Assembly (NCBI GenBank): GCA_919902445.1 | Contig: CAKKQZ010000011.1 | Location: forward strand, 12,783-56,638 | DNA length: 43,856 bases | Reading direction: 5' to 3' | DNA from: Omnitrophica bacterium GWA2_41_15 | Lineage (GTDB): Bacteria; Omnitrophota; Gorgyraeia; Gygaellales; Profunditerraquicolaceae | In this document: positions 1 to 43,856 of the stretch, piece by piece | How the letters are laid out: each line of letters begins with the position of its first letter | Position numbering within the stretch: position 1 is the stretch's first letter | Translations under genes and position numbers: made by a program | Notes under the pieces: generated by a model | What the model was told of the DNA's origin: nothing | What the model saw: only the letters and a program-made list of their open reading frames with translations | The model's database searches: none

Positions 1-79
1 CTCTCCTTCTACGCCCTCAACAGGAAAAGCGATGGTAGGGCTTCGAAGAGATTCGCTATGGTGATAGGTTTTTAAATTA

Positions 80-151
80 GGGCCCATAGCTCAGCGGTAG
101 AGCAGGTGACTCATAATCACTTGGTCGGAGGTCCGAACCCTTCTGGGCCCA
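80..151 (+). tRNA. tRNA with CAT anticodon, probably tRNA-Ile2 (lysidine type)
   Basis: Acceptor stem GGGCCCA/TGGGCCC, anticodon loop CTCATAA; body resembles bacterial Ile2 tRNAs; CCA not encoded; T-loop reads TCCGAAC. Confidence 0.85.
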
Positions 152-208
152 GTTGAAATTTTTAATCGGATTGAGAGGCCATAGGCCCAGAGCCGATAAG
201 ATTCAAAG

Positions 209-285
209 GGGCGATTGGCTCAGTTGGTTAGAGCGCCACACTCACATTGTGGAGGTCAGAGGTTCAAGTCCTCTATCGCCCACCA
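209..285 (+). tRNA. tRNA-Val(CAC)
   Basis: GGGCGAT/ATCGCCC acceptor stem, CCACA-CTCACAT-TGTGG anticodon arm, GTTCAA T-loop, encoded CCA. Confidence 0.95.
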
Positions 286-305
286 TTAAACCTAAGGAGA
301 TTGGT

Positions 306-1025
306 TTGACAGCTATTGACCTTAAAACACAGATAAGTAATTTAGTTAAGTTACAGACAATTGACAGCGAAATTTATTTCCTTAAGTATGAAAAGGAATC
401 TAAGCCTCGGGAAATAAAAACTATAGAGGCCTCTTTTGAAGAAAAAAAGAAGCATCTTTTAGAACTTGAAAAAAACCTGCTGGACCTACAAAAAGTGAGA
501 AAAGAGAAGGAATTAGAATTAGCCACAAAAGAAGAAAGCAACAAGAAATTGCAGGGCCAGCTCTATTCGCTTAAAACTAATAAGGAATACCAGCTAATGC
601 TGCAGCAGATTCAGTATGCAAAAGCAGACGCTTCAGTAATAGAAGATAATATCCTTCAGTTATTTGACCGGGCAGATAGGGGAAAAATAGAAATAGACCG
701 CGAAAAGCATCTCCTTCAAGAGGAAGAAAAATTATTCCTGGATCAAAAGAAGAAGGTTGAAGACAGGGTAAAAGATATCGATGACCGCCTTGCGCAGTTA
801 GAAGGTTTTAGAAAACAGGTGCTACCGGATATAGACTCTAAAATTCTTGTTCAGTACGAGAGAATATTGAAGAATAGGGATGGCTTAGCTATTGTTACGG
901 CAAGGGATAATTCCTGTCAGGGATGTAATATGTTTGTTCCGCCTCAAGTAATAAATCTGATTAAGATGTATGAACACCTGGTTACCTGCGAGATGTGTAA
1001 CAGGATACTTTACATCGAAGAATGA
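306..1025 (+). CDS. Coiled-coil protein with C4 zinc ribbon (DUF164/CT398/HP0958-like)
   Basis: Long coiled coil followed by CQGC...CEMC; start moved to TTG 306 behind AAGGAG because the ORF-track start runs through tRNA-Val. Confidence 0.85.
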   Translation: MTAIDLKTQISNLVKLQTIDSEIYFLKYEKESKPREIKTIEASFEEKKKHLLELEKNLLDLQKVRKEKELELATKEESNKKLQGQLYSLKTNKEYQLMLQQIQYAKADASVIEDNILQLFDRADRGKIEIDREKHLLQEEEKLFLDQKKKVEDRVKDIDDRLAQLEGFRKQVLPDIDSKILVQYERILKNRDGLAIVTARDNSCQGCNMFVPPQVINLIKMYEHLVTCEMCNRILYIEE

Positions 1026-1450
1026 AAGAATTAGATATTTATATCGACGGAGCTTCTAAGGGTAATCCGGGCCCGAGCGGCATAGGTGTGGTTATCTGCC
1101 GCAACGGAGAAACAATTAAAAATTTTTCTAGTTTTATCGGTAATACTACAAACAATGTTGCTGAATACACCGCTTTAATTTACGGATTGGAAGAAGCGCT
1201 TATGTTAAAGGCGGAGAGCGTTAAAATAAATACCGATAGCCAGCTTCTTTACAGGCAACTAAAAAAACTTTATAAGGTAAAGAGCCCTAACATTATCGGC
1301 TTGTATAACCAGGCCGAGCGCTTGTTTTCTCACTTTAAGCAGGCAACTTTAAAGAATATTCCCAGAGAAGAGAACAAAGGCGCTGATAAATTGGCAACAA
1401 AGGCAGTAAAGGATCAGATTAAAAAAGATAAATCTTTGAAAATTGGGTAG
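1022..1450 (+). CDS. rnhA: Ribonuclease HI
   Basis: DGASKGNPG, TNNVAEY, DSQL and N..ADKLA motifs. Confidence 0.95.
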   Translation: MKELDIYIDGASKGNPGPSGIGVVICRNGETIKNFSSFIGNTTNNVAEYTALIYGLEEALMLKAESVKINTDSQLLYRQLKKLYKVKSPNIIGLYNQAERLFSHFKQATLKNIPREENKGADKLATKAVKDQIKKDKSLKIG

Positions 1451-1872
1451 GTAGGAGGTGGTCGCCCCGCGCTTTCAGCGCGGGGAGGAAAGTCCGGGCT
1501 CCGGAGGACAGCGTAGCGGGTAACACCCGCCCTTCGATTATTATTCGAAGAGGATTATCCCGCCAAGCGATATTGAATTGCGGGCGGGATCCCGCCAGAG
1601 TTTTTAGATAGACTAGCGGGAGAGCCACAGAGACGAGCACTTATTTTAGGGACAGTCCCTCTATAGGTGGTGAAACGGGGCAATCTCTACGCGGAGCAAG
1701 GTGAAATAGGAGATGAGCCCACTTAGAGTGCGTTGGTGGGCAGGTGCTGGTCCGGCACGTTGAATCTCGGGTAAGCTGCTTGTCGCCGGCAGCAATGCCG
1801 GTACTTAGAGGAATGACCGCTTTAGATGCGCATACTCGCATCAAGACAAAACCCGGCTTATTCTACCTGCCC
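1445..1872 (+). ncRNA. rnpB: RNase P RNA (type A) with expanded P9 region
   Basis: GAGGAAAGTCCGGGCTCC, GGTGAAACGG, GAGCAAG and ACAAAACCCGGCTTA signatures; terminal pairing GGGTAGGTAGGA/TTCTACCTGCCC. Confidence 0.95.
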
Positions 1873-1883
1873 CTATTTAAAAT

Positions 1884-1920
1884 TGTGTAATGTGTAAAGT
1901 TTTACATTACACATTACACA
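1884..1920. terminator. Hairpin built from TGTGTAA heptamers, possible rnpB terminator
   Basis: Perfect 14-bp inverted repeat TGTGTAATGTGTAA/TTACACATTACACA directly after rnpB. Confidence 0.45.
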
Positions 1921-2003
1921 ATAAACATAAAACAATCTTCATTTTTTAGCACCCAAACCTATCGGATGGTTTGGTGTAAGCTTGTGCTTAAGGAGGAGTA
2001 AAA

Positions 2004-2759
2004 ATGTCTGGTCATTCTAAGTGGAAGACGAATAAAGGTAAAAAAATGGAGGCTGACGCCAAAAAAGGAGCAACTTATACAAAAATTATTAAGGAGCTCA
2101 CTATCATTGCCAGAGAAGGAGGAGGTAATCCCGATACCAATCCGAGGCTGCGCGCAGTTATGCAAAAAGCAAAAGAAGCAAATATGCCTTCAGATAATGT
2201 AAAGATGGCAATAAAACGCGGTACTGGTGAAATCCCGGGTGTAGTTTATGAGACAGTCACATACGAGGCGTACGGCCCCGGAGGGGTTGCTATTCTAATC
2301 GAATGCCTTACTGATAATAAAAACCGCACCAGCGCAGAAATTCGTAATATCATGTCCAAGAAAGGCGGCAATTTTGCCGGAGCCGGCTCTGTAAGCTGGA
2401 TGTTTACCATGAAGGGTTATTTCCTCATTGAAAAATCCCAGGCAAAAGAGGATACGCTTATGGATATTGTACTTGATGCCGGTGCAGAAGATTTGAAATC
2501 CGATCAAAAGAATTATGAGATCTTTACAGCACCGCAGAACTTTGAAAAAGTAAAACAGGCCATTGCAGTCAAAGGGGTAAAGTGGCAGGATGCTGAAGTA
2601 ACGATGGTTCCTTCTTCAACTGTTAGGGTAACCGGCAACGAAGCAAAACAGGTATTGGCTCTGATAGATTCCTTGGAAGAGCATGACGATGTTCAGCAGG
2701 TTTATGCCAATTTTGATATACCCGATGAAATTCTGGAACAGGCAGCCTCTGCCGCTTAA
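2004..2759 (+). CDS. yebC: YebC/PmpR family protein
   Basis: MSGHSKW, YEAYGPGG, TDNKNRT and DDVQQVYAN motifs. Confidence 0.95.
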   Translation: MSGHSKWKTNKGKKMEADAKKGATYTKIIKELTIIAREGGGNPDTNPRLRAVMQKAKEANMPSDNVKMAIKRGTGEIPGVVYETVTYEAYGPGGVAILIECLTDNKNRTSAEIRNIMSKKGGNFAGAGSVSWMFTMKGYFLIEKSQAKEDTLMDIVLDAGAEDLKSDQKNYEIFTAPQNFEKVKQAIAVKGVKWQDAEVTMVPSSTVRVTGNEAKQVLALIDSLEEHDDVQQVYANFDIPDEILEQAASAA

Positions 2760-2766
2760 ATAAAAG

Positions 2767-3249
2767 ATGAGGATTTTAGGGATTGACCCTGCTTTAACTG
2801 TCACAGGATACGGAGCCATTGATGCTAAAAAGAATAACATAACCCTGATAGAAGCAGGTATTATCAGCACTCATCCTAAAGAAGCATTGCCTAAGCGCCT
2901 CGATAAAATATACCGGGGAGTGAAAAAGTTGATATCCGATATGAAACCTGATGTAATGGTGCTGGAAAAACTTTACGTACATTACCGCCATCCTACAACC
3001 GCGTATATTTTAGGCCAGGCGCGGGGAGTAATATGCCTTGCCTGCGCAACAGAGAATATTGCCCTGGTTGAATATTCGGCAACAAGGGTCAAGAAGGCGA
3101 TAGTCGGCAAGGGGCTTGCTTCTAAAAGCCAAGTACAGAGAATGGTCGCTAGCATATTAAACCTTAATTGCCTGCCAAAATATAATGATGTTACAGATGC
3201 ATTGGCCTTAGCCATTGCACACAGTTTTATGACGAGGCCGGTATTATGA
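2767..3249 (+). CDS. ruvC: Holliday junction resolvase RuvC
   Basis: ILGIDP, LGQARG, G.G.ASKSQV and DALALA motifs. Confidence 0.95.
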   Translation: MRILGIDPALTVTGYGAIDAKKNNITLIEAGIISTHPKEALPKRLDKIYRGVKKLISDMKPDVMVLEKLYVHYRHPTTAYILGQARGVICLACATENIALVEYSATRVKKAIVGKGLASKSQVQRMVASILNLNCLPKYNDVTDALALAIAHSFMTRPVL

Positions 3250-3872
3250 TTTCAAGAATTACTGGTAAAGTTATAGAAAAAGGCGCAAGGTATTTAATAC
3301 TGGATATCGGGAATATCTGCTATGAGGTGCTAATACCGCAGGCAGTAATGCAAAGGATGGATGAAAGTATAGACGGTAATGGTAAGGTGAGCCTGGTCAC
3401 TTTTCATTATCATCAACTTGAGCCGGCAAAAAGTATTCCGGTATTAATCGGATTTTTAAATGAGATTGAAAGAGATTTTTTTGAGATTTTTATTACCGTA
3501 TCAGGCATAGGCCCGAAGGCAGCGCTTAAGGCGCTTAATAAGCCCATATCGCAGATTGCACAAGCGATAGACGAGGGGGACTTGAGTTTTTTAAAGTCTC
3601 TTCCAGGAATAGGGGAGCAGAGGGCAAAAGAAATCATCGCCAAGCTTCAAAATAAAGTTGGAAGGTTCGGGCTCATACAGGATGGCAAGGCAAAAGAGGC
3701 AGCTACAAAAACAAAAGACATCGCTGAAGAGGCCCTTGCTGTCTTGATGCAGCTTGAGTATAAAAAGCCGGAAGCTTCGGTAATGATAAAATCAGCGTTG
3801 GAAAATTCTCCTGAAATGCAAACTACGGAAGAGCTGCTAAATATGGTCTATAAACAAAGGAAAATAAAATAG
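3246..3872 (+). CDS. ruvA: Holliday junction DNA-binding protein RuvA
   Basis: MISRITG, VSGIGPKAAL and LPGIG HhH motifs; follows ruvC. Confidence 0.93.
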   Translation: MISRITGKVIEKGARYLILDIGNICYEVLIPQAVMQRMDESIDGNGKVSLVTFHYHQLEPAKSIPVLIGFLNEIERDFFEIFITVSGIGPKAALKALNKPISQIAQAIDEGDLSFLKSLPGIGEQRAKEIIAKLQNKVGRFGLIQDGKAKEAATKTKDIAEEALAVLMQLEYKKPEASVMIKSALENSPEMQTTEELLNMVYKQRKIK

Positions 3873-3873
3873 C

Positions 3874-4506
3874 ATGCCTCAGGATAATATTACATCAGCT
3901 GTAGAGGCCTTACTTTTTGCCAGCGAAAAACCTTTAACCATTGAACAGGCAAGAGGGTGCCTTGATAATCTGGATCCGGTTATGCTGCGCAGGGTAATAG
4001 AGGATTTGCAATCCGAATATGAGCAGTCGAACAAGGGGATGCGCATTATTGAAGTAGCCGGAGGTTTTCAGATGATAACCGCTCCTAACTTTGCTCCTTT
4101 CCTGAAAAAATTATTTAAAGCCCGGCATGTAGAAAGATTATCAAAGCCGGCATTGGAAAGCTTAGCAATTATTGCTTATAAGCAGCCTTTGACAAAGCTT
4201 GAAATAGAGTCGCTTAGGAATGTAAACGTGGATGGTGTTATAAAAAGCCTCCTTGATAAGAATCTTATCCGTATTTGCGGGAGGAAAAAAGTAGTGGGAA
4301 GGCCTTTTGTTTTTGGCACGACTAAACAATTCCTGGAATACTTCGGCCTAAAATCTTTAAACGACCTCCCTAAAATGGAAGAGTTTTCAAATATGCTGAA
4401 TAAAAACATAAGAAAAGACCCTGAGAAAGATATTGAGCCGATAGCAGACCCTGCCCTTCTTTTAAGAATAACGGGCGGGGAGAATATAGGAAAGGAGGGG
4501 CGCTAG
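3874..4506 (+). CDS. scpB: SMC-Scp complex subunit ScpB
   Basis: VEALLF, LS.PALESLAIIAYKQP, GRP..FGTT..FL.YFGL.SL.DLP. Confidence 0.95.
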   Translation: MPQDNITSAVEALLFASEKPLTIEQARGCLDNLDPVMLRRVIEDLQSEYEQSNKGMRIIEVAGGFQMITAPNFAPFLKKLFKARHVERLSKPALESLAIIAYKQPLTKLEIESLRNVNVDGVIKSLLDKNLIRICGRKKVVGRPFVFGTTKQFLEYFGLKSLNDLPKMEEFSNMLNKNIRKDPEKDIEPIADPALLLRITGGENIGKEGR

Positions 4507-5562
4507 ATGAACTTAAAAACACTGCGTAAGAAAATCGACAGTATTGATAAGAGAATAATCCAACTGCTTAATATGCGCGCTAAGATTACGGTGGATATTG
4601 CAAAAATAAAGCAAAAAAGCGGAAGTAGTATATATTCTCCGGATCGGGAAAGGGAGGTCTTAAGCAAGATAAAAGCATTAAGCAAGGGGCCGTTGGGTGA
4701 AAGTGCTCTTGATGCAATATACAGGGAAATAATGTCCTCAAGCCTTGCGCTTGAAAAACCTTTAAAAATCGTTTACCTTGGCCCGGAGGCGTCATTCACC
4801 CATTTAGCAAGCTTAAAAAGATTCGGTTCTCAGGTTGCATATGTTGCGGCGAATAGCATTACGGATGTTTTCGAGGACGTGGAAAGAGGAGCTGCTGATT
4901 ATGGCGTTGTTCCTATTGAAAATTCCATAGAAGGAATAGTATCGCATACTTTAGATATGTTTGTGGATTCTGATTTAAAAATTTGCGCTCAAATAGTTTT
5001 GGATGTATCGCATAATCTTTTAGCAAAATGCTCCAAAGAAAAAATCAGGCGCTTATATTCTAATCCGCAGGTATTCGGACAGTGCAGGATTTGGCTGCAG
5101 GAGAATTTACCCGCCTTAGAGCTTATTGAAGTATCCAGCACAACGCGCGCAGCGCAGATAGCAGCAAAAGAAAAATATAGCGCATGCATAGCATCTTCCT
5201 TAGCGGCTAAGGTCTATAATTTAAGGGTCGTAGCATCCGATATCGAAGATTCACCGCATAATATCACGCGTTTTTTTATAATCGGAAAAACAGACGTTAA
5301 AGAAACTAATCACGACAAAACCGCCGCCCTTTTTTCCATAAAAGACAGGGTTGGGGCTTTGCATGATATGCTCTTGCCTTTCAAGAAATACAAGATTAAT
5401 CTTACAAAGATAGAATCCCGCCCTTCTAAAAAAAAGGCGTGGGATTATTATTTCTTTGTTGATTTAGAAGGCCACAGGGATAACCCTAAAGTAAAAAAGG
5501 CACTTTTGGAACTAGAGAATAAGTGTACTTTCTTAAAAGTCCTGGGTTCATATCCCGTGTGA
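4507..5562 (+). CDS. pheA: Chorismate mutase/prephenate dehydratase
   Basis: N-terminal AroQ domain (LRKKIDSID), PIENS, NITRF, LTKIESRP. Confidence 0.96.
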   Translation: MNLKTLRKKIDSIDKRIIQLLNMRAKITVDIAKIKQKSGSSIYSPDREREVLSKIKALSKGPLGESALDAIYREIMSSSLALEKPLKIVYLGPEASFTHLASLKRFGSQVAYVAANSITDVFEDVERGAADYGVVPIENSIEGIVSHTLDMFVDSDLKICAQIVLDVSHNLLAKCSKEKIRRLYSNPQVFGQCRIWLQENLPALELIEVSSTTRAAQIAAKEKYSACIASSLAAKVYNLRVVASDIEDSPHNITRFFIIGKTDVKETNHDKTAALFSIKDRVGALHDMLLPFKKYKINLTKIESRPSKKKAWDYYFFVDLEGHRDNPKVKKALLELENKCTFLKVLGSYPV

Positions 5563-5581
5563 GAATAATTACTTTTTTACC

Positions 5582-6682
5582 ATGAAAGAATTAGTAAGAA
5601 AAAATATTTTAAATCTGTCCCCTTATATTGCGGGAAAGCCAATAGAGGAGACAAAAAGGCAGTTTGGTTTAAAAGAAGTTATAAAATTAGCCTCTAATGA
5701 GAATCCTTTGGGCCCGTCTCCTAAGGCACTAGGCGCTATCAAGAAAAGCCTTTTAGGCATCAACCGTTATCCGGACAGCCAGGGGTTTTATTTAAAAAGA
5801 AAGCTTGCCAAGAGTTTAGGTATTGAGCCGGATAATCTTGTGCTGGGAAACGGTTCTGATGAGCTTATTGATGTCATCATCAAGACATTTGTGGAAGAGG
5901 ATGAAAATATTATCACGGCGGACGTTACATTCCTGGAATATGAGATTATAGCCGGAACAAACGGCCGCAGAGTCATTAAAACCCCTTTAAAATATTTTAA
6001 ATACGATTTGGAATCCATCAAGGGTAAAATCGATAAAAAAACAAAAATTATTTTTGTTTCTAACCCTAATAATCCGACCGGTACCTATGTTACAAAATAT
6101 GAGGTTGAAGAGCTTCTGGGAGGTTTACCGGATAATATTCTGTTGGTTTTAGATGAGGCGTACAATACCTTTATCGACGTTGATGATTTTCCTAATAGCT
6201 TAAAGTATTTTAAGAATAAAAACGTAATTGTATTAAACACCTTTTCGAAGGCATACGGCCTTGCGGGATTAAGGATAGGTTACGCAATAGCAAGGCGGGA
6301 ATTGACAACATATATGGAAAGGGTAAGGCAGCCCTTTAATGTAAACTTATTAGCGCAGGCAGCCGCAGCCGCTGCTTTGGATGATAAAGAATTCCTGCGT
6401 AGGACCAGAAAACTTGTCCTTGAAGGTAAAAATTACCTCTATGACGGGCTGACAGGATTAGGCCTTGCCTATGTGCCAAGCGCAGCAAATTTTATCCTTA
6501 TTGATGCCGGGAGAGATGGCGTAGAACTATTTAAAGAGATGCTTAAATTCGGAGTGATTGTGCGCGACATGAAACAATACGGCTTGAATAATTTCATCCG
6601 CGTTACCATAGGGACAAAAAAAGAAAACGCAAGATTCCTAAAAGTATTGAGGAAAGTTCTTTCTGGAGGTAAAAATCGATGA
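5582..6682 (+). CDS. hisC: Histidinol-phosphate/aromatic aminotransferase
   Basis: KLASNENP, NPNNPTG, DEAY, TFSKAYGLAGLRIGY. Confidence 0.93.
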   Translation: MKELVRKNILNLSPYIAGKPIEETKRQFGLKEVIKLASNENPLGPSPKALGAIKKSLLGINRYPDSQGFYLKRKLAKSLGIEPDNLVLGNGSDELIDVIIKTFVEEDENIITADVTFLEYEIIAGTNGRRVIKTPLKYFKYDLESIKGKIDKKTKIIFVSNPNNPTGTYVTKYEVEELLGGLPDNILLVLDEAYNTFIDVDDFPNSLKYFKNKNVIVLNTFSKAYGLAGLRIGYAIARRELTTYMERVRQPFNVNLLAQAAAAAALDDKEFLRRTRKLVLEGKNYLYDGLTGLGLAYVPSAANFILIDAGRDGVELFKEMLKFGVIVRDMKQYGLNNFIRVTIGTKKENARFLKVLRKVLSGGKNR

Positions 6683-7695
6683 TTATTGTTTTAAGGCCGG
6701 ATGCGACTGAAGAGCAGATAAGTCATGTTATAGACAGGGTTAAGAAGTTAGGGTTGACTCCCCATGTATCAAAAGGAACCGAACGCACCATTATCGGCGT
6801 AATTGGCCCGGAAGACATCCTTAGAGTAACTCCTTTAGAAGTTTTTCCGGGAGTTGAAAAGGTTATGGCTGTCCTTGCTCCTTATAAACTTGTTTCGCGG
6901 GAGTTTAGGAAAGAGCCTTCTGTCATAGATTTAGGTAAGGGCGTAAAAATAGGGGGGGGAAAAATAGTTGTAATGGCCGGCCCTTGCGCGATTGAGAATC
7001 TCGAGACATTATTTGAAGTTGCCAAGGAGGTAAAAAAGGCGGGAGCAACGGTGCTACGCGGGGGGGCATTCAAACCGCGCACCTCTCCATATGCTTTTCA
7101 GGGCTTAGGAGAAGAGGGCTTAAAATATTTAAAGAAAGTTGGGGATGATTTGGGGCTGGTGACTATTACAGAAGTAATGGATCCACGCGATGTCGGCCTT
7201 GTTGTTGAGTATGCCGATGTTTTGCAGATAGGCGCTCGCAATATGCAGAATTTTAATCTTTTAAAAGAAGTCGGCATTACAAAAAAACCCGTTCTTTTAA
7301 AGCGCGGGTTATCTTCGACCATAAAAGAATTGCTTATGTCAGCCGAATACATTTTAGCAGGCGGCAATTTTAATGTAATTTTATGCGAGCGGGGGATTAG
7401 GACTTTTGAGGATTTTACTCGAAACACCCTTGATATAAGCGCGGTTCCGGCAGTAAAACAGCTTTCGCATCTGCCGATAATTGTTGATCCATCCCATGCA
7501 GCCGGAAAATGGGGTTTGGTCGCCCCGCTTGCAAAAGCAGCGGTAGCAGTCGGAGCTGATGGGTTGATTATCGAAGTGCATAGCCATCCTGAAGACGCTG
7601 TTTCGGACGGAGCCCAGTCGCTTATACCTTCTAATTTTTCTAATTTGATGCAGGAGTTAAAGGCATTGGCAAAAGCCGCAGGAAGAGAGATTTAA
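6679..7695 (+). CDS. aroF: DAHP synthase (type I-beta, with N-terminal regulatory domain)
   Basis: AGPC, GGAFKPRTSPY, QIGARNMQNF, CERGIRTF, DPSH. Confidence 0.95.
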   Translation: MIIVLRPDATEEQISHVIDRVKKLGLTPHVSKGTERTIIGVIGPEDILRVTPLEVFPGVEKVMAVLAPYKLVSREFRKEPSVIDLGKGVKIGGGKIVVMAGPCAIENLETLFEVAKEVKKAGATVLRGGAFKPRTSPYAFQGLGEEGLKYLKKVGDDLGLVTITEVMDPRDVGLVVEYADVLQIGARNMQNFNLLKEVGITKKPVLLKRGLSSTIKELLMSAEYILAGGNFNVILCERGIRTFEDFTRNTLDISAVPAVKQLSHLPIIVDPSHAAGKWGLVAPLAKAAVAVGADGLIIEVHSHPEDAVSDGAQSLIPSNFSNLMQELKALAKAAGREI

Positions 7696-7698
7696 CTT

Positions 7699-8523
7699 AT
7701 GTTTAGGAAAGTCGCAATCGTAGGCACCGGGCTTATAGGAGGATCCTTAGCCTTAAGCATTAAGAAGAAAAGGATCGCTTCAGAAGTTGTAGGGGTAAGC
7801 CGGCACAAAAAGAGCCTGGCTGCTGCAAAAAGAATAGGCGCCATAGATAAGGGCTCGCTAAACTTACGAATTATTAAAGATGCCGATTTAATAATATTAG
7901 CAACTCCCGTGAACATGATTTTGAATTTGGCTGCGAAAATATCGAAGATCTCCGGAACCGATGCAATAATTACTGATGTGGGAAGCACAAAACAGGAGAT
8001 CGTAGCTAAATTAGAGAGTATTTTTCCTAATTTTGTCGGAAGCCATCCTTTGGCGGGTTCTGAAAAAAGAAGTATTAGTAACGCTGACTCGGAAATGTTT
8101 ATAGGTTCTGTCTGTATACTCACACCAACAAGAAAAACGAAAAGGCCCGCTTTAAAAAGAATAAAAAGATTTTGGAATCGGCTCGGAGCAACCACAATTG
8201 ATTTATCTCCAGAAAATCACGATAAGATCCTATCCTTTACAAGCCATCTGCCTCATATCGCTGCCTTTTCTTTAATAGAAAGCGTTCCTCACCAATACCT
8301 TGAATTTGCCTCGGGAGGACTTAAGGACACAACGCGCATCGCGGCCTCTGATAGAGAATTGTGGGCGGATATATTTTTAAGCAATCGTAAAAACATCCTA
8401 AAGGGTATTGTGGTATTAGAGAAGAATCTCGCCAATATAAAATCTGCGCTGAACAATAAAGACAGAAAATCTTTGATCAAAATCCTAAAAAGAGCGAAGA
8501 AAAAAAGAGAAAAGCTACAATGA
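7699..8523 (+). CDS. tyrA: Prephenate/arogenate dehydrogenase
   Basis: GTGLIGGS, TDVGSTK, HPLAGSE, SHLPH, DTTRIA. Confidence 0.94.
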   Translation: MFRKVAIVGTGLIGGSLALSIKKKRIASEVVGVSRHKKSLAAAKRIGAIDKGSLNLRIIKDADLIILATPVNMILNLAAKISKISGTDAIITDVGSTKQEIVAKLESIFPNFVGSHPLAGSEKRSISNADSEMFIGSVCILTPTRKTKRPALKRIKRFWNRLGATTIDLSPENHDKILSFTSHLPHIAAFSLIESVPHQYLEFASGGLKDTTRIAASDRELWADIFLSNRKNILKGIVVLEKNLANIKSALNNKDRKSLIKILKRAKKKREKLQ

Positions 8524-9176
8524 TTGTTGCGATCGATGGGCCTGCGGGAGCAGGCAAGAGCACTATTGCTAAGATAATAGCCGAGAAGCTAAGGTTTCTT
8601 TATATCGATACAGGAGCAATGTATAGGGCTTTGACATTAAAGGTCATTGAACAGGATATTGATATAAAGGATACGCAACGTATCGTTGAAATTGCTGCTG
8701 ACTTAAGCATTGACTTGATAAATAATCCCGATGGCTCTTTAAAGGTATTTCTGGATGGCCGCGATGTTAGCAGGCAGATACGCGAACCCCGCATCACTAA
8801 ATTTGTTTCTGATATCGCTAAGCTAAAAGGGGTGCGCGATATCATGCTTAAGTTGCAAAGAGGCTTCGGCGAGAGAGGCAATTGTGTTTTAGACGGCCGC
8901 GACATAGGCACGATTGTTTTTCCTGATGCTAAAAATAAATTCTACCTTGATGCGCATTTTAAAGAACGCGTAAAGCGCAGGCATAAGGAGTTAAACGTGT
9001 CGGGTGAGGATGTGAGCGCTCAAGACGTAGAGTCGGATTTGCAAAACCGCGATAGCATTGATTCAACCCGTGAAATCGCGCCCTTAAAAAAAGCAGAAGA
9101 TGCAATTTATATAGATACGACTAATATAAGTATAGAGGAAGTAGTAAATAAGGTATTAAAAGAGATAAAACCCTAA
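8520..9176 (+). CDS. cmk: Cytidylate kinase
   Basis: AIDGPAGAGKST, DTGAMYRA, DGRDIGT. Confidence 0.96.
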   Translation: MIVAIDGPAGAGKSTIAKIIAEKLRFLYIDTGAMYRALTLKVIEQDIDIKDTQRIVEIAADLSIDLINNPDGSLKVFLDGRDVSRQIREPRITKFVSDIAKLKGVRDIMLKLQRGFGERGNCVLDGRDIGTIVFPDAKNKFYLDAHFKERVKRRHKELNVSGEDVSAQDVESDLQNRDSIDSTREIAPLKKAEDAIYIDTTNISIEEVVNKVLKEIKP

Positions 9177-9190
9177 ATCCGAAACCAGTT

Positions 9191-10984
9191 ATGGATAAAG
9201 CTTTAATCAGAAATTTTTGTATAATCGCCCACATAGACCACGGCAAGTCAACCCTCGCTGATAGAATACTGGAACTGACAGGGGCTGTTGATAAAAGGCA
9301 TAAGGGGGAACAACTGCTGGATGATATGGAATTGGAGAAAGAAAGAGGGATAACTATTAAGGCCTCGATGGCACGGCTTAACTATCGGGCAAAAAACGGC
9401 AAAGATTATATTTTAAATCTTATAGATACTCCCGGGCACGTTGATTTTACTTACGAGGTCTCAAAATCACTGGCTGCATGCGAAGGCGCTATATTGGTAG
9501 TGGATGCCGGACAGGGGATTGAAGCGCAAACAGTGGCTAATTATTATCTGGCGCGGGCAAGTAAGCTAAAGATAATACCGGTAATAAATAAAATTGACCT
9601 GGTGTCTATAGACCTGCCGCGTGTAAAAGGTGAGATTACTCTAGTGTTGGATTTTTTGGAAGAGGATATTTTGCTAACTTCTGCAAAAGAAGGAATAGGA
9701 ATACAGGACGTTCTCGAAAGGGTCATTGAGGTTGTGCCGGGGCCTGCGGGAGAAATAGCCCACCCTTTAAAAGCGCTTGTGTTCGATTGCCTGTATGACC
9801 CTTTTAAAGGAGTTGTGGTTTTTGTCAGGGTTATGGATGGTAAAATGGATATGAATACGCAGCTGAATATGATGCATTCCGGGAAAATCTATAAAATTGA
9901 AGAACTGGGGACCCTTGAGAATTTAAAATACACAAAAGTAAAAGAGCTAACCGTCGGAGAAGTTGGTTATCTTACGGCGAATATACGCGATGCAAGGGAA
10001 GTAGTTATCGGAGATACTATAGCTGACAATAAAAATCCCTGCAACTCTCCCTTGCCGGGGTACAGGATACCTAAGCCGCTAGTTTTCTGCGGCATATATC
10101 CTGTCAATCCCGCTGATTTTACGGAATTAAAAGATGCGATGGACAAGTTGAAGCTTTCTGATGCCTCTTTTGTTTTTGAGCCTGAAAATTCGCAGTCATT
10201 TGGTTTTGGTTTCCGCTGCGGATTTTTAGGGCTTTTGCATATGGAGATAGTGCAGGAGCGCCTTGAACGGGAATATAACTTAAATCTCATCCTGACTGTC
10301 CCTAACGTAGTTTATAAGGTTAAGACAAGGGATGGAAAAATCATTGATGTTGATACGCCTGCAAAGTTTAATGTTGCCGATATCCAGGAGTCGCTGGAGC
10401 CATATGTAACATTGCTGATGATTATACCGGTTGATACAATTGACCCGGTGTGCGAATTGGCAAAAGCAAGGAGAGGGGTTTTTTGTTCAAGCGATTATCT
10501 GGGTGAAGACAGGGTAAAGCTTATATTTGATATACCGCTTTCCGAAATCATAGTAGATTTTTATGACCGGATGAAATCGCTTACTAAGGGTTACGGTTCA
10601 CTCGATTACGAATTCAAAGATTATTTTCCTGCACAGCTGGTTAAAATGGATATATTGATAAACTCAAACTCTTGCGATGCTTTTTCTTCCCTTATGCATA
10701 AAGAGAAGGCCGTGCAAAAAGCGCATGCATTGGTAAATAAACTCAAGGAATTGATTCCCAGGCAGGTATTTGAGGTGGTTATACAGGCTGCCATTGGTAA
10801 CCAGATACTCGCCTCAAGCAAGGTGAGGGCTTTGGCAAAACACGTTACCAGCAAATGTTACGGTGGAGATATCACCCGGAAACGCAAGCTTTGGGAAAAA
10901 CAGAAGGAGGGCAAAAAACGCCTGAAACAATTCGGAAGGGTTGAGATTCCGCAGGAGGCCTTCTTGGAGGTCTTAAAAATATGA
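9191..10984 (+). CDS. lepA: Elongation factor 4 (LepA)
   Basis: IAHIDHGKSTLADR, GFRCGFLGLLH, KCYGGDITRKRKL. Confidence 0.98.
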   Translation: MDKALIRNFCIIAHIDHGKSTLADRILELTGAVDKRHKGEQLLDDMELEKERGITIKASMARLNYRAKNGKDYILNLIDTPGHVDFTYEVSKSLAACEGAILVVDAGQGIEAQTVANYYLARASKLKIIPVINKIDLVSIDLPRVKGEITLVLDFLEEDILLTSAKEGIGIQDVLERVIEVVPGPAGEIAHPLKALVFDCLYDPFKGVVVFVRVMDGKMDMNTQLNMMHSGKIYKIEELGTLENLKYTKVKELTVGEVGYLTANIRDAREVVIGDTIADNKNPCNSPLPGYRIPKPLVFCGIYPVNPADFTELKDAMDKLKLSDASFVFEPENSQSFGFGFRCGFLGLLHMEIVQERLEREYNLNLILTVPNVVYKVKTRDGKIIDVDTPAKFNVADIQESLEPYVTLLMIIPVDTIDPVCELAKARRGVFCSSDYLGEDRVKLIFDIPLSEIIVDFYDRMKSLTKGYGSLDYEFKDYFPAQLVKMDILINSNSCDAFSSLMHKEKAVQKAHALVNKLKELIPRQVFEVVIQAAIGNQILASSKVRALAKHVTSKCYGGDITRKRKLWEKQKEGKKRLKQFGRVEIPQEAFLEVLKI

Positions 10985-11553
10985 CAAAGAAAAAATCCGT
11001 ATTACGCGACTGGGCAGAATCGATTATAGTGGCGTTCTTGCTGGCAATGGTAATCCGTACCTTTGTTGTGCAGGCGTTTAAGATTCCAACCGGGTCTATG
11101 CGGCCTACGCTCTTAGAAGGAGATTTGATTCTGGTTAATAAGTTTATCTACGGCGCAAAAATTCCTTTTACTGACTTTAGGTTGCCGGCTGTTGCAGATC
11201 TTAAAAGGGGAGATGTTATTGTATTTATTTATCCTGAAGACCCGAAAAAGGATTTTATAAAAAGGCTTATCGGTTTACCAGGCGAAGTAGTTGAGCTTAA
11301 AAACGGGAGTATTTATATAAATGGCCAACCTTTATTAGATCCTTTGTTTAACCAAAGATATTATTATAATCGCGGAGATTTTGCCCTGGAGAATAGAAAG
11401 ACCGTGGTTTCTAAGGATGACTACTTTGTCCTGGGCGACAATTCTGCTTCATCCAAGGATAGCCGTTACTGGGGATTTGTCCCAAAAAATAATATTTTAG
11501 GAAAAGCCTTGGTAATTTACTGGCCGCCGCAGCGCATCAGGATAATTAAATAA
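10981..11553 (+). CDS. lepB: Signal peptidase I
   Basis: GSMRPTL, FIKRLIGLPG, GDN...S.DSRYWG. Confidence 0.96.
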   Translation: MTKKKSVLRDWAESIIVAFLLAMVIRTFVVQAFKIPTGSMRPTLLEGDLILVNKFIYGAKIPFTDFRLPAVADLKRGDVIVFIYPEDPKKDFIKRLIGLPGEVVELKNGSIYINGQPLLDPLFNQRYYYNRGDFALENRKTVVSKDDYFVLGDNSASSKDSRYWGFVPKNNILGKALVIYWPPQRIRIIK

Positions 11554-11606
11554 CTCTTTCATTTTAGGCATCGTAGGCCGGAAATGTTTTAGGAAGGAAG
11601 AGCAGC

Positions 11607-12194
11607 GTGAATTTTGCCAATAAAATTTCTACATTTAGAATTTTAAGCGTTCCTTTTTTTATAGCATGCCTAATCTATTATTCTCCCGAAAGGACTTATT
11701 TTAGATTTCTTGCTCTGTTTATATTTATTTTGGGTGTTATCTCTGATGCTGTTGACGGATATATAGCAAGGAAATCAAAACAGCAGTCAAAAGCCGGGCT
11801 TGTCTTAGACCCTTTAGGAGATAAGTTACTGCTTATGAGCGCTTACATTTTTCTTTCTCAGCTTTCGCAGTTCCCTTTGAAGTTTCCGCTTTGGGTTATT
11901 TTTATAATCATAAGCAGGGATGCGATTATTCTTATGGGTACGGTGGTGATTTACATGGTAAAGCAGAATATTGAGATTTATCCTACGCGCTGGGGGAAAG
12001 TTACAACTGCGTTGCAGATGCTTTCAGTGATACTGGTTCTTCTTCAATTCAAACTATCATTTATATCCTGGTGGCTGGCGGTTATATTTACGGTTATTTC
12101 AGGTATAGATTATATAAAGAGAGGATTTAAGACGCTTTATCCCGCCTTCGCAGAAGACCACCCCGCCGGCGAGAGTGGATGTCCGCCACAATAA
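11607..12194 (+). CDS. CDP-alcohol phosphatidyltransferase (PgsA-like); C-terminal tail is repeat-derived
   Basis: SDAVDGYIAR...G..LDPLGDK motif and several TM segments. Confidence 0.88.
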   Translation: MNFANKISTFRILSVPFFIACLIYYSPERTYFRFLALFIFILGVISDAVDGYIARKSKQQSKAGLVLDPLGDKLLLMSAYIFLSQLSQFPLKFPLWVIFIIISRDAIILMGTVVIYMVKQNIEIYPTRWGKVTTALQMLSVILVLLQFKLSFISWWLAVIFTVISGIDYIKRGFKTLYPAFAEDHPAGESGCPPQ

Positions 12195-12255
12195 GTGGCG
12201 GACCCGCCATGAATTATGGCGGGTACATAAAGGTACTACGGGCATGCCCGTGGGG
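12136..12255 (+). repeat. Family C composite palindromic repeat, copy 1
   Basis: Shares TTTATCCC-CCTTCGCA-AAGACCAC, ATGTCCGCCACAATA-GTGG-GGA-CCGCCATGAATTATGGC and GGGCA-GCCCGTGGGG blocks with 26525-26663. Confidence 0.85.
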
Positions 12256-12265
12256 AATGTTTTCC

Positions 12266-12898
12266 ATGCTCTGGCTATTTACCGGAATCATCATTAGTTA
12301 TATTATCGGTTCAATTCCTACCGGTTATATCTTCGGGTATTTGCTTAAAGGTATAGATATCCGTAAGTTTGGCTCGGGTAATGTGGGAGCGACTAATGCC
12401 TGGCGAGTGCTGGGAAAACCGGCAGGGATAACTGTTTTAATTTTAGATATTTTAAAAGGTTACATCCCGGTTGTATTCTTAGGAAGTTTTTTAGCTTCAA
12501 GAATTAATCTTGCCGATAAAACTATTCTGCCGGTTTTACTGGGCCTAAGTTGTATATCCGGACATAACTGGACCTTATTCTTAGGATTTAAAGGCGGTAA
12601 GGGTATTGCTACTACTCTTGGAGTTTTGTTTGCTTTGTCAATGCAGGTATCCGGCCTAAAGTTAATCCTTCTTTTGTTAATCTTAACCTGGGTTTTAGTA
12701 TTCATAATAGCCAGAATAATATCCATTGCTTCGGTTTTGACCAGTATTGCCTTGCCTGTATACTCTCTAATTTTCAGGCAGTCAAATGTAGTAATATTTT
12801 TAAGTATCCTGCTTTGTATGCTTAGCATTCTGCGCCACAAATCCAACCTTAAAAGAATCTTCGAAGGAAAAGAATCTCGCCTTAAGTTTAGAAAGTAG
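12266..12898 (+). CDS. plsY: Glycerol-3-phosphate acyltransferase PlsY
   Basis: SYIIGSIP, GSGNVGATN, GGKGIAT, RHKSN; start set at ATG 12266 behind GGGGA because the upstream in-frame codons lie in the repeat. Confidence 0.93.
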   Translation: MLWLFTGIIISYIIGSIPTGYIFGYLLKGIDIRKFGSGNVGATNAWRVLGKPAGITVLILDILKGYIPVVFLGSFLASRINLADKTILPVLLGLSCISGHNWTLFLGFKGGKGIATTLGVLFALSMQVSGLKLILLLLILTWVLVFIIARIISIASVLTSIALPVYSLIFRQSNVVIFLSILLCMLSILRHKSNLKRIFEGKESRLKFRK

Positions 12899-13026
12899 AT
12901 CCTTCGCTACAAGTCAAAAAAAGCTTTGTGTCGGGATCAATTCGGTTAAACAGGTTTATGTTAGCTATCGCTTCATAAGCCTGGGACTCATTTTAGAAAC
13001 CGCTTTCTTTTTAACGGGTTATACCA

Positions 13027-13056
13027 TTGAAAGAGGGCTATATCGGATGTTATACT
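13027..13056 (+). promoter_or_regulatory. Sigma70-like promoter
   Basis: TTGAAA-18 nt-TATACT with extended -10 TG. Confidence 0.55.
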
Positions 13057-13204
13057 TTACTCGAGAGATAAATTTTTTTACGCTATTTTTATTCGTATCG
13101 TCCCCACCAGCCACGAGAAGGTAGGGGGGATAGCCGGGTTGCCAAAGAAAAATAGGAGGAATCTTATTAGGGGCAACCCGGTACTTTCTTGAAAGAGGCA
13201 GAAA

Positions 13205-13534
13205 ATGAGAGATTTGTTGTATAAAAATCTAACCTCAAGCGACGGTAAAAAAAGGATACTCGCTAGCTCCGAGATAGTTGACAAGGAGGGGGTGCGTAGT
13301 ATCATAAGGCGCAAATTTGTCTGCATGGTAAAAGAGATAAAGGATAACAAGATGGGAGAAAAACCCCTGCCATACCTCTATGTCCTGAAAGAGCGTAATA
13401 CCTTTGAGCAAAAGGAAAGGTTCTACTGCAGACTAAAAGGGAGTGTATATGCTGTTTCAGGCAGAAGGCTCTTTCTTATCCTTTACACGCATTCCTTGAA
13501 GATCAGTCTCGCAACCCTTCAAAAGCAGCCTTAG
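13205..13534 (+). CDS. Hypothetical basic protein (109 aa)
   Basis: ATG start with upstream GAGG, own promoter, fills the intergenic space; no recognised motif. Confidence 0.7.
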   Translation: MRDLLYKNLTSSDGKKRILASSEIVDKEGVRSIIRRKFVCMVKEIKDNKMGEKPLPYLYVLKERNTFEQKERFYCRLKGSVYAVSGRRLFLILYTHSLKISLATLQKQP

Positions 13535-13584
13535 CGCATATAACGGCCAAGGCCTTTTAACTCAAAACTTCAAAAGATTTAACC

Positions 13585-13613
13585 TTGACAGCACTAAAAA
13601 AATAAGTTATATT
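13585..13613 (+). promoter_or_regulatory. Sigma70-like promoter
   Basis: TTGACA-17 nt-TATATT. Confidence 0.7.
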
Positions 13614-13618
13614 TAAAT

Positions 13619-13725
13619 TAAAGTTTTTTATAGCAGAAAATCCGCATATCCCAATCTCGGAGGTGATTGGGAGTTTTAGTCTATAGCTTAACCGGATTGA
13701 CATTGGGTCGGTCCGGTTCTTTTAT
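13619..13725 (+). ncRNA. Candidate small RNA or attenuated leader
   Basis: Bounded by a near-consensus promoter and an intrinsic terminator; internal hairpin TCCCAATC/GATTGGGA. Confidence 0.45.
13690..13725 (+). terminator. Intrinsic terminator
   Basis: AACCGGATTGAC/GTCGGTCCGGTT stem followed by CTTTTAT. Confidence 0.7.
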
Positions 13726-13784
13726 TTGTCAAGACATCATTAGTTTTACTTGACATTTGCAAGAAATCATATAAAAATACAAAT

Positions 13785-16574
13785 ATGCTAAAAAAGACTC
13801 TTTTCTTATCAACCTCTGTTTTTTTGTTATTTTCCCTTTTGGTCATTAATTCTTCTGTTTTTGCCGCTTCAGCTGCCTCTGAGTACCTCTGCGGCTTCGC
13901 TATGCAGTTTTACCGCATGGGAAGATATGAAGATGCCCTTTCAGAATTTAAAAAAGTACTACTTATCGACCCCGAAAATAAGACCGCTCAGGAATATATA
14001 AATAATATCTTTCAAAAGGAATCTACTTCCGCTGAAATAGCAGTTAGGCCCTTGAAGCAGCATCCCGCTGCTTTAAAGCAGCGGGATGAGGAAATATCTC
14101 CTCTGAAGAAACCAATTACAAGAGAAGAGGCGATAAATAAGGCCTTTAAAAGCCTCTCCAGAGAACAATTCAATAAGCAGATGGAAAATGGTTCTGAAAA
14201 AAACGGGCACAATATGGCAGGTATTAGGGTAGCCGGAAAGGCGCAGGTAAGTTTCGGAGTGACACCTGATGATGCAATTTGGAAGCGCGCAAACTTTGAT
14301 TTAAACGAAAAGGTAAAAAGCTGGCGCACGAGTTCAGATGCGGTTTTTAATAAAAGATTTAATACTTATGACCCTAGGGTTTACGATAGCTTAAGTGTGG
14401 ATTTGGACACTGAAAATAAAGATGGCTTAAATTTTCATTCCAACGTTACGGCTGATCCATGGAGCTTTGTTGGTAAGAGCAGTAAAACTACGGTTACTGG
14501 CTCAAATGGCGATACTGCAGAAATTGAACTTTTGTATTGGTCGAATACGGGTTATGTTGTTAACAGCACTGCTTATACTTTAAGGGGGGGTGAGACCTTC
14601 GGGATCCCCGAAATAAAAGTAAAGAATAGCAAGACAAGCCCTGCTACTATAACAGGGTTTAGAAATTCAGGTACTACTTTTAGTATTCCTGAGTTGAAGA
14701 TATACCGCGAGTTTCAACCTATCCGCGAGCTATGGCTGGATTATACCAATGATCAGATTAAATTGCGGGCTTTTCCTATGGCTTATCAGGACCAGGCTTA
14801 TTCCTCTGATGATCCGCTGGGTATAACTAACCACCATATTTGGTGGCAGGATAGCACTTGGCTGCGCAAGTATGTACCTGGAAATTACAATTCTACTGAT
14901 ACTCCCAACCCGAGTTTTACCAAAGGGTACTGGGATGATTCGCTTTCATTCCTGGCTAAAGATTCAACCGGAGCATATCTTACTGCCTTGCGCGGGTTTT
15001 CTTTTACTTTCCAGCCAAGAGACAAAACCTTGTTTGATACTACCATTGCTACTCCTAAACACCTCTGGCAGGATTACGCACAGGTCGATAACCTAATTAC
15101 CGCTAGCCGGGTTAAGCATTATTTGGATGAGAATTTCATGATTGGAGGAACTTTTACCAGCCGTTTAGGATTTAAGGTTGATGACAAAAGAAAACTGGAT
15201 AGCCAAAATTACGTGGGGGGCTTGGATTTAGGTTACGAGATAGCTGATGGATTAAAAGCTCAGGCAGAGGTAGTAACTTCGAAATCATTTTATGATCAGG
15301 TAAACCCTAATTATGAAACTGAATCCCGCGGCAACACTTATTATTTTTCTTTTGTTACACGTTATCCGCGGCAGAGCATCATGGATTTAAAATACGTTTA
15401 TGATGAGATATCTTTGGATAAAACCGAATCATTCTTGGTTAAAAGCAAATTCTACGCTGCGCGCATGGATAAAGGCTTTGATTCCTCGTTATCAAATTTC
15501 CATAACACCCGTCAAGATACATTTTGGTCCAGGCATATTAATTTCCGCAGGCCGTTTGATTATTATTACGCCGGGCTGACTAAGCCGACTAGTAAATGGG
15601 ATGAGCTTAATCCTATCAGAATCGGAGACGGTATTGACAACGGTAGGAATGTTTTGGGATTTAGGATCGAGTTTATAGCAGAAGATAAATTCTCCAATCT
15701 TTTTGATGTGCGCAACGTGCACAATGTCAACGGTAAATTTATCGAAAATGTGGTGCGTGATGAGGCTACGTCTAAAGTAACCGATAAGCTGACTGCTAAA
15801 GTTTTAGGTATTTATCAGAAACTCCCTCGTACTCTTGGCGGCTCCGGAGGCATCGATCCTTTTATTTATGATGGAAACACAGGAGAATTCTTTAATAATT
15901 CATCGGTTATAGACGGAAATGACCCTACGCTTAAAACCGGGTCTCTCGGCCTTAATTATGATTTTTTAAATTGGCTGAGCTTAAACGGCATATATGAACG
16001 CACCAATGATTATTTTCTGGCTTACGACGGTTTTCCGGCTAACACACTGAGAAACGATACGACCCTTGGCGGAACTTATTATCAGAATGATAAGCTTTAT
16101 CGTTTTCGCGACCCTTTTCTTTACAGCCAAGGTGGTTTTCCGCAAGCGCCTTATGAGTTTTATAATGTTTTTAAAGCTGGCTTAAGGATGCAGCCAGTGA
16201 ACAATATGGACATTTATTTAGATTACACGCGTAATATATTTGAGAGCGCTGGGCAAAACTCAGACGGCATGAATCATGTCGGCTTAGAGATGACCTACAT
16301 GCCAGCTAAAAAATTCGGCATGACGCTTAAATATACCTATTCCCGGTGGCAGGATACTGACCGCCTAGTCGCAGGCAGTACCAATCCTCTTGGCCATCAC
16401 AATTTTTTTGGAGAATTCAGATACCTGCCCTCAACAGACGATGAATTAATCCTGCAGTACGGGGAAGGTAATTCTAGTCCCATCGGTAATATGACCTTTG
16501 ACCCTTATGGTGGCGGGCTATTAACAATAGATACCCAGCACATCTTCCGCGCTTATTACCGCCGTAAGTTTTAA
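13785..16574 (+). CDS. Secreted TPR-containing protein, probable outer-membrane beta-barrel
   Basis: Signal peptide, one TPR (YEDALSEFKKVLLIDPEN), aromatic-rich alternating beta strands, C-terminal Phe (RAYYRRKF). Confidence 0.75.
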   Translation: MLKKTLFLSTSVFLLFSLLVINSSVFAASAASEYLCGFAMQFYRMGRYEDALSEFKKVLLIDPENKTAQEYINNIFQKESTSAEIAVRPLKQHPAALKQRDEEISPLKKPITREEAINKAFKSLSREQFNKQMENGSEKNGHNMAGIRVAGKAQVSFGVTPDDAIWKRANFDLNEKVKSWRTSSDAVFNKRFNTYDPRVYDSLSVDLDTENKDGLNFHSNVTADPWSFVGKSSKTTVTGSNGDTAEIELLYWSNTGYVVNSTAYTLRGGETFGIPEIKVKNSKTSPATITGFRNSGTTFSIPELKIYREFQPIRELWLDYTNDQIKLRAFPMAYQDQAYSSDDPLGITNHHIWWQDSTWLRKYVPGNYNSTDTPNPSFTKGYWDDSLSFLAKDSTGAYLTALRGFSFTFQPRDKTLFDTTIATPKHLWQDYAQVDNLITASRVKHYLDENFMIGGTFTSRLGFKVDDKRKLDSQNYVGGLDLGYEIADGLKAQAEVVTSKSFYDQVNPNYETESRGNTYYFSFVTRYPRQSIMDLKYVYDEISLDKTESFLVKSKFYAARMDKGFDSSLSNFHNTRQDTFWSRHINFRRPFDYYYAGLTKPTSKWDELNPIRIGDGIDNGRNVLGFRIEFIAEDKFSNLFDVRNVHNVNGKFIENVVRDEATSKVTDKLTAKVLGIYQKLPRTLGGSGGIDPFIYDGNTGEFFNNSSVIDGNDPTLKTGSLGLNYDFLNWLSLNGIYERTNDYFLAYDGFPANTLRNDTTLGGTYYQNDKLYRFRDPFLYSQGGFPQAPYEFYNVFKAGLRMQPVNNMDIYLDYTRNIFESAGQNSDGMNHVGLEMTYMPAKKFGMTLKYTYSRWQDTDRLVAGSTNPLGHHNFFGEFRYLPSTDDELILQYGEGNSSPIGNMTFDPYGGGLLTIDTQHIFRAYYRRKF

Positions 16575-16580
16575 TCTTTT

Positions 16581-19500
16581 TTATTCCAGATAAATATCGA
16601 TATTCTTGATTTGACGTGACCTTACCTGTTCAGCGTAAGGCGATGGGATAGTGTTTTGCGGTATTTCTACGGGTTTGCCTTCTTTATCCTTCATGATAAT
16701 CTTGGATATTTTAGCCGCATTACTGCCAAAGGTGTTTTTTCTTTTAAGGTTATGATATGCGACAAAAATTTTACTAAGAAAATTAAAGCTGTAAATGCCT
16801 TTGCGGTTAAATAACCAGCCGGGTAGGGCAGGCCTGAAGGCCAGGTTTAATTCACTCTGGTCATTAAGGAAGAAAGGGCTCTTGCCTACGTTCATGGTCA
16901 ACCAGATTTCCAGGAATTCTGCAGTTGAGCCTGAGAGACGGGCCACATAGCCGTTTCCGTGCAGGGCTTTATTGTGAAAAGCGCTGCTTACCAGAAAGGA
17001 CGAGTTCTCTAAAATACTGCGCCCATATTTTTTAGGGTCAAGAAAGGGGATAAGGATATTCTTAAATTCCGCATAAAAATCTTCATAAAGCCCCTGTTTT
17101 AAAATCTCCAGCAGGTATTTATATTCCATATGTAGCCAGATAGACTCATTTTCAAGCCAGCCAGGAGTAAATACGCGGCACCTTCCGATTTCCTCGGGCA
17201 TATCATAAAGAGGGGCGGTAACCTTGTACATCTTTAATTTTTTGTCATACAGCCGGCTTGTTTTAGTGGCTTTGTGCAACCTGGAAGCAGTATCTTTATT
17301 TTCCGCAAGGCGCAAGGCGTGCATCTGGCCTTCCAGGAATATAGGGACTTTTTTCTGGATAAATTTAAGGGGTTTTACAAAATGCTCTTTGATAATTTCG
17401 TATTCGGAGACTTCATTTATAAAGTATGAATAATAAACATTTTTTTCCTTATCAAGCGCCTTATCAATCCCTAAGGTTATCTTATCCAGGGCGTTACCGA
17501 CCATACCCTGCAGTAGGCCTGTATCAATTTCAGTTTCACTGCCGCTAAAACCCAGCCTTGTTTTATTCCTGTATTTTTCTTTCAGGGTATGAGATTCATC
17601 CCAGAAGGCGTAATCCTTATCCGCCGCGCCGCTGTTAAAATATGCGCTTATTAAGCCATCCAGCCCCGTTAGGAAATCCAGGATTTCTTCGCTGATATGT
17701 ATTTTTTCACTCCCTGACTTATCTAGGGCGCCTTTTATAATCAAGCACAGTCTTTTTAATTCAAACGTCTCGCATGCGGAAGAGCCGAATAAGGCCGGTA
17801 AGCCGTTGAGCGCGTCAAACCAGTTAGGCTTATCCGCTTCCATCTCAACGCCTGTGCCAAAGGGGTCAAGCGAGGCAAGCTTATTAACCAGGAGGCAGAA
17901 TAATTTGTTTATCAGGGTAGTCCGGTATACCTCGCCTTTGCCGTAATCAACCCTTACCAAATGCGCGTCCTTATGCCTTTTTCGGATAAGCTCTTTTTTT
18001 ACGGGGTCAGCATAGACCGAATGCAGCTGTTTTACGCAGCCGCCTAAAATTAGGAATTTGTCCTCCCTTGGCTTAACAATTTCAGTATTATCGAAGAAAG
18101 TAAATACCCTCTTTAAAAAAAATAACTCCTTTAATTTCTCGGGATAAAGCCCCAAATAGCTCTCCAGTAAATCAAGGTTATAAGTCCAGTGGTCTGTCCA
18201 GAAGCCCTCGGCGTGTTCCGCGCCCTGTATCTTTGTGGAATGGGATATGATAATATTAAGGAATTCGTCGCAGGGGCAGCCCAGCTTTATTTTCTTATCC
18301 TGCAGGAATAATATTAACTCTCCGGGGGTGTATGGCTTGCTTAAGAATGCGGCGATCTCGGGTATCGAATTTTCTTCCACTGTATTTTTCAGGATTTTTT
18401 CGAAGTCGGTTCCTTCATTGACGGCAAAAGTTATTCCCTTAACAACCAGAGGATTGAACCCATCTGCCTGGAGAAGGCTGAAGAAGGTAATTAAATTGTC
18501 ATCATCTATATCCGGATTAAACCAGATATCGCTCCTGCGGTTTTGGTTCGTATCCCTGTAATTGCCGTTGCCTTGAGAGAAGTATGTGGGCTGGATCTGG
18601 AATTTATTGTAATCTCGTTCTAGGTCCCCATGCTTACGGGAATAAAGGTAAAATACTGATTTTTTCTCTGCGGAATTAAAAATTACCGGGTATCCGCCGC
18701 GAATGACATTATCCAGGTATGTCTGCTTAGAGTAGAGGTTAAACTCCCGGGAGCTTGAATCGGTGTTTATATCCTGCGTGAGCCCGTCAATGAGGGTTAT
18801 GTTTTCTCTCTGTTTTTGCCTGAGGTATCCCGGTTTTGTGATTTTTCCTACAGATGCGTTTAGGGTTTCAATGCTGCGCATATAACCGATAACGGAATAG
18901 AGCGCATTTTCCTGTTTTGGAAATAATTCCAGGCTTAAAAAGGAAAATCCCGAAGGGGTCTTGCCCCCGGCCACATTATTGATATTGGTGAAATTATCAT
19001 TAGCCAGGAACTGGCGCGGGTAAGAAAAATCCGTAATCGGGCCGAATACGGCTTCGGCATCTACTATAGGTTTTATAATTTTAGGCCTATTTTTTTCATA
19101 GTGGAACCCCAGGTAAAAATTACCCTCTTTTATATGGACTACTTCAGGCCGGTCTGTGGGGTCTACGGCGAGCTTATAAAAAGGCACCCCTTCTTTAAGG
19201 TTTTCAACCTTCATCCAGGCTTCTATAGTGCGGCCTAATTTTTTTAAGAATAAGTTACTCGTGCCAAAGGGGACTATCTGCGGCAGGCCGTCGAGCAACT
19301 GGATTTTTTTAGGGAGATTCCCGAGATTTTGAATAGTTAATATCCTTGCAAGGCCGGCAAAGGTATCATTCGGAATGTTGAAATATTCGACTTTTATTTT
19401 GAGGCCTAAAGTTAAATTTTCTTCTTCTAAGATAAGTCCGTATGAGGTTATTCGCATACGGTTTTCAAGGTCAAACTCAAGGTTCACGCAACCATCAGAA

Positions 19501-19814
19501 AATGGTTCGTAAATTATGGTTTTTTTTCTGGAAAAAAATTTTATAAATGTGCGAAAACCTTGAGTGGAAACTAACTGCCAGGCTTTATTTGCAGGAAAAA
19601 ACTCCAGGATTGAATGGTCTTTATCTTTTATGCCGAAGCTGGATATGGCCTGTCCTCGGTTAACATAGAAAGTCCACATTGGTATGCCGTATTTTCCGGC
19701 AATCCCGGGGAAGAAGTTGGCAAAGGGTTTTGAAAAATTGTAATTCTCAATTACAAATTCGCCTTCCTTAAAAAGGCAATAATTAGGTTTTTTTTCTTTA
19801 ATTTTCTTCTGCAT
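16581..19814 (-). CDS. Glycoside phosphorylase, likely GH161 beta-1,3-glucan phosphorylase family
   Basis: 1077 aa with GIPMWTFYVNRGQ, YSRKHGDLERDYN, QGNGNYRD.NQNRR, GWLENES.WLHM.YKY and ARLSGSTAEF motifs, recalled as typical of GH161. Confidence 0.75.
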   Translation of the reverse strand: MQKKIKEKKPNYCLFKEGEFVIENYNFSKPFANFFPGIAGKYGIPMWTFYVNRGQAISSFGIKDKDHSILEFFPANKAWQLVSTQGFRTFIKFFSRKKTIIYEPFSDGCVNLEFDLENRMRITSYGLILEEENLTLGLKIKVEYFNIPNDTFAGLARILTIQNLGNLPKKIQLLDGLPQIVPFGTSNLFLKKLGRTIEAWMKVENLKEGVPFYKLAVDPTDRPEVVHIKEGNFYLGFHYEKNRPKIIKPIVDAEAVFGPITDFSYPRQFLANDNFTNINNVAGGKTPSGFSFLSLELFPKQENALYSVIGYMRSIETLNASVGKITKPGYLRQKQRENITLIDGLTQDINTDSSSREFNLYSKQTYLDNVIRGGYPVIFNSAEKKSVFYLYSRKHGDLERDYNKFQIQPTYFSQGNGNYRDTNQNRRSDIWFNPDIDDDNLITFFSLLQADGFNPLVVKGITFAVNEGTDFEKILKNTVEENSIPEIAAFLSKPYTPGELILFLQDKKIKLGCPCDEFLNIIISHSTKIQGAEHAEGFWTDHWTYNLDLLESYLGLYPEKLKELFFLKRVFTFFDNTEIVKPREDKFLILGGCVKQLHSVYADPVKKELIRKRHKDAHLVRVDYGKGEVYRTTLINKLFCLLVNKLASLDPFGTGVEMEADKPNWFDALNGLPALFGSSACETFELKRLCLIIKGALDKSGSEKIHISEEILDFLTGLDGLISAYFNSGAADKDYAFWDESHTLKEKYRNKTRLGFSGSETEIDTGLLQGMVGNALDKITLGIDKALDKEKNVYYSYFINEVSEYEIIKEHFVKPLKFIQKKVPIFLEGQMHALRLAENKDTASRLHKATKTSRLYDKKLKMYKVTAPLYDMPEEIGRCRVFTPGWLENESIWLHMEYKYLLEILKQGLYEDFYAEFKNILIPFLDPKKYGRSILENSSFLVSSAFHNKALHGNGYVARLSGSTAEFLEIWLTMNVGKSPFFLNDQSELNLAFRPALPGWLFNRKGIYSFNFLSKIFVAYHNLKRKNTFGSNAAKISKIIMKDKEGKPVEIPQNTIPSPYAEQVRSRQIKNIDIYLE

Positions 19815-19877
19815 TTTTCTTGTCTGGTTAATTGACTAAGACATTTTACACAATTTAGCGCTTTTGTCCATACTTTT

Positions 19878-19946
19878 TTAATGAGTGCATAACTTACGGA
19901 GTACTCGCTTGCGCTCGTTACGACGTAAGTTATTTGCACGAATTAA
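19878..19946 (-). repeat. Family A hairpin repeat, copy A1
   Basis: GTGCATAACTTAC...GTAAGTTATTTGCAC with TTAA at both ends; core almost identical in reverse complement to 27148-27202. Confidence 0.9.
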
Positions 19947-19983
19947 CCCAGCCCCTGCACGCGGGGGCTGGGGAGGTTCGGTA

Positions 19984-20032
19984 GCATAACTTACAAACAC
20001 GTTTAGTGTGAGTAAGTTATCTGCGCGAATTA
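19984..20032 (-). repeat. Family A hairpin repeat, copy A2
   Basis: GCATAACTTAC...GTAAGTTATCTGCGCGAATTA. Confidence 0.9.
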
Positions 20033-20200
20033 TTGAGTACATAAAGTTTCTATTAGCGAAATCCCGTGTAAGCGGATGATCCCTGCATCTTGCTTTACAA
20101 GGGAACGGCGGGAGAAGTTCAGCCGCATCTTGTTTTCCTAAGGTAGTAGCGGGGAGGCCTTAGACACAACTTGCCTTTAGCAGTGATGTATTGAGAATCG

Positions 20201-20258
20201 GGGACACCCTTCGCTTCAGGTCCAAGGGTGTCCCTGCTTCATGTCCAAGGGGGTCCCT
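20201..20258. repeat. Family B-related GGGACA/TGTCCC palindrome
   Basis: GGGACACCCTT...AAGGGTGTCCC plus a partial tandem copy of the right arm. Confidence 0.7.
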
Positions 20259-20264
20259 AATATA

Positions 20265-20293
20265 TTGACTTTTTGGAAGAAGGGTGATATTAT
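20265..20293 (+). promoter_or_regulatory. Sigma70-like promoter of gatCAB
   Basis: TTGACT-17 nt-TATTAT with extended TG. Confidence 0.65.
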
Positions 20294-20317
20294 AACAGAC
20301 TAATATACCGGAGGGGT

Positions 20318-20605
20318 ATGGCAATAGATAAAAAAACAGTTGAATATGTTGCTCATTTGGCGCGTATCGAGCTTAAATCTCAGGAGTTAGAAAAACTCTC
20401 CCAGCAACTGCAGGATATCCTTAATTTTGTCGATAAGCTTAAAGAGATTAACATCAAGGATATTGCTCCTACAAGCCATATCCTGCCTATAAATAACGTG
20501 TTAAGAGAAGATATTCCTAAGGATTCGTTAGCCCCTAAAGATGCGCTCATCAATGCACCAGCCCAAGAAGGAAGCTTCTTTGTTGTCCCGAAGGTAATCG
20601 AATAA
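20318..20605 (+). CDS. gatC: Asp/Glu-tRNA amidotransferase subunit C
   Basis: VAHLARI, LRED, NAP...FFVVPKVIE. Confidence 0.96.
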
Positions 20606-20607
20606 AA

Positions 20608-22047
20608 ATGGAACTTTATAAATTAACCGCTCACGAACTTATCAAAAAATTAAAAAATAAAGAAACCTCTGCGCAAGAGATTTTATCTTCACTAACAATA
20701 AGGATTAAAGAAATAGATTCAAAAGTTAACGGCTATGTCAGGCGCTCGAAAGAAAATATGGACAGTCCCCTCGTTCGCTCCGAGAACGATTCTCACTCGG
20801 GGACAGTCCCTATTTCGGTTAAGGACAATATCTGCACAGAAGGCCTTAATACCGAATGTTGCTCCAAAATATTAGGCGGGTTCAATCCTCCTTACGACGC
20901 TACTGTAATCAAAAAATTAAAAGAGGCAGGCATGCCGATATTTGGCTTAAAGACCAATATGGATGAGTTTGCCTTTGGTTCATCTACTGAAAACTCTTCC
21001 TTCGGCCCTACCCATAATCCATGGAATCTGGAGTGTGTCCCCGGAGGCTCCTCAGGAGGTTCTGCAGCAGTAGTCTCAGCTGATGAAGCGATATGGGCAT
21101 TAGGCTCTGATACAGGAGGTTCTATCCGCCAGCCGGCAGCATTTTGCGGGGTTGTGGGCTTAAAACCTACTTACGGAAGGGTCTCTCGTTATGGTTTAAT
21201 TGCCTTTGCATCAAGCCTTGACCAGATCGGGCCCATTACCAAGGATGTGGAGGATTGCGCTCTATTGATGAATATTATCAGCGGTTATGACCCTAATGAT
21301 TCAACATCCTCAGATACCGATGTCCCTGATTATGCAAAAGCACTGGTAAATGATGTAAAAGGGATAAAAATAGGAATTCCAAAAGAATACTTTGTTCAAG
21401 GGCTAGACCCGGAGGTTAAGTCAATAATAGAAGAAGCTATAAATAAGTTAAAAACCCTTGGGGCTTCATCCAAAGAAGTATCTTTACCCCACACGCAATA
21501 CGCCGTTCCCGTATATTATATTATTGCAACGGCTGAGGCAAGTTCAAATCTTGCAAGATTTGACGGAGTGCAATACGGTTTCAGGTCTGGAGGGCTAACC
21601 CTCATTGAGATGTATAAAAAAACGCGCCAAGAAGGATTTGGCGAGGAAGCAAAAAGAAGGATTATATTAGGGGCTTTTTCCTTGTCACACGGCTATTACG
21701 ACGCATATTATTTACGCGCCTTAAAGGTCCGTACTCTCATAAAACAGGATTTTGACGCGGTCTTTAAAGATTTCGATTGTATTATTACCCCTACCTCTCC
21801 AACTGCGGCATTTAAAATCGGAGAAAAAGTGGCTGATCCTTTAAAAATGTATCTTTCTGATATTTACACGATATCCGTAAACCTGGCGGGGTTACCCGCG
21901 GTATCTATCCCATGCGGTTTTACTAAAAAAGGTTTACCCGTAGGATTACAAATTTTGGCCAAACCTTTTAACGAAGAAATGCTTTTCAGGGTTGCCCATA
22001 CTTATGAGGAAAATAGCGAATGGCATAAAATGAAGCCGAAGGTTTAA
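20608..22047 (+). CDS. gatA: Asp/Glu-tRNA amidotransferase subunit A
   Basis: [38 protein letters not shown]. Confidence 0.97.
20760..20810. repeat. Family B doublet inside gatA
   Basis: GGACAGTCCCC ... GGGGACAGTCCC within the coding sequence. Confidence 0.75.
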
Positions 22048-22048
22048 T

Positions 22049-23482
22049 ATGGAATATGAAGTAGTTATTGGACTTGAGGTCCACCTGCATTTAAATACAA
22101 AGACAAAGGCATTCTGCGGCTGCAAAGCGGAATTTGGCAAAGAGCCGAATACTCAGGTATGCCCTGTATGCCTTGGATTTCCCGGCTCACTCCCTGTTTT
22201 TAATAAGACCGTTTTGGATTATGCTATCAAGGCCGCGCTTGCCTTGAATTGCAAGGTTCAGGAATATACAAAGTTTGACCGGAAGAATTATTTTTACCCG
22301 GACCTTCCTAAGAATTATCAAATATCCCAGTACGATTTACCTTTGTCGAAGGAAGGATTCCTGGATATTGATCTGGATGGCAAAAATAAACGTATTGGCA
22401 TAACGCGGGTGCATATGGAGGAAGACGCCGGTAAACTCATACACCGAGAGAAGGTGAGCCTGGTAGATTTCAACCGCACAGGAATCCCCCTTCTTGAGAT
22501 AGTCAGCGACCCGCATTTAAATTCACCGCAGGAGGCATACGAATACCTCTCTACTTTGAAAAGTACAATTCAATACCTGGATGTTTCCGACTGCGATATG
22601 GAAAAGGGGTCTTTACGCTGCGACGCAAACATTTCTTTAAGAAAGGCAGGCGAAAAAGAATTAGGGAGAAAAACAGAATTAAAGAATATGAATTCATTTA
22701 AAGCAGTTAAAGGCGCGCTATCTTTCGAAATACAGCGGCAGGAAGGATTATTAGATGAGGGCAAAAATATAGTTCAGGAAACAAGGCTCTGGGATCCAGG
22801 TGCTCAAGAAACCGCACCTATGCGCGCAAAAGAAGGGGCTCAGGACTATCGTTATTTTCCCGAACCGGATCTGCCGCCGCTTATAATCAGCAAAGAGAAA
22901 ATAGAAGAGATAAGAAAAACCATCCCTGAGTTGCCGAAGCAAAAATTCCTGCGTTTTATAAAAGACTACGGGTTATCTGCTTATGACGCAAAGATACTCG
23001 TTGCTTCAAAAAAAGGCGCTGATTTTGCAGAGGAATGCATGAGGGAATATCGCGGCAGCGATAAGAAAATGATTGTAAACTGGCTTATCGGCCCGGTCTC
23101 CTCCGAAGCAAATGCGAAGAACTGCGCGATTTCAGATTTAAAAGTAGCTGCAAAGGATTTGATAGAATTAGTTGGTTTCATAGAAAAAGATGAGATCTCT
23201 AACCTTTCGGCGAAAGTCGTGCTCACTGAAATGATTAACTCAGGTTTGCCGGCGCTAAAAATAATGAAAGAAAATAATTTAATCCAGATTTCAGATGCGA
23301 AGGCGTTGAATGCCATCATTGAAGAAGTTATAAAAGAGAATGAAAAATCTGTAAATGATTTTAAGTCAGGCAAAGAAGCGGCCTTGATGTTTTTGGTGGG
23401 GCAGGCGATGAAAAAAAGCGCTGGTAAGGCAAATCCGAAAACAGTCAAGAAAATGATAAAAGGGAGGCTGGCCAATGCGTAA
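22049..23482 (+). CDS. gatB: Asp/Glu-tRNA amidotransferase subunit B
   Basis: IGLEVH, FDRKNYFYPDLPK, HMEEDAGK, DYRYFPEPDL. Confidence 0.98.
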   Translation: MEYEVVIGLEVHLHLNTKTKAFCGCKAEFGKEPNTQVCPVCLGFPGSLPVFNKTVLDYAIKAALALNCKVQEYTKFDRKNYFYPDLPKNYQISQYDLPLSKEGFLDIDLDGKNKRIGITRVHMEEDAGKLIHREKVSLVDFNRTGIPLLEIVSDPHLNSPQEAYEYLSTLKSTIQYLDVSDCDMEKGSLRCDANISLRKAGEKELGRKTELKNMNSFKAVKGALSFEIQRQEGLLDEGKNIVQETRLWDPGAQETAPMRAKEGAQDYRYFPEPDLPPLIISKEKIEEIRKTIPELPKQKFLRFIKDYGLSAYDAKILVASKKGADFAEECMREYRGSDKKMIVNWLIGPVSSEANAKNCAISDLKVAAKDLIELVGFIEKDEISNLSAKVVLTEMINSGLPALKIMKENNLIQISDAKALNAIIEEVIKENEKSVNDFKSGKEAALMFLVGQAMKKSAGKANPKTVKKMIKGRLANA

Positions 23483-24737
23483 GAAGGTCCTCGCCATTTT
23501 AATTTCAGGGTTAGTAATCTTTACATTTGTTTCACTTGCCATTTCGGGAGTAGAAAAAAAGAAAAAAGACGATTTATACCGTCAGGTGGAACTTTTTGCC
23601 GATTCTCTGGCAATTGTACAAAATGAATACGTTGAGGAGGCAAAGTCAAAAGACCTGATATATGGCGCATTGAAAGGGATGCTTGCAGCGTTAGACCCTC
23701 ACAGCCAGTTCATGGACCCTGATACGTATAACGAGTTGAAGGTAGACACCGAAGGAAAGTTCGGAGGTTTAGGAATTGAGATTACCATAAAAGACGGGCT
23801 TTTGACCGTAGTGACCCCCATCGAAGATACCCCGGCATGGAAGGCCGGTATAAAAACCAATGACCGGATTGTAAAGATCAATAACGAGATAACGCGCGAT
23901 ATGAGCCTTTCTGAGGCGGTTAAAAAAATGAGGGGTAAGCCGGGAGAGGCAGTAATTCTTACGATATTACGGGAATCTGAGAAAAGGATTTTAGAATTTA
24001 AGATTGTGCGCGATATAATTAAGATCAAGGGTATAAAAGAAGCAAGGATTTTAGAAGAGGGCATTGGCTATATTCGGCTGATTGAATTCAGGGAAAATAC
24101 CCCGCAGGATATAAATATCGTTTTAGACAAACTCATCAAAGAAGGAATGGCCGGGCTCATCCTTGACTTACGCAATAATCCGGGCGGCCTTTTGGATGTG
24201 GCGGTAAAAGTAGCTGAGAGGTTTATTGAAAAGGGTAAAATAGTAGTTTATACAAAGGGCAGGCAGCCCTCACAGAACATAGAATTCATTTCCCGCTCCT
24301 CTCATCCCCTGCTTAATCTGCCAATGGTGATATTGATTAATGAGGGCTCAGCTTCCGGCAGCGAGATAGTAGCCGGGGCCCTGCAGGATTACAGGCGCGC
24401 AATAATATTAGGGACGAAATCTTTCGGAAAGGGCTCAGTGCAGACTGTCATTCCTTTAAGTGACGGTTCGGCATTGAGGCTGACTACCAGTAAATATTTT
24501 ACTCCTTTGGGAAAAGTAATCCATGGAAAAGGCGTAATGCCCGATATTGTAGTTGAAGACGGAAGGATTGAACTTGCAAAAGCCCCAGAGAAAGCCGAAG
24601 TTTCAGAAAATGTATTTGAAGAGATAAAAAGTGCGCAAATTCCGGCGAAGGAAGAAAAGCCTTTTGATTATAAATCTGATAATCAGATTATGCGCGCAGC
24701 GGATATATTAAAAGCTGTTAAATTTTACAAGAAATAA
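23475..24737 (+). CDS. ctpA: S41 family carboxyl-terminal processing protease
   Basis: Signal/TM segment, LDPHS, PDZ domain, DLRNNPGG, SASGSEI, GKGSVQ. Confidence 0.93.
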   Translation: MRKKVLAILISGLVIFTFVSLAISGVEKKKKDDLYRQVELFADSLAIVQNEYVEEAKSKDLIYGALKGMLAALDPHSQFMDPDTYNELKVDTEGKFGGLGIEITIKDGLLTVVTPIEDTPAWKAGIKTNDRIVKINNEITRDMSLSEAVKKMRGKPGEAVILTILRESEKRILEFKIVRDIIKIKGIKEARILEEGIGYIRLIEFRENTPQDINIVLDKLIKEGMAGLILDLRNNPGGLLDVAVKVAERFIEKGKIVVYTKGRQPSQNIEFISRSSHPLLNLPMVILINEGSASGSEIVAGALQDYRRAIILGTKSFGKGSVQTVIPLSDGSALRLTTSKYFTPLGKVIHGKGVMPDIVVEDGRIELAKAPEKAEVSENVFEEIKSAQIPAKEEKPFDYKSDNQIMRAADILKAVKFYKK

Positions 24738-24753
24738 AGATTTTAGTGAAAAG

Positions 24754-25533
24754 ATGCTGCGGCTAACTTTTTATAAGCTTGTTATCGGATTCTTGCTCCT
24801 TGTAATAATTATTATGGCGGTATTTATTTCTGTGAGCAGGCCAAAAAAAGCCCCACCGGTTCAAATCCCTAAGGTAAAGTGGAAGATTGCCATAGTGATT
24901 GATGATTGGGGATACACTTTAAAAAATATGCCGATAATGGATAATATAAAATATCCGCTAACTGCGGCTGTATTGCCTAATCTGCCTTATTCATCAAGAG
25001 TTGCAAAAGAATTATATGAACGCGGATTTGAAGTTATCCTACATTTACCCATGGAGCCAAAAGAGAAATATGCCTTGGAAAAGAATACAATTTTAATATC
25101 CATGGGCGAAGAAACTATCAAAAAGATTATCGCAGAGGCCTTGTCCAGTGTCAGTTATGCTAAAGGAGTTTCAAATCATCAGGGCTCTCGGGCAACCGAA
25201 GACCCCCGGATAATGGAGGTTGTTTTCAGGGAATTGAAAAAGAGGCGCCTGTATTATCTTGACAGTTTTGTAAGCCGTAATTCTGCCTGCACTGATTTGG
25301 CGCATAAGATGCATTTGCCGATTGCAAAAAGGGATATTTTCTTGGATAACTTTGAGGATCCGGTTTATATAAAACTCCAGATGAAAAAACTTAAAAATAA
25401 GGCCAGGATGCATGGTGAAGCTATAGGCATAGGCCATGACCGCAAAAATACTTTAAAAGTGATAAGCGAGGTAATGCCGCAGCTTGAAAAAGAAGGGTAT
25501 AGGTTTGTATTTTTATCGGAGCTTGAGAGATGA
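24754..25533 (+). CDS. Divergent polysaccharide deacetylase (YibQ-like)
   Basis: AIVIDDWG, LHLPMEP, NHQGS, RDIFLDN, AIGIGH. Confidence 0.92.
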   Translation: MLRLTFYKLVIGFLLLVIIIMAVFISVSRPKKAPPVQIPKVKWKIAIVIDDWGYTLKNMPIMDNIKYPLTAAVLPNLPYSSRVAKELYERGFEVILHLPMEPKEKYALEKNTILISMGEETIKKIIAEALSSVSYAKGVSNHQGSRATEDPRIMEVVFRELKKRRLYYLDSFVSRNSACTDLAHKMHLPIAKRDIFLDNFEDPVYIKLQMKKLKNKARMHGEAIGIGHDRKNTLKVISEVMPQLEKEGYRFVFLSELER

Positions 25534-26543
25534 ACGTACTGGGCATAGAGACATCATGCGATGAAACTTCTGTGTCCATAGTCAGGGATGGGAAAGAGGT
25601 TCTTTCTAACACAGTCAGCTCAAGCGAAAAGTTTCACAAAATATACGGCGGAATTGTTCCGGAGATTGCTTCGCGTATGCAGCTTGAGGCAATAACAGCT
25701 GTTAGCGATTTGGCGATAAAAGAAGGCGCGATAATGCTGAAAGATATAGACTTGATAAGTGTTACCAGCGGGCCCGGGCTTTTCGGTTCTTTGTTAACAG
25801 GAATATCATTTGCTAAAGCCCTAAGCGCCAGTTTACATATTCCGCTTTTAGGAGTGAATCACATCCATAGCCACATCTATGCCAATTTTTTAAATGGGGC
25901 TGGAGTAAAACTTCCGTTTGTGGCATTAGTAGTCTCAGGAGGGCACACAAGTTTATTTTATGTGATGGACTTTGATAAAATAGAAATACTCGGAGAAACT
26001 CAGGATGATGCCTGCGGAGAGGCATTCGATAAGGTAGCAAAAATTTTAGGGCTAGGTTATCCCGGAGGGCCGCATATAGAAAAAATGGCCCTGCGAGGCA
26101 ACCCCGAAAAATTTAAATTCCGATGTTCGGGGACAAAAAGGCCGCTTGATTTCAGCTTCAGCGGAATAAAGACAGGGGTGTTATATTATCTTAGAGATAC
26201 GGGAAGCGGGATACGGGGTCGGGGATCCGTTATCCGTTACCCGCTACCCTTAGTTAAAGACATCGCTGCTTCTTTTCAAGAAACGGTCATAGATGTGCTT
26301 ATTCGGAAATCATTTCATGCATGTAAAGCAAAAAAGGTAAACCGCCTGGTTGTGGGTGGAGGAGTGGCCGCAAATAATAGAATGAGGGGATGTTTTTTTG
26401 AAGCGGCGAAAGATTCCGGTTTTAAGTGTTGGTTTCCAGCAAAAGAACTTTGTACGGATAATGCGGCGATGGTCGCGGGGTTTGGCTATCAATTATTTAA
26501 AAAAGGTAAAATTTCTGGTTTAGATTTATCCCCCTTCGCATAA
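25530..26543 (+). CDS. tsaD: tRNA threonylcarbamoyltransferase TsaD
   Basis: GIETSCDET, H..SH, VSGGHT, DDACGEAFDK, CTDNAAM. Confidence 0.96.
   Translation: MNVLGIETSCDETSVSIVRDGKEVLSNTVSSSEKFHKIYGGIVPEIASRMQLEAITAVSDLAIKEGAIMLKDIDLISVTSGPGLFGSLLTGISFAKALSASLHIPLLGVNHIHSHIYANFLNGAGVKLPFVALVVSGGHTSLFYVMDFDKIEILGETQDDACGEAFDKVAKILGLGYPGGPHIEKMALRGNPEKFKFRCSGTKRPLDFSFSGIKTGVLYYLRDTGSGIRGRGSVIRYPLPLVKDIAASFQETVIDVLIRKSFHACKAKKVNRLVVGGGVAANNRMRGCFFEAAKDSGFKCWFPAKELCTDNAAMVAGFGYQLFKKGKISGLDLSPFA
26196..26249. repeat. Heptamer-periodic inverted tract within tsaD
   Basis: GATACGG GAAGCGG GATACGG GGTCGGG followed by ATCCGTT ATCCGTT ACCCGCT ACCC. Confidence 0.75.
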
Positions 26544-26663
26544 GACCACGTGTATGTATGTGTATGTCCGCCACAATACGTGGAGGATCCGCCATGAATT
26601 ATGGCTGAAATGCGAAGAAAGAGCTGCTTCGGGGGATGTCACTGGATGGGCAAGCCCGTGGGG
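26525..26663 (+). repeat. Family C composite palindromic repeat, copy 2
   Basis: Same ordered blocks as 12136-12255; overlaps the tsaD stop codon. Confidence 0.85.
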
Positions 26664-26699
26664 GTGCCCCATCTGCTCAATTAAATTAAGTCAAGGGAG

Positions 26700-27158
26700 G
26701 TGATCGATATGCTTAGCGACGCTCAGATTATCTTTCGTTTAATTTTAAGCGTATTCTTAAGCGGATTAATAGGCCTTGAGCGCCAAATGCATAAGCGCAC
26801 AGCAGGCCTGCGCACCCACATATTAGTATCTATGGGTTCCTGTCTTATCATGTTGACATCCTTCTATGTTTTTGATATATATAAAGATAAAGCTTCCATA
26901 GACCCTGCGCGGATAGCAGCCGGAGTAATCACGGGTATAGGTTTCTTAGGGGCGGGCGCAATTATCAGGGACAGAGCAGAAGTAAAAGGTTTGACTACGG
27001 CGGCCAGTCTTTGGGTTGTTGCAGGCATAGGTTTAGCTGTGGGGTGCGGTTTTAGCAAGGCAGCTATATATTCAACTGTATTAACACTAATAATCCTTTT
27101 CCTTTTAAGGCGGCTGGAAAGCATTATATTTTTTGAAGATAAGGATACGCGCAGATAA
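26700..27158 (+). CDS. MgtC/SapB family membrane protein
   Basis: IGLER, AGLRTH, DPARIAA.VITGIGFLGAG, GLTTAA; start may be ATG 26709. Confidence 0.92.
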   Translation: MIDMLSDAQIIFRLILSVFLSGLIGLERQMHKRTAGLRTHILVSMGSCLIMLTSFYVFDIYKDKASIDPARIAAGVITGIGFLGAGAIIRDRAEVKGLTTAASLWVVAGIGLAVGCGFSKAAIYSTVLTLIILFLLRRLESIIFFEDKDTRR

Positions 27159-27202
27159 CTTACGTCGTAACGAGCGTAAGCGAGTACTCCGTAAGTTATG
27201 CG
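27148..27202 (+). repeat. Family A hairpin repeat, copy A3
   Basis: CGCGCAGATAACTTAC...GTAAGTTATGCG; contains the mgtC-like stop codon. Confidence 0.9.
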
Positions 27203-27259
27203 GTTGAACCTATCCTTGATACGAAACGACGACATTTGAATTTGAATCTTACGTATCAA

Positions 27260-27321
27260 GGATTAATTCACACATTGACTTACTCATACTGGCGTATTCG
27301 TAAGTCAAGTGTTCATTAAGG
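27260..27321 (+). repeat. Family A variant, copy A4 (exact 62-bp duplicate of 32976-33037)
   Basis: GGATTAATTCACACATTGACTTACTCATACTGGCGTATTCGTAAGTCAAGTGTTCATTAAGG at both sites. Confidence 0.95.
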
Positions 27322-27330
27322 AGGTGTGGC

Positions 27331-27834
27331 ATGGCCTTTAAAAAGAAGGTTGAGGAAAAGATTCTTGACGTCGATGCTTCCATGCAGGGGAGCCTCATTT
27401 TTAAGGACCCGGTAAACTTGCGCATCAACGGAAAATTCGAAGGTAATTTAGAAACCAAGGGCAATTTGACAGTTGGTTCAACTGCCGTGATATCCGCTGA
27501 TATCATAGGTGATAATATTATAGTCGGCGGAAAAGTCAAGGGAAGGATTACCGCTAAGGAAAGGCTGACGCTTTTGCCTTCGGCAGTTGTAGAGGGGTCG
27601 ATTTATCCTGCGAGATTAAATATTGCTGAAGGAGCTATCCTTGAAGGCAATTGCTATATGCTCCATGATTTTTTAAATGCCGAAGAACTTGCACGCTATC
27701 TTGAGGTTGACTTAAATTCTATTATGGAATGGGCTAATTCTGGGAAGATGCCCGGTCAAAAGGAAGGTAGCGACTGGAGATTTGAGAGGAAGGCGATTGA
27801 TTCCTGGGTTGCGTCGGGTAAGATCGAAAGATAA
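27331..27834 (+). CDS. Bactofilin (polymer-forming cytoskeletal) domain fused to a C-terminal excisionase-like HTH
   Basis: Beta-helix pattern LRINGKFEGNL...IIVGGKVKGRI...LNIAEGAILEGNC, then FLNAEELARYLEV...WANSGKMPGQK.G..WRF. Confidence 0.88.
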   Translation: MAFKKKVEEKILDVDASMQGSLIFKDPVNLRINGKFEGNLETKGNLTVGSTAVISADIIGDNIIVGGKVKGRITAKERLTLLPSAVVEGSIYPARLNIAEGAILEGNCYMLHDFLNAEELARYLEVDLNSIMEWANSGKMPGQKEGSDWRFERKAIDSWVASGKIER

Positions 27835-27842
27835 AACAACCC

Positions 27843-28154
27843 ATGGCTGAAGAAAAACTTTTGACGGTAAGGGAAGTAGCTTCATTATTGGGGGTATCGG
27901 AAAAAGAAGTGGTTGATTTAGCTGAAAGCGGCGCTATTCCGGCGTACAAAGTCGGCGGTGTATACTTAAGGTTTAAAAGGGAGCAGGTTAAGAATTTAAG
28001 AAAGTACAGCCGCGCTCCGGCTGCTAAGGTTGTGGCTAAGCAAAAAGCTTCATTTAAGGACCGGGTTAGTGACTTTTTCTATTTCAACGATTTTTATATA
28101 TTGGCAGGGATGTTGATAATTTTGCTTTTGTTAATCATATTCCAGGGAAATTAA
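27843..28154 (+). CDS. Excisionase-like HTH protein with C-terminal transmembrane anchor
   Basis: LLTVREVASLLGVS...GAIPAYKVGG..LRF at the N-terminus; hydrophobic ILAGMLIILLLLIIF at the C-terminus. Confidence 0.85.
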   Translation: MAEEKLLTVREVASLLGVSEKEVVDLAESGAIPAYKVGGVYLRFKREQVKNLRKYSRAPAAKVVAKQKASFKDRVSDFFYFNDFYILAGMLIILLLLIIFQGN

Positions 28155-28158
28155 GATA

Positions 28159-28830
28159 ATGGTTTTAAAATCTAAGTTTTGCGACTTAGGGTTTGCCAAA
28201 GTCGATATAGATAGAAAAAAACGAAGGGGCTTTGCAGAAGCAATATATTCTCCCGGAAAATCTAGGGAGCACTTAAAGAAGATATCCCGGGAATTAATTA
28301 AAAATAAACAGGATTTACTTTTAACTAGGTTAGATAAAAATACCTTTTCTTACCTAAAGAAATCAATCCCCGGATTAAAATACAATCCAAAAGCACGATT
28401 GGGATTCCTCATACAAAATGGAAGGGTTGTCGGCAAGGGCGTATCATTGGTGATTTGCGCGGGGACATCTGACATACCTGTGGCTGAGGAAGCAGCCGCT
28501 GTCCTTGAAGTAATGGGGAATAAAGTGGTCAGGCTTTTTGACGTAGGAGTGGCAGGGGTTCATCGCATAATGCAAAAAATTGAGGTTTTAAAGAAAGCAA
28601 AGGTGATTGTGGTAGTCGCCGGCATGGAGGGGGCATTGGCAAGTTTAGTGAGCGGGCTAGTCAGTTGTCCGGTTATTGCCGTTCCGACCAGCTGCGGTTA
28701 CGGCGCTAATTTTGGCGGGCTCTCGGCGCTATTAACCATGTTAAATAGTTGTTCTCCGGGGGTAGCAGTGGTAAATATCGATAATGGTTTTGGCGCGGGA
28801 TATTTCGCGAGCCTTGTTAACCGGCCATAA
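28159..28830 (+). CDS. larB: Nickel-pincer cofactor biosynthesis protein LarB
   Basis: FAKVD.DR..R.G, AGTSDIPVAEEA, DVGVAG.HR, VAGMEGAL, VNIDNGFGA. Confidence 0.92.
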   Translation: MVLKSKFCDLGFAKVDIDRKKRRGFAEAIYSPGKSREHLKKISRELIKNKQDLLLTRLDKNTFSYLKKSIPGLKYNPKARLGFLIQNGRVVGKGVSLVICAGTSDIPVAEEAAAVLEVMGNKVVRLFDVGVAGVHRIMQKIEVLKKAKVIVVVAGMEGALASLVSGLVSCPVIAVPTSCGYGANFGGLSALLTMLNSCSPGVAVVNIDNGFGAGYFASLVNRP

Positions 28831-28870
28831 GTTGTAAGCGGCTTAACCCTTGGGCCATAAGTTAAGAGCT

Positions 28871-29284
28871 ATGAAGATAAATTTAAAAGAGGCAATAAAA
28901 TTCCACGGCCATCTAGGGCCGTATCTTGTTTTGGGGCTTTTAGCGGGAGAAACAGCCCTTAAAAAATTAAAGTCAAAAAAATATTTCGGATTAAAGGTCA
29001 GTGTGTGGGGAGCAAATAAAAAGCCGAAATCCTGCCTCGTAGATGGTTTGCAATTATCTACAGGCGCAACCTACGGAAAAGGAAATATCCATAAATATAA
29101 TAGCAGGATAATTAAGATTTTATTTTTCGATAAGAACCGTAACAGGAGGCTAACTATTGCGTTAAAAAAAGATTTGATTTTTAAATTGAATACTTTAAAA
29201 GGACATAGGGACTCTGAGGCCTTTGCCAAAAAACTCTATAACCTAAAGCCTTTAAAAGTTTTTGACTTACAATCCATAACTTAA
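28871..29284 (+). CDS. FmdE family protein
   Basis: FHGHLGPYLVLG and C..DGLQ.STGAT.GKGN; ATG 28871 preferred over TTG 28850. Confidence 0.85.
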   Translation: MKINLKEAIKFHGHLGPYLVLGLLAGETALKKLKSKKYFGLKVSVWGANKKPKSCLVDGLQLSTGATYGKGNIHKYNSRIIKILFFDKNRNRRLTIALKKDLIFKLNTLKGHRDSEAFAKKLYNLKPLKVFDLQSIT

Positions 29285-29306
29285 AACTTACTACTGGAGA
29301 AAAAAC

Positions 29307-30638
29307 ATGGCGCTTTCAGGATTGGATATTTACAAATTATTGCCCAAGACAAACTGCCGGGAATGCGGGTTCCCTACCTGCCTTGCCTTTGCCATGCAGC
29401 TTGCAAAAAAGGCAATAAGTATTGATAAATGCCCGTACCTTAGCCAGGAGGCAAAAAAGGTTTTAGAGGCATCAAGCCAGCCGCCTATAAAATTGGTGAC
29501 GGTCGGCGTGGGTGACTCGAGGTTAGAATTCGGTAATGAGACAGTGATGTTTCGCCATGAAGAAAAATTTTTTCATCCCTGCGGAATAGGTTTTATTATC
29601 GAAGATAATTTAAGCGACTCTGAGATTTCGCGAAAGCTCGAGAGGATAAATAAGTTAAAGTTTGAACGCGTAGGACAGAAGATAGAGGTGAATCTTGTGG
29701 CGGTCAGGCAAACCAATGACGGGCAAAGGTTCGTTGACGCGGTGCAGTTAGTTTCAAGCGGCACTTCCTTAGGCCTGGTATTAATGAGCGATGAACCGGA
29801 GGCTCTAAAATCAGCATTAGAAATTACAAGAACAAAAAGGCCGTTAATTTACCATGCCACAAAAAATAATTTAGCAGCAGTTGCGCAGGTGGCCAAGGAA
29901 TTTAATCTGCCGCTAGTTGTTTCTGGCCCTGATTTAGATACTCTCTCAAACCTGACAAAAGAGTTGAATAGCCTGGGCGTTGCCGAGTTAGTTTTAGAGA
30001 CAGAGAAAAAAAACGTTGCGGATAAAATCTGGGATTTAACCCAAATACGAAGGCAGGCATTAAGGAAGTCAAATCGGGCTTTGGGTTATCCTGTTTTGGT
30101 TTTAGTGGAAAATTCCGATCCTTACGAAGAGGCTGTCGAGGCCGCGACTTTTATTGCAAAGTACGCGAGTATGCTTTTGATGAAAGGGACTGAATCCTGG
30201 CAGGTTTTATCGCTTTTAACTTTAAGGCAGAATATTTACACTGACCCGCAGAAACCCTTACAGATGGAGGCAAAGCTTTATGCTATTGGACAGGTAACCG
30301 ATAAATCTCCTGTGCTGGTTACAACTAATTTTTCTTTAAGCTACTACACTGTTTTAGGGGAAGTGGAGGCAAGTAAGATTCCAGCTTACATAGTTAGCGT
30401 AGATACAGAAGGTATGTCCGTATTGACTGCGTGGGCTGCTGAAAAGTTTACTCCGGATAAGATCACGGAGAATTTGGAAAAGTGCGAAGTAGCAAAGGCG
30501 GTTTCGCATAAACGGTTGATTATTCCCGGTTATGTTGCGGTTATGAGCGGCGATTTAGAAGAGAAATCCGGTTGGCAGGTCACTGTCGGGCCAAAAGAGG
30601 CTGCCGGGATACCCAGCTTCTTAAAGAATTTACAGTAG
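29307..30638 (+). CDS. acsC: Corrinoid iron-sulfur protein large (gamma) subunit
   Basis: LPKTNC.ECG.PTCLAFAM, LRQNIYTDPQKP, TTNFSL.Y, SVLTAWAA.KF. Confidence 0.95.
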   Translation: MALSGLDIYKLLPKTNCRECGFPTCLAFAMQLAKKAISIDKCPYLSQEAKKVLEASSQPPIKLVTVGVGDSRLEFGNETVMFRHEEKFFHPCGIGFIIEDNLSDSEISRKLERINKLKFERVGQKIEVNLVAVRQTNDGQRFVDAVQLVSSGTSLGLVLMSDEPEALKSALEITRTKRPLIYHATKNNLAAVAQVAKEFNLPLVVSGPDLDTLSNLTKELNSLGVAELVLETEKKNVADKIWDLTQIRRQALRKSNRALGYPVLVLVENSDPYEEAVEAATFIAKYASMLLMKGTESWQVLSLLTLRQNIYTDPQKPLQMEAKLYAIGQVTDKSPVLVTTNFSLSYYTVLGEVEASKIPAYIVSVDTEGMSVLTAWAAEKFTPDKITENLEKCEVAKAVSHKRLIIPGYVAVMSGDLEEKSGWQVTVGPKEAAGIPSFLKNLQ

Positions 30639-30700
30639 GAATTTCATAACGAAGAAAGTTCCTTTACAGCTTATCGCGGGATAGCTTTCGTCAAAGCTAC

Positions 30701-30752
30701 AGGGACTGTCCCCGTCAAAGCTATTGGTTGTATAACCAGAGGGACTGTCCCT
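30701..30752. repeat. Family B doublet
   Basis: AGGGACTGTCCCCGTCAAAGCTA...AGAGGGACTGTCCCT; matches 41224-41276. Confidence 0.85.
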
Positions 30753-30790
30753 GAACAGATTTAATGAAAACTGTCCCGACCAAATAAACA

Positions 30791-32719
30791 ATGGAAAAAT
30801 TCAAGATTAAATTTTATCCGGACAATAAGACAATCGAGGTTGAAAAGAGCAAGACTATTCTTTCAGCTGCGATATCCGCCGGGGTCTATATAAATTCCAG
30901 TTGCGGCGGCGACGGCGTTTGCGGAAGGTGTAAGGTGATTGTCAAGAAGGGTGAGGTTCTTACCCATCCCACCGGAAGAATAAGCCTGGATGAGAGGGCG
31001 CATGGAGTATATTTATCCTGCCTGACTACTGCGCAAAGCGATTTAGAGGTTGAAGTTCCTCCTGAGTCAAGATTGGATTTTGAGAAGTTATCTGCGCAGG
31101 AACTGGAGTTACGCCTTAAGGGGCTATACGAGGAATCCGAAGAAGTAGAGGAAGTGGTGCCTGTTAAGCCTGAAGAGATTTTTACCCACTCTCCTTTATC
31201 TACAAAATTATATTTGGAATTGCCAAAGCCCACCTTAAAAGATAATATCAGTGACCTTGAGCGGCTATACCGGGAAATAAGGCGTTTAAGCGATGTTCCC
31301 ATTATGCAGGCAGGGCTTGCCAATATTAGAAAACTGGGAGAGTTGCTGCGTGATTCTGATTGGAAAGTCACTGTTACTTTAGGAAAAAGAAATGAAACTG
31401 TTGAGATTGTTTTGGTTGAGCCGGGAGATACTCAAGCTAAAAATTTTGGCATGGCCTTTGATATAGGCACTACTACGATATCCGGGCAACTCGTGGATTT
31501 AAATAATAAAATGGTCTTGGGCACAAGGGCAACATATAATAAACAGGCAAGTTTCGGCAGCGACGTAATCACTCGTATAATCTATGCTCAGGAGGAGGAC
31601 GGTTTAGAAAAACTGCATCACGCGGTTATTGACACTATGAACCATATGATTCAGGATTTAATCCAGGAGTATAACGTTGATCTTAATGACGTAAACTGCT
31701 GTTTGTGCGCGGGAAATACTACTATGGCGCATCTTTTGCTTCGGGTCGACCCCACCTATATCAGAAGGGAGCCGTATGTTCCTACGGCAAATTTTGTGCC
31801 TGTTATACGCGCTGCAGAAGCAGGCATAAAGATAAATCCCCGCGGGCTTTTATCATGTGTTCCCGGAGTTTCCAGTTATGTGGGAGGAGATACTACCTCA
31901 GGAGTTTTATCGAGCGGCCAATATAAAGAAGGAGATTTAAGCATACTGATAGATGTCGGCACTAACGGAGAAATTGTACTTGGTAGTAAAGACTTCTTGG
32001 TAAGTTGCGCCGCTTCAGCAGGGCCTGCATTTGAAGGCAGCGGCGTTACCTGCGGCATGCGCTCGAGTAAAGGAGCGATACAAAAAGTAAAAATAGACCC
32101 TAAGGATTTTGATGTGGTATGCGATACTATCGGTGGGGCCCCAGCGCGCGGCATATGCGGTTCAGGTTATATTGATATCATCGCAGGGATGCTGAAAGTC
32201 GGTATTATCGATAAAAGCGGCAAGATTATAGCAGAAAATAAAAAACGTATCCGCGATAGCGACTTGGGGCGCGAATTTGTGCTTTATTTTAAAGAGCAGG
32301 CAGATTCAACGAGCGATATAGTCGTCAATGAGGCGGATATCGAAAATTTAAAACGCGCCAAAGGCGCAATTTATGCCGCGACTTCTATTTTAGTAAAGCA
32401 CATGGGCCTTGATTTTGCTTCGATAAAGAAATTCTTTATTGCCGGCGGATTCGGGACTTACCTTGATATTGAGAACGCTGTGCGCATCGGTTTATTGCCT
32501 GATTTAGAAAGGCAGAAATTTTCCTTTATCGGAAATAGTTCTCTGGCAGGCGCCAGGCAAATGCTTTTATCCTTTGAGGCAACAAAGATTGCTGAAACAA
32601 TTGCTAAAAAGATCACTTATTTTGAGCTTTCGGTAGACCCGGGCTACATGGATGAGTATATGGCGGCGCTTTTTTTCCCGCATACGGATTTGGAAAAATT
32701 CCCTTCATTAAAAGCTTGA
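30791..32719 (+). CDS. Reductive activator of corrinoid proteins (RACo/AcsV; 2Fe-2S plus ASKHA domains)
   Basis: CGG.G.CGRC, DIGTTT, GSDVITRI, D.GTNGEI, AGPAFEG, AGGFG. Confidence 0.92.
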   Translation: MEKFKIKFYPDNKTIEVEKSKTILSAAISAGVYINSSCGGDGVCGRCKVIVKKGEVLTHPTGRISLDERAHGVYLSCLTTAQSDLEVEVPPESRLDFEKLSAQELELRLKGLYEESEEVEEVVPVKPEEIFTHSPLSTKLYLELPKPTLKDNISDLERLYREIRRLSDVPIMQAGLANIRKLGELLRDSDWKVTVTLGKRNETVEIVLVEPGDTQAKNFGMAFDIGTTTISGQLVDLNNKMVLGTRATYNKQASFGSDVITRIIYAQEEDGLEKLHHAVIDTMNHMIQDLIQEYNVDLNDVNCCLCAGNTTMAHLLLRVDPTYIRREPYVPTANFVPVIRAAEAGIKINPRGLLSCVPGVSSYVGGDTTSGVLSSGQYKEGDLSILIDVGTNGEIVLGSKDFLVSCAASAGPAFEGSGVTCGMRSSKGAIQKVKIDPKDFDVVCDTIGGAPARGICGSGYIDIIAGMLKVGIIDKSGKIIAENKKRIRDSDLGREFVLYFKEQADSTSDIVVNEADIENLKRAKGAIYAATSILVKHMGLDFASIKKFFIAGGFGTYLDIENAVRIGLLPDLERQKFSFIGNSSLAGARQMLLSFEATKIAETIAKKITYFELSVDPGYMDEYMAALFFPHTDLEKFPSLKA

Positions 32720-32740
32720 ACAAGATAAGCACTGCACACA

Positions 32741-32837
32741 GGGACAGCCTTAAAACAGTTACGGGACACCTTCCATCAAAGCAATAAAAACAATAGCTCA
32801 ATGGAAAGTGTCCCGCCGATGAACAGGAGACTGTCCC
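32741..32837. repeat. Nested family B-related palindromes
   Basis: Outer GGGACAG/CTGTCCC and inner CGGGACAC..TCCAT/ATGGA..GTGTCCCG. Confidence 0.7.
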
Positions 32838-32869
32838 TCAATAATATAAGGGTTGCGGTGATAGATAAG

Positions 32870-32924
32870 TGAGGCCATAACTTATGGAGGCGTTTAGCCG
32901 ACATAAGTTATCTGGCCGAACTTA
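32870..32924 (-). repeat. Family A hairpin repeat, copy A5
   Basis: GGCCATAACTTAT...ATAAGTTATCTGGCCGAA, a compensatory variant. Confidence 0.85.
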
Positions 32925-32979
32925 TCCCGTTAGAAATTTTGCGTATTAATTATTGTCAATCTGGTATTTCTAACGGGAT
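32924..32979. repeat. ATCCCGTTAGAAAT inverted repeat between family A copies
   Basis: Perfect 14-bp arms ATCCCGTTAGAAAT/ATTTCTAACGGGAT. Confidence 0.8.
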
Positions 32980-33037
32980 TAATTCACACATTGACTTACT
33001 CATACTGGCGTATTCGTAAGTCAAGTGTTCATTAAGG
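32976..33037 (+). repeat. Family A variant, copy A6 (exact duplicate of 27260-27321)
   Basis: 62 identical bases ending in the acsD RBS region. Confidence 0.95.
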
Positions 33038-33044
33038 GGTTGAT

Positions 33045-34034
33045 ATGGAATTGGCATTGGAGAAGTGGTCAGGGAGCGTTGCAGAGGTTTCTGTTGGTGC
33101 CACTAAAGATGAGGGGGGCACGCGTGCAAAGTCGATTAAGATAGGGGGGCATAAAACTCTGCCTCTTTTATTTAAAGAGAGCGCAATCCCTAATAGGCCG
33201 GTGGTAGCCTTTGAGGTCTGGGATATTGCGCCGACTGAATGGCCGGAAGAATTAATTAAGTCATATGGCGATAAATTAAAAGACCCTGTTGCCTGGGCTG
33301 ATTTTTGCGTGAAAGAATATAAGGCGCAGGTTTTGTGCATAAAGCTTCAGGGATCGCATCCTGATTTTGGGAATAAAACCCCTGATGAGGAAGCAAAGCT
33401 AATAGGCAAAATATTAAAGAGAGTGGATGTCCCTTTGGTAATATTAGGGAGCGGAGACGACTCAAAAGATAATTTGGTTTTGCCTGCAGCAAGCGAAGCG
33501 GCAAAGGGTGAGCGCGCCCTGGTAGGAGACGCGGTTCAGGACAATTATAAGACGCTTGTTGCCGCGGTCCTTGCCGATGGACATAATATTATCGCCGAGT
33601 CTCCGATAGATATAAATATTGCCAAGCAGTTAAATATATTGATTTCAGATATGGGCCTATCTTTAGAGCGTATTGTTATTAATCCGACTATCGGGGCTTT
33701 GGGGTATGGTTTGGAATATGCTTATTCTATTATGGAGCGCGCTCGCCTAGCCGCATTATCAGGGGATAAAACAGTAGCCAATCCTTTTGTATGTTTTGTG
33801 GGGCATGAAGCCTGGAGGGCAAAAGAGGCAAAGGCGAAAATAGCGGAATTTCCCTCATGGGGCCCTGAGCCTGAACGCGGCATAATCTGGGAGGTGATCA
33901 CAGCGGCCGCATTGATACAGTCAGGAGGAGACCTTTTGATTATGCGCCATCCTAAAGCGGTTGAAAAGGTAAATAAATATATAGATGAATTATTTAGGGA
34001 CGCTTCTCAAGTCAGCTATAAGGTGTCCCCTTAA
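33045..34034 (+). CDS. acsD: Corrinoid iron-sulfur protein small (delta) subunit
   Basis: GG...LP, SPIDINIAKQLNILI, ALGYGLEY.YS.MER.RLAAL.GD, MRHP. Confidence 0.94.
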   Translation: MELALEKWSGSVAEVSVGATKDEGGTRAKSIKIGGHKTLPLLFKESAIPNRPVVAFEVWDIAPTEWPEELIKSYGDKLKDPVAWADFCVKEYKAQVLCIKLQGSHPDFGNKTPDEEAKLIGKILKRVDVPLVILGSGDDSKDNLVLPAASEAAKGERALVGDAVQDNYKTLVAAVLADGHNIIAESPIDINIAKQLNILISDMGLSLERIVINPTIGALGYGLEYAYSIMERARLAALSGDKTVANPFVCFVGHEAWRAKEAKAKIAEFPSWGPEPERGIIWEVITAAALIQSGGDLLIMRHPKAVEKVNKYIDELFRDASQVSYKVSP

Positions 34035-34072
34035 ATGGGGACAGTTTATATTCAACTTAAGAAACGTCCCTA
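33995..34072. repeat. Nested family B-related palindromes overlapping the acsD stop
   Basis: Outer TAGGGACG/CGTCCCTA and inner TGTCCCC-TTAAAT-GGGGACA. Confidence 0.75.
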
Positions 34073-34086
34073 ATTGGAGGTGAGGT

Positions 34087-34875
34087 TTGTTTATTATAGG
34101 TGAATTGATCAACGGGATGTATGCAAATATTGGCAAAGCAATCAGAGAAAAAAATAAAGCGGAAATTCAAAAGTGCGCCCTGGAGCAGATAAAGTGTGGG
34201 GCAGACGCCTTGGATGTTAACTGCGGCCCCGCTTCAAAAGAGCCGATTACTGATATTCAGTGGTTGGTCGAAGCAATTCAGGAGGTAACCGATGTGCCGA
34301 TATCTTTGGACTCCAGTAAGCCACAGGTCATTGAGTCTGGGCTCAAGGCAGCAAGGAATAAAGTAATTATTAATTCTGTAACCGCAGACCCTGACAAATT
34401 GGATATATTGGTACCTATGGCAAAGCAGCATAATGCTAAACTCATTGCTTTGACTATAAGCGCAAAGGGCATTCCTAAAGATAAGGATCAGCGTTTGGAA
34501 TTGGCTGCTACTATTGTAGCGGACTGTATTGATAAGGGCTTTCCCGTTGAGGATTTGTTCCTTGACCCTATAGTGCTTCCGCTGAATGTTGCACAGGCGC
34601 AGATGAAGGATATTTTAGAATCCATACATGAATTTAAAATTATTTCTGACCCTAGCCCAAAGACGATTGTTGGTTTAAGTAATGTCTCACAGGGGACAAA
34701 TGCCAGAAGCTTAGTTAACCGCACCTTTTTGACCATGGCAGCGGCATATGGACTTGATGCCGCAATATTGGACCCTTTAGATAAGGATTTAATGGACGCG
34801 CAGATTACCGCCGAGTTAATCTTAAATAAACATATCTACTGCGATTCGTTTCTCTACGCTTATAGAAAGAAATAA
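34087..34875 (+). CDS. acsE: Methyltetrahydrofolate:corrinoid methyltransferase
   Basis: IIGELING, GADALDVN, INS, GLSNVS, GLDAAI.DP; lies in the acs cluster; TTG start behind GGAGG. Confidence 0.9.
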   Translation: MFIIGELINGMYANIGKAIREKNKAEIQKCALEQIKCGADALDVNCGPASKEPITDIQWLVEAIQEVTDVPISLDSSKPQVIESGLKAARNKVIINSVTADPDKLDILVPMAKQHNAKLIALTISAKGIPKDKDQRLELAATIVADCIDKGFPVEDLFLDPIVLPLNVAQAQMKDILESIHEFKIISDPSPKTIVGLSNVSQGTNARSLVNRTFLTMAAAYGLDAAILDPLDKDLMDAQITAELILNKHIYCDSFLYAYRKK

Positions 34876-35259
34876 TTGGCAAACGGAAAAGTATTCAGGA
34901 ATATCTTAAGGGTTAACGGTTTTAGAAAAAGCGTAAAAATTGCGGCTAAGGGCATTGTTTACCTGTTTTTATACCATCGCAATATGCGGTTAATCTTTGT
35001 TGCGGGTTTACTTGCTTTTATTTTGGGCCTAACTTTTAAGCTTAGTGCTGTAGAATTAGTTGCCTTATGCGTTACTATAACACTGGTATTCATGGCGGAA
35101 ATATTTAATACGGCAATCGAACTTATGATGAATGCAATCACTGATAAATACCATACTAAGGTAAAATTAGTTAAAGATATTGCAGCGGCAGTAGTGATAC
35201 TTACGATTTTAAATTCTCTGGTAGTCGGTTATATTCTTTTTGTCAGAAAATTGTTTTAA
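34876..35259 (+). CDS. dgkA: Prokaryotic diacylglycerol/undecaprenol kinase
   Basis: A.KGI, AEIFNTAIE, KDIAAA.V. Confidence 0.9.
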   Translation: MANGKVFRNILRVNGFRKSVKIAAKGIVYLFLYHRNMRLIFVAGLLAFILGLTFKLSAVELVALCVTITLVFMAEIFNTAIELMMNAITDKYHTKVKLVKDIAAAVVILTILNSLVVGYILFVRKLF

Positions 35260-35264
35260 GATCT

Positions 35265-35341
35265 GGCGGCGTAGCTCAGCCTGATAGAGCAGTCGGCTCA
35301 TACCCGATAGGTCACTGGTTTAAATCCAGTCGCCGCCACCA
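35265..35341 (+). tRNA. tRNA-Met(CAT), elongator type
   Basis: GGCGGCG/CGCCGCC acceptor stem, GTCGG-CTCATAC-CCGAT arm, encoded CCA; T-loop TTTAAAT. Confidence 0.9.
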
Positions 35342-35389
35342 GCCATTTTAAGATTACTAATTTACCCAAGGCACATCTGGTGAAAGCTC

Positions 35390-36361
35390 ATGCCCACAAT
35401 TAAATTCAAGGACACTATAAAGAAATATAATCTTATAAATAAAGGAGACAGGATTGTAATCGGCGTTTCTGGCGGCCCGGATTCCGTCTGCCTTGTTTAT
35501 TTGCTCGATGGATTGAAAAAGGAATTTAAGGCTATGCTTACAATCGCGCATTTAGACCATATGTTGAGAAAAGATTCCAGTAAGGACAGGGAATTTGTGG
35601 AAAAATTGGGAAAAAAATTAGAAATTAAAGTTATAAGCTCTAAGATTAATGTTAAAAAATTGGCTAAATTCGGCTCCCTTGAAGAAATTGCCAGAAACGC
35701 GCGTTTTGGGTTTTTATTCAAAGTTGCGCGGGATGTGAAGGCAAAAAAAATAGCCTTAGGGCATAATTTTGACGACCAGGCAGAGACCGTATTAATGCGC
35801 ATCATAAGAGGCAGCGGCTTAAGCGGCCTTTCAGGGATACTGCCCAAGAGAAATATCTCAGGCTTTGAAATTATCCGTCCGCTTATAGAGGTTAAAAGGA
35901 GGCAAATAGAGGCGTACTTAAAGAGAAAAAAAATCAAGGCCCGAACCGATGTTTCCAATAAGCAGGATTTATTTTTTAGGAATAAAATAAGGAATAAATT
36001 GTTGCCCCTGCTGGAGAGGGATTATAATAAAAATATCAGAGAGGTGCTGGCGAATATGGCACAAAATACAGGGAGCGATTATGATTATTTACAGCAAGCG
36101 GCAAAGCGTTCAATGAGGGGCGCAAAGGCAAAACTTAATCTCGATAGGCTAAGAGAGCTGCACCCTGCAATTCAGCGTTTAATCCTTAGGCGCGCATTTG
36201 CAACTATTAAAGGGGATACCAGGGGGATTACCTTTAAACATATAAGAGAAATAGAAGATTTGATTTTAAACAGGCCTAAAAATTCAGTGGTTGACCTGCC
36301 TAAAGGCATATCTGTAGTAAAGAAAAAACACCTCATTTTTTACCGCAGAGATTTTCAATAA
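35390..36361 (+). CDS. tilS: tRNA(Ile)-lysidine synthetase
   Basis: SGGPDS, H.DH.LR, E..AR..R, H..DDQAETVL, RN.IR. Confidence 0.95.
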   Translation: MPTIKFKDTIKKYNLINKGDRIVIGVSGGPDSVCLVYLLDGLKKEFKAMLTIAHLDHMLRKDSSKDREFVEKLGKKLEIKVISSKINVKKLAKFGSLEEIARNARFGFLFKVARDVKAKKIALGHNFDDQAETVLMRIIRGSGLSGLSGILPKRNISGFEIIRPLIEVKRRQIEAYLKRKKIKARTDVSNKQDLFFRNKIRNKLLPLLERDYNKNIREVLANMAQNTGSDYDYLQQAAKRSMRGAKAKLNLDRLRELHPAIQRLILRRAFATIKGDTRGITFKHIREIEDLILNRPKNSVVDLPKGISVVKKKHLIFYRRDFQ

Positions 36362-36365
36362 CTAC

Positions 36366-36394
36366 TTGATTTTTAAGGTAGTTAAATATATAAT
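36366..36394 (+). promoter_or_regulatory. Sigma70-like promoter of ftsH
   Basis: TTGATT-17 nt-TATAAT. Confidence 0.7.
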
Positions 36395-36404
36395 AAATAA
36401 TAAA

Positions 36405-36463
36405 TAGGGACAGCGACTATTTTTTCTGCGTATATTTACCTGAAAAAATAGTCGCTGTCCCTA
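36405..36463. repeat. Long perfect inverted repeat in the ftsH leader (family B-related ends)
   Basis: TAGGGACAGCGACTATTTTTTC / GAAAAAATAGTCGCTGTCCCTA. Confidence 0.9.
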
Positions 36464-36482
36464 AGAAAAGAAAGGTTGCGAA

Positions 36483-38330
36483 ATGGCAAATAACCGTAAG
36501 CAAAAGATGAACAATATACTCAGGCGCTCTCCCTTCGGCTGGATATTGGCGATAATAATATTCTTCCTCTTGATTAACTCTTTAAATATTCCTATAACCG
36601 GCGTGCCTAAGGAGCTGTCTTATAGCGAGTTTTACCAGGTCCTAAAGAATGGCCCTGAAAAAATTAAGTCCGTAACCAAGGTTGAGTCTATCTTGCAAGG
36701 TGAATTTGCAGATGGTTCCAAATTCTTTGTCAATATTCCCGATAATGACCCTGAACTACTTAGCGCCATGCGCCAGAACCTTAAACATTTTGATGTTAAA
36801 CCGCCACGCACTTTCTGGATAAGCCTGCTTTTTAATTTAGGCCCTATTATGCTTCTGATTTTTTTCTGGTGGATGATGGCTGCGCGCGGCGAGCAGCTGG
36901 GAAACAGGATTATGGGTTTTGGCAAGGTGCGCCCTAAGATTCAAAGCGAAAGGGAGAAGGCAACCTTTAATGATGTTGCCGGGGTTGACGAGGCCAAAGA
37001 AGAACTAAAAGAGGTAATCGATTTTTTAAGCGACCCGAAAAAATTCCAGAAGTTAGGCGGGAAGATTCCGAAAGGAGTTTTGCTTGTCGGCCCTCCCGGT
37101 TGCGGTAAAACGCTTATTGCAAGGGCCGTTGCCGGAGAAGCGGGGGTGCCTTTTTTTAGCATATCAGGGTCGGATTTTGTTGAGATGTTTGTTGGCGTTG
37201 GGGCAAGCCGCGTCCGTGATTTATTTGAACAGGGCAGGCGCGCCGCAAAAGTATCCGGTAAAGGGTCAATAATTTTTATTGACGAAATAGACGCGGTCGG
37301 CCGCTTGCGTTTTTCCGGAATTGGCGGAGGCCATGATGAACGAGAGCAGACGCTGAATGCGTTGCTTGTGGAGATGGATGGTTTTGATACTGCCCAGGGG
37401 ATTATATTGATTGCCGCAACCAACAGGCCCGATACTTTAGATCCGGCCCTTCTTCGGCCGGGAAGGTTTGACCGGACTATTATTGTAAATTTACCCGATA
37501 TCAAAGGAAGAGAGGAGATACTTAAGGTCCATACCAGAAAGATTAAACTTGCGCCTTCAGCAGACCTTAAAGCTGTTGCCTCTTCTACTCCGGGTTTTTC
37601 CGGAGCTGACCTTGCTAATCTTTGCAATGAGGCTGCGCTTCTTGGGGCAAGGGCCAATAAAGAGGCAGTGGACGAAGTAGATTTTGATAAATCAGTTGAG
37701 AGAGTACTTATGGGCCCGGAAAAAAAGAGCCACATTATGTCTAAAAAGGAAAAAGATATTACATCTTTACATGAATCAGGCCATGCGCTCCTTTCTTTGC
37801 TTTTACCCGAGATAGACCCGCTTAAAAAAGTATCCATTATTCCAAGGGGCCTGGCAGGCGGTTATACTTTTACCGCTCCGATAGAGGACAGGCATTATTT
37901 AGGCAAAAAAGAGCTTTTTGCAAGGATTATGGTAATGCTCGGCGGCCGCGTATCAGAAGAGATTAATCTGGATGATATCACCACAGGTGCTCAGGATGAC
38001 CTGGAAAAGGCAACGCAGATTGCCCGGCATATGGTCACGCACTTCGGGATGTCCGAAAAGCTCGGACATATGACATTGGGCAGGCGCGAAGGGCTTTTGT
38101 TTCTCGGACGCGACATTATGGAGGAAAAGAATTACAGCGATGAAACCGCGCGGCTCATAGATGAAGAAGTTAAAAGAATAGTGGATGAGGCCTACCTTAA
38201 AGCAAAGGCACTATTGCAGCAGAATATCGATAAATTAAAGCTCCTCTCAAACACTTTACTGGAAAAGGAAGTGTTAAGCGGAGAAGAAGTAAAACGTTTA
38301 TTGGCAATGGAAAAAGCCGACCTCACCTAA
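36483..38330 (+). CDS. ftsH: ATP-dependent zinc metalloprotease FtsH
   Basis: Two TM segments, [29 protein letters not shown]. Confidence 0.98.
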
Positions 38331-38341
38331 ACCCCTTAGAA

Positions 38342-39526
38342 ATGCGCGTACTCCAAACAGACCGCCCCGAATATATTAAACAAATAATGCAGGATATAAA
38401 AGTTGACCCCTATGGCATTGAGATCATGTATCCCAAAGCCATGCATTATCTTATCCGCATGAACTCAGTTTCAAATATCGCGGCAAACATACTCAAACAA
38501 GAGATGCTCTCTTTAGGTGGCGATGTGGCGGTAGCCAGAGGCGCGCTCACCGGCAAGGTGAATAAAACAGATTGCCTTGTAATGGGAAATCTTTCTCAGT
38601 TTAGCTTATTAAGTGAGAAGTTAAGCAGGCAGCCTTTCGGGTTAAATAGATTATCCGTAGAGCTTTCTTGTGTATTAAGCAATTATCAAAAAGAGAAGTT
38701 TGTCTTGGATTTGGGTAGGTATAAATTAAAGCTCGGTAACGGTACGCATATTATGGGAGTTTTAAACCTTACGCCCGATTCTTTTAGCGGCGACGGGCTT
38801 TATGGCAGAAAAACAGAAGAGATAATCGAGCATGCGCAAAGGCTAGCGAGCGACGGAGCTGATATCCTGGATATCGGGGGAGAATCGAGTAGGCCCGGAG
38901 CCGTTGTAGTTCAAGAAAAAGAAGAATTAAAAAGGGTAATCCCTGTAATAAAATTACTTGTGAAAAAAGTAAAGGTGCCTATATCCATAGATACTTATAA
39001 ACCGCAAGTAGCTAGGGCAGCATTGGATAGCGGTGCCCTCATTGTAAATGATATATCGGGATTAAGAAATCCAAGGATGGGGAGAATAGTTGCGCAATAT
39101 AGGGCCGCTGTTGTAATCATGCATAGGAAAGGAAATACTCTGTCGATGCAGAAGAACCCCCGGTATGAATCTCTAATAGACGAAATACTGCAGTATCTTG
39201 AAAAGGCAATCAACAGGGGAGTTGAAGCAGGGATTGATAAAGATAAGATTATAGTTGACCCAGGAATAGGTTTCGGAAAAACTACAGAGCACAACCTTGA
39301 AATATTACAAAACCTTAGTGATTTTAAAGCGCTCGGCAGGCCTATATTAGTAGGCACTTCAAGAAAATCTTTTATAGGCAAAATCTTAAATGCCAAACCA
39401 CGGGAAAGGATTTTTGGAACAGTATCCAGCTGCGTATTGGCGGTGAAAAACGGTGCCAAAATAATCCGCACGCATGATTGCCTAGAGATTAAACAGGCAT
39501 TAAGGGTATTAGATGAGGTGCGCTAA
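38342..39526 (+). CDS. folP: Dihydropteroate synthase with N-terminal extension
   Basis: MGVLNLTPDSFS, DIGGESSRPG, DPGIGFGK, SRKSF, RTHD. Confidence 0.95.
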   Translation: MRVLQTDRPEYIKQIMQDIKVDPYGIEIMYPKAMHYLIRMNSVSNIAANILKQEMLSLGGDVAVARGALTGKVNKTDCLVMGNLSQFSLLSEKLSRQPFGLNRLSVELSCVLSNYQKEKFVLDLGRYKLKLGNGTHIMGVLNLTPDSFSGDGLYGRKTEEIIEHAQRLASDGADILDIGGESSRPGAVVVQEKEELKRVIPVIKLLVKKVKVPISIDTYKPQVARAALDSGALIVNDISGLRNPRMGRIVAQYRAAVVIMHRKGNTLSMQKNPRYESLIDEILQYLEKAINRGVEAGIDKDKIIVDPGIGFGKTTEHNLEILQNLSDFKALGRPILVGTSRKSFIGKILNAKPRERIFGTVSSCVLAVKNGAKIIRTHDCLEIKQALRVLDEVR

Positions 39527-39547
39527 GGGCAGGGTAAATAGATAGAG

Positions 39548-40318
39548 ATGGGCGAGTTGAGCATGCTAATAACCTGGAAACCGATAATTGAAATACTGAT
39601 ACTTTGGTTTGTGATCTATCACATTATGCTCTTCTTTGAAGGAACGCGCGCTATTTCTGTATTAAGGGGGATTGTAATTGTCCTAGTCGCATTCTTTTTA
39701 TTTGAAAAACTAAACCTACAGGTGTTAAACTGGTTGTTTACAAAATTATTCGGCATATCAATCATAGCTATTTTGATAATCTTTCATCCTGAAATAAGGC
39801 AGGGATTAGCGCGGCTTGGCCAGAGGCATCTTTTTTCTCCCGCTTTAAGGGAGGAAGAACTGGACTATATGCTACGAGAAATAGGCATTGCGGCGGATAG
39901 CCTCTCCAGGAATAAAATCGGGGCCCTTATTGCCATTGAGAAGAATGATCCGTTATCCGGCTATATTGAAAGCGGAGTTAGTGTTGATGCGCGCGTTAGC
40001 GCGGAATTAATCGAAGCGATATTTACTCCGAATAATCCGCTTCATGACGGAGGTTTGATTATTCAGCAGGGAAGAATCGCTGCAGCCGGATGTTTATTTC
40101 CGCTTTCAGAGAATAAAGAATTAAACCGTATATTCGGCACAAGGCATAGGGCAGCTTTAGGTTTAAGTGAAGAAACCGATGCCGTAGTAATCATTATTTC
40201 CGAAGAAAGGCAGGATATATCCTTAGTTTACAGGAATAGGTTATATAAAGATTTAAGCAGAGAAGATATGCTCCTTAAGATAAAAGAGGTTATAAAACTT
40301 ACAAAAGAGAATGATTAA
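39548..40318 (+). CDS. cdaA: Membrane diadenylate cyclase CdaA/DacA
   Basis: Three TM segments, PE.R..L, LHDG, GTRHRAA.G.SE. Confidence 0.95.
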   Translation: MGELSMLITWKPIIEILILWFVIYHIMLFFEGTRAISVLRGIVIVLVAFFLFEKLNLQVLNWLFTKLFGISIIAILIIFHPEIRQGLARLGQRHLFSPALREEELDYMLREIGIAADSLSRNKIGALIAIEKNDPLSGYIESGVSVDARVSAELIEAIFTPNNPLHDGGLIIQQGRIAAAGCLFPLSENKELNRIFGTRHRAALGLSEETDAVVIIISEERQDISLVYRNRLYKDLSREDMLLKIKEVIKLTKEND

Positions 40319-40448
40319 AGAAAAAGCCAGTATTGTTTACAGGGTTAGGCATTTGTTTATTTATCATCCCTGGCTAAAAATCCTCGCTTTAATACTGGCG
40401 ATTATAGTATGGCATTATGCCAGTGATGAGATAAGCAGGTTTAACTAA
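40311..40448 (+). CDS. 45-aa membrane peptide resembling the CdaR (YbbR) N-terminal TM segment only
   Basis: Not in the ORF track; translates to MIKEKASIVYRVRHLFIYHPWLKILALILAIIVWHYASDEISRFN; overlaps the cdaA stop by 8 nt. Confidence 0.7.
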   Translation: MIKEKASIVYRVRHLFIYHPWLKILALILAIIVWHYASDEISRFN

Positions 40449-40502
40449 TTCGCGCAGATAACTTACTCGCACTGTCGTGTTCGTAAGTTATGCGCTCATT
40501 AA
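40446..40502 (+). repeat. Family A hairpin repeat, copy A7
   Basis: TAATTCGCGCAGATAACTTACTC...TCGTAAGTTATGCGCTCATTAA. Confidence 0.9.
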
Positions 40503-40504
40503 AT

Positions 40505-41281
40505 ATGCCGAAATTAGGGGTAAACATAGACCATGTTGCCACTTTAAGGCAGGTTCGCCAGGGGATAGAGCCGGAGCCGGTATTGGCTGCATTAATCTGC
40601 GAGGCATCAGGCGCTGACGGGATAGTGGTGCATTTAAGGGAGGACCGCCGCCACGTTCAGGATAACGACGTTTATATTTTAAAAAAGTGCGTGAAGACAA
40701 AATTAAATCTAGAGATGTCTGTTGTTCCTGAGATTGTAAGGATAGCCTGCAAAGTAAAACCGGATCAGGCAACATTGGTGCCTGAGCGAAGGCAGGAATT
40801 AACTACAGAGGGTGGTTTGGATGTAGCTGCTAATTTCAAGAGAGTAAAACAGGCAGTAGAAAGATTGCACGAAAGCGGAATAAGGGTGAGTTTATTTATT
40901 GATCCCGATGAAAAACAGATAGATGCATCAAAAAAGTCCGGGGTTGGGATGATAGAATTGCATACCGGACGCTACGGCGATGCTAAAGGTAAGAAAAAGC
41001 AGGATAAATATTTTAAAGAACTTCAAAATGCAGCCGCCTTTGCTATAAACAAAGGCTTGATTGTAAACGCCGGGCATGGGTTGGATTATTATAATGTGGC
41101 GAGGGTTGCGAGAATCAAAGGTATAGAGGAATTGAATATCGGTTATTCCATTGTCTGCCGCGCTGTATTAGTAGGTTTAAGCAGGGCAGTAAAAGAGATG
41201 AAGGAATTGATTAGCACTGCAGTAGGGACTGTCCCCGTCAGAGCTAAGGCTACGCCTCGCAAGAGGGACTGTCTCTACTAA
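40505..41281 (+). CDS. pdxJ: Pyridoxine 5'-phosphate synthase; C-terminal tail is repeat-derived
   Basis: LGVNIDHVATLR, HLREDRRH, TTEGGL, IELHTG, AGHGL; start set at ATG 40505. Confidence 0.96.
   Translation: MPKLGVNIDHVATLRQVRQGIEPEPVLAALICEASGADGIVVHLREDRRHVQDNDVYILKKCVKTKLNLEMSVVPEIVRIACKVKPDQATLVPERRQELTTEGGLDVAANFKRVKQAVERLHESGIRVSLFIDPDEKQIDASKKSGVGMIELHTGRYGDAKGKKKQDKYFKELQNAAAFAINKGLIVNAGHGLDYYNVARVARIKGIEELNIGYSIVCRAVLVGLSRAVKEMKELISTAVGTVPVRAKATPRKRDCLY
41224..41276. repeat. Family B doublet in the pdxJ 3' end
   Basis: AGGGACTGTCCCCGTCAGAGCTA...AGAGGGACTGTCTCT. Confidence 0.85.
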
Positions 41282-41326
41282 GCGAGATAAGGATAGAAGG
41301 ACTAATTACGCCAAAGAGATGTCGAT

Positions 41327-41683
41327 ATGATTTTGGGTACAGGTGTAGATATTACTGAGGTCAGGCGCCTTAAACAGGCCGTAGAAAAATGGGGGAAGGA
41401 TTTTTTAAACAGGATATTTACAAAAGAAGAGCTGGAGAACGCTAAGACGCGCGGAAGCCTTTATCAGCATTTAGCCGGAAGGTTCGCAGCTAAAGAAGCG
41501 GTGTTTAAGGCAGTAGGGGATAAGAATTTAACCTGGAAGGATGTGCAGATTTTGAATGATAAAGAGGGAAAACCTCTTTGTGTCCTTTTAAATGGTAAAG
41601 GTAAGAGGCTGGACGTACATATATCCATTTCCCATGTGAAAACCTATGCGGTTGCCAACGCAATTATTACGCAGAAGCCCTGA
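41327..41683 (+). CDS. acpS: Holo-ACP synthase
   Basis: G.GVDI, LAGRFAAKEA, GKP, SISH. Confidence 0.95.
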   Translation: MILGTGVDITEVRRLKQAVEKWGKDFLNRIFTKEELENAKTRGSLYQHLAGRFAAKEAVFKAVGDKNLTWKDVQILNDKEGKPLCVLLNGKGKRLDVHISISHVKTYAVANAIITQKP

Positions 41684-42509
41684 TGCGCATAAGGGGGACT
41701 TCGGGCATATTCTTATGCTGGCTGGTTCGGCAAGATTTTCCGGGGCAGCGGTTTTATGCGCTCAAGCGGCATATCGTTGCGGCGCAGGGTTAGTTACTCT
41801 GGGTATACCCAAAAGCTTAAATACAGCAATAATAAAAATAAAGCCCAAAGAGGCAATGACCCTGCCGTTACCGGAAACCAAAGAGGGCACTTTAAGTTCA
41901 GGCGCTTTTAAACAAGTAAAATATTTTTCTAAAAATATAGATGTTGTAGTGATAGGGCCGGGGCTTACGCAGAATAAATCAACTCAGGCGTTCGCAAGAA
42001 AAGTTATTTCCGGAATAAATAAACCGATGGTGATAGATGCCGATGGCTTAAATGCTTTAGCTGGCCACTTAAAGATTTTACGCACACCGCACAGCGCAGT
42101 CCGCACACGCGTATTGACTCCGCATCCCGGAGAAATGTCCAGGCTATTAGGGGTAAGTGTAAAAAAGGCTCAAAGCAGCAGGAAAGAAACCGCCATCAAT
42201 TTTGCTAAAGATTATAAAGTAACCTTGGCACTTAAAGGCCATAATACAGTAGTTGCGGATTACAATGGCAGCCTATATGTAAATAAAACAGGAAATCCCG
42301 GAATGGCGACAGCCGGAAGCGGGGATGTTTTAACCGGTATAATTGCGGCATTCCTTGGGCAGGGCCTTGACGCTTTTAGCGCGGCGAAGTTTGCGGTTTA
42401 TCTGCACGGATTAGCAGGGGATTTGGCAGCTAAAGAAAAAACTCAAACTAGCTTGATTGCTTCTGATATAATAGATAAGATACCGAAGGCGATAAAGAGG
42501 TGTAGTTAA
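41646..42509 (+). CDS. nnrD: ADP-dependent NAD(P)H-hydrate dehydratase (stand-alone NnrD)
   Basis: HKGDFG, GPGL, DADGL, TPHPGE, MATAGSGDVL; overlaps acpS by 38 nt. Confidence 0.93.
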   Translation: MRLPTQLLRRSPDAHKGDFGHILMLAGSARFSGAAVLCAQAAYRCGAGLVTLGIPKSLNTAIIKIKPKEAMTLPLPETKEGTLSSGAFKQVKYFSKNIDVVVIGPGLTQNKSTQAFARKVISGINKPMVIDADGLNALAGHLKILRTPHSAVRTRVLTPHPGEMSRLLGVSVKKAQSSRKETAINFAKDYKVTLALKGHNTVVADYNGSLYVNKTGNPGMATAGSGDVLTGIIAAFLGQGLDAFSAAKFAVYLHGLAGDLAAKEKTQTSLIASDIIDKIPKAIKRCS

Positions 42510-42926
42510 ATGGCTATTACAAAACAAAAAGGGGATATTGCAGAGGCTTTTATTGTTTATTCACTCAAGCAAAATGGATTTAATGTTCTTTTGCCTTGGG
42601 GGGAAGATAATAGGTATGATCTTGTCAGCGAAAAGAACGGAGTCTTTAAGCGCATTCAAGTTAAGTATGCCACGCCTAAAGATGGCACAGTCGAAGTAAG
42701 AATGAGAAGTTGTAATAATTACAATATTATACATTACTCGCCAAAGGATATAGATATCATTGCTGTATTTTCTCCCAAAGAAAATAAAGTATATTTTGTT
42801 CCCTTAAATGGTTTTAAGAATAAAAGTACATGTAAATTGCGAATATCGCCAACAAAAAACAAACAAAAGAAACTTGTAATCATGGCTTCTAAATATGAAT
42901 CTAGATTCGATCTGCTTGAAAAATAA
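42510..42926 (+). CDS. PD-(D/E)XK endonuclease of the group I intron-associated type (PDDEXK_5-like)
   Basis: KGDIAE, P.G...RYDLV, RIQVK and Y....ID motifs. Confidence 0.85.
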   Translation: MAITKQKGDIAEAFIVYSLKQNGFNVLLPWGEDNRYDLVSEKNGVFKRIQVKYATPKDGTVEVRMRSCNNYNIIHYSPKDIDIIAVFSPKENKVYFVPLNGFKNKSTCKLRISPTKNKQKKLVIMASKYESRFDLLEK

Positions 42927-42930
42927 TTTT

Positions 42931-43003
42931 GCTGGCGTAGCTCAGTTGGTAGAGCTCCTCACTTGTAATGAGGAGGTCGCCCGTTCAATTCGGGTCGCCA
43001 GCT
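42931..43003 (+). tRNA. tRNA-Thr(TGT)
   Basis: GCTGGCG/CGCCAGC stem, CCTCA-CTTGTAA-TGAGG arm; CCA not encoded. Confidence 0.95.
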
Positions 43004-43021
43004 TTGATATAATTAATATTG

Positions 43022-43107
43022 GGGCAGGTACCCAAGCGGCCAAAGGGGACAGACTGTAAATCTGTTGCACTTGTGCTTCAGAGGTTCGAATCCTCTCCTG
43101 CCCACCA
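43022..43107 (+). tRNA. tRNA-Tyr(GTA)
   Basis: GGGCAGG/CCTGCCC stem, ACAGA-CTGTAAA-TCTGT arm, long variable arm, CCA. Confidence 0.96.
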
Positions 43108-43202
43108 GCTTTTGTTTTACGAAAGCAAGGCAAAAGCGTAGTCCCGAGCGGCATTGATTTAATTGAAACCGCGAGGGAACAAAGATTAACTTGTGGTACG
43201 AC

Positions 43203-43273
43203 GCGGGTGTAGTTCAATGGTAGAACAATAGCCTTCCAAGCTATATATGTCGGTCCGATTCCGATCACCCGCT
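43203..43273 (+). tRNA. tRNA-Gly(TCC)
   Basis: GCGGGTG/CACCCGC stem, ATAGC-CTTCCAA-GCTAT arm; T-loop TCCGATT. Confidence 0.93.
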
Positions 43274-43323
43274 AATAAAACAGGCGGATGGAGGAATAGC
43301 GCTGACGAATTGAGGAATGTGAT

Positions 43324-43856
43324 ATGTCTGAGGAACTTTTAAAGCCGGTTTTTATCGATGCCTTTGACCTGGATGATGCATGGTTTCAATGCCTATCGGA
43401 AATCCTGGAAAAAGGGCACGTATATACCATAACCCGCGGCAGCTATGAGGGGCAGAAGCGCCTGGAGTTTGATTTTGTAACAATTAGAGTCAGGAAACCA
43501 GCCCACCAAATTATACCTATAATACCGGAAGGAATGAGTATCCCTGTGCCTACCGATATGGATTATATTCAGGGTTATTTGAGTTATCTTTTAACCGGCT
43601 CAAAAACCCAAACAGAGGATTATACATACGGAGAGAGGCTGGTTGACCCTAAGGTAAGGATAAAACAGGATGTCGACGGAAAAGAGCTGGTTAAAGAAAT
43701 GCCTTTGAATGTTAATCAGGTTGAGGAGGTCATTAAGCTTTTTAAGGAAAAAGGCGAGGGGACAAACCAGGCAACTATGGAAATAGGCATGCCCGGAGAT
43801 ATAAAATTGGTTGATCCCCCTTGCCTCAGGATAATCGACACAAGGGTCAGATACGG
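43324..43856 (+). CDS. Thymidylate synthase-like protein (archaeal-like ThyA), 3' end truncated by the window
   Basis: Open frame from ATG 43324 behind GAGGA: MSEELLKPVFI..LDDAWFQCL..YTYGERL..NQVEEVI..DPPCLR. Confidence 0.75.
   Translation, partial: MSEELLKPVFIDAFDLDDAWFQCLSEILEKGHVYTITRGSYEGQKRLEFDFVTIRVRKPAHQIIPIIPEGMSIPVPTDMDYIQGYLSYLLTGSKTQTEDYTYGERLVDPKVRIKQDVDGKELVKEMPLNVNQVEEVIKLFKEKGEGTNQATMEIGMPGDIKLVDPPCLRIIDTRVRY

Follow-up and report, generated by a model that had tools for sequence, protein, structure and literature searches.

Family A, a short hairpin-forming repeat that occurs at 117 loci (108 distinct sequences) in the 1.29-Mb genome carrying the 43,856-nt stretch analysed here (the window), is in our verdict an orphan REP/BOX-like repeat. 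What the data show directly is its copy number, structure, distribution, position relative to genes, presence or absence in close relatives and lack of a link to RAYT genes. The best explanation, which we consider probable, is that family A is a non-autonomous, Omnitrophota-specific repeat module whose fold is conserved for recognition or copying of DNA and not for a role in mRNA. In kind, it appears to resemble REP/BIME, BOX or small MITE elements.

A covariance model of the element (R1) gives 128 matches in the genome. Of 40 genomes of the order, 30 carry family A, as do 91 of the 150 sampled from the phylum Omnitrophota, and the titles listed by a GTDB-wide pattern scan were almost exclusively Omnitrophota. 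Such conservation of sequence across a phylum is unusual for selfish repeats and counts against our best explanation. The first-pass annotation had not recognised the family, and no described repeat family matched it: at the gathering score, Rfam returned nothing for the whole window except RNase P and tRNAs, 10 of the 46 aligned copies gave no Rfam match at E<=1, and a literature search found no paper describing it.

Architecture and covariation of the hairpin

The element is a hairpin of 55-70 nt (68 positions in the covariance model). It is parsed as an outer 5-bp stem (TTAAT/ATTAA), a TC/TC internal loop and a 4-bp stem, followed inwards by a 5' bulge A(N0-2), a 9-bp stem NNNACTTAY/RTAAGTNNN and a variable tip. 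The consensus ends in two alignments (A2 and A3) are ...AATTC on the 5' side and TCATTAA on the 3' side, and no change between classes is seen in unpaired AATTC, in the bulge A or in TCATTAA. The stem variants listed in the first-pass annotation were correct, with outer stems GCGC/GCGC, GTGC/GCAC, GGCC/GGCC and ACAC/GTGT, cores ACTTAC/GTAAGT versus ACTTAT/ATAAGT and inner stems GCAC/GTGT versus ATAC/GTAT. It had also drawn attention to TTAA at both ends. This is indeed frequent, but these letters co-vary as TAAGT/ACTTA and TAAAT/ATTTA, in the manner of a paired stem and not of a target duplication. The short flank motif TAATTCNNNNA alone is at chance (14 matches against 14.6 expected); it is the element as a whole that stands out.

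The proposal that the hairpin is constrained as a structure was borne out by strong compensatory change in two separate alignments. A2 holds 46 copies from the same genome, 39 of which were picked by script for pairing in the two inner stems, with the outer and tip helices unselected; 94.7% of its cells were paired and both sides had changed in 13 of 22 pairs. Doubly changed cells numbered 114, whereas shuffled alignments gave 24.6 +/- 4.3 and equalled that count in 0 of 500 cases; slid controls gave 20-41% pairing. In A3, an independent alignment of 44 copies, all from other genomes and fitted to the covariance model, 95.9% of cells were paired, 16 of 22 pairs had changed on both sides, and 161 cells were doubly changed against 38 +/- 5 in shuffles (again 0 of 500 as high). 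Structure outweighs sequence in family A.

Stem cells over the 108 distinct copies comprised 1898 Watson-Crick pairs, 19 G·T and 28 A·C. As G·T mismatches are no commoner than A·C, the stems give no pointer to selection on an RNA fold, and the element folds equally well as single-stranded DNA on both strands. A folded single strand of DNA could be what is recognised or copied, which would account for the conservation of the hairpin without any need for it in the mRNA. Integron attC sites have a paired outer box, an unpaired spacer, an inner stem with extrahelical bases and a variable tip. Family A has a similar layout, and its strict Watson-Crick stems would suit a DNA substrate, so that it could be seen as a folded site for a tyrosine recombinase, like attC or single-strand Xer substrates. 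We find this scarcely credible, as there are only two tyrosine recombinase genes in the genome, family A lies beside neither, and its copies are found among syntenic housekeeping genes and not in cassette arrays.

Copies in the window and their gene boundaries

All seven copies that had been noted in the window were recovered in place with R1, as was a degenerate eighth, absent from that list, at 12933..13000 (plus strand, 34.9 bits, E 2.3e-5). Six of the seven are oriented with the downstream gene, as reported.

The full-form copy at 19872..19950 (minus strand, TTAATTC...TCATTAA, 66 bits, E 9.6e-14) has the GTGC/GCAC stem and a long tip of 27 nt, points to a GH149-like gene at 16581-19814 (minus strand) and folds as single-stranded DNA at -13.5 kcal/mol (z -3.2). 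From our reading of the sequence, a short G+C hairpin spacer (CCCAGCCCC...GGGGCTGGG, 19947..19973) lies between it and a second minus-strand copy at 19969..20037 (49.7 bits, E 2.4e-9), the 3' side of which runs on as ...CCGAACCTCCCC. This copy (noted at 19984) and the one noted at 27148 are without the TCATTAA end, and their 3' side passes into the next module (...GTTGAAC...). Companion modules that recur at many loci occupy 20027..20157 and, in minus-strand reading, form one cassette with the neighbouring copies: a 'T' module at 20027-20083 (minus strand), with a CCCGC-TTAC-GCGGG-type hairpin plus ...CTCAATAATTC, and two 'S' hairpin modules at 20081-20120 and 20121-20157 (minus strand), CCCGC...GCGGG with GAAnTTnTCC ends.

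On the plus strand, the copy at 27138..27216 (41.8 bits, E 3.1e-7) is truncated at its 5' end (GGATACGCGC) and contains the final four codons and the stop codon (27156-27158) of an MgtC/SapB-family ORF at 26700-27158. A spacer hairpin module 'H' (ATCCTTGATACG...CGTATCAAGGAT, 27212..27263, plus strand), assigned from the sequence and an RNA fold in which it is the middle one of three hairpins, recurs at other loci and leads here into a full-form copy with the ACAC/GTGT stem at 27259..27325 (plus strand, 76.5 bits). The TCATTAA of the latter ends at 27319, followed by the Shine-Dalgarno GGAGG at 27320-27324 and an ATG at 27331. The next cassette has a copy of the GGCC / ACTTAT / TCACTTA subtype on its 5' side, at 32860..32928 (minus strand, 72.6 bits), which runs opposite to the gene direction and folds as single-stranded DNA at -15.5 kcal/mol (z -7.0). 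It is joined by a hairpin spacer read as locus-specific (ATCCCGTTAGAAAT...ATTTCTAACGGGAT, 32924..32979, plus strand) to a copy at 32975..33041 (plus strand, 76.3 bits), whose parsed hairpin is identical to that of the 27259 copy; between its TCATTAA and the acsD ATG at 33045 stands GGGGTTGAT. A solo copy with GCGC stems at 40441..40508 (plus strand, 77.8 bits, single-stranded DNA fold -12.4 kcal/mol) has only AT between its TCATTAA and the start codon of pdxJ, an ATG at 40505 that lacks a Shine-Dalgarno.

Across the genome, 88 of 102 family A copies have their 3' end turned towards the start of a gene, and in 63 of 74 co-directional spacers the copy is oriented with the genes, one subtype being regularly antisense (11 of 74). 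No convergent and 11 divergent spacers carry it, against a genome baseline of 41 of each among 1092 spacers, and only 3 of the 117 loci fall inside ORF calls of at least 100 aa, which look over-long. The TCATTAA end is directly followed by GGAGG-N5-9-ATG, or by 2-4 nt and then ATG; the starts of pdxJ, hisG and galT after TCATTAA, judged to be real, are without a Shine-Dalgarno, and the reversed end (TTAATGA / TAAGTGA) provides stop codons. Under our best explanation, copies would persist at gene boundaries alone, the element being harmless there; the TCATTAA end can directly adjoin a ribosome-binding site or start codon, and the same end, reversed, can yield stop codons.

These positions would also fit a cis-acting RNA element that stabilises or processes mRNA or keeps translational coupling, a reading that we consider unlikely. 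In one form, the hairpin, lying immediately before the ribosome-binding site or start, would protect the mRNA as a 5' or 3' stem or serve as an RNase III-type site; in another, the base of the helix would hold the upstream stop close to the downstream start, and coupling would persist despite a spacer of 60 nt. The sense orientation, the 3' end turned towards the start, the register of TCATTAA with ribosome-binding sites and start codons, the Shine-Dalgarno-less starts and the unpaired letters kept between classes all speak for it, and the predicted RNA fold of 27130-27345 forms hairpins and leaves the Shine-Dalgarno unpaired. Eight of 40 downstream genes examined encode ribosomal proteins, beside EF-Tu and NusA, which would fit a role in expression. 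Copies recur in different lineages in front of groES, groEL, tuf and ribosomal-protein genes. One and the same HTH gene bears a forward copy in the window, in L058 and in G088, three lineages of which the last is from another class; like the orientation with the genes and the ribosomal-protein genes downstream, this counts against our best explanation. Against an RNA element stand the stems without G·T excess and the regular antisense placement of one subtype. In addition, 96% of the genes of this genome are co-oriented with GC skew, and a strand-specific DNA mechanism would yield an equal bias.

Presence and absence in relatives and the question of a mobiliser

A relative (X6) with ~95% identity in the flanking genes lacks both clusters, 27144-27319 and 32718-33043. 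On one of its contigs 25 other letters link 27143 to 27320, and the gap has its right edge at exactly 27320; on a second, 32717 is joined to 33044 with 13 letters between, which gives a 12-nt stop-SD-start spacer. Both comparisons, which cover two sites only and in which each event may be a gain here or a loss there, are replacements, with no clean insertion accompanied by a target duplication, which counts against our best explanation; in one of them the upstream gene loses five codons. Among the groEL loci of 29 relatives, 0 have a counterpart of the forward copy that adjoins groEL here, and the syntenic contig L058 has a copy at a gene junction that in the window is an 8-nt spacer. Family A thus behaves as dispensable, dynamic DNA. 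A dispersed regulatory RNA motif, one of the options offered by the first-pass annotation, is not supported, given the absence of a G·T excess, the clusters missing from a relative that keeps a plain Shine-Dalgarno spacer, and the groEL position that is not kept.

For 81 full copies the nearest kin was always elsewhere in the genome and never next door, with a similarity ratio of at least 0.97 in 15. Adjacent pairs were direct in 27 cases and inverted in 8, all 8 with their TCATTAA ends outward. Under our best explanation, copies would be made elsewhere in the genome and be tandemly duplicated as well. Since no mobilising enzyme was found, it is from this distribution that we take family A to be mobile; it would be selfish or neutral DNA, moved by a hairpin-specific enzyme common to the phylum. 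PF13366 (GxxExxY, PD-(D/E)XK nuclease) had no match in the genome (G000, 94.6% complete).

The arms of family A are inverted repeats, the copies are dispersed and TTAA is frequent at both ends, as might be expected if family A were a MITE that arose by deletion from an IS with a DDE transposase and is moved by that transposase via its terminal inverted repeats. We think this very improbable. The only DDE_Tnp_1 element of the genome has unrelated terminal repeats and no R1 match, rve gave one match, to a fragment on a contig of 1 kb and likewise without an R1 match, and a search of the genome revealed no gene-bearing or split version of family A. The flanking TTAA co-varies as a stem and not as a direct duplication, and the two empty sites that could be compared show no duplication. 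Correia repeat enclosed elements are MITEs of about 100-150 bp with a TA duplication and the ability to create promoters, and neither of these last two traits has a counterpart seen in family A.

The first-pass annotation had likened family A to a REP element recognised by an HUH nuclease. The likeness in kind stands (high copy number, extragenic, palindromic), but the link to HUH or RAYT genes is not supported: R1 had no match at E<0.01 within 1.5 kb of any of 16 Y1 transposase loci (4 in this genome and 12 in relatives), so that none of these is a RAYT/TnpA gene flanked by copies. The four RAYT-like genes of the genome (NF047646 at 71-75 bits, just under the cut-off of 80) are each bracketed by inverted repeats of their own, of a GGGAC-type family of at least 93 palindromes that does not overlap family A. 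That family A is a true REP moved in trans by one of these enzymes is improbable, although the genes exist and HUH enzymes read substrates of this type, imperfect hairpins whose flanks are unpaired and whose bulge is conserved. A Y1 gene was found in 23 of the 30 relatives with family A, but also in 6 of 10 without it (none in the other 4), a weak test as the genomes are incomplete MAGs. The 7 of 30 with family A and no Y1 gene include G028 (94% complete, 18 matches) and G027 (90% complete, 14 matches), and the family A consensus has no GTAG or CGTC tag.

Comparison with known repeat systems

Like REP and BIME sequences, family A consists of high-copy extragenic imperfect palindromes, often in mosaic arrays with other short modules, with several types per genome, probable co-transcription with the flanking genes and, at the two sites compared, no target duplication (PMC2817692, PMC3733652). 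REPs are described as 20-40 bp long, as carrying at one end a GTAG or CGTC tag that is unpaired, and as lying mainly 3' of genes, where neighbouring ORFs are unidirectional or convergent (PMC3733652); family A is 55-70 nt, has neither tag, and sits at gene starts with no convergent spacer. REPs are also given as species-specific, with the RAYT gene flanked by two REP copies in inverted orientation, rayt presence going with the abundance of its REP, and BIMEs built of regularly spaced units in alternating orientation (PMC2817692). Family A, by contrast, is conserved phylum-wide, flanks no RAYT gene examined, has a copy number unrelated to Y1 presence and forms mostly direct tandem pairs (27 versus 8 inverted). 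As an orphan it is like the CGTC-tagged REPs, a super-family that 'apparently lacks a dedicated transposase' (Di Nocera 2013, PMC3733652), from which it differs in tag, sequence and host range, these being mainly of alpha-Proteobacteria.

The BOX, RUP and SPRITE elements of Streptococcus pneumoniae are modular small repeats with extensive secondary structure, as is family A (Croucher 2011, PMC3049150). In that account they have no evident function of their own, are judged parasitic, transpose rarely, are co-transcribed with their neighbours, whose expression they likely affect, and modify gene ends. We count these traits as likenesses. Whereas BOX occurs solely in S. pneumoniae and its near relatives (PMC3049150), family A extends over a phylum; it is unrelated in sequence and is in register with stop and start codons. 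The Neisseria CREE/NEMIS are, like family A, small inverted-repeat elements beside genes; they are transcribed with adjacent genes and can change their expression, and their RNA can be bound or cut by RNase III (PMC2649163).

Anatomy and abundance of the family A hairpin

All seven copies of family A claimed for the window by the first-pass annotation are present where it had placed them, and the stem variants it listed are all correct. A degenerate eighth copy, at 12933-13000, was found with R1, a covariance model of the family. On its 5' side the element consists of (GGA)TTAAT, TC, a 4-bp stem, a bulge A(N0-2) and a 9-bp stem NNNACTTAY. The tip, 11-28 nt long except for one of 73 nt, commonly has its own stem of 2-4 bp, and the 3' side consists of RTAAGTNNN, the 4-bp stem, TC and ATTAA. 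The TTAA at both ends is no duplication but an outermost stem whose arms co-vary, being TAAGT/ACTTA in the GGCC subtype and TAAAT/ATTTA elsewhere. Part of the arm may bear some likeness to recombinase sites. When folded as single-stranded DNA, both strands are equal, at -12 to -16.5 kcal/mol (z of -3.2 to -7.0).

The covariation previously claimed for these stems stands. In an alignment of 46 copies from the genome that holds the window, 94.7% of the cells are paired and two-sided changes occur in 13 of 22 pairs, with 114 two-sided cells against 24.6 +/- 4.3 in shuffles, none of the 500 shuffles being as high. Sliding the partner by 1-3 columns reduces pairing to 20-41%. Because pairing of the two inner stems had been a condition for choosing 39 of these 46 copies, the count was repeated on 44 copies, all from other genomes, in an alignment fitted to R1. 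Pairing was then 95.9%, with two-sided change in 16 of 22 pairs and 161 two-sided cells (38 +/- 5 in shuffles), a value again reached by none of 500 shuffles.

Family A is thus a real, strongly structured and abundant element. About 100 loci in the genome (1.29 Mb, 97 contigs) match a simple core pattern, a profile made from the 46 aligned copies gives 117 loci with 108 distinct sequences, and R1, with which relatives were also searched, many of them positively, yields 128 matches at E<=0.001, including a few loci matched on both strands. The whole element is far above chance; the short flank motif alone is not, TAATTCNNNNA being matched 14 times against 14.6 expected. The copies fall into 82 clusters, of which 52 are single, 25 double and 5 triple, and other short hairpin modules lie between clustered copies; those of the window are at 19947-19973, 20027-20157, 27212-27263 and 32924-32979. 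For each of the 81 full copies the nearest relative is at another locus of the same genome, at a similarity ratio of >=0.97 in 15 cases, and the parsed hairpins of window copies 27259 and 32975 are identical in every letter. Copies thus reach new places, besides being duplicated in tandem. Many contig ends fall within copies, so the family breaks the assembly.

Some copies depart from the usual form. The longest tip in the genome, 73 nt, belongs to a variant at 13301-13391 of contig C52, and tips of the reversed GGCC/GGAC subtype also bear A+T-rich inserts of about 30 nt. At 15845-16223 of C52, a gene's final ~45-52 nt occur in three copies, separated by cassettes of a companion module (H or T) and family A, in what looks like a tandem duplication of gene tail plus cassette.

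Placement at gene starts and stops

Family A copies are extragenic. The TCATTAA 3' end is present in 88 of the 117 copies and points out of the cluster; adjacent pairs are either direct (27) or inverted (8), the latter all with TCATTAA outward. Among the 102 copies with a known neighbor, 88 have the 3' end toward a gene start. Directly 3' of TCATTAA stands GGAGG, with the start codon 5-9 nt further on; alternatively TCATTAA is followed after 2-4 nt by ATG with no Shine-Dalgarno sequence, as at pdxJ in the window. In reversed copies, mostly of the GGCC / ACTTAT / TCACTTA subtype, TAAGTGA closes the upstream gene, whose stop codon is thereby part of the repeat. An MgtC/SapB-family ORF at 26700-27158 ends in family A sequence, which makes up its stop and its four final codons, so that the repeat even rewrites gene ends. 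Of the 52 genes that start within 60 nt downstream of a forward copy, 40 are annotated; eight encode ribosomal proteins, and others encode EF-Tu, NusA, GlyRS, ClpB, BamA, AccC and PfkA. A forward copy also precedes groEL, the identity of GroEL being confirmed by relatives.

Orientation follows the genes in 63 of 74 co-directional spacers, and spacers with copies include 0 convergent and 11 divergent ones, against 41 of each among the 1092 spacers of the genome. Gene strand bias is itself unusually strong, with 1012 of 1059 ORF calls (96%) co-oriented with local GC skew, and copy-bearing co-directional spacers never run against it. Replication and transcription are therefore inseparable as causes of the orientation bias, which cannot decide between RNA and DNA because a mechanism tied to the replication strand would give the same pattern. 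A promoter or terminator reading was set aside by eye, since a good -35/-10 pair is lacking and the hairpin has no T-run after it on the sense strand.

Three features would fit a functional RNA element: the family is conserved across the phylum, it keeps register with translation signals, and it recurs upstream of highly expressed genes. RNA runs gave no match to window 26000-34000. A fold kept for mRNA should tolerate G·U and purge A·C on the sense strand; in the stems of the 108 distinct copies, 1898 cells are Watson-Crick, 19 are G·T and 28 are A·C, with no excess of G·T over A·C. The mismatch pattern is that of neutral decay of perfect DNA palindromes, and we consider a functional RNA unlikely. 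Of the earlier proposal that the structure is under selection, constraint is borne out by the covariation, and the regulatory-RNA alternative loses ground without the G·T excess. Family A appears to work most like small, folded, non-autonomous DNA tolerated at gene boundaries, by analogy with REP/BIME elements and pneumococcal BOX repeats.

Comparison with relatives showed where such DNA comes and goes. Contigs from a public sequencing run (X6) share ~95% identity with the window over the flanking genes and bridge two of the window's four clusters. In the first, 25 other letters stand between 27143 and 27320, and the gap ends on the right exactly between TCATTAA and GGAGG; read in frame, these letters give the relative's MgtC-family protein a different set of five final residues and a stop of its own, after which the same GGAGG appears. 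The second joins 32717 to 33044 across 13 letters, and the spacer is a stop, 12 nt with AGGAG, and a start, against 325 nt of repeats in the window. A palindrome of another family, the GGGAC type, at 36407-36461 is likewise absent from this relative. Neither family A junction has a duplication, and gain is not distinguishable from loss. A joint 20032->20123 ("skips 90", side 21) in contigs of three other runs (X1, X3 and X4) was rejected as empty-site evidence, because a copy usually meets the S companion module in just this form; these contigs probably come from other loci.

The window carries a Wood-Ljungdahl cluster (AcsC gamma subunit, AcsV and AcsD delta subunit) at 27331-34034, preceded by a gene for a small protein with an excisionase/MADS1-like HTH domain. 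In L058, a syntenic metagenome contig of another genus (AcsC 74% identical), a forward copy of a different subtype precedes the same HTH gene, and another copy, at 8320-8385, fills exactly the gap from that gene's TAA stop to the following ATG, a gap that is an 8-nt spacer in the window (27834-27843). This second copy is a symmetric variant with TCATT-type ends on both sides. An orthologue of the HTH gene with a family A copy also occurs in G088, a relative's genome of another class. The best AcsC relative in the metagenomes has 75% protein identity, no near-identical strain being found there, and the metagenome loci gave 12 R1 matches on 5 of 80 loci (876 kb). At groEL, positional conservation was rejected, with a forward abutting copy at none of 29 relatives' loci and any copy at five.

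A separate REP/RAYT system and other candidate mobilizers

The first-pass annotation had suggested a REP-like element recognized by an HUH nuclease; the likeness to REPs in kind holds, and the link to a RAYT (REP-associated Y1 transposase) does not. The genome has four divergent Y1 transposase genes, best matched by the model of the REP-associated tyrosine transposase at 71-75 bits, just below the cut-off of 80. Each of the four (contigs C56, C44, C60 and C51) is bracketed by (T)AGGGAC...GTCCC(T)A inverted repeats of the GGGAC family. Genome-wide this family has at least 93 palindromes, and family A overlaps with none of them. The window contributes four, at 20200-20234, 30702-30751, 32763-32814 and 36407-36461, and the last of these shares its arms with the repeats that flank the C51 RAYT. 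With R1, no family A copy was found within 1.5 kb of these four Y1 genes or of the 12 best-scoring ones from relatives. Nor do the two co-occur strictly among 40 relatives: 23 genomes with family A have a Y1 gene and seven do not, two of the latter being 90% and 94% complete with 14 and 18 matches, and 6 of 10 genomes without family A have one.

Since the four RAYTs are flanked by GGGAC palindromes and no family A lies near any of the 16 Y1 genes examined, the defining features of a REPtron, as set out in PMC2817692, are those of the GGGAC family and not of family A. The GGGAC family and its RAYTs are a canonical REP/RAYT system alongside family A. Compared with REPs as described in PMC3733652, family A has no GTAG or CGTC tag, and the gene-end placement reported there is reversed, family A preferring gene starts. 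By the membership tests for REP/RAYT, BIME, MITE and attC, family A appears to fall outside all four. It offers a clean example of a REP-like family living beside a canonical RAYT/REP system yet separate from it.

Other candidates were few. Besides the Y1 genes, the genome holds one DDE_Tnp_1 element, one rve fragment and two tyrosine recombinase genes, and R1 has no match at any of them. The DDE_Tnp_1 insertion sequence, the only one in the genome (C48:474-2311), has 18-nt terminal inverted repeats unrelated to family A. A search of this genome for arm pairs that would reveal split or gene-bearing hairpins gave 13 candidates, none enclosing a gene-bearing element; 12 are separate copies or look like chance and the other is the 73-nt-tip variant. 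Both results, from this genome, make a MITE reading very unlikely. A GxxExxY nuclease was also rejected as a partner, PF13366 having no match in the genome.

Distribution and consequences

Of 40 further genomes from the order, 30 have R1 matches; within the same family the figure is 22 of 24, outside it 8 of 16. A phylum-wide sample of 150 other genomes gave 91 positives (E<=1e-6). Scanning one genome per species across all bacteria and archaea for the exact pattern gave at least 115 stretches. The first 80 listed are nearly all titled Omnitrophota or Omnitrophica, the remainder being some MAGs under the labels Planctomycetia or "uncultured bacterium", plus a few singletons, about as many as chance would give. 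One exact match in viral contigs, with an R1 score of only 16 bits and no flanks, looks like chance. Copies from other classes, too, adjoin a Shine-Dalgarno sequence and ATG, and their unpaired AATTC, bulge A, GTTC.C...TCC tip and TCATTAA are retained. The first-pass annotation did not recognize the family; nothing in Rfam matches it, and full-text literature searches gave no paper on palindromic or intergenic hairpin repeats of Omnitrophota or Omnitrophica. Family A is a module of an Omnitrophota-wide mosaic repeat for which no published description was found, and a phylum-specific marker.

One could go further and picture a portable "gene-junction cassette", kept across all Omnitrophota and copied by a hairpin-specific enzyme other than a RAYT. 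One face would carry stop codons and the other a ribosome-binding site or start-adjacent end, the base of the helix would place the upstream stop beside the downstream start, and ribosomes could couple translation across the element or an RNase could process there. The enzyme, shared by the phylum, would copy the element into highly expressed operons. We think this scenario quite improbable.

Omnitrophota genomes are small and tightly packed, and this one is ~92% coding by crude ORF calls; despite this it holds about 117 copies of one hairpin and at least 93 of a second family. By ending exactly at translation signals, family A shows how repeats can colonize essential operons without breaking them. 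It also fragments assemblies and misleads start and stop calling, and automatic calls beside it are likely wrong; its covariance model could join annotation pipelines. In the window, longest-ORF calls enter the repeat, which has in-frame ATG and TAA, at 40490-40505 and in the ORF at 26700-27158.

Follow-up and report, generated by a model that had tools for sequence, protein, structure and literature searches.

A bactofilin fused to a winged helix and a tail-anchored winged-helix protein form a conserved gene pair in Omnitrophota

The window analyzed here, a 43,856-nucleotide stretch of DNA from Omnitrophica bacterium GWA2_41_15, encodes two adjacent proteins that each carry a winged helix of the excisionase/MerR type (wHTH). 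Gene 1 (BAC-wH, 27331..27834, + strand, 167 aa) encodes a bactofilin with the winged helix at its C-terminus, and gene 2 (HTM, 27843..28154, + strand, 103 aa), which follows after a gap of 8 nt (27835-27842), encodes a winged helix joined to a tail anchor. The presence of both domain sets in a two-gene architecture is far beyond chance, and the pair is near-universal in Omnitrophota, where it is a core feature of the phylum. We propose, at slightly less than an even chance, that the pair constitutes a membrane-bound bactofilin scaffold and its dedicated tail-anchored receptor, joined winged helix to winged helix. The open reading frames, Pfam matches, AlphaFold2 (AF2) models and Foldseek searches agree on the architecture and coordinates of both genes that a previous sequence-only reading had given. 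That reading knew of no described system with this architecture, and our searches of the full-text literature likewise found no published description of a bactofilin–wHTH fusion.

Gene 1 is preceded by the ribosome-binding site AAGGAGG, 8 nt ahead of its ATG. Its product matches the Pfam Bactofilin family (PF04519) over residues 11-108 (27361..27654, +) with E 5.1e-24 and 84.8 bits against a gathering score of 27.9, and HTH_17 (PF12728) over residues 114-163 (27670..27819, +) with E 1.6e-10 and 41.5 bits against a cut-off of 27. The NCBIfam model 'excise' (TIGR01764) also recognizes the protein, at 29.8 bits against 28.8. An AF2 model built from a 70-row alignment (mean pLDDT 83.8) comprises a disordered tail at residues 1-9, a β-helix at residues 11-108 with pLDDT values of 88-97 and a β-α-α-β-β-α winged helix at residues 114-161. 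With this predicted model as the Foldseek query, the β-helix aligns with Caulobacter crescentus BacA (2n3d, TMt 0.75) and with the Thermus bactofilin (6rib, TMt 0.78), and the head aligns with RdfS, BldC and Xis, with rmsd values of 1.5-2.5 Å over ∼50 residues, and with RacA. At E ≤ 1e-3 the search gives 2562 homologs, and both domains are present throughout the top 120. In the window's own genome, gene 1 is the sole bactofilin.

Residue L104 of gene 1 aligns with the polymerization residues F130 of BacA and F105 of TtBac, and this column is hydrophobic in 70/70 orthologs (35 Leu, 27 Phe, 5 Ile, 2 Val and 1 Met). The linker between the β-helix and the winged helix is only about 5 residues long in the window's family. 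In the predicted model, the winged helix could cap the C-terminal polymerization face, and the protein might therefore form short rods rather than filaments. The N-terminal tail (residues 1-9, 27331..27357, +, pLDDT <50) begins with MAFKKK and is a candidate membrane-targeting peptide that resembles the published bactofilin consensus MFSKKKK (PMC12448750). Within the window's own family, this N-terminus could bind the membrane without a partner. The MAFKKK start noted in the sequence-only reading is characteristic of that family alone, and other classes begin with MAKKK or MGRK; Phe is found at position 3 in 36/70 orthologs, and 18/70 have no residue at that position.

Gene 2 matches HTH_17 over residues 6-49 (E 1.2e-10, 41.9 bits against 27) and TIGR01764 at 45 bits against 28.8, and has 1270 homologs. 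Its winged helix, defined by homology with the gene 1 head and by the AF2 model (pLDDT 74.9), spans residues 6-56 (27858..28010, +). It is followed by a flexible linker at residues 57-70 (28011..28052, +), where pLDDT falls below 50 at residues 58-68, then by a juxtamembrane aromatic helix at residues 71-82 (28053..28088, +), modeled as a helix from 71 to 81 with a kink at N82, and finally by a C-terminal transmembrane helix at residues 83-102 (28089..28148, +). Block-mean pLDDT values over residues 81-103 are 88, 94 and 75. The hydrophobic maximum (Kyte-Doolittle, 17 residues) is 3.11, starting at residue 84 and leaving 3 residues beyond it, and in 70/70 orthologs a 17-residue maximum of 2.3-3.7 is followed by 0-9 residues. 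The predicted topology of HTM is thus that of a tail-anchored protein, with a single transmembrane helix at the extreme C-terminus and the bulk of the chain in the cytoplasm. Current databases list proteins of these families as 'excisionase family DNA binding protein' or 'polymer-forming cytoskeletal protein'.

The aromatic helix of HTM contains the motif D-F-x-Y-F-N-D-F-Y, which a regular expression matches in 68/70 orthologs and which is visible in all of the tails listed; among the 70 sequences, D77 is conserved in 67, F78 in 66, F81 in 64, F84 in 68 and Y85 in 70. Measured from residue 56 to this motif, the linker varies from 12 to 51 residues among the 68 orthologs with a motif match. The linker had been called basic, and in the window's own genome it is, with a charge of +5 over 21 residues, but this property is not conserved across the 70 orthologs, which have a median linker charge of +1 and values from −10 to +7.

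We compared 70 loci, namely that of the window itself, 29 loci of its family and 40 selected to span classes. In all 70, gene 1 is immediately followed by gene 2 on the same strand, and the same arrangement is found in 2/2 loci of a separate three-genome phylum. The neighboring genes differ between classes, with the pair intact. Among 301 Omnitrophota genomes, using presence thresholds of E ≤ 1.4e-26 for BAC-wH (266/301 genomes) and E ≤ 1e-12 for HTM (281/301 genomes), 266 contain both genes, 15 contain HTM alone, 20 contain neither and none contains BAC-wH alone. Roughly 9 of the genomes with neither gene are of high quality. These counts bear out the earlier view of the two genes as one conserved system. 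HTM gives a single match per genome at E ≤ 1e-12, with two in G016. At least 12 genomes, from 6 families, retain HTM but have nothing in the gene 1 slot, the order there being TsaD>MgtC>HTM or TsaD>HTM, and the bactofilin domain is absent from the whole genome in 32 of the 35 BAC-negative genomes. A bactofilin match in G043 was rejected as a BAC-wH ortholog on account of its hydrophobic N-terminus and weak β-helix match.

The retention of HTM after clean loss of gene 1 indicates that HTM has a role of its own and that the dependence between the two proteins is one-way. Anchoring of the bactofilin therefore cannot be the sole function of HTM. Since the scaffold gene is never found without the anchor gene, the pair probably represents a membrane-attached skeleton, and the nested presence and absence of the two genes is what one would expect of a BAC-wH that works by way of HTM.

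The heads of the two proteins are homologous (hhalign probability 97.3%, 25% identity) and, as judged from their sequences, are paralogs. The sequence-only reading had described them as DNA-binding heads, a description that fares poorly when they are compared with BldC. BldC contacts DNA through Lys26, Thr27, Arg30, Lys33, Arg47 and Arg48; Arg30 reads bases, and the R30A substitution abolishes binding (PMC5859096). In profile alignments made at about 25% identity and with an inferred numbering offset, the position of Arg30 is Asp or Glu in 63/70 gene 1 orthologs and 47/70 gene 2 orthologs. For HTM, the Thr27 position is Asp or Glu in 56/70 and the Lys33 position in 46/70, and the only DNA-contact residues kept are R43, which is invariant (70/70) and aligns with the BldC wing residue Arg48, and K21 (46/70). 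By profile alignment, then, the heads do not reproduce the DNA-contact residues of their solved relatives. Helix 2 is net acidic in 67/70 gene 1 orthologs, where it is never positive, and in 58/70 gene 2 orthologs. For the last 55 residues of BAC-wH, the medians across the 70 orthologs are a net charge of −2 and a pI of 4.9; the HTM head spans pI values from 4.5 to 10.3, and whole-domain charge is only suggestive as an argument against DNA binding.

The two heads also differ from one another. HTM has several features that fit nucleic-acid contact, including R43, K/R36, K/R45 and, in most orthologs, a canonical L-G-V-S turn (G17 in 42/70, S/T19 in 49/70), and its wing (residues 33-47) is net positive in 70/70. 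At aligned positions, E125 (67/70), D/E127 (67/70) and E/D152 of BAC-wH correspond to G17, S/T19 and K/R45 of HTM, respectively; W159 is conserved in 70/70 BAC-wH sequences. The head-to-tail interface of BldC is formed by Phe21, Val23 and Trp31 against Ile40', Thr42', Leu43' and Gly44' (PMC5859096). The corresponding positions are well conserved in BAC-wH (L124 in 70/70, V/I/L126 in 70/70, W134 in 62/70) and in HTM (L16 in 68/70, I/V/L18 in 67/70, L26 in 61/70, Y35 in 65/70, I/V/L37 in 70/70, G39 in 62/70). On this residue pattern, both heads are more likely to be protein-docking modules than sequence-reading DNA binders. A prediction of the complex between full-length gene 1 and gene 2 products, with 70-row alignments for each, scored 0.20 against a mark of 0.32 and is evidence neither way.

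In the receptor model that we favor, HTM would be inserted in the cytoplasmic membrane through its C-terminal helix, with the aromatic helix lying at the membrane surface and the winged helix held in the cytoplasm on a flexible tether. BAC-wH would polymerize through the ends of its β-helix, as other bactofilins do, and would thereby present its winged helices in a row. Every head in the row would dock the winged helix of an HTM molecule, probably in the head-to-tail manner of BldC protomers, with the basic HTM wing placed against the acidic helix-1/helix-2 face of BAC-wH. Docking would fasten the polymer to the membrane and cluster HTM. Both kinds of contact have precedents, in that the bitopic membrane client PbpC is reported to bind BacA and to be able to replace the BacA membrane-targeting peptide (PMC12448750), and BacR, an HTH protein encoded beside bactofilin genes, is reported to bind bactofilins near its HTH (PMC13649987).

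The sequence-only reading had instead proposed a tether between DNA, cytoskeleton and membrane. In that model as considered here, the HTM winged helix and basic linker would bind the chromosome and BAC-wH would add a polymer of DNA-binding heads, so that the nucleoid is anchored or organized at the membrane as it is by RacA, RocS and RicO. We consider this rather unlikely, but it accounts for several observations. The heads share the excisionase/MerR fold and their nearest solved structures are DNA-bound (BldC 6ama, RacA 5i44, RdfS 8dgl and Xis 4j2n), the HTM wing is uniformly basic around the invariant R43, the linker is positively charged in the window's own genome, and HTM survives without the bactofilin, as a self-sufficient DNA–membrane tether would. 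Membrane-anchored HTH proteins that tie DNA to the membrane have been described in RocS and RicO. The phylum has ParB and MreB, and FtsZ was not found in 121 genomes, so the coordination of nucleoid and division must be organized unusually. However, a DNA tether is difficult to reconcile with helices 2 that are acidic in most orthologs of both proteins, with Asp or Glu at the Arg30 position in both and at the Thr27 and Lys33 positions in HTM, with the low pI of the BAC-wH head and the variable pI of the HTM head, or with a linker charge that is not conserved. Of the two wings, only that of gene 2 is basic.

A role in regulation was also considered, with the heads acting in transcription control, for example in autoregulation of the operon, and being sequestered from DNA by the polymer and the membrane. 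The model for such a partner switch is BacR (YhbD) of Bacillota, which is reported to be at the membrane when bactofilins are made and otherwise at the nucleoid (PMC13649987). The position of the pair at the head of a tightly packed gene string is compatible with autoregulation: a gene for a LarB-like AIR carboxylase (28159..28830, +; PF00731), a syntenic neighbor outside the pair that is found downstream in 38/70 loci, starts 4 nt past the gene 2 stop. We nevertheless regard a partner switch as improbable, because a head that is covalently fused or held by a transmembrane anchor can change location only through proteolysis, the residues that would read DNA are lacking, neither protein matches DUF4004 in Pfam at E ≤ 0.1, which places them in a different family from BacR, and no conserved operator came to light. 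The 67-nt hairpin leader ahead of gene 1 (27260..27326, +, ending at the ribosome-binding site) is no gene-specific element but one copy of a dispersed repeat that unrelated genes also have upstream. It has a 97% identical copy at 32976-33042 and 19 matches in its own genome at E ≤ 1e-3, with copies upstream of genes whose first residues point to rpsM, rplN, pfkA, lpxD and an acsD-like gene; among the other genomes' loci compared, blastn matched it only in L019, upstream of MgtC. A REP-like palindromic repeat in the spacer between mgtC and the bactofilin (27145..27201, +) has an inverted copy at 19887-19943 (93% complementary) and 8 own-genome matches at E ≤ 1e-9, plus many partial ones. The upstream hairpins and 'family A' repeats were set aside as DNA targets of the heads, since they are dispersed and precede unrelated genes. 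A promoter and terminator scan of 27050-29400 gave 6 promoter-like sites, compared with 4.7 ± 2.5 in shuffled sequences, and none of them lies in the leader.

Conserved adjacency might also arise with no contact between the products, if the bactofilin head binds a third partner and an unrelated small membrane protein has been co-kept by operon inheritance. In the window's class, the pair does sit in a long syntenic housekeeping string (S41 peptidase > deacetylase > TsaD > MgtC > pair > LarB), in which the upstream neighbor, likewise outside the pair, is an MgtC-family membrane protein (26700..27158, +; PF02308, E 1.3e-42) found upstream of gene 1 in 50/70 loci, and HTM functions without BAC-wH in several lineages. 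We give this explanation little chance, because the two genes stay adjacent in other classes and in a second phylum, where the flanks have been replaced completely, the two heads are paralogs, and BAC-wH is never seen without HTM in 301 genomes.

The search for FtsZ in 121 Omnitrophota genomes found none; FtsA, FtsQ, MreB, RodZ and ParB are present in the phylum. It is conceivable, as a long shot, that the pair took over part of the scaffolding role of FtsZ, marking or constricting the division site or coupling the nucleoid to it, with the winged helices serving as a new polymer-to-membrane and polymer-to-client connector. If the absence of FtsZ holds, the pair stands out as an obvious candidate for a part in the division of Omnitrophota. 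Although bactofilins occur widely, only a few of their clients and modes of anchoring are known. Here the bactofilin itself carries an added folded domain and comes with a partner gene dedicated to it, and the pair is about as conserved as core enzymes across an uncultured phylum of very small cells. Our results suggest that in these proteins the excisionase/MerR winged helix, a domain for which 'DNA-binding' is the usual annotation, has been co-opted to connect proteins, a role that, if true, cautions against automatic annotation.

Canonical bactofilins (C. crescentus BacA, 2n3d; Thermus thermophilus, 6ria/6rib; PF04519) share with BAC-wH the β-helix, the hydrophobic polymerization position and a short basic N-terminal tail. 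They differ in having a disordered tail after the β-helix, where BAC-wH has a folded winged helix directly following, and BAC-wH is further set apart by its obligatory downstream tail-anchored partner and by an N-terminal Phe in only about half of its orthologs.

The layout of HTM has a parallel in RodZ, a bitopic protein with a cytoplasmic HTH that binds the cytoskeletal polymer MreB rather than DNA, a juxtamembrane segment and a single transmembrane helix. The HTH of RodZ is of the XRE type and its RodZ_C domain lies in the periplasm, whereas HTM ends 0-9 residues after its transmembrane helix. HTM was rejected as a replacement for RodZ, because the window's own genome has a separate RodZ_C protein as well as MreB.

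With BldC and the excisionase-type winged helices RdfS and Xis (6ama, 8dgl, 4j2n), the heads have in common the fold, the HTH_17 match and the hydrophobic positions of the head-to-tail contact. They differ in the acidic residues at the Arg30, Thr27 and Lys33 positions and in being tethered to a polymer or to the membrane. Membership in the BldC family NF033787 was rejected (14.8 and 24.7 bits against 77), as were the MADS1 anti-phage HTH NF047737 (44.2 and 42.6 bits against 80) and MamR NF040990 (25.3 bits against 100); the genomic context of the pair is housekeeping, with no defence or magnetosome island. RacA of B. subtilis, RocS of S. pneumoniae and RicO of S. aureus resemble HTM in layout, with an N-terminal winged helix and a C-terminal membrane attachment. 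As described, these proteins bind DNA, are anchored by an amphipathic helix or DivIVA rather than by a transmembrane helix, and are not known to have a bactofilin partner. RacA uses an Arg equivalent to BldC Arg30 (PMC5859096), the position that is mostly acidic in the heads studied here.

Among bactofilin systems, that of Chlamydia trachomatis belongs to a phylum that lacks FtsZ and lies within the PVC superphylum together with Omnitrophica (PMC5147048). Its bactofilin is, by the title of the report, critical for cell size and shape (bioRxiv 10.1101/2020.10.19.346502); the opening of the abstract makes no mention of a fused winged helix or a tail-anchored partner, and the likeness drawn here is one of context. 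The Myxococcus xanthus BacNOP–PadC–ParA/ParB system links a bactofilin polymer to the segregation machinery by an adaptor that binds the C-terminal region and whose gene is clustered with the bactofilins (PMC5703909). PadC is described as a ParB-like adaptor acting on the disordered BacP tail, with neither a fusion nor a membrane anchor (PMC5703909), and no ParA or ParB gene lies beside the Omnitrophota pair, the ParB of the window's genome being on another contig. BacR (YhbD)/Cap0037 (DUF4004), which acts with BacE/BacF in Bacillota, resembles the pair in that an HTH gene likewise adjoins the bactofilin genes and its product associates with the membrane, but BacR is a soluble, separate protein, encoded upstream rather than downstream, that moves to the nucleoid (PMC13649987). 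In the Omnitrophota pair, the BAC-wH head is part of the predicted polymer-forming chain and the HTM head is tied to a predicted membrane anchor. A functional analog of the proposed receptor is PbpC of C. crescentus, a bitopic client whose cytoplasmic part binds the BacA polymer, as we propose for HTM (PMC12448750). The two differ in that PbpC, a large cell-wall synthase, uses a disordered tail for binding, whereas the tail-anchored HTM has 100 residues, a folded head and no domain in the periplasm. The ability of PbpC to substitute for the membrane-targeting peptide of BacA indicates that membrane binding and polymerization are mutually supportive (PMC12448750).

The gene pair encodes a bactofilin to which a winged helix is fused and, downstream, its obligate tail-anchored partner. 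Gene 1 (27331-27834, + strand) is an open reading frame of 167 aa with an AAGGAGG site 8 nt 5′ of its ATG, and gene 2 (27843-28154, + strand; 103 aa) lies 8 nt downstream on the same strand. Pfam places a Bactofilin domain at residues 11-108 of gene 1 (84.8 bits versus a cut-off of 27.9) and an excisionase/MerR-type winged helix, HTH_17, at residues 114-163 (41.5 bits versus a cut-off of 27); gene 2 carries HTH_17 at residues 6-49. The AlphaFold2 model of gene 1, computed from an alignment of 70 orthologs (pLDDT 83.8), has a disordered tail (1-9), a beta-helix (11-108) and a winged helix (114-161). In Foldseek searches the beta-helix resembles BacA (2n3d, TMt 0.75) and the Thermus bactofilin (6rib, TMt 0.78), and the winged helix (the head) matches RdfS, BldC, Xis, RacA, MerR-family proteins and CbpM. 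The gene 2 model (pLDDT 74.9) comprises a winged helix (6-56), disorder (58-68), a helix (71-81), a kink at N82 and a final helix (83-102). Reading frames, domains and predicted folds agree in confirming the bactofilin–HTH fusion and tail-anchored HTH gene that the sequence-only reading had claimed. That reading knew of no described system with this architecture, and our full-text searches on bactofilins turned up no description of the fusion, although the supplements of one survey (PMC12448750) might list such architectures; the available text of the main Omnitrophota genomics paper (PMC10066038) has no occurrence of the word 'bactofilin'.

Gene 1 is the only bactofilin in its own genome (1.29 Mb, 94.6% complete), and the two genes account for two of the five HTH_17 matches there. 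Searches with gene 1 returned 2562 homologs at E≤1e-3, and the best 120 of these all have both domains, a length of 166-173 aa and 81-97% identity. Close homologs, from Candidatus Omnitrophota/Omnitrophica MAGs, are named 'polymer-forming cytoskeletal protein' or 'excisionase family DNA binding protein' in the databases, and the ESM Atlas clusters bearing both Pfam families are Omnitrophota. Among 1.84 billion cluster representatives only 21 match gene 1 at E≤1e-30 and there are ∼25 full-length fusions, the remaining matches being fragments or plain bactofilins. Distant matches (among P0276, P0307, P0387, P0390 and P0316) include a bactofilin–PilZ fusion, P0276. A distant fusion that is 39% identical, P0273, comes from a separate phylum; its genome is placed outside the window's phylum because its own phylum has only three genomes in the collection. 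Two of those three carry the fusion, with an HTH-plus-TM gene next downstream in both.

Adjacency was scored with HMMs made from the gene 1 and gene 2 homolog matches at 70 loci: the window's own, 29 from the same family and 40 chosen for spread over other families and classes. The conserved adjacency supports the earlier grouping of the genes into one system, as in 70/70 loci the gene immediately following gene 1 on the same strand is a gene 2 homolog. The order in the window's class is S41 peptidase, polysaccharide deacetylase, TsaD, MgtC, the pair, LarB, and LarC or FmdE. The flanks differ elsewhere (YdjC, ACPS in other classes), with the pair intact. LarB-like and FmdE-like genes follow the pair in the window (28159-29284), and LarB and LarC do so in other genomes. 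Beyond them, translations alone assign 29307-34875 to Wood-Ljungdahl corrinoid/acetyl-CoA synthase genes; such carbon-fixation genes adjoin the pair only in the window's lineage.

Retention of the two genes is asymmetric. Across 301 genomes sampled over the phylum, 292 have a gene 1 match at E≤1e-3, of which 266 are full-length at E≤1.4e-26 and 26 weak and partial (6.2e-11 to 8.3e-4). The gene 2 profile (E≤1e-12) matches 281 of the 301, including 239 of the 248 high-quality genomes, with one match each except for two in G016. Both genes are present in 266 genomes, gene 2 without gene 1 in 15, neither in 20, and gene 1 without gene 2 in none, so that all 20 gene-2-negative genomes fall within the 35 without full-length gene 1; the bactofilin domain is wholly absent from 32 of these 35. 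In four of the 15 (G173, G131, G124 and G300) gene 2 stands at a contig start, and gene 1 may simply be unassembled. Twelve genomes from six families (G015, G033, G163, G226, G273, G087, G109, G093, G063, G047, G287 and G018, the last with a diverged gene 2, E 7e-12) have an intact syntenic slot from which gene 1 is missing and in which gene 2 is kept, in the order TsaD, MgtC, gene 2 or TsaD, gene 2. The neighbours were Pfam-confirmed at four of these loci (L100, L105, L106 and L108), and the others were checked just for absence of a gene-1-like reading frame. The pattern is clear, gene 1 having been lost separately at least six times where gene 2 stayed, with no case of the converse; we make no statistical claim for it because related genomes are not independent. 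The genus that has lost the fusion (L100-L102, in G015, G163 and G033) has an MgtC of 223 aa, versus ∼150 aa in the window, and a gene 2 of 132 aa with a longer linker.

A search for tubulin/FtsZ (PF00091) that was positive in 13/14 controls found none in 121 genomes from the phylum, 117 of them high-quality, and FtsZ_C has no match in the window's own genome. There, contig C9 (1-6000, L098) reads ddl, ftsQ, ftsA and then directly a YggS-like gene and proC, with ftsZ absent; the genome does encode MreB, ParB and a RodZ_C protein. It would be unusual to have FtsA but no FtsZ. The literature is not clear on this point: in their available text, a 2016 survey gives FtsZ in 1/3 'Omnitrophica' genomes (PMC5147048), and a 2025 paper describes dcw genes as highly conserved in Ca. 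Omnitrophota (PMC12283558).

Two dispersed repeats make up the 172-nt spacer upstream of gene 1. A REP-like palindrome (27145-27201; core ATAACTTACG...CGTAAGTTAT) recurs in intergenic spacers at 19887-19943, 20005-20032 and 40446-40503, with eight matches at E≤1e-9 and many partial ones of 19 nt in the same genome. A 67-nt hairpin leader (27260-27326; copy at 32976-33042) ends at the ribosome-binding site and has 19 matches there at E≤1e-3 (74-100% identity); it resembles a portable element serving as promoter or leader. Judged from first residues, its copies precede rpsM, rplN, pfkA, lpxD, an acsD-like gene at 33045, a membrane protein and a lysine-rich protein. Because the leader fronts unrelated genes and the palindrome is dispersed, neither is a specific operator of the pair. 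One leader copy (L091, contig C1) stands before a 131-aa protein whose extremely Lys/Ala-rich N-terminus resembles histone H1 or a nucleoid protein of the HU type. Short palindromes of a second family, built around GGGACAGTCCC or GGGACTGTCCC, lie at 1649-1668, 20800-20819, 30701-30760, 36405-36463 (a perfect 22-nt inverted repeat) and 41216-41246, and a 46-nt direct repeat, 91% identical, at 12175-12220 and 26560-26605, the second copy in the tsaD–mgtC spacer.

Invariant in gene 1 are the glycine ladder of the beta-helix, L124, P141 and W159. L104, aligned with the polymerisation residues F130 of BacA and F105 of TtBac, is hydrophobic in 70/70 orthologs. The N-terminus begins with Met and a small residue, commonly followed by a hydrophobic one (Phe at position 3 in 36/70), and continues with Lys/Arg; the available text of PMC12448750 gives MFSKKKK as the bactofilin membrane-targeting consensus. 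In gene 2 the most conserved stretch beyond the head is a juxtamembrane motif (D77 in 67 of 70, F78 66, F81 64, N82 59, D83 59, F84 68 and Y85 70), followed by a hydrophobic helix of ∼20 residues and 0-9 more. The linker is 12-51 residues long, and the basic charge ascribed to it earlier is not conserved among orthologs.

The two heads are paralogous (hhalign probability 97.3%, 25% identity). The gene 2 profile aligns gap-free to BldC chains 6ama and 6amk. From a match of the chain letters with the residues named in the BldC paper (PMC5859096) we infer that chain numbering runs 3 ahead of the published one and that residue n of BldC faces residue n-5 of gene 2. According to its available text, BldC Arg30 reads bases, R30A abolishes binding, and Thr27 and Lys33 contact phosphates. 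At the Arg30 position gene 2 has D25 (D/E in 47/70, K/R in 13/70) and gene 1 has E133 (D/E in 63/70); gene 2 is D/E in 56/70 at the Thr27 position and in 46/70 at that of Lys33. Helix 2 is net negative in 58/70 gene 2 and 67/70 gene 1 orthologs. Taken whole, the head of gene 1 has a median charge of -2 and a pI of 4.9, with acidic gains at E125 (gene 2 G17), D/E127 (S/T19) and E/D152 (K/R45). All 70 gene 2 orthologs have a net positive wing, in which R43, opposite BldC Arg48, is invariant. Judged by these residues, sequence-specific major-groove reading of the BldC/RacA type is unlikely for either head, and non-specific DNA contact might still be made through the gene 2 wing. Both proteins retain the hydrophobic positions through which BldC protomers meet head to tail. 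A putative head-to-tail contact between the two heads is structurally plausible. Distant matches to gene 1 (among the same five proteins) also include proteins with 3 to 7 tandem HTH_17 domains, which fit the idea of a winged helix working in head-to-tail rows.

The sequence-only reading took the pair as a tether between DNA and membrane. The fold family of the heads, the basic wing of gene 2 and the survival of gene 2 independently of gene 1 favour this, but the acidic helix 2 and the D/E at the Arg30 position count against the proposed DNA-binding heads, and we consider the tether unlikely. We tentatively prefer a bactofilin scaffold bound to the membrane through a tail-anchored receptor dedicated to it: the gene 1 polymer would be held there by gene 2, head docked on head. 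This scaffold–receptor arrangement would explain why one head is fused to the bactofilin, why the two heads are paralogous and why their charges are patterned as they are, and also the strict adjacency of the genes and the dependence of gene 1 on gene 2; adjacency and dependence count against the idea that the genes are mere co-inherited neighbours, which is improbable. A regulatory switch resembling BacR is equally hard to credit. For the scaffold and its receptor there is precedent in known systems: in the available text of the respective papers, PbpC, a membrane client, can stand in for the membrane-targeting peptide of BacA (PMC12448750), and BacR binds bactofilins near its own HTH (PMC13649987).
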